DNA from: Blastocystis sp. subtype 4
Taxonomy: Eukaryota
DNA length: 37,684 nt
Direction of reading: 5' to 3'
Assembly (NCBI RefSeq): GCF_000743755.1
Contig: NW_014569472.1
Span: forward strand, 1 to 37,684
Shown: positions 1 through 37,684 of the stretch, in pieces
Layout of the letters: every line of letters starts with the position of its first letter
Position numbering within the stretch: the stretch's first letter is position 1
The notes under the pieces: generated by a model
Database searches by the model: none
Seen by the model: only the letters and a program-made list of their open reading frames with translations
What the model was told of the DNA's origin: nothing
Program-made: the position numbers and the translations under genes

Positions 1-33
1 CCTATTGATTCGTATAGTTTTGTCTTTGTGACC

Positions 34-41
34 TGTTTGTT
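34..41 (+). terminator. TGTTTGTT polyadenylation motif; probable 3' end of a plus-strand gene lying mostly left of the window
   Basis: Exact TGTTTGTT at 34-41. A TGA sits at 29-31, 5 nt upstream, the spacing seen at other gene ends here. Confidence 0.45.
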
Positions 42-170
42 TGTAGTCTTTTTTCAAATCGCAAGATTGTGTTACCAAGTAATCCATTCCTATCTCTAGG
101 GAACTGATGAGTGGTATTGAAAACTTAGAAGCACCTATGATCTATTATACTATGAAGTAATGAGATTCAA

Positions 171-178
171 AACAAACA
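171..178 (-). terminator. TGTTTGTT polyadenylation motif of the giant gene
   Basis: Plus strand aacaaaca at 171-178 reads TGTTTGTT on the minus strand, 15 nt after the TAA at 194-196. Confidence 0.75.
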
Positions 179-193
179 ATCAAATACATAAGC

Positions 194-3100
194 TTACTCT
201 TCATCCTGGTTAACTGAGGTTGCAATCACGAACTCAGCAGTATCCTCTTCGCTAATTCCATAACCCTTGAATCGGAAAGTCTTCTCGGTTCCACACACTA
301 ACACTCTGCTATCTCCCTTGTTCACCTCCACAGGGAATAATGCCTTCAAAGACATGGTGATACCAGTATCCATAGGTTCCTCATCCACATACTTCACACA
401 CATATTCAGTTCCACACCTTCAGAATGCTGATCGAAGATACCCACGAAGGCTCCATTCGTCACAGCAAACTCCTTGAACACATTCTCACATGTCGAAGTT
501 GTGAAGATCACGTTGCTCACCAACTCAGGATGAGAACCAAGCAGACGGAAGTTCTTGCCCTGAGACACTACAGCTGACGATTTACTGTAACCATCAAGAG
601 ACTCCAGAGCATTCACCTCTACCACTGTCACTAGCAGGATGGGATTATTATCAGGTGTCACACTGACATCATCCTGATCCTCGAAGTGGACACACAGCAT
701 CAAGGTCTCTTCAACGGCCTCCTGAACCATCAACAAAGCCTTAGCATTTGAGACAGGCGACCATGCTACAGCACTTGAGTTACTGCAGACAGCACTAGCA
801 GGTACAAGATAGGCAGCATCCAGACGATCCACATTGGAGCCGGAGAAGGTGTACTCCTTCGGACTATTGACATAGAGTAGATTCTTATTACCAGGAGCCA
901 TCACAGAAGATACATACAGCACGTCCACAGGCCACTCCTCATACAACACCCAGAAGTTATCCTCACCGTTGCCAAAGCCGTAGCACACATTCAACTGAGG
1001 AAGCCTAGGAGTCTTTGTCAGAGTCCAGGTCACCATGCAGCCTTCCACATCCTTCTCATCCTCCACATACTGATTGCAATCTGTGCCACTCACCAAACGC
1101 ATCTTATCAGTGCGTGTAATGTTAGGCGCCACATTTACAATCCAGATCTTCTGGACATGAGGAATGATCTCATACACTTCACCACTGTTATACTCATCCG
1201 TGATAGACAAGAGACCACGAGACTGCATTCGAATTGGCATGTAGGGTGCTCCATAGGACTGATCACTCATGGATACCCACTTCTTACCACTGAACTTGTA
1301 ACACAGTTTCCAATCATGTTCTTGTGTCGATACCTCTGTGAACGAGAACTCGTGATGCATGGACTCACCATCCCATTCCATGGCTACACCCTCATCAGCA
1401 TCTTCCATACCCATAGCAGGCGCAGTAGCACAGTCCGTAGTTTCATCATCCACCCACTTGTAACGACTCTCATGAACCATAGTATCCGTAGTGAAAAGAC
1501 GCAAGTTCGCAGTCACATTCTTTACAGCCCACAGGTTAAATGAGTCACTGTAAGAACCACCCAATCGCACTCCATTGGACACGACTTCAGCACTAAACAC
1601 ACCCAGAACAGTGAGATTGAACTGTGTGAGGAAAGGAGTGGCCTCTCCCTCGAACCAATAACAAATCAAAATACGTCCCGCTGTCGCCACAGATACATGG
1701 AACTTGCCCTCTGCATCCTTCTCATAATAGTCATCGAGTGTCACATCGTTCACGCAATCCTCAGAAGTCTTACCCTCATTAAGAGGGTCAGGAAGTGGGA
1801 AGATACGGTCACCAGGGAACACCATACCTGTGATTGTAATCTCGTTATCCTCATTGAACAAGACAGCATCGTTACGAGCTCCATCATCAACAATCAACTC
1901 ATTCACAGACATCACCATTACCACCATGTCATCATATATCATAGGCTCCTCATTCACAAACTGATAACACAGCTTGTAAGGCTCCGAAGCAAAGTCAAGA
2001 CTGAATTGGACAATACCATCAATGACCTCCATCCACTCACCAGCATCACAATTGTCACCAATCACCATCTTCGCCATATCACCAACACCAGCACCAATAG
2101 CTTCAATACGATAAGAACGAGGGATGTTGGCTGTCACCTTAGTGTTGTTACCATTCAGAGAAATGAAATCCAACACTGTCTTCGTTGTGAAAGCACTCAG
2201 AGCGAAGCGACGATCCATACCAGCAAACACATAACACATCTGGAGAGCAGACTCACTAGGCTCCGATAAGGTTACATTGAACGTCTTCTCTGTACTAACA
2301 GGCATCTCATAAAGGATCTCACCCGAGCAATCGACTCCTTCCACAAGCACCACCATGTCACCAATTCCAGCAAGAGAGGAACCTTCCACAACAAACTCCT
2401 TCTCCTGGTCGACCACAGCACCACTGCTAGAGAGAGCAGGGACCACAGAACGAACAGCAGGCACAGAACGGACAACGAATGAATACTCCTCATACTTGAT
2501 TGGAGCCTCGGACACAGTACCAGTAGTGAAGACGTAACATACATCATACTCCTGTTCTGTCTCAGCCTCCGTGAACTGATACTGGATCTTGTAATCCGTA
2601 CTCAATTTCTGGGTTCGGATAGCATTCAAACACGAGGATCCAGCAGTCACAAACATCACATCATCATTAGCAGACAAACCGAATCCAGTGAAGGCCACAG
2701 TAGACTCCTCTGTTTGTACGAAGACAGTTACAGGATACTCAGGATGATCTACCACTTCAGCACCCGTGATACCCTTCACAGAGAAGCTCAATACATCATA
2801 CCGCACTCCAGGTTCTGATCCGAACACATAACAGAGATACAAGCTAGATTGTGTTGTAGGCGCATCCACCATCACTGTCGACTCGAAGGCAGTCTCAGTA
2901 GCATTTACAGGGAAAGCAAACTCAGCATTCTCACAGTTAGTATATGTGAACATCACCGTATCATTAGCGCTGAGACCCACTCCTGTCAACTCCACCACCT
3001 TGGGCTGACGAGCCACAAGCACTTGAGAATGACCCGAAGCAAAGGCGGCACCTGTGAGTGTCTTCACATAAATCGGATACAGAGACACAAAGAGGTCATC

Positions 3101-6100
3101 CTCAGCGAAGCGGAAGCACATCGTAAGGTCCATGGTTGTGTACACATCCTCATTGAACTGGAAGCGGAGTTCGTGAGACTCGCCCAGTACCATGTTATCA
3201 AAGGCTGCAGCCACAGCAGGACTGCTGCAGTCTGCTCCCTCTACGACCTTAATGATATCCTGCGCTGTGATCAACACACCCGAATACACCAAAGTCTTTT
3301 CTTCACCCTTCACAAACACATTCTTTGCTCCAGCAGAAGGTGACACTTCAGGACGACCAAATACAATCAGATAGAAAGGACTACTCACTCCATATTCTCC
3401 CTCAGGTCCATAATGCATCCAGTCATGACCAGCGAACTGATAACACAACTGATAAGGAGCCTCTTCTGTGCTCTCCTCCGCGAAGTAGGTATCCGCCTCC
3501 AGCTCCTCATTCAGAGTGTAGAAGGATACAGACTGCGATACCTCATTAGGATCTCTCATGAAGTCCACCTCCTCATCACAACCATGGCCAGAAGGCACGA
3601 ATTTGATCTTGTCTCCAGCAGCCACTCCAATACCCGAGAAGGTCAGAGTCTTGGGTCGTAACCAGATAGCAATCGTATCACTACCCGAGGTAGCATTCAT
3701 CGTCATCAGTCCCTTCACCGTCAATGCATAGTTCTCATACAGGAAGACTTGGTTACCAGCGAACTTATAGCAGAGCTTCAGAGCAGTCGAAGTAGGAGCA
3801 TCCATAGATACAGCGATGTATGTAGCATTTGTCACCACATCAGCTTCCACAGGAGTCGAACAATCCGATTCTTCAGTGAACCAAGCACTATCATCCTCAC
3901 TGGCTCCTGATATCTCAGCAGGCACCTCAGTGTACTGCTTTGCAACCACAGATCCCGATTCGAATGAAGTCACTCCCTTAATCATCAGATCCCACTTTGC
4001 AGGCTGGAAAGCACCATTGCTTCCGAGCAACAGTGACTCCTCACCAGCGAACACGTAACACAACTGATATTTCTCTCCATTGCTAGTCGAATTGAACGTC
4101 AGACTCATAGAAGTCTCTGTACCAATGTACAAATAACCGATCTCCACGATCATCTCGTTCGAAGGACAACCTGTAACCGTAGGAGTAGCACTCTCAGGCA
4201 CGAAGTAGAAGTAATCGTCCGCATTCACATGACTACGCTGGAAGTAGAAGGTCTTGGTCTGACCAGCCACAGCACTGCTCACATCCATGTCCTCATCTGC
4301 AGTCACCGTCAAGGAATACAACACATAGGCAGTCGGGACACGCACAAACTCTTCTGAACCGAACTTGTAGCACAAGTAGATCTCTCCCGAAGCCACTTCG
4401 TCCATCACCTTCACCGAGGTCATCTGACCCTGGAGAGTAATCGAAGTAGCAGTCTCACCATTCACCTCAAGAGACAGAAGTCCAGAACATGACTCGCCAG
4501 CTATGAATGCTAACATATCACCAGCAGCGAAACCATCAGCAGTCACTCGGACAGGCTTCTCGTTATGAGCCACGAAGAAGGAGATATTCGTCTCCTGCAT
4601 AGTGTCCAAGAAGGCAGTGAAAGCCTTCACAACTACGTTGAACGTAGGATAGGGCACCACATTCTCTGCATTGGTTCCGTAGTGGTAACAGAACGTGTAG
4701 CTCACTCCGTTACTTCCAGTTGTAAACATATAAGTTGTTGTGAACACTCCATTCTCGCTCATCACGGGGAACGAAGCCACAGCAGGCGAAGAGCAATCAG
4801 CAGTAACATGGAACGACACAGCATCACCAGCACGCAGACCTTCACCCATCAGAACCATCGTCTTTTCCTGATTGGCCACAGCCGTATTGATATTGCCTTC
4901 TCCAGACACTGTCACAGAACTGAAGTCCATCACAAAGATAGGCTCTGTAACAGCCATAGCACCTTCCATACCAAACGAATAGCACAACTTCACACTCTTG
5001 CCAGCAGCAGTTTCACTGAATATGAACTGAGCATTCTGTATTGAAGTTGAAATCATATTCATTGTCACTGCAGCCAAAGTCGTCTCCTCTTCACAGTCCT
5101 CTGAACTCTCCACGAACCACATTGAATCAGCATCTGTGAAGCCATTTCCATTAATCAGAGCAGTCACCGGCTTGCCTACCACAGCATAACCAGGCTCACC
5201 AGACATTGTCACAGAAGACACATAGACCTGTGTAATAGAGAACGGATATGTCTTAACAGGCATAGTATTGAAGCGATAGTTCATCATCATTGGTTCCGTA
5301 GTCGTCGACTCCGTGAGAGACAGCGTGAATGTACCATTCTCAGAGACAAGGAAAGTCTCCGTCGACACGGTGCCCACATTGTAGAACACCTCATCATTCT
5401 CCTGAATCCACGAACCATCCAACACGAATGTCTTGGGAATGCCAACCACCACACGATCTGGAGCGCCCATCAGTGGCTCCACATCCGTAATCTCTCCAAC
5501 ACGCATTCTGTAGTCCATACCACAGTCCACAAAACTAGATCCTCCAATACTGTAACAAAGCTTCAACATATTGTTATAGCCCTGAGAGAACATCCAGCTC
5601 ACAGTGTTCTCACTGTTCAGTACAGCTGAAGCCACAGCCTCATCCGAGCACGATGTCTGCACGTATTTGAACGACTCGACAGCATCCATTGAGAATGTAG
5701 CCTCGCTCCAGGTCTGCACAAGAGTACAGATTGCCGCTGATAATGTCGTCACACGAATCGAGTAGCTCAGTTCACCAGTCTGGAGAGCTGTGACATCCCA
5801 ACCCGTTGTGAGGGAATTGAAATCAAATGTGTACTTGCCATCAGTGCTGATCAAAAGCGATTGAGTCATCAGAGCAGTTTCTCCAGCATACACAGTCACA
5901 GTCCATGTTGCAGTCGCGTACTGCTTCACTTGGACGTGCACGCGGAACAGTTCGATAGCAGGCAGTATATTTGTGATATGATCCGAAGTGAAACGGAACT
6001 CAGCATTAGCTGTCGAAGCACTCACCAGAGTCACTTCACCACTCTCCTGAAGCACAGTATCTAGAAGTCCATTCACGATGAATCCATTGTTGTTCATCTC

Positions 6101-9100
6101 CACATAGCGAGGCACACGAGTCTGCATGAATACAGAGCCCTTGGTTGTGACGTATGATATCACATGAGGTTGATTGGCCACACTGAACCACACATTCTGC
6201 TCAGACGACTGAGATACAACATAAGCACCAATGATATCCATCGAATATGTACTACTCTGGACACCAACACCTGTGAACATGTAACAGAACTTGAACGATC
6301 CCGTCCTCTCTGTCGTGACTACAGTTGAGCATGTCTCCTCAGTACATGTCACCACAAAAGGCTCCATAGCTGCCTCAGCAGAACACTCCTTATTCACATC
6401 GACCAACTTGAGGAAATCTCCACTCTTCATATTCACTCCAGTGAACACCAACTCGTTATTCATATTCTCCATCATCACACGAGACACAGAACCACTCACA
6501 CGTGTCTGTGCAGGTACCACTTCATGAACATTCACTTTGAATGCATCATAAGCGAAGAAGGCATCTCCAGCAAAGGCATAGCACAGCTTCAACTGATCCA
6601 CAGTACCCGAAGTCATTGGCAATGTTACATCACCCTTATAGACATTCGTATTCGTTGAGACAGGCATCAAGGAGGTAGCATGAACCATCTTCACCACATC
6701 ATTCACCTTCACATCCACCTTGCTTGTCAAAGTCATACGATGTGTATCAGGCTTATAATCCGACACATACACATAATGACCTCCAATGATGAACGGAGTC
6801 AATCCAACAGCAACTCCATCAACCACAGACGACTGCATCGACTTGAAGTACACTGTTATATCACTCTCGTCGTTCAGCTTCACCACTGTCGCAGTACCAT
6901 CTTCAGTCTCCAACACTTGCTCCACGAAAGTGTTCGGTAACACATCACCAAATCCATCACTGTAATCATTTAGCGTACTCACACAAGGCTGTGACACTGG
7001 CACGAACTTGAATTGATCATTCTCGCTTGAAGCACCTGCAAACGTCAGAGATGTTGTGACACCCGTAATCAGATCCAGAGTCACCTCCGTCTGATCATTC
7101 ACACTCGTCAGCTCATAGGCAGTGAAAGGCCAACTATAGAACACAGGGGACTCAACACCGAAGTAGTAGCACAATCCAACTGTGCAGGAAGGCATTGAAG
7201 TCAACATCAGAGAAGCAGTCAACGATGCATCCAGACTGACCACAGGAGAGAGAAGAGTCTCACAACTGCAGCCAAGAGCAACCTGATCATTCTCAGCAGC
7301 TCCCTGAGCAGCAGAGAATGAATACACCTTCTCTCTCTTCACAACTACCTTCAGCTTGTCTCCAGTATCCACACTCATGCCATCAACACTGGTGAAACCA
7401 AGAATTGACAGACGTACAGATGTCTCAGCAGGCTTCTCCGAAATGAACTTATAGCAGAAGAACCAGTTCGAGTTGGTAGCAGATACTGTATCCTCAGTAT
7501 TGATTGTGATTGTTGTCAACAGATGGGTTCCATTACTCACCACAGGGAAGCTCATCTTATTTGAAGCGTTCACATCTGCACACGACGAGGAGGCCACAAC
7601 CACACTATCTCCTTGAGCACCTCCCTCCGACTCAATCACGAACTGCTTTGGCACAGACAACACCACCACATCGTTAGCTCCCTCCACAGCATATACATCG
7701 GTGAAGCTCTTCACAACCATCGTAATGGAAGGTAGATACAGAGCAGGTTCCGAACCGAACTTCATACATCCGAAGAACTCAGTGTTGACAGCCGTGAGAT
7801 CAGTGTACAACACACTTACGTACAGAGTCGACTGTTGTGAGACGATGTTGCTGAACTCCGTCAGAGACTCACACTCTTCTGCTGAAGACACGAATGCGAA
7901 ACGATCACTACTATCAATATTATTGCCTGAAGGGAACACCAATCTCTTCTCCACATTGAGAACTGCAGTATTGAGACTCTGCTCCCTATCTACCGATGTA
8001 CCTTCTAACACACCCACGAATCCAGGCATGTGCTTCACACGGATGGAATCACCCGTAGCAAACGGAGTCTCATTGTCAAAGGCATAGCAGACATAGCAGG
8101 TCTTGCCGGCTAGTGAGCTTGGCAGATCCAGAGTGTATTGGTACTGAGAACCAGAACGAGAACGAGCCACCACTGGAGCAGTGTACACATAGGCAGAAGC
8201 ATTCTGACACTCATTGGAGTCCAACACAAGATGGACTTCATCATTGGTACTGTATCCATACGATCCATCTGTATCCGTCAAATAGTAGACCTTTGGAGTA
8301 TTCATCACAAGCACATTCGCAGCTCCCTGGGACACTGAATCAGGACCATAGTACTGCTTGATAGTCACCTGTGTAGCATTGTAGCGCATCCAGTTCTCAT
8401 TCACAAACTTGTAGCACAGAGAGAATGTCTTTCCAGCATCCTCTGTAGAGAAAGCAGAAGGAGCATAGAAGGAACCATTCTCCTCCACAACACTCGTAAA
8501 ATGAGCGATACCACACTCCTCACCATCTGTAGCCCATCCAGCCATATCACCAATAGCCAAACCACTGCCAGAGAAGTAGAACATCTTTGTATGACCAGCA
8601 ATAGCAGTCGTACTGCTTCCAGAAGTCAAAGTAGCATCAATACCAGTGATAGCAGACACATGGAAGCGTCCACTCACCTTATCATTGAATGCACTCAACG
8701 TAGAGAACTGATAGCACAGACCAAAGTCATCGCCAGCAGTCACATATTCCAGATCCACAACCACAGCAAAGGCATTATCAATCTCCATTACTGAAGTCTT
8801 AAACACACGTCCATCCAGGGCATTTGCAGCCACACAACTTGCCGATCCTCTCACCAAATACACCGTATCTTCGTAGGTAGCACCATTACCACGGATCTGG
8901 AAACGCTTTGACTGACCAGCAACCAAGCCGCGATCATCCATATTGTCCACAGAAGTGAACGACAAATCTCCAGGCAAGGTAATACGTAATGAATAAGGAT
9001 AACTCTTCCAGTAACCAGAATCCTTACTGAACCAATAACAAGCGTGTACATTATCACGAGACTCTCTCGAGAAATGAAGAGTCGATGAACACAAGTTGCT

Positions 9101-12100
9101 GTTGTCAGGACAAGTCACAATCGAAGCCTGAGGATCATCTTCTGGATGAACCACTTCAGGCAAGCGACGACCGAAACCAGTATGCACATCACACTCCTCA
9201 TTATTGTTGATAAACTTGATGTAGTCTCCAGTAGCGAGCTGCATACCATACAGGTTCAGAGGCTTCTCACCATTCGCCACCGCTTGATCCACAAAACCGT
9301 CCTGATCCACCAGGTTACCAGTCAGTCCGTACAACTCAGATACCGTGAAGGTGATCGAAGGATACAGCTGAGCAGGATAATTACCAAAGACGAAACACAA
9401 CTGGAGAGGCTGGCCAACAGTCAATCCCACTGTAAGGAACGTCACCTTGAAGGTGTTACTCGAGAGAGCAGTCACATTCATGCCCATAGCCTCCTCAGGA
9501 GAACAGACTGTTGCTGTAGCAGGTACTGCATAGAAGGTATTAACAGAAGACACGAACTCCACAAGCGTAAACGTGATCTCCTTCTCGTAATCAACCACAA
9601 ATCCAGTGATGCTTCCCTTATCCACAGAAGCAGCAGCTATCACAGTGTGTACAGCTACACGCACAGTTGGCACCTTATAATAGACATAATCGTCACCAGT
9701 AGCAATAGTACTCAAGTACATGTAACACAGCTCGTACTCCTTTGCCTCCTCGAAAGTGAAGTCACCATACGTGAACGTCTCCGAAGCATTCAACTCCTTC
9801 TCGGTAGAAGCATTACACTCAGTACCAGCCTCCACGAAGTAGGCACGATCCGCATAACGCAGACCCACACCATGGAACTGGATTGTCACAGGCTGATCCT
9901 TCACAACCATGATGGTCTTAGCAGGATCTTGTACACCCTCCACACTCAAGGTTTCCACAGCTACAGCATGGAAACCATTGTTACGAGAATACCATACATT
10001 GCTCTCCACAGGCTTTCGGATATAGCAGACAGTAACATCCGAGTTCGAGGTCTTGAAACCCACAGGTTTAGTAGTGCGAGTTACGCCATCAACCACCTCC
10101 AACTCATACTCATTGAACAGTTGCAGCACGAACTCCGTTGAGGAATCAATTGTTTCTAGGAACTCCACAAATGTAATTCTCTCAGTAGTCACACTACTGA
10201 TCGTCATCTTGTAAGACTTCTTATCGTTACGGTTCACCACAATCACCTTATCACCAGCAGCCAACAGAGATGTGAAATCATTGCCGTTAGTCACTGCCTC
10301 GTGCTGCTCACTCGGCTCACTTGTCGCAGGCACGAAACTGATAGTCATTGTCTCAGGCAGAGGATATCCATACTCCACACAAGGATTCTCGCTTGTGAAG
10401 CCAGTCGGGTTCTTTACGAAGCGGATACGATCTCCATTCTGAGCCACACCTCCAGATGTCAGTGTCAATGTGACCACCTTCGATTCACCAGCAACCACAC
10501 GCTCCGGCTGGATGGCTGACAACATCGTAACATCTACACCTCCAGTGTAGTTAGGAATCGTTGTCCATTCATCCTCTTCTGACACCTTGTATCTCATGCT
10601 GTACTCTCCAAATGGCAATCCGCTTATTACAGCAGAACGTGAACAAGTATCCAGAGGCATTATAGTAGTGAAGCTACCACACTTCGATGGGTTGCTACAT
10701 ACCAGACTCACAAGAGGCTTGATATCCGTTGAAGAAGCATAATCACAATTCTGTCCCACAAATATCGGATCCGAAATGGTATAGAAATCATCTGCCACTG
10801 ACTTATGGAAGTGCATCTTAATGAAACGACCCTTAGCATCCAAACCATAGAAACCATTCAGAGATTCAGAAACAGTATTAATATTCATTGTCTTCGATGG
10901 AGACCATGGTCCCTTCAGACTGTTCGAAGATTGGCTCTCCATACTCTGCACACGATGGTTCATCTCTCTCGTTGGTAACCAGTACAACTTATTAACCTTC
11001 ACACACTTCACGAAATCAGGCATCATCCAAGCCTCTTCGCCAGGTCCCAGCTTTCCAGTCGAGTCCATAGCACCATCAGTCAGCATTTCGTGGAAGTTCG
11101 ACAAGTACATGAAGTGACCACCAATAGAAGGACGATCACTAATGTTAAAGGACATTACTGACTCTGGCTTGCAACGATCCGATACAGCATCGAACGAGAT
11201 TGTAAAGTCGCTTCCAGTAGAGTGATACAGTCCTCCGGTACTCTCATTCTCCGTTCCAACCACAGGATAACCAAGATCATACACCTCCATCACAGTGTTG
11301 GGATAGAACTTCACCACAGACTCGTTGAACATGTAACAGAGAGACTTAGTACGAGCTCCATAACTCGACACCACTGAAGCCATTGTGAACTTGGTCGATG
11401 TTGTCTCCACATAATTGCTACCCGACAACTCATAGAACACCACCTTCACAGGCTGAGAACCAGCAGGGAATTGATCATAAACGCCATGCAGAACAATGGT
11501 ATGTGTGTACGTCTCACCCACAGTGGTAGGACAGAAGCTAGGATGGGTAGACTCCACCTCCGCCGACTTTACACCCACAAACTCCGATGCCATCGCCTCC
11601 AGATCAGCAATCGTGATTGAGGACACTTCCTTCATGACACGGCTACGAGTGAAGCTGATGAACTTGCCACTTGAATACAATGCCGACATCTGATTGTCTA
11701 AACGGAGAGCCACAAGCAAACCCTCAGTGGTCGAGTAAGCCTCATTTGCAGTACAAGACAGTGAGAAGGTGAAATCCTTGTGTGTATTCTCAGTGAAAGT
11801 CATCTGAGCACTGCATTGTCGAGAAGAAACGACACAGTTAGACACCAAGGTCGAGTTCTCCATCAGTTTCTCCTTTGTACACATCTCCTCCGAATCCACA
11901 AAGGCCATACGATCATTGGAGCCAACACTTCCACTCACAATGACAGTCTTAGGAACATCCGTAGCTGCCTGGCACTCGTTGATCAGACGCTTGCGCTCCA
12001 CCGTTACACCAGCAGCAACCTCTGACAACGCCAACACACAGTTAGACTCCATGGAAGCATCACTACACTCATCATCCAAGAACACAAAGAGATAGGTTCC

Positions 12101-15100
12101 CTCTGTAGCTGAAGCAGACACATAAGTAACACGCACAGCTCCGAAAGAAGGCATATTCTGGGCCATCTCAGTCTGTGTGTAGTCCTTGTTTAGTGTGAAA
12201 GACAACACAGAACTATCTTCACGTGTATAGGTCATGGTCACAGTCTGAGGAGCCACAGTGGTATCCACAGTTACACTCCATTCCACATACTTCTTGCAAC
12301 CCACTGTCACATCCTCAATATCTGTTGGCTTTACAGTCATCGTGATGTCAGCGTAGTGCTTCGTCTGAGCACTGTTCTTGAACTCGTAGCATAACTCATA
12401 GAACTCACCTTCAGCAGTAACAGGAGTGATCGTATGAATCGATATGAAATCGCTCACACTACCCACAGAAGCATTTGCAGATGTACAGGTCTCACCATGA
12501 AGAATCCAACGAGCCACATCGCCATTGGCAATACCCACACCCGAATACACCATTGCACTTGGCACACTGTCGTACACATAATCAGGAGTAACAGCTGTAA
12601 CTTCCTTAACAGAGATCAACATACCAGTAGCAAGCACAGACTCGTCGAAGAACTTGTAACATACCTCTACAGAGCCTGATGCCTTGAAGCCGAATTCACG
12701 AGATACCGTTGTAGGAGCATCCGTGAAGTCCACTTCTGTCTTCTCTGTGCCATCCTCCCACACTAACTGCACAGGTTCAGCACAATTTGTACCCTCTGCA
12801 GAGAACCACATAGTATCTGATCCACCCAATGGCACCGATTCCACTTGCACTCCATAAGGCTTTGTCATGTCCTTCACAGCAATGGCCACATCGCCAACAG
12901 TGGTAGTAATACTCGTGAAGCTGATCACATTCTTCACAATGTCTCTATACATAACCGTGGGGAATCCGAAGAACTGATAACAAAGAGCATAAGAACCCGA
13001 AGTCTTCTCCGTCTCAAGACGATAAGTAGAGTTGCCCTCTGACACCACAGCAATATCATAGTTCATGTCCAAACAATTTTCAGCAGTAGAAGGCACGAAG
13101 AAGACACGGTTACCCACACGATTAACTCCGTTTCCTTCCACTTTGAAACTCTTTGGAATCGATTTAACAAGAATCGTATCAGCACCTTCACCTTCAGTAG
13201 GCATTGCACTCACAGAATACACCTCCACCAAGAATCCCTGATCGTCATACTCCGTCCAGGCAGAGCCAGTCATGTAACAGAACTTGTACTGTGTCTCCTC
13301 ACCCGTGAATGTCCATACGAACGATACGACACGGTTTGCTGAAGCAGTAGCCTGTACACCAGCACTGAGATCCAGGTTCCAGCAGTGTTCACTCACAGAC
13401 ACGAAGGCGAAACGATCGGTACTCTCCATGGCCGAACCCTCCACAGTGATCGTACGAGGAAGATCCCGTACAGCATCCTGAGGTGTAATTGAAAGAATCT
13501 CACGCAACTGAATGGTGAGCGAAGGATACATCTTCCAGCTCTCCTCACCGAACTGATAACAAAGATTCACTGCAGTGATACTACCATCCAAACGCGAGAA
13601 GAAGAATTTATGTGTCATCGATTCCTCCATGATATCCGACTCCTCAATGACATCCGAAGCCACAATGTTCTGCGTACAATCAGTCTGACTACTTGACACC
13701 CAACGTACTCTGTCTCCAGAAGACACACCAATGGTATCAAAGTCTACAGTCGTCCACTTGTTGTAAGTAGCACTAGTGGGGGTAATACTGTTGATGGTGT
13801 GCATCTTCAGTATCACATCAGGAGCCAGTACATAATCAGCACGGTTATGGAACTGGTAACACAAAGTCAAATTAGAAACAGCATCCAAGAAGGTTAGTTC
13901 GAAGGTAGTATCCTCAGCAGACACCGTCACAGCCTGACGAGCCGTAACATCCTTGTAAACAATGGTGGCATAAGCTGTAGTGTCCTCACAAGACATTGAT
14001 GGCTGCACGAACCAGAACTTATCTCCAGCAGTCACTTCATATCCAACAAACTGGAACCTCTTCGGTACACCGACCACAACATCATGAGCTGATCCTTCCA
14101 CGCCACGCAGATCATCGATATGATACAACTTGAAGGCAGCCTTCTCTGAACGAGCAAAGTCTTCATAACCGAACTTGAAGTGAGGCTCAATCATCACGTC
14201 ACTAGACAGTCCTTCCATAAAACGCACCTCCTTCGTGGCACTACCGAATCCCTCGACCAAAGGATCCTCATTCACCATTACGACCGTACCAACGTCCTGA
14301 GCATCCTTAAGACGTGAGCGCAATCCCTCAATCTTCTCCTCATCAGTAATTCTATTCTCATTATCCGCCTCAGGCAATGTGGTGAATGCAGGAAGACGGT
14401 CACCAGTTCCAGATGTAGCACCCACAACCTCAAGGACTTCATCGCTACCCTGAGCAGTAAACTTCACCTCATAGTGAGCCTTGCCCTTCTCCAGATCGAA
14501 ACCCTTTACAGACATGTGCTCACCTCTCTCATTCAAGAAGGTAGCAGACTCCTCGTTGTACTCAGCAGAACCCTGAGACCACTGCGTCTCGGTCATCTCA
14601 TAGACAGTCATACGGAAAGATACAGGCAGATTACCATTAAGATGTGAGTTAAAGCAATAGTAGAACTGATGATCAGGAGCCGAATACGAATTGTCTTTGA
14701 AAGTGACCTTGAAGTAGAGATGCTTCATAGAATCCATCAATAGAGGTGTGTACACACCATCATTCTCCTTAATAGGTACCATATCTGTACAATTTTCCGT
14801 ACGAGACCAACCAAGATAATCATCCTCAGTCAGACGAGATCCAATAATGTTAAACACCTTCTCAGCACCCACTACAGCCACGCCATCGTCACCAACCTCA
14901 CGAGGATAAATTGATATCACAGAGATGGAATAGAACTGATACTTGGTATAAGGCTTCACTTCGGAAGTACGGTAGGAGTAGCAAAGATGATATTCGTCAC
15001 TCTGAGAATGAGGCTGGATTATGAACACATTGTTCTGATGCTCGCCAACGATCACTGAGCTCTGGTCATTATTCATCAAAGGCAAACGATCCTCGATATC

Positions 15101-18100
15101 ACTGCATGAACTACCATCCTTTGACAGCCAGAACTCTCCTGTAATGAGACCACTTCCATACAGACGCAATTGCTTCTCCACCTTGTCGGGGAGCATAGCA
15201 TAATGCATATTCAGTCCCTCAACATGAAGAAGTTGAGCTACCTCCGTAATCACACTGGTCTGCAGAAGCACTGGATCCAGACCCTCCGTTACATAACACA
15301 GATTTACATTCTTCGCAGAGTTCATAAACGTGACCGACACTGAACCTGCCATCGGAGTAAACGTCATTCCATCAATCTCTACGATACTACTTTCATCACA
15401 CTCAGAATTAGTGGTGAAGTAGCATTTGTCCTGCATCGTCAATCCACTAGCCACAAGCACATTCAACGAGGTGCTGAAGTCAGCCACTACAAAACTAACA
15501 GGCTCCAGCTGGAAGTCAACAACACGCACTGTCATTTCAGGATAAGCATGATACTCTCCTTCTGCCAAACGCAGACACATCATGTACTCAGAAGCAATCT
15601 CACCAATCAAAGTAATCTCACCAGAGATAGCTCCAGCAGCAAACTCACTCTCTCCATCAACTGTAAGGATGTTCACGCTATCACATGTCTCTCTAGCATC
15701 CACAAACTTCACCTTAGCACCTTCAACAGCAGCACTCAAAGTCACATTCAACGAAGCCTCCTGATGATTGGCAAAGATTCTAGGCTGGACATCCACAACA
15801 GCAACCACATTCAGAACCACATCGAAAGGATAAGTAGGCTCATTTGCGAACTTGTAACAAATACGAGCAGTAGAAGGAATGCCCTCCATACCATCCAGAG
15901 CCGAATGAATTGTCACTTGATTAGTCTCCAGATCCACTTCATCCACAACAGCGAACGAGTTCGCATCCTTGAAGGATGAGAACAGATTGAACAGCTCCGT
16001 TCCATCTTCCTCAGTATAGCCAGTAGTAGGGACATCATAGAACTGAGCACTCTTGACAGTTGAGTGGAATTTTTCACCATTCTTAGAATGATAGAAAGGA
16101 AGGCGCTCCGTTTCCTCACATGATGTAGCACTGGTCTCCGTCCATCCATACGAATCGCCCTCACGCATCATATAACCAGACACCTGTACATTCTTCGTCT
16201 GACCCTGGATTGTCTGTATTGTGACCGCGTTCAGAGAACCCACAGTGTAGCAGAATCGTTTCATCAAAATTGTATCTGGCGAGTTCTCATAGTTGTAACA
16301 CATAGCGAAGCAACTAGCATTATGGTTCATGATCTCAGCAAAGGCAGAAGACTCCTGAATAGTCATGGAGAAATGACCATCAGCATCCACAGTGACACTC
16401 TTGTCACCAGCTTCATTCAAAGCAATCAGATTCTCCTCGTTGCAAGTGAGTCCAGCAGTCAGAGATACTCTATCTCCACTGCCTGTTCCATAAGTAGTAT
16501 TCACAGCAAATGTCTTAGTATGACCCACAACCAGGAAGAAGTTATCACCATAATCCGAAGTGATACTGGCTACACCCTGGAACACAAGAGTCACCATGAA
16601 GTAAGGATGGAAGACTTCAGGTTCGTTCTTGTAAGCGTAGCACAGCTTGTAGACTCCTGACGATGTCGCATTACTAAAAGCGAATGCCACACGCTCCTTA
16701 TCAATGTCTTCCTCTGTTACAATAGGACTCTCAAACAGAGGAGGATCATTTTCCTCCATCATGTCGCAACTTGTATAACTTTCAGGAACGAACTGGACAC
16801 GATCACCAGCATGCAGATTAATACCCATAACGCTCAGACGATAGTTCTCTGAAAGTGAGAGGGAGATCGACTGATACTCCTGACCTCCATAATACAATCC
16901 ATTAACAGTAGCTACTTCAACAGAAATATCATATAACTTATAGGGCTCTTCATCGAACTTATAACACAGCTTGTAATCCTTCATACTGGCTTCATCGAAA
17001 CTGAGTTCCACAGAGTGGTTTTCATCCACCTTCTTATCAGGAATACCATTGAATGTAGCATATCCCGAATCACAACTATCACCAGTTGTGTATCGCACGA
17101 AATCTCCTTCCTTCACTCCAGTACCCGTGTAACTAAACACGGATGGCACTCCCTCCACAGCTAATACACGAGAAGTGGAAGTAATATCATACACAGAGAT
17201 AGCATACTTGGCCATGAAGGAATATTCATCATCCTCAAACTTCCAACACACTGTCAAAGTTCCCTCCTCAGCTGTAGGAACCATCAAATCCTTCACATAG
17301 GCCTCAATTGGGTTGCTACCATACACAGTCTCTTCCACCACAGTCTCACTGCTGCAGTCGGTACCACGCACCAGCTTCAACTTATCCTTATCACTGAATC
17401 CAAAACCACTAATGGTCCATGTCTCAGGCACACCAGCCACCAATGTTGAGTAAAGACCCTTGTTTGAGATGATGGAGTCAATACCCACAACTGTCATCTG
17501 GAAGTTTGGATACATCTTGAATGGCTCCTGACCGAACTTGTAACATAAAGAGAACTTATTGTCAACTCCAGCATATGAACTCTGCAGGAAGGTCATAGAA
17601 GTACTGCTTCCAGTCACACGCAAAGCACTAAGACTCTCCACAGACTCGGCCATCAGTTCCGAGACTCTTGTTGCCAACTCACTTCGACTCTTCTCAATCT
17701 CCACCAGATCCCCAGAATAGTCACGAGCCTCAGAAGCACTCACCTGTGATAACAAGGCAGTCTTACCATCACATCCCTCGTCACCATAGACCCACTTTGC
17801 GTACTCCTCAACTCCCTCGTCATGACCTCCACTCACAACAAAATCGAATGATTTCTCAATATACATCACTGAGACACTATTTGAACAATCTGTGCAGACA
17901 GCATTCATTTCAAGGACATCGTATACACGCATTTCAATATTAGGTACACGGTACCAAGGCTGACCCTGGAACTGATAGCAGATATAATAGGAACTGGCAG
18001 CACCCTCGTTAAACAGAATAGTAGCATCCAGCTTCTCATCCACAGAGATAGTATTACTCTCGAGAACTGAGCAGTCCTCCACCTCGCTGAAACCGACCTT

Positions 18101-21100
18101 ATCCATAGCTTGCACTCCATAGTTCTGCTCACTGGCAAACTGCAGATTCTTGGCATTTCCAACCACAGCAGTGGTGTTCGAACCCACATCAGTTGAGATC
18201 GTTTCAACTGTCATCACTTCGATCGTCATCAGCGTAGGATAGAAGAGAAGATCGGAACGAGAACGATAGCAGACAGTGAAAGGCATCTTGAACACTTCAG
18301 AACCGGTAACAAAAGCAACATCGAAGTAGTATCTGGCTCTATCTGCATCGTACAGGATTGGAAGCTCCTGGACATCCCGAGTTGAAGAAGGAACTCGCAG
18401 ACGAGCTAGAGTACCAGAACAATCACCATTCATGGCGAAACTCAACAGATCGCCTTCCTCAAAAGCTCCCTGTACGTTCCACTTCTTCATCACACCCTTC
18501 ACAGCCACACGATTCATACTGTAACCCATTTCCACCTCCTCACGAGTCCACCAAGGAATGATCTCCTCCACAGAGTGTGAAGTGATAGTCACATCCTTAT
18601 AATGGACAGTGGCTTCATTACCAAAGATCATACACAATGAGAAGTTACCTCCACGCAAGAAACGAATATGAGCCTTTCCATCAGCATCGATAGAAGCAAC
18701 TGTGCCAGTCTGACCTGTTGTTAAGTCCACCATAGACACCAGATCGCTAGAGCAATCATTGCCACTGGTCAAAGAGAAATGATCGGGAGTCGAACTCACA
18801 CCCAGATTGAAACCATAGAAACGAGCCTCACTATCCACATACGTCACGAAGGATTGCTCCCCATCTGTATTATGGATCGCGTTCACACGAGCAATACGGA
18901 ACGGGAAGTCATATCGCTTTGGCTCCTCATTACCGAACTGATAACAAAGCGACACCAACTCCTCATAGCCTTGAGTGAACATCACTGATGTGTAATGCAT
19001 ACTGTCAACAGACACCACATTTTCATCATATAGATGGTCACTGCTGATTGGCAAGGCATACTTGGTACGACAAGGACGATCACTCTTCACCCAGTAAGCG
19101 CGGTCTCCAACATTCACTCCATAACCAGTAAACTCCACATCTGCCTTCGACCCAGCAACAATTAGATACTTATCATCAATCTTTTCATCTGTACTGTAGC
19201 TGCGAGCATCATACAGATCAAAGACACGCATTCGAATATCCTTATACAAATGGAATGGCTCCTCGCCGAACTTGTAACACAGATAGAAGCGTTCATCTGA
19301 TTGCTCTGATGAATCCATAGCGAAGCTGAATGTAGCACGACCATTCACATCCACACTCACAGAATGAGCACTTGCATCTGCATTCTTCAAAGCGTTCTTC
19401 AAACGATCAGCACGAGACGTGATCATCTTGTATCGCTCAGCTTCATCCTCCTCCACTGAATAAGAGAGCATATTCGTCTCCACAGTCATGGAGGACATCA
19501 GAGGCACCACCTCTGAATCACAAGAATCACCACGCACCCAGCGAATTACATCATTGGACTTATCCGAAATACCCGTACCAGTGAACTGAACAGTCTTAGG
19601 CTGATCCACAATAGCCAAATCATCAGTATCAGTTGTCGACACCGTTGTCATTCCCTGAATCTTCTTCACCGTCAACGAGAACGCAGGATAAGCATGATAA
19701 TCTTCATTACCATGCTTGTAACACAGAACTGCAGAATCCTGAATTGTCTCATGGAAGCAGAAAGTAGCACTGCGGTTCTCATCCAGAGACACCTCGGGAT
19801 GCTTCTGATCCGCCCCAAGTCCATTACACACCGAACCCCAATACACCTTATCATTTACACTAACACCCAAACCATTGAAAGTATAGGTCTTGGGAGACTC
19901 CACAACCATGACATTGGCAGAACCATCGCTTACATACACACTAGTCAGACCAGCAACCGTGACGAATACGGGCATCTTCACGAAGTAGTCCAGATCCTTA
20001 AACTTGTAACACACTTGAAGAGATCCCGAAGGAATGGCATCCACCTTCATCGACACCTTAACGTCCTCCGTCACATAGAATGTCTTGTTCTCGAAAGGAG
20101 TCTCACACTCATCATCACCATGATTGACGTAGCGTGAACACATAGGAGAATCCACATCACGAGGAGTGATCAGACGGATCTGATCTCCTTCGCTAAGACC
20201 ACTACCGCTCAACACCAATTCCTTCTCAACGCCTCCCACCAACACTACAGAAGAATCCCCAGTACTCGAAGTGAATCCATCGAACTTGTGGAAGAACGTC
20301 GTAAGAGTAGGATAATCGATTGTCTTAACATTGTTCCAGTGGTAGCACAAGCTATATTCACCTCCTTCAGACTCCTTCACAAGGAATTCAGAGGAAGCAA
20401 GAGACGAAGATACACCTGACACAGGAGCACGATTCACCAGCTCCTCACGCTTGCCATCAATAGGCAGACTATCAGTACTATTCATACAAGATCCACCAAC
20501 TACCTTGAAGGACACTGAATCGAAGTCCGTTGATCCCTCTAAAAATCGGAAGTAATCGATATCCATCTCTGGCTTATACAAGCATCCAACAATCGCATGT
20601 TGATTGCGAATAGAAAGCACATCCAGACTATATATGGTGATCGAAGGATACTCCTTCGCCAACTCCTGACCAAAACGATATGACAGATAGTAACGACCGT
20701 GTACATCAAACTTCACATCACAGCTGGACTGGAGATTAATTCGAGACACCACACCAGGCATTCGCACAGTATTATCACTTTCTAGAATCCATTCAACAGA
20801 ATCACTGAGAGTATACTCTAGGGGCCAGATACCTGAGAACACGTAATTCATTTCTGGTTCACCAGCATATCCTTCCATAGGTGTCACACCAGTTATGTCC
20901 ACTACATTCATCGTGAAGTGATTGAACCTGTAGTATTTCGAATCCAAGTCGTTCGCGAAGTGGTAACACAGCACTTGAGAGGATACAGAAGGTTCTGGGA
21001 ATATCAGACGCACCTTCAACATGGTCGAACTCTCCAGAATCTTATCGTTCGTACTGATGACAGTATTGCTAGCCAATGAAGGGTCACAGGCTTGGCCATA

Positions 21101-24100
21101 AGGAACAAAGAATAGAACATCATAGAGCGTCAACGAGTTACCTGTGATTGTAAACCACTTGTTCTGATTTGCAACGATAATATTCTTTGCCATGGAAGGA
21201 ACAGTAGCTTCCACACTCTTCAGACTCATCACAGTAAACCGGATGTTAGAATAATGGACGAACACACTACTATTAGCGAACTGGTAACAGAGGGTCCAGC
21301 TGGAACTAGGCTCCAAATCCGATACAAAGGCCATCTCAACCGTTCCATCTTTCTGTACCGTCAGGGTATTCACAGTTACTCCATTATGGATGAACGAAGC
21401 AAAGTCTCCATTATAACAATCTTCACCGCTCTTCAACACACGCACAAGGTCGTTCATCTTGATGGAGCCAGGTGTTCCTGTCACCAGAACCGTCGTAGGA
21501 TATCCAGCCACGATTTCACGAGGAGTTACATCGACCACACTGTGTAAATCAACCTTGATATCAGGATAAATCTTCCAAGGAGCTGACCCAAACTTGTAAC
21601 AAAGAGGAGCACCTAGGTTGGTATAAGCAGGATTGTATGTGAACATGATATTGGTAGTCACCTTGTTACCCTCCGAAAGACTCACTTCACCAACAGCACC
21701 ATTACCAATAGTCATGTGATCCACAGTGGATGCCAACACAGTAGCGGCAAAATCCTCACACTTATCTGTTTCAGGGCACGTCTGAATCGAAGTGGCTACA
21801 AAGTCGAATGTTGTGTGATCCACAGCTGTAGCCACAATCGACTTTCCTTTGTTGTTACCATCGAAGATAAAAGATGTCAGAATGAAAGCGAAGGAAGAGG
21901 AAGGAGTAGAGAACACATACTCACGGTTCAGCTCAAAATCGCTGAAAGAACAAGCAGAATCAGGATTCACAATCTGGAGAATACCATTCACATTATCATA
22001 GATGAAACGCTCATTATCACAGGTCGTAACCGAAGTACACTTACGGCAAGAAGGACTCGATGGCAAAACAACCTCCAGCTCTGGCTGAGGTCCAGCAGGC
22101 TCTACTACCGTGATCGTGAACTTGACCGTGTACTGGCCGCTACGCTGAATATGCACAGAAGCCTTGTCGATGGTAGGAAGCTGCTCCATCTTGGTAGCGA
22201 CTTTCAACTCCGTATCATCCACATAGATAGGAACAGTGTTCACACCATTACTCTTAAGAACAAAGGATCCTCTGTGAGTCACCTTATCGAACTCAAAGGT
22301 AACAGTCTGTTTATCCTCAATAGAACCGAACGATTGACTGGATGCACTCCAACAGTCACTATCCTGGGTAGAACCAGGCAAAGCAAACTTGACACGATCA
22401 CCAGAATTGCCATACACAGTATCAAACTCCATAGGAATACTTATATGAGAAGCTACAGAACTATTAGCCATTGAACCCACATTAGCGACACGTATCTGAA
22501 TGGTATCAACCTTCATAGGATCCACAACACCACGAGGACTCGTGAAATCAAAGCACAGATCCTTCAGTCCTGAGTCGGTGAAGGCCTGGATGGTCGAATG
22601 ACCGCGAGAGCTCACCGACCAGAAGTCTCTACTATCAGTACAATTCTTTCCTGGGTCCACCCACAGAGCACGGTTCATGTTGTCAGAATCAGCCTTTGAT
22701 CCAATGAAATCAATCTGGATCACACTTGTGAACACAGTGCTTCCCCAGTTCTTCGTGATCAACAAACGGAAATAACGAGCTGTGGAATCGTGGTCCAAAT
22801 CCCAGTACATAAAGTTACCCTCTTGGGAATTGTCTCGTGGCATATCCTTTACAGACAGCACCGTCTGCCAAGGAGCATCCATCTTCGCAGAGTCGGCATC
22901 AAACAGACAGGAATCCTCATAGCACGACACCAGACGTTGGACCTCAAAATCACGAGGCAACTGAGGGAAGAATACGGAATTGATGAACATACCAAACCGA
23001 TGGAGGGTAGTGATATTCTTCAGATCGTATATGATCCAATGATTCAAGCCACTGGAACGACCACCATTCTCAAAGGCGAAGATGGTATCCATGGGATTAT
23101 CGAAGGGCATAACAGTCACATATGGACCATGCGAAGCTACAGCACGGCCACTACAATACTTAGCATCCTCAGGACTATTGCCTCCAGTCAAATCTGCATT
23201 CGGAGTCAACTTGTAGTACGTCTTCTCACGCTCAGTATCATGAATACCATAACCATAATATTCAATGAGAGTCTGCATACCCTTCACAGCAAGAGGTATC
23301 TCACTTGATACACCATTAGCCTCCACATACGAAATCGACGATACAGACACACTGAAGGAGAAAACAACCGCACTTCCTTCAATAAAGGAATACACAAGAC
23401 GATAGTCACCAATCGCTGTGAAGGTCACTGTACCATTGCGCTCAGCCGAGGAAGTCTCACCGAAACTGACAATAGCACGATCACCATTCTCATTTACATA
23501 ATAGGCAGAATCCAGAGCATTCAGTCCAATACCCTTCAAGGTAATCGAAGTTGCCGCGTTAATGATAGCTGTATTAAATGCAATAGATCTCACTCCCACA
23601 ATGGTTGTGACCTCAGACACAGTACGGAAGGTAAAGACATGATTCAGATCGAAAGGGGTTTCACAAGCAGCCATATGATAGAGAAGATGGTACTCACCAT
23701 CATCAGCAGGACTCAGCACACGGATGCTAAACACAATACGATCTCCAGTCGATGTGACAGTCCGGACAGACGACTCAATTGAAAGTGCCTCACCATTCTG
23801 AACGAAGGAAATAGCATCATTCGAAGTGAAACGAGTTCCAGTGATCTCTAAGTCTTGTTGATAATTCTCATACAACTGGAAAGAAGATGGTGTGATCTCA
23901 ACAATGGTGATAGTCCTCTCAGAGAAGGATATGCACAAACCACTGAAATTGGCAATCACATGATAAAGACCAGTCTGAGTGAAAGTAGTATCCACCGTGT
24001 ACATACCATCTGCAACACCTGATACAATACCAGAGCCAGCGATCAAGCCCATTTCATTACAATTTCCATTAGCAAAGTAGACTTCATCACCGATACCCAG

Positions 24101-25851
24101 ACCCGAGCCAACAATAGACACAGACTCCATACCAACAGCAGCATAACCACAATTTGAAGTCACAATTGAGGTGATCATAGGCTCCTCAATATCAATAAAC
24201 GCAGTAGGAACAATAGCGGCAATACCACTGTCATAATACATACAGAAACGAGCTCCAGACATCGCCATAGAAGTATTAATGGTCATACTAATAGTGTCAT
24301 TCTCAAAGACGAAGAACGGTTCTGCTAGAATCGATGTAGCACTCAAGCAATCCTCCGAAGCGGTCACGGAACTATCCACAACAACCAGATGAGCGTCCTT
24401 CGCAATGTTTCCAGTACCACGTAATGTCACCATACCTCCGATAGGACCTTGCGACGGAGAGATAGTGTTCAGACCATAAACAATTACATTCTGATTTGAT
24501 TTGAGTCCTCCCAGACAGAGAGAAGCCTCTTGACTCTCAGGAACCGAAGCAAACGTCGACAGGATTACTGCCTTGTTCTTATCATAACAATAAGCTTCGG
24601 GCTTGTCAGCCTCGATGAACTCGTCCAACACATATAAATCCGTAGGGAACTGCATAAGACCAGTGATCAAGGTCTGCGCGTTACGAATCAGAACTGTTGG
24701 CCTTGATACCGAAGAGAAGAAAGATACACGGAAACCCTTTCCAGTCCTGGTTCCTTCGACCAGAACATACTTTGTCACAGTTGTAGGGAAACCAGCAGCG
24801 TAAAGATCATTGCGAAGCTTCGAAGCCTCTACAACAATCGTGTAAGGACCCAGCTGCACACCATCGATCTCCAGCTTGAACTCACCATTATCCAGTTGAC
24901 GCTGATTGTCGCTTGTTGTAGCAAAACCAAAGTCGAGAACAGAGGTAGACAAAGCAGGGGAACTGCATGTACTCGTCGAATCCACCCACTTCGCAGCAAC
25001 AGACTCTGAGAGGATCTGGCCAAAGAACTTCATCTCCAGAAGCTCAACGTTCTCAGGATCTCCCCAGTTGGAAGTAATTTCGAGCTTCCAGTACCGAGCA
25101 GCAACAGGCTTATGATTCGATGCCTCAAGTGTCACCTCTCCAGGAATGAGATAAGACATGTTGTAAGTAGTGAATTCATAGAAAGGACCAGAAATGCTGT
25201 CACGAGCATAGTACACTACAATAGTACGAGGAGAACGACGCTCGTTCTGAATGGTCACATTGATAGCCTGAATGAGAGCGGGCTTCTGGGTATCGAACAC
25301 CATGGAAGCACTCAGATTCTCACACCAATCGCACATAGCTGTGGAACAGGCAGGATGGGCAGAGACATCATCTGTGCACGTAGATACTCCTTGACAACCA
25401 GAACATCTACGTCCACCTTCCTTCTGGTTATAAGCAGCAATCCTATCTCCATTGATCGTCAGCATCTGGCAATTATCAGTATTATTATGACAACTCTCAC
25501 TAACAATGGAAATGGTTTTCCAGATAAAACCAGTAGTATCCTCACCGTCAAACACATCAGCAGGGTGACCAGTGGTCTGATAGGGTGGAACGTACGGAGG
25601 AACATTAGCAGTATACCCCCACTTTCCATAACCCTTGGGTCGGCTACCCCAAGACTGACGAATCTCATCAGTTGGAAGCCAACTCATCGAGGCTGCTGAA
25701 TCACAACGATCATCCTCAAACAGGATAGAAGACGGATGAGCTACAACAGAACTAATTTCAGCTGATACGACCATAACGGTCATCAGCAAAAGCATAAATC
25801 TAGGTACTCACGCAAATCACATAATGTCTACAACTCAGTAAATCTAGTCAT
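194..25851 (-). CDS. Giant (~8,541 aa) predicted secreted/surface protein: ~65 tandem two-Cys Ig-like/beta-sandwich-type repeats with inserted F5/8 (discoidin-like) and other modules
   Basis: Uninterrupted ORF 194..25795 (8533 aa). A probable short first exon (ATG 25851) and 32-nt GT..AG intron (25800-25831) give MTRFTELFMLLLMTVMVVSA, which looks like a signal peptide. Repeat consensus: VxGxxKxFxFxGxGLxxGDxVxFVxxxxxC...YxLCYxFxxExxxxY. Acidic and S/T/V-rich. TGTTTGTT follows the stop. Confidence 0.93.
10750..11175 (-). other. F5/8 type C (discoidin)-like domain 3 within the giant protein
   Basis: MLTDG...EAWMMPDFVKCVKVNKLYW...KGRFIKMHF matches the F5/8 pattern (A.DG, W..vD, ..RYvRl). Confidence 0.6.
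22700..23220 (-). other. F5/8 type C (discoidin)-like domain 2 within the giant protein
   Basis: NHWIIYDLKNITTLHRF...PRDFEVQ...WQTV...TARYFRLLITKNWGSTVFTSVIQIDFIG. Confidence 0.8.
25019..25570 (-). other. F5/8 type C (discoidin)-like domain 1, with a Cys-rich insertion
   Basis: HPADVFDGEDTTGFIWK...SPRTIVV...AARYWKLEITSNWGDPENVELLEMKFFG. Confidence 0.8.
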
Positions 25852-26196
25852 TATTTCAATAACTCAGCAAAGTCTAAAAACAGATTTTGAATAAAACCAA
25901 TTAATGACTTTCTTGTATTGAAAATCTGATCTCAAAGAAAGTCCACTTCGAATAAATGTCACTGGCCACAATTTTTGCTCGAGTAAACGACACTGAAATC
26001 AATTAAATATTTGGAATTCTGGACATTTATCCGACATTTATCACACTTTCGATCTTTTTGACCATTTTTGCTATATCGAACACCTGTTATTAAACAGATT
26101 AACATAGATTAGATACAACAGATTCTACCTAAGAGATTGATCTGTAGAAAGAGGAAAAGAGGTCTTTGAAAAAACAGGGAATTCACAACAGATACT

Positions 26197-28053
26197 CTAT
26201 TGAGTTCCAGAAAGGGCTTCATATCGTTTCATTTTGTTATGGAACACAAAACCGTTGACTACATACTTATGGGTACTCTTTGACTGTTCTAGTACTATCT
26301 ATAAATACCATTTAAAAGTGTAGTACGAAACTTAACGACTTTGTTAAACCAACTCGGATATGATGTAGATCTATGGCTAAACAAAAGCGAATTCAATCAC
26401 AGGTTGTTCATTGTATCCAGTAAAGAGAGAATAGAAACTGACAAAACAAGGTACATAATCAATAGTGCTTTTGTGTACCTAGAAAGGTTAGGCTCCTCAA
26501 ATACTGCAGAATAGTTGAATACAAATCGGAAAACACAAGAAGCAACATTAATGAGCATGAGGATGAAATGGAGAACAAGTAATCCAGGAAGTTGTCCATT
26601 TCTCGTGTCTGTCAATTAGTTCATCTTGGTGTCCCTTACAATGTTTGATACAGATACAAATGAAAATTCCTAATAAACCTGAAAACGACATCCATAAAAT
26701 ATCTATATGCACTTCTTGACAAAGGGGCAAAAGAAGGATACCAAGAGAAGACTAATTATCATCGATAAATCCAAGATCTACTCCCAACAACGTAAAGAAG
26801 GAAATATTGTGAACAATCGTATATTTTGCATTCGTATCTGAATTTACCATATGGTTAATGGGACTAGCTTCGACATCAGATGATGATCGAATCTTCATAT
26901 ATCGATGATAAAGCAGATAAGCAACTTCAATAGTGCATAAACATCCAATTGGACTGATGAATTGAGCAAGGCCTGTAGAGAGCAACAGTCTATACTATAA
27001 TCCATCACAACATAGTACCCTAGTAAGATACCCGAAAGATGACCCAATAAGGATGAATTAGGAATAAGGACTTTCATAAGAATAAGTTGGACGAAAGGAA
27101 AGAGATTCACTGGAATACGGATCCTCGTAAAAGGAATTGGGATTTGATAAGTTGGAAAGCAGATTCCAAAGAAGTTTACTGAACATGGAGAATGGTCTGT
27201 TAGAAGGCTTACAGTCATCAGAGCGAAGAGAACACAGGAATAGCCCACACCCCATACATCCAAGAATCTAATATGAATCAATGGTAGTATCTTCACCTCA
27301 TATAACCCAGTCGAATCAATAGAGAGTAGAGGGTCATCAGGAGAATTTCCGTGAATACCATTAACCAGACAGAAATACTACAAGGAAAAAGTACTCTGGT
27401 ATCTACCTGAGATATTGAATACTGCCCCATTGTAATTCAATAGATGATAAGCTAAGAAGACTACTAACATTCATGGCCATATGGAGAATGCCGAGATGGC
27501 TTAATGAGGAGGAAAGAATCCTCCAGACTTCTCCTTGTCGAACAACGGAAACATAACTGGATGCAACACGAGTGACATCGACTTTATTGTTCCACAAAAT
27601 GAACCAGATAACTAATAAAATGGCAGCTATTATAGCAGTTCCTGGAGTGTATTTCAAATAATACTGACCTGGAACAAGCGAAGTGGCTATATATCACAAT
27701 TCCATCTAGAAAACACGATCAATCTTAACTTCCTTGTATACACGATTCAGTAAAGGAATTCTGAGAGATTTCCGCGACATACAGAAAACAGAAGACACAT
27801 TCTCCTTTCTCACACTAATCTGAATACGAGCATTGGTTTTTCGATCAAAACTCGTGAAGCCAGTATCCCCCGTTTTTAGAATGAGTCCATTCTCTTGAGG
27901 ATGTAGCACAAACTGCACTGATCGAAAAAGCTGATTAGCCAATATAAATTCATCTGGGTATGGGTTACTCACTTTGGTGTATTCCTTTTCTTCACCAGTT
28001 TGCTTTGTTCTCATTATTAAGCAAAAATGAATAATACAACACATAGAAGCCAT
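26197..28053 (-). CDS. Rhomboid-family intramembrane serine protease (RHBDD1/plant RBL13-like) with N-terminal soluble and C-terminal hydrophobic extensions; multi-intron
   Basis: Spliced translation contains WRILSSSLSHLGILHMAMN (WR and HxxxN motifs), GVGYSCVLF (catalytic Ser, 27237-27245) and GHLSG (catalytic His, 27039-27041). Exons are joined by ~29-33 nt introns, e.g. 27687-27716. Exact start and stop are uncertain. Confidence 0.85.
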
Positions 28054-28190
28054 CAAAATCAGGGTTGGTACAGGATGACAGAATCACCTTATCAATTCGT
28101 AACTTTGTTGTCCATGAGGAAATAAAGATAATAAAAATCGAAAAGAGGAGTAGAAAGCAAAAAGGACGCACCACCCTCATAAGAAAAATG

Positions 28191-28263
28191 CACCCCACCT
28201 GAGACTCGAACTCAGAATCTTCTGCTTAGGAGGCAAACGCCTTATCCATTAGGCCAGTGGAGT
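28191..28263 (-). tRNA. tRNA-Arg(CCT): tRNA-Arg, anticodon CCT
   Basis: 73 nt. Acceptor stem ACTCCAC/GTGGGGT, D-arm TGGCCTAATGGATAAGGC, anticodon arm TTTGC-CTCCTAA-GCAGA, T-arm CTGAGTTCGAGTCTCAG. A TTTTT Pol III terminator follows. Confidence 0.96.
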
Positions 28264-28347
28264 ATCACAGATTCTTCGAATTATTTCCTTATAAGAATTG
28301 TTATTGCACTTTCACTTCGTCTCGTCATTACTCCAAACGAACTCTTC

Positions 28348-28355
28348 AACAAACA
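28348..28355 (-). terminator. TGTTTGTT polyadenylation motif of the RAD23-like gene
   Basis: aacaaaca on the plus strand, 25 nt after the TAG at 28381-28383. Confidence 0.7.
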
Positions 28356-28380
28356 GATAATTTATTCATCGGAGATAATC

Positions 28381-29220
28381 CTAATTGAAATAACTCTGCG
28401 ACCACCGCTCCAAGTCCATGTTACTGTTAACATAGTATTCCATCGCTTGGTCAATGTCAGTACCTAGAATCTCCATAATTGTCATAATATCCTCGTTATT
28501 CTTAGCAGTCAACAACTTAAAGGCTGCAGGCTCACTACCCCTTATCTAACTAATGCAAAATCACTTTCCTGTGGTAGACTTCTGAATTTCCTCAATGTAT
28601 TGATCAAGCATAGAAGGATTACGTTCAAAGATCTACAATTCATACAACCATCAGATCATACACCATATAATTTGCAATCCAAATTCTTCAAGTTCTTTAA
28701 AAATACCGTTCTTAGAGAAGGATGATTATATACTTCAGTCAACGGTTCACGATACTTTCCTGTTGACATTTCCCTAGCAGCATATTCTGAATCGGTCAGA
28801 GGCTTTGGAGCAGGAGAAGGAACAGGAAGTTGAACAACGGTAGGAACAGAAACTCTCTGAGAAAGAGCAGCTCGTGGACTTGCCTCAAATGTCGTCTTCT
28901 TGGAAGAGGAAAAACCATTGGCAATAACCTGAGTACTTGATTCAACTGAGATAAAACAGAACAACTCGCCATCATCCGTAGCATTGTAGCGTGCTGGGGT
29001 TTCGTTGCTGTCCACAATAGAACCTTCAAATAGCTATGCCTCAGGTCAGAGGAGTAACTTTACGATAGAAATGAGGTGAGTGTCTAAATTAAGACGATCG
29101 TGAATCACCTTCAAAATATCTGCACCCTAGGAGGAAAGACAGAATCACAAAAATTACTGTCATACTGTTGGCCATACTAATGTCAATCTCCTTCACAGCC
29201 GGAAAAAAGCGGATATGCAT
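28381..29220 (-). CDS. RAD23/Dsk2-like ubiquitin shuttle protein (UBL, Ser/Pro linker, STI1/XPC-binding-like helices, UBA-like C-terminus); 4 short introns
   Basis: Spliced: MHIRFFPAVKEIDISMANSMT/GADILKVIHDRLNL.../LFEGSIVDSNETPARYNATDDGELFCFI (UBL-like). Then IFERNPSMLDQYIEEI (STI1-like) and DIMTIMEILGTDIDQAMEYYVNSNMDLER (UBA-like). Divergent. Confidence 0.6.
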
Positions 29221-29299
29221 GACTTCACTGTTAGAAACAAAAGAATGAACTAACATAACTGTGTAGTGGTTCTACTTGATAATTATGATACTAATTATC

Positions 29300-29307
29300 A
29301 ACAAACA
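29300..29307 (-). terminator. TGTTTGTT motif marking the 3' end of an unresolved small minus-strand transcript
   Basis: aacaaaca at 29300-29307 on the plus strand. Confidence 0.5.
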
Positions 29308-29918
29308 ACATAACAAGTCGTAATAATCGCTTTCTCTATTTCGAATAATGGTATAAATCCAGTCTAAATGAATTCATTGTGAATCTCTTCAAACAAGAGC
29401 ATGAACTAGTTTTAGATACCAATAGTGACACATCAGCAAGCAATTCAGCTTATATACAAGCTATGATTAATTTGTATATTTGAAGATCCAGAATTCAATA
29501 CTCCTATCCTTACAGATGACTACCAGTATGCCACTAAACTCCAACTGACCACATATATTGGTATCACTATCCAATACATAGAAACTATCATTACCATCAT
29601 ACCTCAATAATAAAAGCATATTTCCATCTCCAAAGTCAACTACCAATATCCCTCCTCCTCAGTTCGTTCTCATAATCGAAATAAATGAAATGGATACTGA
29701 CAAAAACCAGCAAATAATACTATTCCTCCTTTAACCAAAGAGTGAAGAGATGATCTGGTTTCTTAGAATTCGACCAACATGTATTTAGTGTGGATTTGAT
29801 ATCTATTTGAATGAAGCCGTCAGTTCTACATTCAATTTCGTATTATCCTAATGAAAGAGATTGATCATTAATGTCGTTGCGCTCTATCATTATTCTTTTG
29901 CTTTTCGTTCAATTGCGC

Positions 29919-30958
29919 ATGGTTCTCACTAAGTTGTCGTCTTATATGTAGACTTCCTTTCTAGTTTTTGGAAAGAATGGTTGGATTGGTGGAATGGTCA
30001 TCAAGCTACTTCAAGAAAAGGGTTACACAGTAATAGAAGCAGAATCTAGGTTAGAAAATGTCCAAGATGTAGCGGCTGAACTGGATAAGGTGAAGCCCGA
30101 TTTTGTGATTGATGCCGCAGGTCTTGTTTGAAACACTGGTGATGACCTCATTGGATAGACAGGAAGACCCAATGTTGATTGGTGCGAGTTTCATAAGGAA
30201 GATGTAGTTCGGTAGAGTTCTTTATTTTGTTTGATTTTAGCGTAAATGTCGTTGGAACGGTAGCTCTGGCAGATGCCTGTTGGAAACGTCAGATTCCTTG
30301 CACTATTTACGCTACTGGTTGCATTTATGAGGTAGATTAGTGATTGTCAGATCATTAGTAGTATGACTCTGAGCATCCAATGAATAGTGGTATTGGTTTT
30401 ACTGAGGAAGAGGAGCCCAACTTTAAGGGTAGTTTCTATAGCTATACCAAAACATTGGCTGAGAAGCTACTTCGCGTGTATTCAAATGTGTTACTATTGC
30501 GTGTTCGTATGCCCATCTCGGATGATTTGCATCCTCGCAATTTTATTACGAAGATTAGCAAATACGAGCGTGTTGTGAATATTCCCAATTCAATGTCTGT
30601 GCTTCACGATCTTCTTCCTGCTAGTATTGAAATGACTGTTCATGGTTTGAAAGTAGTGTTTCGTGTTTATTTAGACGGGTAGGGTGTGTACAACTTCACG
30701 AACCCGGGTGTCATTTCTCATAACCAGATTCTTGATCTGTATAAGCAGTACATTGATCCGAACTTCACCTACAAGAACTTCACTCTCGAAGAGCAGGCCA
30801 AGATTCTTGCTGCTGGACGTTCGAATAACGAATTGGATGCTACAAAGCTAGTAGAAGCATGTAAGGAATTCGGAATTGTAATTCCACCCATTCAGGAGTC
30901 GATTGTTGGTGTCTTTGAACGCATGAAAGCAAATCTAGCTAAGTTACGTGTTTATTAG
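29919..30958 (+). CDS. UER1: Bifunctional NDP-4-keto-6-deoxyglucose 3,5-epimerase/4-reductase (NRS/ER, UER1-like; L-rhamnose biosynthesis)
   Basis: Introns 29922-29951, 30126-30158, 30212-30240, 30332-30361 and 30653-30682 give MTSFLVFGKNGWIGG...AAGLTGRPNVDWCE...ATGCIYEYD...GSFYSYTK (YxxxK)...LRVRMPISDDL..RNFITKI..YERVVNIPNSM...GVYNFTNPG. The real stop may be poly(A)-generated at 30944. Confidence 0.93.
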
Positions 30959-32343
30959 AAACAGAGGTACAGACAAGCAAGAATACTCTTTTCGTATTCG
31001 TCATACTTTCCTGTACGTTTGTATACTTCAGCAGCTCTAAACAATACTTCATGTTGAGCAGCTTTCTCGTCTTGAATCATCTTGTTCAAGGTATCGAACT
31101 GTTCCGAAGTAATCTTTTCCACAATCAACAGTTGGTCAGCTGTCGCCAACAACAGAGAAGCATAAACTTTGAATAGAGGAGTTGACTTAGGAACACCTGA
31201 GAATTCCTTCGCCTCCTCACTCAATGAGTCATACACTGAAGGTAGCAACTCCTTAAGTTCTGCAGGTGAAGGACGCTGATAAAGACTTTCTTCGACTGTA
31301 TGCTTCCTCATCTCCATATTCAGCTGCTTCTCTGTCGACTGTAACTTTGCTGACATCTGATCTATTGCTAATTCTCCTAACATAATCGTACGGCCAAGCA
31401 TTTTGCCACTGTCCACCAGTGTCTGTTCCTCAGGACGATCCGTCAGAGAACGATTCAACGAATCTTTCTTCATATTTCGCTCAAGCTCACGAGCATTGGC
31501 TCTTATCGATGGGGCCACCATAGGATGAGCTACACGTTAATTTGACCACATACTCCAACTCTCAATGCCATTTTCCACAAGAGAATCAAAGGTTGGACGA
31601 CCCTTCAGACCGCGGCTCACTGCATCCTTCTTCATATTGTGTTCCAGTTCAGCAGCCGTGGCTGCAATGGAGTTGCTTACACCACTATCACCTACAAATC
31701 ATTTTATCCATTGACAAACTACGGAGCACACCACGATCCGTTAATTCAGCACGTTCAGGACGGTGATCTAACTCACGATGAACCGCATCCTTCTTCATAT
31801 TTCTTTCTAGCTCAACCATTCTTCCTGCAAGAACTGTGGACTCGGCTTTGTGCATAATGCCTCGGTCTTCTAGTTCTGAAGAATCACTGCGCTTTTCAAG
31901 CTCTCTACTAAGCTATACATCATTTTCGATAAAGACAATCCACAGAATCTTTCTTCATCTCCTTCTCCACAGATTTTACACGCGACACAAGAGATGGAGC
32001 AACGGAAGGACCTACATCTCAACATAAAGAAGGTGACTACTCAGTAACCCTTTTGCTTCCATTTCCTGTATAGTGGGTCTGTCATCTAATCCAGACCTAA
32101 TCTACGAGACATTTTCAAATACACACAAATATCTACGGTATCCTTCTTCATCTCCTTTTCCAGTTGCTTAGCCGTTGCACAAAGTGCGGGAGCCATTGAG
32201 TGTTCTATGTCGTAATGAAAGGTAAATTCGAAATACCCCTGGGTTCAGCGGGAGTGAATGAGAGCTCCAGTTTCGATGCTCTTTCAGCTATAGTCTAGAA
32301 GTGATACTCACTCTGAGTAATCAACAGAATTTCCTTCAGACAT
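30955..32343 (-). CDS. RPEL-repeat (G-actin-binding type) protein, ~6 repeats, ~8 short introns
   Basis: Spliced translation from MSEGNSVDYS repeats LExxMKKD..L..RP...EL..RG: IRSGLDDRPTIQEMEAKG, VHRELDHRPERAELTDRG, VSRGLKGRPTFDSLVENG, LNRSLTDRPEEQTLVDSG, ESLYQRPSPAEL. Confidence 0.8.
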
Positions 32344-32515
32344 TAAGATACGTGTAGATATTTTGTGTAACGGTATCGAAAGAAATGATTTTGGTGCGCC
32401 GCTGGATTGGTTGAACAACTTCGGGAGTTTCGTTGACATCTCAAAACACCATCTCTCTCCATTAATACGGTCCCTTGGACCTCTCTATAGATCCCATTAT
32501 CTAGTCTTCCAGGAG

Positions 32516-35500
32516 ATGAACCTTTTCAACTGGTTTAAACCAAAACAGGATCTTTCTTTGAAGCGAATGAAGTAAACTGTTTCGTTACAAAGTAATCCAA
32601 AGAGAATTGCACAGAGAGATCATCCGATTGCATGATGTTCCTGGAATTAGTGCTGACTGTGAACTCACAGAAGTGTTGCGTGAGTTAGCAGAAATCATGA
32701 TTCATGGAGAGAAGGAGAGCGATTCGTACTTTGAGTATGTGTTGTTTGGAGATGTCTGTTTTGTTTCCTAACTCTTTTGTAGATTCTTTTTGGAGGAGAA
32801 TATGTTGCAAGACATTATCAGTATAATTAAGCAGAACCGAAGTAATAAGATCAAGATTCAAATTATTCAGACCATTTCGATTCTGATCCAGAATATCAAG
32901 AACCGCACATCTCTCTGTATTTTTCTTTTCGACTTGTTGAGGATTAGTCTTCATTCTGTCCAACAACCACATTAATGATCTGATTACAACTCCGTTGGAT
33001 TTTATGGACGAAGATGTTGTTTCTCAGTACATTTCGTTTCTGAAGCTCTTATCTATGAACCTAACAACCGATACTGTTCAGTTCTTTTATAACTATGTGA
33101 TTGTTGGGATAGTATTTCATAAGTAGACGAAATCTGCAGACCCGTTCCCTCTGTTCTCGATTTGTAGCAAATTTTATGACAATCCAGAGCCAATGGTGCG
33201 TATTGCTGTTCGAACAATTACTCTGAACTGTCTAAAAGGTATTATCAATTCTCTTGGTTCAATCTAGTGAATGACAAAAATATTGTCTCTTATATGAGTC
33301 AGCCAAATTCTCTGAAGTATTTTAAGAAGCTTGTGTATTACGTTATATCTCTTGTAGTAACAATGGATAAGATGGTGGAAAAGAAGTAGGTGTTTATCTA
33401 TTTCCATTAATACCAGCAATTTTGCTCGAGTTGGTGAATTAACCAATAATATTATTGATCAACTCTTTTTCCTTCAGGATGTATTGAATATCCAAGTAGC
33501 TGTAGTTGAAGAATATTTAAAGAATCTACTGATGTCTGATTTCTTTGTGAAATACTGTTTCAATGTTATTCAGAATGCATCAAAGCATCTTGATCCATCT
33601 CCAGTAGGCCTCTTTTTGACTTAAATATATCTAGGATGCAATTCAGTTAAGAACCTCCTTATTTCTGTTAAGTTGTGTTATCAATACCATGAAAGATATA
33701 TCCCATCATAATCATTCTTATTATTTTCCTTCATTTGTACCCTGATCTTCAGAAACACATTCTTTCGTTATCCTTCCCAGAGAGAGATCATCTTAATGAT
33801 TCATATCTTCTACCTGATTCTCCTCTTCCTCCTGTATCTGTTGGAAGAAGAATGAGTATTTCTCAGTACTGTGTTAGGAAGGATGATTTGACTGTTAGTA
33901 TTAATCTTTCACCATCGGAATCCAATGAAGGAGGAGAGTCTATTGCTTTGATTAATGTTTTGGTAAGGTTTATGGTCAAGTGTGATACGAAGTCCTCTCC
34001 CGTACCTACTGAGGGATCTGAAGAGGGAGTTGACTCTGCAGAGAGTCCTGTAGAGAATACTGAAGTTGGTCCTGTAGAAAGTCCTGTAGAGACCACTACA
34101 GAGAACATTGAGGTTGGTCCTGTAGTGGAACCTGGAGAAGGATTTGTAAAGAATACTACAGAGAACACTGAAGTTGGTCCTGTAGAGAATACTGAGACTG
34201 GTTCTGTGGAAAACACTACAGAGAATGCTAGCACCAGTCTTGAAGCTTCTGCTTCTCAGGAAGGTCCCAAGATACAACTAGCTCCTGTATCATCAACTGA
34301 TGTCCAGGAGATGCCTGCTGACGATGATACACTCATTGTGATGGATAGTGATGACAGTGATGAAGTGGATACCACAACAGCTGCGACTCTAAATGATCTA
34401 GCCTTGCACTCGTTACAGCGTCGTGCTCGTCTTCTCAGTGCCAATACTCAAGATTCTTGTACTCCTTCTCATACCCGACATTGTTTATCTGAAGACTTGT
34501 CACTCTCCTCACCACCTCCTCACTCCCCTCTTGAATCTACTTTCAAGTATTGTCCCATCTTGCAACTTCTGCATGAAGGGGATGTGAGAGAATCATATTC
34601 AATTCATCTCTAGGATGCCATTCGTCTCCAACTTGTTCTTGTTCTTTTATCTTCATTCCACCAAAGTGTATACTCTGGAATCACGGCTTACGCTCAACAA
34701 CAAGCTCAAGGAATTCACTCTGTCTCTCCCACCGAAGAGGAACTCGTCGAGCGAGATAGTCCTGCTATCTCAGGATACTTCCTCTGTAATCATCGCTACG
34801 GTCAACCAGTTCTGGATGCTCTCTGCGAGGTTCTGCGTGGCCCTCATCTGCGTCCAGTTACCGCTCAGTGTTGTCTGTATGTCATGCGCTATCTGCTAAC
34901 CAATCACATCTATGGAGACACACTCCCCTTCGGAACTGTTCAGACTCTTGCTGACATGTTGTAGTATCTACAGAAACTAATTCATAGAATGAAAGAACGA
35001 GCTACAATGGTCCTCAACACACTCCATCTACTTCGTCCTCTCCTTCAGTCATCAGATGATCTCATCTATTCGTTCCTAAGTACTTGCTCCCAAGTTGAAT
35101 ACATTACTGGTTCCTCTCAAGCAGGGTTCATGATGAATTTCGATTTCAAGGGTATTCTTGAGTCGGTACGTTCCTTAGACGATTCTTATGTAGACATCAT
35201 CGCTCCTCCCTCTTGACCGAGTTACTAATACCACTTCTATCTCTGTTCCTGGACTCTATAAATGGACAGATGCCTCTGCTGAAAATGTGCAACAAAGTAT
35301 TCAGGCTTTTGTGATGCAATTGACCGAGTATCTCTTGCTCAGAGCCTTCATTTTCTTTGTCCTGCGAAAACAGTACGTGGAGGTGCCTCCTCAGCTGCTC
35401 ATGGATCCTGGATCCCCATTAGCAGTAGCAGGATCTCCTGAAGTTGATGGCAGTGCAGTGATGTCACCTAGACCTGTTAGTGTATCGCCTGGAACCACAC

Positions 35501-36176
35501 CTGAGGTGATGAGTACTGAAAGTGCCATTGTCCTATGTCATGTATTGGGAGTGGCTGTAGATGAGACAGGTATCGATCTGGAGCTGCAGAAAACAATGAA
35601 TCAACCTTCCATCTCTGTTAATCAGAAAGTGGAGATTAGTCGAGTTAATCGTTATTTGCCTTGTACAATCCTTCCTCCAGCCACGGCAGAGGTTAAACAA
35701 GGTCAAAGTGTCTATTTGGCGATTGGTCGGAGTCAACTCTCCTTATTAAGCATGGTGAAGGGAAGTCTGAAAGATGCAATGGTTCAACTTGTGTTCAGTC
35801 TCTATGAACTCTTAGATATTTGTATTGAAGATAATACAAGACGAACAGTGAGTATTCTTGTAGAGGTTCTTGCGATGCCTGATCGATAGATTCAGACTGA
35901 TAAGGTTCTGACAAACTGTGAGAAATTAATTGGGTATACATTACAGAACCGTCCAGGAAAATCTGTTTACAAGCTGTTGCTGCAATTTACAACCGCTCCT
36001 GCTTGTGTAGAGGCGCAACGCTGTATTATGGTTGCGCGGAATAAGGATATGGAGAAGAGGAACAGAGACGTACTTGTGTTATTAGTTTATCAGTCTAGAT
36101 TGAAGCACTGTTATCCAACAATGCCAATTCTCATGTTACGAAGGTTGAAGCAATTGTGAGTTCTGTAAACGAATAG
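32516..36176 (+). CDS. CLEC16A: CLEC16A/TT9/GOP-1 homolog (N-terminal FPL domain; endolysosomal/autophagy trafficking); many short introns
   Basis: EVLRELAEIMIHGE, FFLEENMLQDI, IQIIQTISILIQNI, SNNHINDLITTPLDFMDEDVVSQYISFLKLLSMNLTTDTVQFFYN, PFPLF, PEPMVRIAVRTITLN. Ends TAG 36174-36176, followed by TGTTTGTT. Internal exon boundaries are only partly resolved. Confidence 0.85.
34043..34227 (+). repeat. Imperfect coding minisatellite (cctgtagagaatactgaagttggt-like) encoding (P)VENT(T)E(VG) repeats
   Basis: SPVENTEVGPVESPVETTTENIEVGPVVEPGEGFVKNTTENTEVGPVENTETGSVENTTEN, with visible nucleotide repetition. Confidence 0.75.
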
Positions 36177-36181
36177 TATTG

Positions 36182-36189
36182 TGTTTGTT
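36182..36189 (+). terminator. TGTTTGTT polyadenylation motif of the CLEC16A homolog
   Basis: Exact motif 5 nt after the TAG stop. Confidence 0.85.
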
Positions 36190-36207
36190 AGTTTTCTTTT
36201 AAAGGCA

Positions 36208-36566
36208 ATGGAGAAGACTCCGGATTGGTATACCGAAATGAAGAAATTTATTTGTGAGATGAGGACAAACTATGTTGTATCTTCAAATAAGGGCTTTAAG
36301 TACATAGGCATATCACCGTTGTTTAGAAGAGATCGCTTTGCTAGCGAAACAAGGAGACTTGTATAATCCTTATGAATAAGTATAATAGTAGAACCAAGAT
36401 TGAAGAAAAGAAGAAACAAGCTGCAGAAATGTTTCGAAGGTTTACCATGCAGATAGACAGTTTAGAAAAGGAAGCTGTAGGAAAAAGAAGGAAAGGTGAG
36501 ATGTAGATTGTAGATGACTCTATTTTCAAGTTGGAATTGGACCGGATAGAACAAAATTCTCAATAG
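36208..36566 (+). CDS. Small (~88 aa) helical/coiled-coil hypothetical protein, 3 short introns
   Basis: Three 30-34 nt GT..AG introns give one open frame: MEKTPDWYTEMKKFICEMRTNY(V)AYHRCLEEIALLAKQGDLTKIEEKKKQAAEMFRRFTMQIDSLEKEAIVDDSIFKLELDRIEQNSQ*. A TGTT-rich tail follows. Confidence 0.6.
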
Positions 36567-36592
36567 TGTTATTTGTTTCAAAGCAACACCGA

Positions 36593-37564
36593 AGTGGGAA
36601 CACTCCCATATAAATGACTCTACAATTTCGTTAAGGATCCTTTCAAGGTCATCGATGCAGACCTCTTCAGCAAGATCATCTATTGATTGCATCAGTTCTT
36701 TCCTCTTCCAAGCAATCTCTTTCATTTTTGGTTTCATTGTCACCGCTAGTTTGCCTACAGCCTTTCGAAGACGTAAATCCAATTGATGCTTGAAAGAAGT
36801 GTAAGACTCTGGATTCGCTACAGGAATGTCTACAGTGCTTGTCAACGGATCTTTTTCAGCAGCAATAATGAGGTCCTTGACTCTTTCCACTGTTTGGACA
36901 GATGGGCAAATCTCAAGTGAATGACGTTCCCATCGTATGGAAGGATCAGGAACTTGAAATGAGTCCTATCGATTACAGAAGAATGGAACTCTAACTAGGA
37001 TAGTTTGGATTGAGGAGTTTGGAACTTGCTGGTGCTTACAACGATTTTGGTTCCTTTTGAACAATAAGTCTCTTGGAGTATTGACAAAGAGGTTTGCATA
37101 ACCACATTCATCTATGATTCCATCCAAATCATCAATTTGTACACATTCTACATATTTTCATCACAGTTTTCCGCATACTTCGGAGATGCATCGTATCATC
37201 CACAATGATCACAATTCGTTGACTTTCGGTGCAGATAGGACTGAATTTTACTGGTTTCAATGCAGGAAGAGTAATGATTGATTCTAGTTCCTTTCTTCCT
37301 TGCTTTAATTCACCTAACAATACTGAGAGGCATCGATAAGCTTGAATTCGACTCGAATGCCATACAGTCCGATCCCATTTTGTTTCTCTATTCTTTATTT
37401 CGTAGCAGTATAAAATACAATCCGTTGTTCATTTTTTCAACATCATCAAAGGAAATCACCGCAACAGATGCAAAAGGCTGCAACTCTGTCTGGAGAGTCC
37501 TAGCTAATGTTGTTTTCCCACTCGCTGGGCAACCACATAGGTTCAGGACTGTGATAGGTTGCAT
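36593..37564 (-). CDS. PSTK: L-seryl-tRNA(Sec) kinase (O-phosphoseryl-tRNA kinase)
   Basis: Spliced: MQPITVLNLCGCPASGKTTLA (P-loop), VISFDD, IIVDDTMHLRSMRK (Walker B plus SMR), RNQNR, FQVPDPSIRWERHS, HQLDLRLRKAVG. The 3' end is inferred at 36593 (poly(A)-made stop). The first genomic stop is at 36462. Confidence 0.82.
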
Positions 37565-37594
37565 TCAACAAAAATGAGTTTGCACTAAAGTCAC

Positions 37595-37684
37595 TTAGAA
37601 CAGTCTCTTCTCATAACTATGAAGGTTATGAACGCCTCCCTCAACCTGAGCACTAGATGATCTCACTTCTGCACGCAGACGACC
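37595..37684 (-). CDS. 3' end of a gene extending beyond the window (…GRLRAEVRSSSAQVEGGVHNLHSYEKRLF*)
   Basis: 30 open codons from the window edge to TAA at 37595-37597. TTTTTGTT follows at 37567-37574, just before the PSTK ATG. Confidence 0.55.
   Translation of the reverse strand, partial: GRLRAEVRSSSAQVEGGVHNLHSYEKRLF

Follow-up and report, generated by a model that had tools for sequence, protein, structure and literature searches.

We find that the window, by which we mean the whole stretch of 37,684 nucleotides of Blastocystis sp. subtype 4 that was analysed, carries on its minus strand one gene of 25.7 kb, which spans positions 194-25851 according to the list of open reading frames and RNA contigs, and which is dominated by an uninterrupted open reading frame of 8,533 codons (194-25795, minus strand). 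Its parts are as follows.

25832..25907 (at least this far in the 5' direction), minus strand: exon 1, made up of 5' UTR and the initial 20 bases of coding sequence (ATG at 25851-25849)
25800..25831, minus strand: intron of 32 nt, GT..AG, from the joint 25799->25832 in RNA, with the intron sequence checked
197..25799, minus strand: coding part of exon 2, 25,603 nt, from the open reading frame
194..196, minus strand: stop codon TAA, encoded in the DNA
171..193, minus strand: 3' UTR (193-183) ending at the poly(A) site (183), four bases (182-179), then TGTTTGTT (178-171)

Gene structure and transcription

The joint 25799->25832 occurs in all three RNA runs (X3, X7 and X8, from two studies), the contigs of which extend another 57-76 letters beyond 25832, and is absent from the DNA run X1, which is continuous through 25800-25831. 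Splicing places the ATG in frame with the long reading frame, giving a product of 8,541 aa, and an in-frame TGA (25866-25864) lies upstream of this ATG. A sequence-only reading of the locus had proposed a protein of about 8,540 aa at 194..25851, and the splice joint identifies the 25851 end as a real start codon. No splice-type joint occurs inside exon 2 in the RNA or DNA contigs. The contigs hold just one joint of another kind in this exon, a chimera of the 'opposite strands' type at 23869/23991 in a single X7 contig.

At the 3' end, an X3 contig with a loose end of 23 T before position 183 marks the poly(A) site, and this site obeys the rule described for Blastocystis (PMC4159000), in which four bases separate the poly(A) site from the motif TGTTTGTT. 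X3 has RNA depth in every one of the 30 bins across 1-20000 and onward up to exon 1, but zero depth on 26356-29023, a stretch over which the depth of the DNA run is level at 19.5. Expression, on which the sequence-only reading depended, is thus evident, but may not be called abundant, because the RNA evidence consists of contigs, which cannot rank expression. The giant gene is therefore a real Blastocystis gene that is transcribed, spliced and polyadenylated. The introns of neighbouring genes are 30-31 nt long, and a neighbouring RmlD-type gene shares 91% identity with proteins of Blastocystis sp. DL and NMH.

Architecture of the giant protein

The product has a mass of 939.5 kDa (0.94 MDa) and is acidic, as had been supposed from its sequence (pI 4.49; D+E = 1109 vs K+R = 570). 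Its features are listed below, with amino acid coordinates following the numbering of the 8,533-aa reading frame.

25760..25851, minus strand: predicted signal peptide, 20 aa, split by the intron and probably cleaved after V-S-A (hydrophobic start, conserved)
24830..25513, minus strand: discoidin-like / galactose-binding-domain-like module 1, aa 95-322, with a Cys-rich insert (head model, Foldseek)
24476..24829, minus strand: alpha/beta region of the head, aa 323-440 (head model, pLDDT mostly 84-94)
24176..24475, minus strand: first Ig-like unit, aa 441-540 (strands of the head model; G-P-x-G-G start as in IPT/TIG domains)
197..24151, minus strand: array of 65 Ig-like units, aa 549-8533 (from an HMM trained on this protein)
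22589..23056, minus strand: discoidin-like module 2, aa 914-1069 (module-1 profile; sub-threshold Pfam)
10520..11281, minus strand: candidate discoidin-like module 3, aa 4839-5092 (language-model lead)
4616..4912, minus strand: the unit that was folded, aa 6962-7060 (AlphaFold2 with a 52-unit alignment)
197..322, minus strand: incomplete C-terminal unit, aa 8492-8533 (positions 2-40 of the 91-position unit model)

The protein starts with a basic residue, 12 hydrophobic residues and V-S-A, a pattern kept in the alignment of homologues, which agrees with the signal-peptide-like start noted previously. We predict from this that the protein enters the secretory pathway, where the signal peptide would be cleaved. 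Destinations equally open to a protein with such a peptide would be the central vacuole, the wall of the cyst and the medium. A hydrophobicity scan finds no hydrophobic windows besides this start, and both a membrane anchor and a GPI-like tail are absent. Consequently, since the last unit is also incomplete, attachment to the cell is left unexplained. N-glycosylation sequons are rarer than in shuffled sequences (53 vs 69.9 +/- 6.7), and the protein is therefore not obviously what carries the coat sugars.

The repeat unit

The HMM built from the protein reports 70 units, 65 of which fall at domain E<1e-3, with a median spacing of 103 aa (interquartile range 97-114), whereas 20 shuffles and the reversed sequence yield none (best domain E 0.25). 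This matches the estimate of about 65 tandem units of some 100 aa in the sequence-only reading. The first unit (aa 441-540) scored E 0.024 only, and the array is broken by inserts at aa 819-1106, 1182-1314, 2406-2535, 3732-3898, 4489-4603, 4688-4779, 4839-5092, 5168-5291 and 6522-6687. As for the shared motifs proposed at the outset, 51 of 65 units have a sequence resembling LCYxF and 55 of 65 have two or more cysteines, but the strict G-x-G-[LIVMF]-x-x-x-D motif is confined to 16 of 65. Two cysteine columns are at least 90% conserved among the 52 aligned units, each of which may thus contain one disulfide, while mean identity is otherwise only 17%. Given this divergence and the lack of DNA-level tandem repeats of unit size, the units are old and diverged.

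AlphaFold2 folds the unit at aa 6962-7060 into nine strands (pLDDT 91.3, pTM 0.80), a high-confidence prediction for one unit that points to an Ig-like sandwich of the E-set kind, in keeping with the beads-on-a-string of beta-strand-patterned units that was initially envisaged. The nearest solved fold is the Ig-like ectodomain of CNNM4 (Z 8.4, rmsd 3.2, 97 aligned), and further Ig-like matches include plexin IPT (Z 7.7), NF-kB/NFAT TIG (Z 7.5-7.7) and filamin (Z 7.5) domains. Because Z values of 7-8.4 fall in the tool's common range, the unit is placed no closer than 'Ig-like'. No model in the Pfam-A copy searched matches the unit, which accordingly was rightly regarded as belonging to no named Pfam family.

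Discoidin-like modules of the head and array

Three F5/8-like domains had been proposed, of which two are properly supported as lectin-like modules and the third is a language-model lead. In the head model, aa 109-262 of module 1 form a predicted jelly-roll of the galactose-binding-domain-like fold, with Foldseek matches to galactose oxidase (E 3.2e-5) and discoidin I/II (E 4.8e-4), and to the F5/8 type C structures 2kd7 (114 columns, rmsd 3.2, TM(target) 0.47) and 3f2z (TM(target) 0.50). Module 2 is homologous to module 1, as the module-1 profile finds it in seven of seven proteins (domain E 2e-9 to 1e-5). By contrast, the same profile reaches module 3 at E 2.7 only, and module 3 has no match in Pfam or among PDB sequences; in the ESM Atlas, 22 of its 30 named matches are F5_F8_type_C clusters (best score 0.93).

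The likeness to discoidin and F5/8 type C domains lies in the jelly-roll of module 1, and the differences from these and from Sad1/UNC domains in its Cys-rich insert and in Pfam scores that stay below the cut-offs. Module 2 scores 18.7 and 19.1 bits against F5_F8_type_C (PF00754, cut-off 28.2 bits), a model with no match to modules 1 and 3, and aa 224-259 of module 1 score 18.6 bits against Sad1_UNC (PF07738, cut-off 22 bits), a precomputed assignment present in 5 of the 17 homologues listed. The modules, whose Pfam scores are all sub-threshold, may bind glycans. The adjacent alpha/beta region (aa 323-440) shows only a weak similarity, to aa 1134-1243 (E 0.06).

Orthologues and the wider family

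The best named homologue is the hypothetical protein WA158_004086 of Blastocystis sp. Blastoise (P0002, 7,395 aa), and metagenome orthologues include P0001 (88% identical), P0004 (79%) and P0003. P0002 and its metagenome orthologues share the architecture of the giant protein, in which a head of some 550 aa containing module 1 is followed by three units, then by module 2 and a long array (57-62 units in these proteins), and likewise have no hydrophobic anchor and end on a partial unit. The alignments are colinear over 3,700-4,700 aa, and homologues of the head region go down to 41% identity. P0002 and P0003 are nevertheless only 25-31% identical to the giant protein and about 1,150 aa shorter, and these deep-branching orthologues have no insert of about 250 aa corresponding to module 3. 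Orthologues of the giant protein thus diverge far faster than the neighbouring housekeeping gene (25-31% for the nearest named vs 91%, in strains that are not matched).

Searching with the unit profile, as the sequence-only reading had suggested, recovers 611 representative proteins from oomycetes, a haptophyte, kinetoplastids, diplonemids and an ancyromonad. Judged by profile similarity, the unit is not private to Blastocystis, and represents an unnamed family of several eukaryotic supergroups. Many of these relatives combine a signal peptide and a C-terminal membrane anchor with extracellular modules. The members looked up (profile E 1e-24 to 1e-126, with 9-25 matched stretches each) include a 'hemagluttinin family protein' of Diplonema papillatum (KAJ9453652.1, 5,563 aa), TCIL3000_8_3470 of Trypanosoma congolense (6,290 aa), ABL78_4426 of Leptomonas seymouri (6,812 aa) and ConA-like/Calx-beta proteins of Plasmopara halstedii (3,250 aa); our literature search found no paper naming any of these. 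Most of these members are likewise giants with a signal-like segment at the start. They differ from the giant protein of Blastocystis in their other partner modules and in a hydrophobic segment near the C-terminus, a type I membrane layout. One such segment is found in the named relatives in Diplonema, Papus, Trypanosoma, Leptomonas and Phytomonas, most of which also have an N-terminal one. Known Pfam modules were found in 5 of the 12 relatives scanned and are clearly extracellular in four of these five, namely Reprolysin+Disintegrin+PAN, Calx-beta+Laminin_G_3 (twice) and REJ+TIG+GPS.

Comparison with known domain families and giant proteins

The ectodomains of plexins and PKHD1L1, the latter membrane-anchored, are likewise tandem E-set Ig-like sandwiches, and the first unit of the giant protein has their G-P-x-G-G start. 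Fold scores against IPT/TIG domains (plexin A4 IPT, Z 7.7, rmsd 2.5, 85 aligned; NF-kB p52, 7.7; NFAT1, 7.5; CAMTA1 TIG, 7.2; EBF1, 7.0) are equalled or exceeded by those of unrelated Ig-like domains, Z<8 being common. Moreover, none of the 52 units is matched by the Pfam TIG model (PF01833) at a cut-off as lax as E<=10, and the model has no match in three pieces of 2,933-3,000 aa at E<=0.01. PKHD1L1 is described as a very large coat protein of hair-cell stereocilia that is required for the cell-surface coat (PMC6707252).

Among bacterial giant Ig-repeat adhesins, SiiE (53 BIg domains, 595 kDa) and Bap are described as beads-on-a-string of 80-110-aa Ig-like modules that hold the binding function off the cell (PMC5466336, PMC4647330). 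However, adhesins of this type (SiiE/LapA/Bap) have no sequence relationship to the giant protein: one sub-threshold Big_3_5 match (15.5 vs a cut-off of 35.5 bits) is the only trace of Big family repeats, none being found among the 52 units. The bacterial adhesins use type 1 secretion, in contrast to a spliced and polyadenylated eukaryotic gene with a signal-like start, and the units of the giant protein are diverged (17% identity) rather than near-identical as in SiiE and Bap.

In Blastocystis ST7, 26 genes of the 'putative Ig' type (IPR008009), the products of which have Ig-type repeats some 90 residues long, are reported as adhesion candidates, with a proposed bacterial acquisition (PMC3129679). 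The giant protein shares with these its genus, repeat type and proposed role, but its unit is eukaryotic in distribution, not bacterial. Membership of this family was rejected, since the Pfam model that we take to be equivalent to IPR008009, PF05345 (He_PIG), has no match in the 52 units or in the three long pieces.

The unit profile also matches the SRS protein SporoSAG (2wnk_A, E 2.3e-6), a score built from two weakly matching stretches (domain E 0.72 and 0.025). Neither Pfam SAG (PF04092) in the 52 units nor any other SRS chain among the PDB sequence matches was found, and no SRS chain is among the best 50 matches listed in either structural list.

Potential roles of the giant protein

We consider the giant protein to be an acidic string, predicted to be secreted, of Ig-like domains and discoidin-like modules, and likely an extracellular, fibrous, glycan-binding coat or adhesion protein, a reading to which we assign a probability of roughly one half. 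An extracellular character is suggested by the signal-like start, the cysteine pairs and the extracellular modules of relatives. An Ig domain contributes about 4 nm to the length of a rod, and the 65-70 Ig-like domains would accordingly fold into a string of about 0.25-0.3 micrometre bearing two or three discoidin-like modules, which would work outside the cell. The Blastocystis coat is described as a filamentous layer with loose fibrils that is associated with bacteria and whose protein make-up is unknown (PMC6115916), and the giant protein may form these surface-coat fibrils. In the absence of an anchor, its lectin-like modules could grip the coat sugars of the cell itself, or a partner could complete the truncated last unit. 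A fuller version, in which the coat fibril is an anchor-less rod of about 0.3 micrometre, held either by the discoidin-like modules or through a membrane partner, encoded by another gene, which contributes the strands lacking in the truncated last Ig domain, and in which the unit is an ancient eukaryotic extracellular family with apicomplexan SRS antigens as potential distant kin, is speculative and in our view doubtful.

Alternatively, the protein could be shed as a soluble giant agglutinin or matrix protein that cross-links bacteria or mucus in the gut lumen or medium and is not bound to the cell, which is conceivable, if doubtful. A signal-like start with neither a membrane anchor nor a GPI-like tail is what such a protein would have, and the C-terminal hydrophobic segment of the named relatives in other eukaryotes is missing in all four long Blastocystis-type proteins (that of the window, P0001, P0002 and P0003). 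No observation contradicts this reading directly. All four do close on an incomplete unit, a conserved feature that may hint at docking rather than a free end. It is unlikely that we are instead dealing with a lumenal endomembrane protein filling the central vacuole, or with a component of the cyst fibrillar layer, and not with a vegetative surface protein. Blastocystis cells do contain a very large central vacuole, the cyst has a fibrillar layer, and a signal peptide shows entry into the ER only, but the partner modules of relatives are extracellular-matrix types, and transcription in three RNA libraries does not readily suggest a rare stage-limited product. An ectodomain of a receptor or sensor, similar to members of REJ/GPS/polycystin type and with a separately encoded membrane partner on which the truncated last unit could dock, is improbable: the relative P0028 unites the repeat unit with REJ, TIG, GPS and EF-hand domains and hydrophobic segments, whereas REJ, GPS and channel-type domains are absent from the giant protein in Pfam searches. 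Finally, an assembly artefact, pseudogene or untranslated transcript is scarcely credible, as nothing favours it but one X7 contig with a 2-nt deletion at 10190 (depth 3.4), against an open frame of 25.6 kb, no unit-size tandem repeats in the DNA to mislead an assembler, independent RNA and DNA runs that agree (0 differing letters in the listed pieces), and colinear homologues that keep the frame at 25-88% identity.

Implications for the Blastocystis coat and for unnamed giant proteins

Few eukaryotes are more common than Blastocystis in the guts of humans and animals. The surface coat of Blastocystis, to which bacteria have been seen attached, has been called 'intriguing but poorly studied' (PMC6115916). 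The giant gene provides a concrete and testable candidate for this coat, being transcribed and signal-bearing and encoding a protein of 0.94 MDa with lectin-type modules. Furthermore, the predicted length of the rod is presumably of the order of the coat's thickness. More broadly, the unit of about 100 aa appears to be a widespread eukaryotic extracellular domain that has no Pfam model; trypanosomatids, diplonemids and oomycetes are among the groups with giant surface proteins that contain it. A name and a model for this domain would allow hundreds of giants currently listed as 'hypothetical' to be annotated.

Structure and transcription of the giant gene

An uninterrupted ORF of 8,533 codons occupies 194-25795 on the minus strand (window reading frames), and is preceded by a single short intron. 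Contigs from three RNA runs of two studies (X3; X7 and X8) connect 25799 directly with 25832 and leave out 32 nt with GT..AG ends on the minus strand, while the DNA run X1 is contiguous across this region and retains the intron. Intron removal brings an ATG at 25851-25849 into frame, eight codons upstream of the ORF and with an in-frame TGA just before it, such that the end coordinate of 25851 given by the sequence-only reading is indeed the true start codon. The product comprises 8,541 residues (939.5 kDa, pI 4.49). At the other end of the gene, an X3 contig terminates at 183 with 23 unmatched T (minus strand), marking a poly(A) tail 11 nt past the TAA at 194-196, and TGTTTGTT lies at 178-171, four bases beyond the poly(A) site. 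This spacing exactly matches that reported for approximately 96% of Blastocystis genes in PMC4159000.

All 30 of 30 bins spanning 1-20000 are covered in X3, and a single 9,182-nt contig runs from 16694 across the joint into exon 1. X3 is an RNA run, as indicated by the splice, the poly(A) tail, the 30-31-nt joints of nearby genes, and the absence of any depth across 26356-29023, a stretch over which the DNA run stays level at 19.5. The neighbouring joints are as follows.

Splice-type joints in neighbouring genes, from X3 RNA contigs
36361-36391, plus strand: intron
37112-37142, minus strand: intron
37388-37418, minus strand: intron
at 36965: 30 nt left out

We saw no splice-type joint inside the coding exon in the RNA contigs, the sole other joint being a chimera of opposite strands within a single X7 contig. 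Contigs can prove neither a single 25.7-kb molecule nor an expression rank. They record only presence, so the lack of cover over parts of the gene in runs X7 and X14 is uninformative. The concern that the gene might not be expressed is nevertheless answered by the RNA contigs, in which it is transcribed, spliced and polyadenylated.

The repeat unit

An HMM seeded with 16 units, and iterated on the giant protein itself, identifies 65 units at domain E<1e-3 with a median spacing of 103 aa, in agreement with the approximately 65 tandem units of about 100 aa originally proposed; the best E among controls (20 shuffles and the reversed sequence) is 0.25. The motifs first ascribed to the units fare unevenly, with an L-C-Y-x-F-like motif, whose strand lies in the second half of the unit, present in 51 of 65 and the strict glycine motif in only 16. 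At least two Cys occur in 55 of the 65 units, and among 52 aligned units, which share a mean identity of 17%, just two columns, both Cys, are conserved at 90% or above. We found no DNA tandem repeats of unit size in the giant gene, ruling out recent tandem duplication or assembly collapse, and the units are old.

Given the 52 units as alignment, AlphaFold2 folds one unit (aa 6962-7060) into a nine-strand sandwich with a pLDDT of 91.3. A Foldseek search of this model against the PDB gave no match at E<=1e-3, and an exhaustive structural search returned Ig-like E-set domains at Z 7-8.4, a range that the tool rates as common. Structural neighbours include the CNNM4 ectodomain, the GH9 N-terminal Ig, plexin IPT, the TIG domains of NF-kB, NFAT, EBF and CAMTA, filamin and macroglobulin domains. 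Of the structural check proposed alongside the sequence-only reading, the Ig-like fold was obtained for one unit and a Foldseek match in the PDB at that threshold was not; the matches of the exhaustive search place the unit only as generic Ig-like. Pfam searches of the whole protein in three pieces, together with five inserts, yielded only sub-threshold matches and none to the repeat, and when the 52 units were searched singly, with the threshold relaxed to E<=10, no family was matched by two or more of them, bearing out the view that the repeat has no named Pfam family. Immediately following the head, the first unit (aa 441-540) starts with G-P-x-G-G, typical of IPT/TIG domains. As modelled, the unit seems to behave as an IPT/filamin-type bead, yet falls outside TIG when tested for membership.

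A side lead comes from the profile of 52 units searched against PDB sequences, where a single match is significant, that to the apicomplexan SRS protein SporoSAG of Toxoplasma (2wnk_A, E 2.3e-6). The unit aligns with each of its two SRS domains and the two Cys motifs fall within the alignment, but the individual stretches score weakly (E 0.72 and 0.025). There was no Pfam match to SRS, and no SRS chain among the matches listed in two structural lists.

Homologues and spread of the unit family

Four giant homologues are 88%, 27%, 25% and 23% identical to the protein over the region searched, the best named one being annotated as hypothetical in Blastocystis sp. Blastoise, and thirteen shorter, mostly fragmentary homologues match the head (the first ~550 aa) at 41-100%. 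The long homologues share the same architecture, have neither a hydrophobic anchor nor a complete last unit, and their alignment with the giant protein is colinear across thousands of residues. Identity of head and body is equal in six closer homologues (e.g. 55.4 versus 51.7, and 41.5 versus 42.7) and differs slightly in two deep ones (31.0 versus 25.7, and 28.7 versus 26.6). Stronger conservation of the head relative to the stalk is therefore rejected, and consequently the stalk is not a freely drifting spacer.

The HMM search envisaged in the sequence-only reading, run with the unit profile against 1.84 billion representatives, recovered 611 proteins at E<=1e-3, of which 280 reach <=1e-10 and 97 reach <=1e-30. 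Organism names were available for 13 clusters among the 30 matches looked up: Diplonema papillatum, D. ambulator, D. japonicum, Lacrimia, Papus, Trypanosoma congolense, Leptomonas seymouri, Phytomonas, Plasmopara halstedii, Globisporangium splendens, Phytophthora aleatoria, Diacronema lutheri and Fabomonas tropica. Known modules were present in five of the 12 relatives scanned with Pfam, and in four of these five they are extracellular (Reprolysin, Disintegrin and PAN; REJ, TIG and GPS; and, in two relatives, Calx-beta with Laminin_G_3, once accompanied by Pentaxin and Laminin_B). A rough scan of hydropathy shows one hydrophobic segment near the C-terminus in the named giants from kinetoplastids, prokinetoplastids (Papus) and diplonemids, most of which also carry one at the N-terminus. 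Taken together, taxonomic spread, extracellular modules and membrane layout make the unit an unnamed but widespread eukaryotic extracellular domain, of which the Blastocystis giants represent an anchor-less version.

Discoidin-like modules

The first 560 residues, folded with ten homologues as alignment, gave a model with a pLDDT of 70.6 (mostly 70-94 over aa 130-550), in which a jelly-roll at approximately aa 109-262 forms module 1. Foldseek matches this module to galactose oxidase, whose N-terminal domain is of the same type, to discoidin I and II, and to a pair of F5/8 type C domains from bacteria. With a module-1 profile, a second copy (module 2) was detected at aa 914-1069 in all seven proteins tested; its Pfam F5_F8_type_C score of 19.1 bits is below the cut-off of 28.2, and all Pfam lectin matches in the giant protein are sub-threshold. 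Module 3 (aa 4839-5092) was found neither by the module-1 profile (E 2.7), nor by Pfam, nor by phmmer against the PDB, and is absent from the deep orthologues P0002 and P0003; F5/8 type C accounts for 22 of 30 named matches in an ESM Atlas feature search (best score 0.93). Consequently, of the three F5/8-like domains initially proposed, two are supported, by fold and by profile homology, and the third is a lead. A possible second copy of the head's alpha/beta region, at aa 1134-1243, was discarded, having scored E 0.06-0.23.

Predicted secretion, attachment and possible role

The signal-like start is the sole hydrophobic window in the giant protein, which is predicted to enter the ER, with cleavage after V-S-A. 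The conserved Cys pair would form one disulfide per bead. An Ig-like domain spans approximately 4 nm, and 65-70 such beads could extend as a rod of about 0.25-0.3 micrometre, on which the discoidin-like modules may bind glycan. The protein is probably (roughly 0.85) a string of Ig-like beads that is secreted and bears lectin-type modules.

Whether such a rod serves as a cell-surface coat fibre or adhesin is a more tentative matter, for which we would put the chances at even or somewhat less. The Blastocystis coat is described in PMC6115916 as filamentous, with loose fibrils that differ among isolates, attached bacteria and unknown proteins. In that paper ST7-B has a thick coat, whereas that of ST1 is reported to be imperceptible. 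The coat reading is weakened by the generic nature of the fold matches, by the sub-threshold Pfam lectin matches and by the depletion of N-glycosylation sequons (53, versus 69.9 +/- 6.7 in shuffles), which also leaves heavy N-glycosylation unsupported. The signal-like start, the beads-on-a-string array and two of the discoidin-like modules of the original interpretation stand, and its surface-coat or adhesin role is a candidate one.

Attachment is the main gap, as the protein lacks an anchor and its last unit is incomplete, stopping at position 40 of 91 (aa 8492-8533, window 197-322). A C-terminal partial unit missing at least the last two strands is found in all four long Blastocystis-type proteins (the giant, P0001, P0002 and P0003); an incomplete Ig-like domain has thus been kept at the free end despite only 25% identity between deep branches. 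The protein may be held on the cell through its lectin-like modules, something may complete its last unit, or it may be shed.

Neighbouring genes and organism

Directly upstream of the giant gene, at 26895-27657 on the minus strand, lies a rhomboid-family gene, seen as two ORF pieces (presumably split by a short intron) with Pfam Rhomboid matches of 29.5 and 23.5 bits (cut-off 22.6). Rhomboids cut membrane-anchored adhesins in other parasites, whereas the giant protein has no membrane segment. An RmlD-type 3,5-epimerase/4-reductase gene at 30380-30958 (plus strand) shares 91% identity with proteins from Blastocystis sp. DL and NMH and has high X3 contig depth (~800-890); it is of the rhamnose-nucleotide synthesis type, placing a sugar-nucleotide enzyme near a candidate coat protein. 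No Pfam match was obtained for a 292-codon ORF at 33735-34613 (plus strand), in which short E/T/V/G/P-rich repeats make up an acidic stretch of low complexity. A second TGTTTGTT at 34-41 on the plus strand suggests, from sequence reading only, that a convergent gene ends approximately 150 nt from the poly(A) site of the giant gene. At the right end of the window, summed X3 RNA contig depth over 37028-37684 is extremely high (~38,500), 29 X3 contigs extend past the ends of the stretch compared, and 47 of 126 aligned contigs show no more than 95-99% likeness; the region may hold an element that is repeated or very strongly expressed.

The window contains introns of 30-32 nt and a Blastocystis-type poly(A) signal, and the four further introns of neighbouring genes (30-31 nt) are typical of Blastocystis. 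The DNA runs carrying its sequence are recorded as mouse gut metagenomes.

Relation to known systems

In the literature searched, genome papers' supplementary tables aside, we found no paper on the giant protein or its accessions, nor one on the surface proteome of Blastocystis. The ST7 genome paper (PMC3129679) put forward, as candidates for adhesion, 26 'putative Ig' (IPR008009) genes with a bacterial origin, which belong to a different family from the unit described here. The nearest functional analogues are giant bacterial Ig-repeat adhesins and PKHD1L1, a large protein required for the stereocilia coat. The original observation of a giant repeat gene is confirmed by ORF, RNA and repeat HMM, and its interpretation is supported in part: this is a giant tandem Ig-like protein, probably extracellular, made of an unnamed, ancient eukaryotic domain, and, for a question still to be answered about Blastocystis, it supplies a concrete candidate.

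Follow-up and report, generated by a model that had tools for sequence, protein, structure and literature searches.

In the window, the whole 37,684-nucleotide stretch of Blastocystis sp. subtype 4 DNA analysed here (GCF_000743755.1 NW_014569472.1:1-37684), a single open reading frame (ORF) encodes a chain of ~63 tandem repeats of ~98 aa with a Cys pair per repeat, and other modules lie inside some of these repeats. We regard this placement as firm in seven units and as probable in another two (Table 1). We consider it likely that the locus encodes one transcribed protein of ~63 repeats, at least seven and probably nine of which carry loop-inserted modules displayed off a secreted stalk. The nested architecture proposed in the initial annotation was partly borne out: modules were found inside repeats, but some may also lie between repeats, insertion used three sites rather than two, and one of the interruptions that it named was not supported.

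Table 1. Features of the giant gene. Window positions of this minus-strand ORF were converted to residues by aa = (25795-nt)/3+1; positions in the initial annotation are given where a feature was named there.
Feature	Residues (aa)	Window position (nt)	Strand	Details	Initial annotation
Single ORF, 8,533 aa + stop codon		194..25795	minus
N-terminal CBM32/F5-8-like domain	55-265	25001..25633	minus	related to insert B
Unit B, N-terminal piece	821-852	23240..23335	minus	model positions 1-30
Insert B	853-1038	22682..23239	minus	CBM32 / F5-8 type C-like (predicted)
Unit B, C-terminal piece	1039-1100	22496..22681	minus	model positions 31-98, both Cys
Unit A, N-terminal piece	1101-1158	22322..22495	minus	first Cys aa 1148
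Insert A	1159-1364	21704..22321	minus	outer alpha+beta domain (predicted)
Unit A, C-terminal piece	1365-1419	21539..21703	minus	second Cys aa 1398
Split unit	2048-2193	19217..19654	minus	45-aa insert aa 2109-2153 (19337-19471), helical by eye
Split unit	2629-2771	17483..17911	minus	39-aa insert aa 2692-2730 (17606-17722), helical by eye
Split unit	3188-3327	15815..16234	minus	53-aa insert aa 3231-3283 (15947-16105)
Segment	3736-3892	14120..14590	minus	8.5 bits, reached by 23/150 null windows
Beta-rich segment	4491-4596	12008..12325	minus	between a complete unit and the next
Split unit	4597-4840	11276..12007	minus	142-aa insert aa 4677-4818 (11342-11767)	11400-11780
Segment	4841-5086	10538..11275	minus	not supported as nested	10750-11175
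Probable split unit	5087-5279	9959..10537	minus	86-aa insert aa 5142-5227 (10115-10372)	10120-10330
Probable split unit	6229-6425	6521..7111	minus	98-aa insert aa 6281-6378 (6662-6955)	6690-6930
Split unit	6525-6766	5498..6223	minus	150-aa insert aa 6552-6701 (5693-6142)	5690-6125
Stop codon 194-196 and poly(A) addition site 183		183..196	minus	X1 contig

The reading frame was uninterrupted for 25.6 kb. Its N-terminus is hydrophobic and, as judged by eye, signal-peptide-like, and it terminates within a half repeat; the 8,533-aa protein yielded neither an anchor or transmembrane segment nor a binding site. The gene is transcribed. RNA-Seq contigs from runs X2 (21908-23290) and X3 (22270-23486) ran through insert B and across its two junctions with no joint, and contigs from run X1 tiled positions 5650-25600; the inserts are represented in RNA-library contigs. 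A contig from X1, the only run with a poly(A) contig, whose RNA label is a guess and which may be the window's own sample, stopped at 183 and continued as 23 T on the plus strand, i.e. the poly(A) tail begins 11 nt past the stop codon. A rhomboid gene nearby occupies two ORFs, indicating that the organism has introns.

A repeat HMM of 98 positions, built from the protein's own repeats, gave 71 hits in the protein. When a free-insert state was included, 66 units were parsed, 53 of them above 20 bits; the best unit in reversed sequence scored 12.7 bits. In Pfam searches at E<=1, no family was common to any of 36 intact repeats and TIG (PF01833) matched none of them; the sole TIG match in the protein was at aa 443-489 (E 0.44). 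A PDB sequence-profile search with the repeat returned only filamin-B (E 0.73). The repeat is thus distinguished from IPT/TIG domains at the sequence level, whereas its predicted fold is shared with the IPT/TIG and filamin-type domains of plexins, Met, EBF and the Rel family. The modelled intact repeat aa 739-821 matched the NFAT1 IPT domain 8r07_A (Z 8.5, rmsd 2.2, 80/100) and also 1imh_D (Z 8.3), 2uzx_B (7.9) and 3n50_A (7.5), its matches including filamin, Met, EBF and plexin IPT domains. The repeat aa 1418-1525 matched 3okt_A and 3mlp_A, both at Z 7.3. These Z scores are near the tool background and consistent across rows, and the models predict an IPT/TIG-like (Ig-like, E-set) fold. By eye, the sequence pattern also resembles this class, with a G-x-G turn, then a hydrophobic strand and a Cys. 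When 1.84 billion representative proteins were searched with 800 residues of the giant protein, 13 proteins were found, 12 of them fragments with >50% identity. The repeat family is new, previously undescribed and narrowly distributed.

Splits were evaluated by forcing one copy of the repeat model across a segment with one free insert allowed, and the raw score was compared with those of reversed-sequence windows of similar length. Nine units reached 27-89 bits as one interrupted repeat, the null maxima being 17-23 bits, and 0/150 null windows reached the score of unit B or of the units starting at aa 2629, 3188 and 5087. The Cys pair straddles the insert, as in unit A; the C-terminal piece of unit B holds both Cys. 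The nine units mapped to three loops of the repeat model: before the GD-x-V-x-F strand (positions 27-31, two units), past the first Cys (positions 44-60, six units) and directly before the second-Cys strand (positions 75-77, one unit). The initial annotation had named two recurrent sites; three are used. The small length variation of the 53 well-scoring units falls in the same three loops.

Unit B (aa 821-1100), which carries the putative F5/8 domain, scored 31.2 bits as one split repeat. Its N-terminal piece (aa 821-853) scored 9.9 bits, a value that 0/1000 shuffles and 0/773 reversed windows reached, and 6.9-13.8 bits in orthologues. Both Cys of the unit were missing jointly in three orthologues. 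The halves and the first half of the insert were modelled at pLDDT <50, so the evidence for this most prominent split comes from sequence. The model of insert B matched 2xqx_B (Z 9.0, rmsd 3.0, 109/146 aligned) over model residues 164-305, where pLDDT was ~50-69, and over 20 other CBM32, discoidin or SUN rows came next at Z 7.2-8.7; the scores barely exceed the tool background, which is stated as 7-8. Among the matches were many galactose-binding CBM32 chains as well as DDR1, muskelin and SUN2, and we predict from the model a CBM32/F5-8 (galactose-binding-domain-like) fold, in which no sugar-binding residues were identified. Pfam F5_F8_type_C (PF00754) gave 21.2 bits (E 3.3e-4; 20.6 bits in the whole-protein scan) over profile positions 73-115 only, below the gathering threshold of 28.2. 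Accordingly, the earlier designation as an F5/8 domain stands at fold level but not by Pfam score, in which insert B differs from CBM32/discoidin domains. The two chain ends of the CBM32/F5-8 fold lie close together, which would suit it to loop insertion. The N-terminal domain aa 55-265 aligned with insert B over 143 columns (hhalign probability 66%, P 5.7e-5); its Pfam match to Sad1_UNC was below threshold.

The next unit, unit A (aa 1101-1419), scored 61.1 bits as one split repeat (null maximum 23.4 in 40 windows), with two equal-scoring insertion sites, at positions 44-48 or 74-77. An AlphaFold2 model of aa 1101-1420 had a mean pLDDT of 74 and a pTM of 0.57. Insert A was modelled at pLDDT 75-93 for the greater part of model residues 61-260, with a single 10-residue block at 69, and its VIA matches covered 59..264 (9d93_Ma, Z 10.3) and 152..241 (8ck1_A, Z 7.0). 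The 50 matches listed for the whole model fell into three nested ranges, defined by the first and last aligned residue only: 21 at 1-4..318-320, 12 at 36-60..262-265 and 16 at 151-159..226-244. The 21 were single beta-sandwich/Ig-like domains of ~90 residues, several of them IPT/TIG-type, and each aligned 80-104 residues from end to end, which indicates that both ends of the unit were used and the ~200-residue insert was skipped. The halves had pLDDT 34-72, and their matches, at Z 4.7-6.2, lay within the tool background. Hence the expectation that the two halves of an interrupted unit fold together held here, both aligning onto single Ig-like domains, with low confidence for the halves. The model predicts that the halves form one sandwich, that the alpha+beta domain buds from it and that an inner beta-barrel of ~90 aa (aa ~1252-1341), nested within the outer domain, buds from that in turn.

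Among the other units, aa 2048-2193 scored 88.6 bits (hhalign probability 99.2% across the insert), aa 2629-2771 52.7 bits and aa 3188-3327 31.2 bits (hhalign probability 95.6%); these three shorter splits lie beyond those originally named. The unit aa 4597-4840, in which the insert directly precedes the second-Cys strand, scored 58.6 bits (null maximum 21.4 in 40), and hhalign gave 92.6% and 76% for its pieces. In aa 6525-6766 (44.7 bits) the insert precedes the GD-x-V-x-F strand and has a weak StcE beta-sandwich match; the N-terminal piece aa 6524-6552 scored 13.5 bits, reached by 1/1000 shuffles and 0/774 reversed windows. The units aa 5087-5279 (27.0 bits, 193 aa) and aa 6229-6425 (58.1 bits, 197 aa) have the length of two repeats, and their splits are graded only as probable. 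Of the seven interruptions named at the outset, six thus held up as single repeats that had been split. The remaining one, tried as a split repeat at aa 4841-5092, was not supported at 9.3 bits, which 108/150 null windows reached, and aa 4841-5086 matched no Pfam family at E<=1. This segment, aa 4491-4596 and aa 3736-3892, the last of which could be a decayed unit carrying a helical insert, may sit between repeats, so that the claim of insertion inside repeats rather than between them was too absolute.

Orthologues were 42-88% identical to the giant protein and collinear with it. Every insert was present in the 12-sequence orthologue alignment, in the covered parts of which the only indel of at least 12 aa was one of 20 aa, at aa 1184; as protein, the inserts were 31-84% identical across independent assemblies. 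When the inserts were compared with one another, no kinship was detected except between the two CBM32-like domains. The notion of a modular display system with exchangeable content was not supported by this comparison across relatives, since inserts fixed across orthologues give no pointer to swappable content. The only named orthologue is a Blastocystis protein whose annotation reads just 'hypothetical protein'. The main text of the Blastocystis genome papers searched makes no mention of the giant protein, and a full-text literature search found no Blastocystis paper describing it.

We regard it as very unlikely that there is no nesting, i.e. that a plain tandem array of decayed repeats has unrelated domains between them and that the 'halves' are surviving ends of degenerate neighbours. 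In region A, two weak units (19.3 and 31.2 bits) were favoured when the parse was unconstrained, several N-terminal units scored only 6-17 bits, so that strong decay is real, and the three segments that may lie between repeats are unassigned. However, the flanking pieces at insert B and in the units aa 6525 and aa 4597 are 22-32 aa, each fitting exactly the part absent on the opposite side, and are too short for domains of their own, which argues for split repeats. Likewise, the units at aa 2048, aa 2629 and aa 3188 are each 140-146 aa long and cannot contain two repeats. Furthermore, in 64 parsed units both Cys were present in 57, neither in four and only three were discordant (Fisher p 1e-4), whereas a tandem reading yields discordant single-Cys units: two of the three are those it makes of region A. 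The three nested ranges of the unit A model also oppose it. The two units of double length could each be a pair of half-degenerate repeats, but their middles carry no repeat signal (36/60 null windows reach that of aa 5087-5279 and 11/60 that of aa 6229-6425).

If nesting is real, the inserts might be structural, serving as hinges, braces or oligomerisation elements that shape the stalk or link a meshwork, which seems unlikely to us. Three inserts measure no more than 39-53 aa, with two of these helical by eye, none but the CBM32-like domains matches a known binding family, fixation across orthologues is as expected of structural parts, and insert A resembles phage capsid, tail, decoration and FliD-type domains, which are mostly structural. 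On the other hand, insert B has a predicted lectin-type fold and its conservation clearly exceeds that of the scaffold (identity to orthologues 57-84% in the insert and 35-57% in the halves on either side), a second CBM32-like domain lies at the N-terminal tip, and the same topology marks ligand-binding domains in bacterial adhesins (PMC12077191). There is hardly any chance that the inserts are unspliced introns or the ORF an assembly chimera: the organism does have introns, but the frame is open throughout, the inserts are conserved as protein in independent assemblies, and RNA contigs cross the insert B junctions and tile most of the ORF.

Our preferred reading is therefore that of modules inserted in the loops of a secreted stalk. 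The protein would be secreted and form a long stalk of roughly 0.9 MDa, from the axis of which loop insertions would hold side modules with their far faces free; because a module sits in a repeat loop, the repeat halves likely close around its base. At least the two CBM32-like domains would be glycan-binding, the short helical inserts might instead act as hinges or contacts, and the protein would serve as a fibrillar lectin or adhesin in the outer coat of the cell. By analogy with giant bacterial adhesins, the layout likely displays binding domains sideways. A more far-reaching version appears doubtful to us: that Blastocystis independently evolved the bacterial fibrillar-adhesin design as a ~0.9-MDa, lineage-restricted stalk of new repeats with budding lectin and orphan modules, one nested three levels deep, and that this single-copy protein is the backbone of the fibrillar surface coat with which the cell holds mucus glycans and bacteria of the gut.

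About a billion people carry Blastocystis, and this giant transcribed gene, present in all diverged relatives recovered, is an unstudied candidate for its attachment to mucus, epithelium or bacteria. If the split-repeat rule holds as in bacterial adhesins, it flags ~nine modules in 8,533 residues as binding candidates. The 'split domain' solution would also have arisen in a eukaryote on an unrelated scaffold.

Domains inserted in beta-sandwich loops, sometimes at several levels, occur in integrin beta (hybrid/beta-I), complement C3/alpha-2-macroglobulin (CUB-TED) and the flagellar cap protein FliD (D1-D2-D3). Such proteins contain one or two nested sets each, whereas the Blastocystis protein has ~nine along a repeat array. 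C3, alpha-2-macroglobulin and FliD chains were among the weak structural matches (TM <0.25), at which level no kinship is shown. The RTX (repeats-in-toxin) fibrillar adhesins MpIBP, Vibrio cholerae FrhA and Aeromonas hydrophila AhLap are very long single chains of tandem Ig-like extender domains with 'split domains', in which an interrupted Ig-like domain lets a lectin or other module, its N and C termini side by side, project laterally. Budding can recur within a bud: the vWFA domain of AhLap emerges from a beta-roll and has an insert of its own (PMC12077191; PMC10865825). Similarly, an Ig-like domain interrupted by another that buds from it was found in nine units by sequence and in unit A by model, unit A shows repeated budding in its model, and insert B has a predicted carbohydrate-binding-module fold. 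In contrast to the Gram-negative RTX adhesins with their C-terminal beta-roll and secretion signal, the host is eukaryotic, as the named Blastocystis orthologue and the polyadenylated transcript indicate, and neither RTX nonapeptide repeats nor a type I secretion signal was found in the whole protein (Pfam, E<=0.01). Moreover, the repeat belongs to an unrelated Cys-paired IPT/TIG-like family, and the splits are distributed over the entire stalk (aa 821-6766) and do not cluster in a distal ligand-binding region. Taken together, the closest known analogue is the RTX 'split domain', of which the Blastocystis protein would be a eukaryotic, probably convergent variant.

The repeat array and all of its interruptions are contained in a single minus-strand ORF of 8,533 codons, the product of which is called here the giant protein. 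A profile of 98 positions, built from the protein's own regular units, gave 71 matches in it. When the end-to-end repeat model was used in a Viterbi parse that allowed a free long insert, 66 units were obtained, and the reversed protein reached a maximum of 12.7 bits; an earlier parse, in which local entry and exit cost little, was dropped because it shattered the array into 124 fragments. In the split test, a segment was forced to be read as one interrupted repeat, and its raw score was compared with those of reversed-sequence windows of similar length. Nine units passed, including the F5/8-bearing repeat (unit B) and the next one (unit A), and two segments failed. The claim of the initial annotation that accessory modules lie inside repeats was confirmed in seven of these units and is probable in the other two.

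Coordinates of the split units, the failing segments and other features. Scores are those of the forced-split test; insertion sites are positions of the repeat model; the window range beside aa 4841-5092 is that of the initial annotation.
Feature	Residues (aa)	Window (strand)	Score (bits)	Null windows	Insertion site
Giant protein ORF		194..25795 (-)
Weak N-terminal units	541-820	23336-24175
Unit B	821-1100		31.2	0/150	27-31, before GD-x-V-x-F strand
Insert B	853-1038
Unit A	1101-1419		61.1		44-60, after first Cys
Insert A	1159-1364	21704-22321
Split unit	2048-2193		88.6		44-60, after first Cys
Split unit	2629-2771		52.7	0/150	44-60, after first Cys
Split unit	3188-3327		31.2	0/150	44-60, after first Cys
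Split unit	4597-4840		58.6		75-77, before second-Cys strand
Split unit, probable	5087-5279		27.0	0/150	44-60, after first Cys
Split unit, probable	6229-6425		58.1		44-60, after first Cys
Split unit	6525-6766		44.7		27-31, before GD-x-V-x-F strand
Failing segment	3736-3892		8.5	23/150
Failing segment	4841-5092	10750-11175	9.3	108/150
Rhomboid gene, two ORFs		26895-27657 (-)
Two same-frame ORFs		30380-30958 (+)
Acidic peptide repeat ORF		33735-34613 (+)

A rival reading takes the two pieces flanking an insert as separate domains. Three of the split units are only 140-146 aa long, below the length of two repeats, and flanking pieces of 22-32 aa cannot stand as separate domains. The short N-terminal piece of unit B alone scored 9.9 bits on the first strands of the model (0/1000 shuffles, 0/773 windows), and that of the aa 6525 unit scored 13.5 bits (1/1000 shuffles, 0/774 windows); the corresponding orthologue pieces gave similar scores. 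The units at aa 5087 and aa 6229 have the length of exactly two repeats and are therefore graded as probable rather than firm. No signal of the missing halves was found in their middles when compared with null windows, which reached 36/60 and 11/60, respectively; from the sequence, a single interrupted repeat is the probable reading of both.

The interruption that the initial annotation had placed at 10750-11175 was not upheld. By eye, one more F5/8-like domain, the third, inserted behind a first Cys, seemed plausible at aa 4841-5086; the score was null-like, and neither a Pfam match nor an hhalign link to insert B was found. Likewise, a unit interrupted by a helical insert was not significant at aa 3736-3892, and aa 3627-3892, parsed as a single unit split by 158 aa, was rejected in this form, aa 3634-3735 being a complete repeat by eye.

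Insertion sites were counted when they lay within 3 bits of the best score, and they clustered in three loops of the repeat model rather than at random. Both recurrent positions of the initial annotation, before the D-x-V-x-F strand and after the first Cys, were found, and a third loop was used as well. The site of unit A at positions 44-60 is the one indicated by its structure model; unit A and the units at aa 2629 and aa 3188 were also within 3 bits of the best score at positions 71-77, and several sites are fixed only loosely. Small length variation in 53 good units occurred after position 48 in 20, 60 in 10, 70 in 6, and 27 in 3. The insertion sites are non-random and simply correspond to the length-tolerant loops of the repeat.

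As a check independent of the split test, the two conserved Cys residues were both present in 57 of 64 parsed units, both missing in 4, and discordant in 3 (Fisher p 1e-4). Two of the three discordant units were the two weak units of the unconstrained parse in the region of unit A, one with the first Cys only (aa 1148) and the other with the second only (aa 1398). Read as a single split unit, unit A follows the Cys rule. Furthermore, both Cys of unit B (in aa 1039-1100, window 22496-22681) were replaced together in three diverged orthologues (P0008, P0009, and P0010), as would be expected under disulfide pairing.

An AlphaFold2 model of aa 730-1525 from 10 sequences had a mean pLDDT of 60, and both halves of unit B and the first half of insert B were below 50. 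With this 796-residue model as query, Foldseek found nothing beyond long and loose alignments over several domains (TM <0.17). Within insert B, the stretch with the better model (aa 893-1034) superposed on CBM32 and discoidin domains (EndoD CBM32: Z 9.0, rmsd 3.0, 109 aligned; more than 20 further matches had the same fold). The F5/8 assignment of the initial annotation accordingly stands for the modelled fold, and the Pfam F5_F8_type_C score of insert B, 21.2 bits, is under the cut-off of 28.2.

A separate model of unit A (aa 1101-1420), made from 15 sequences, had a mean pLDDT of 74 and a pTM of 0.57; its core (residues 61-260) was mostly at 75-93, with one block at 69, and its flanks at 34-72. 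In a structural search against representatives, the 50 matches listed all fell within nested ranges. Among them, 21 single beta-sandwich or Ig-like domains of 80-104 residues, including EBF1, EBF3, NF-kB p52, plexin C1, and RBPJ, extended from residues 1-4 to 318-320, with Z values of 4.7-6.2 that are at background level, ranges that are end points only, and low confidence of the flanks. Twelve covered 36-60 to 262-265, including ferredoxin-like folds and a mycobacteriophage Bxb1 tail-tip chain (rmsd 2.6, 103 aligned), 16 small beta-barrels covered 151-159 to 226-244, and one covered 59-246. A domain of about 90 residues that covers 318 residues must skip the middle; therefore, the flanks form one sandwich in the model. 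From this sandwich a second domain is predicted to bud, and a third from the second, giving three nested levels. The two halves share a fold in the model of unit A, and those of unit B are at low pLDDT. Insert A is itself split in the model, a beta-barrel of about 90 residues (aa ~1252-1341) lying inside an alpha+beta domain that matched mycobacteriophage Bxb1 chains of the tail tip (Z 10.3) and the capsid (Z 9.5) best. Foldseek on the unit A model gave no match at E<=0.001, and atlas look-alikes of insert A, with scores of at most 0.85, are a lead only.

The repeat family is undescribed and absent from Pfam. The 36 clean units show 10-30% identity to the first unit, one Asp and two Cys being almost invariant, and none shared a Pfam family at E<=1. 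A sequence search of solved structures found no relative, only filamin-B at E 0.73. When 800 residues were searched against 1.84 billion representatives, 13 proteins were recovered, of which 12 were fragments with >50% identity; the sole distant match (P0063) had no repeat-HMM match and was set aside. A profile search of a word-indexed collection gave five proteins, all orthologous fragments. The repeat is thus rare among public sequences. As modelled by AlphaFold2, an uninterrupted unit (aa 739-821, pLDDT about 57-84) superposed on IPT/TIG and filamin-type domains, including the C-terminal Rel-homology domain of NFAT1 (Z 8.5, rmsd 2.2, 80/100 residues), Met, EBF, and plexin, with Z values that barely exceed the tool's stated background yet agree across the matches. 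The three most N-terminal units gave only 6-17 bits; two are without both Cys, and aa 541-633 retains the first only. The array decays toward its N-terminal, CBM32-bearing end.

A contig of sequencing run X1 stops at window 183 and is followed by 23 T on the plus strand, placing a poly(A) tail 11 nt past the TAA stop codon of the giant gene (window 183-196). The mRNA ends where the ORF does. The protein therefore terminates mid-repeat, at about model position 40, and a hidden 3' exon, suggested by GTAAG at the stop, was rejected in view of this contig. No anchor was visible in the giant protein, its C-terminal end being a half repeat. X1 contigs cover 5650-25600 with no joint, the RNA status of X1 being a guess and the run possibly the window's own sample. 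Contigs from two runs recorded as RNA-Seq (X2, 21908-23290; X3, 22270-23486) run across insert B together with its two junctions. The inserts are therefore exonic; the contigs are silent on expression level.

Orthologues from the protein search were collinear with the giant protein across thousands of residues at 42-88% identity. One is named 'hypothetical protein AV274_1609, partial [Blastocystis sp. ATCC 50177/Nand II]', and the gene therefore belongs to a Blastocystis lineage. Each related protein recovered corresponds to this one gene, with no paralogue among them. In the covered parts of the alignment of 12 orthologues, the sole indel of at least 12 aa was one of 20 aa at aa 1184. This insertion (window ~22244) is inside insert A and occurs in P0026, P0009, P0010, and P0008. 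Insert B was more conserved (57-84% identity) than the scaffold (35-57%), and the other inserts were not. Insert B was related to the N-terminal domain at aa 55-265 (hhalign probability 66%, P 5.7e-5); hhalign related no other pair of inserts. Pfam otherwise found nothing in the inserts, except weak beta-sandwich matches in the aa 6552-6701 insert; the 39-aa and 45-aa inserts looked helical by eye. The insert set is old and fixed, which does not fit an exchangeable 'plug-in' system; the observation of the initial annotation was largely right, and its interpretation partly so.

Outside the gene, window 26-37.7 kb is richer in AT, with short ORFs, some of them interrupted. The rhomboid-protease gene lies immediately upstream on the same strand. 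Its two ORFs match Pfam Rhomboid at E 7e-5 (profile positions 2-44) and 1e-6 (positions 67-137), and an intron presumably lies between them. Rhomboids of other parasites cut surface adhesins, but no membrane segment was seen in the giant protein. A single stop codon (30683-30685) divides the two same-frame ORFs at 30380 and may represent a very short intron; these ORFs matched no Pfam family at E<=0.001. In the ORF at 33735, short acidic peptide repeats (E-N-T-E-V-G-P-V-like units) follow one another in a run; this ORF matched no Pfam family.

The array, its splits, their conservation, and their transcription were demonstrated, and the folds and the nesting within unit A were predicted; as for function, we infer the following. 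After a putative signal peptide, judged by eye on the hydrophobicity of the N-terminus, about 63 Ig-like domains would form an extended stalk, the protein being near 0.9 MDa. The split repeats would hold side modules off the stalk axis, at least the two CBM32-like domains might bind glycans, and the protein may serve in the outer coat of the cell as a fibrillar lectin or adhesin. Carbohydrates of the Blastocystis coat and bacterial trapping are described in PMC5608401. Full-text literature searches found no description of the giant protein, and it was absent in term look-ups of the main text of Blastocystis genome papers.

Nested domains also occur in integrins, complement C3, and FliD. The nearest described system comes from bacterial RTX adhesins (PMC12077191 and PMC10865825): with their 'split domain', interrupted Ig-like domains of the extender chain project a lectin or other ligand-binding domain off axis, and a budded domain can bud another. 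The giant protein is alike on paper and not a member: its host is a eukaryote, its repeat is unrelated, and neither RTX repeats nor a type I secretion signal was found in it. Taken together, its architecture varies a known design in a eukaryote, uses a repeat family that is undescribed, and is probably of convergent origin.
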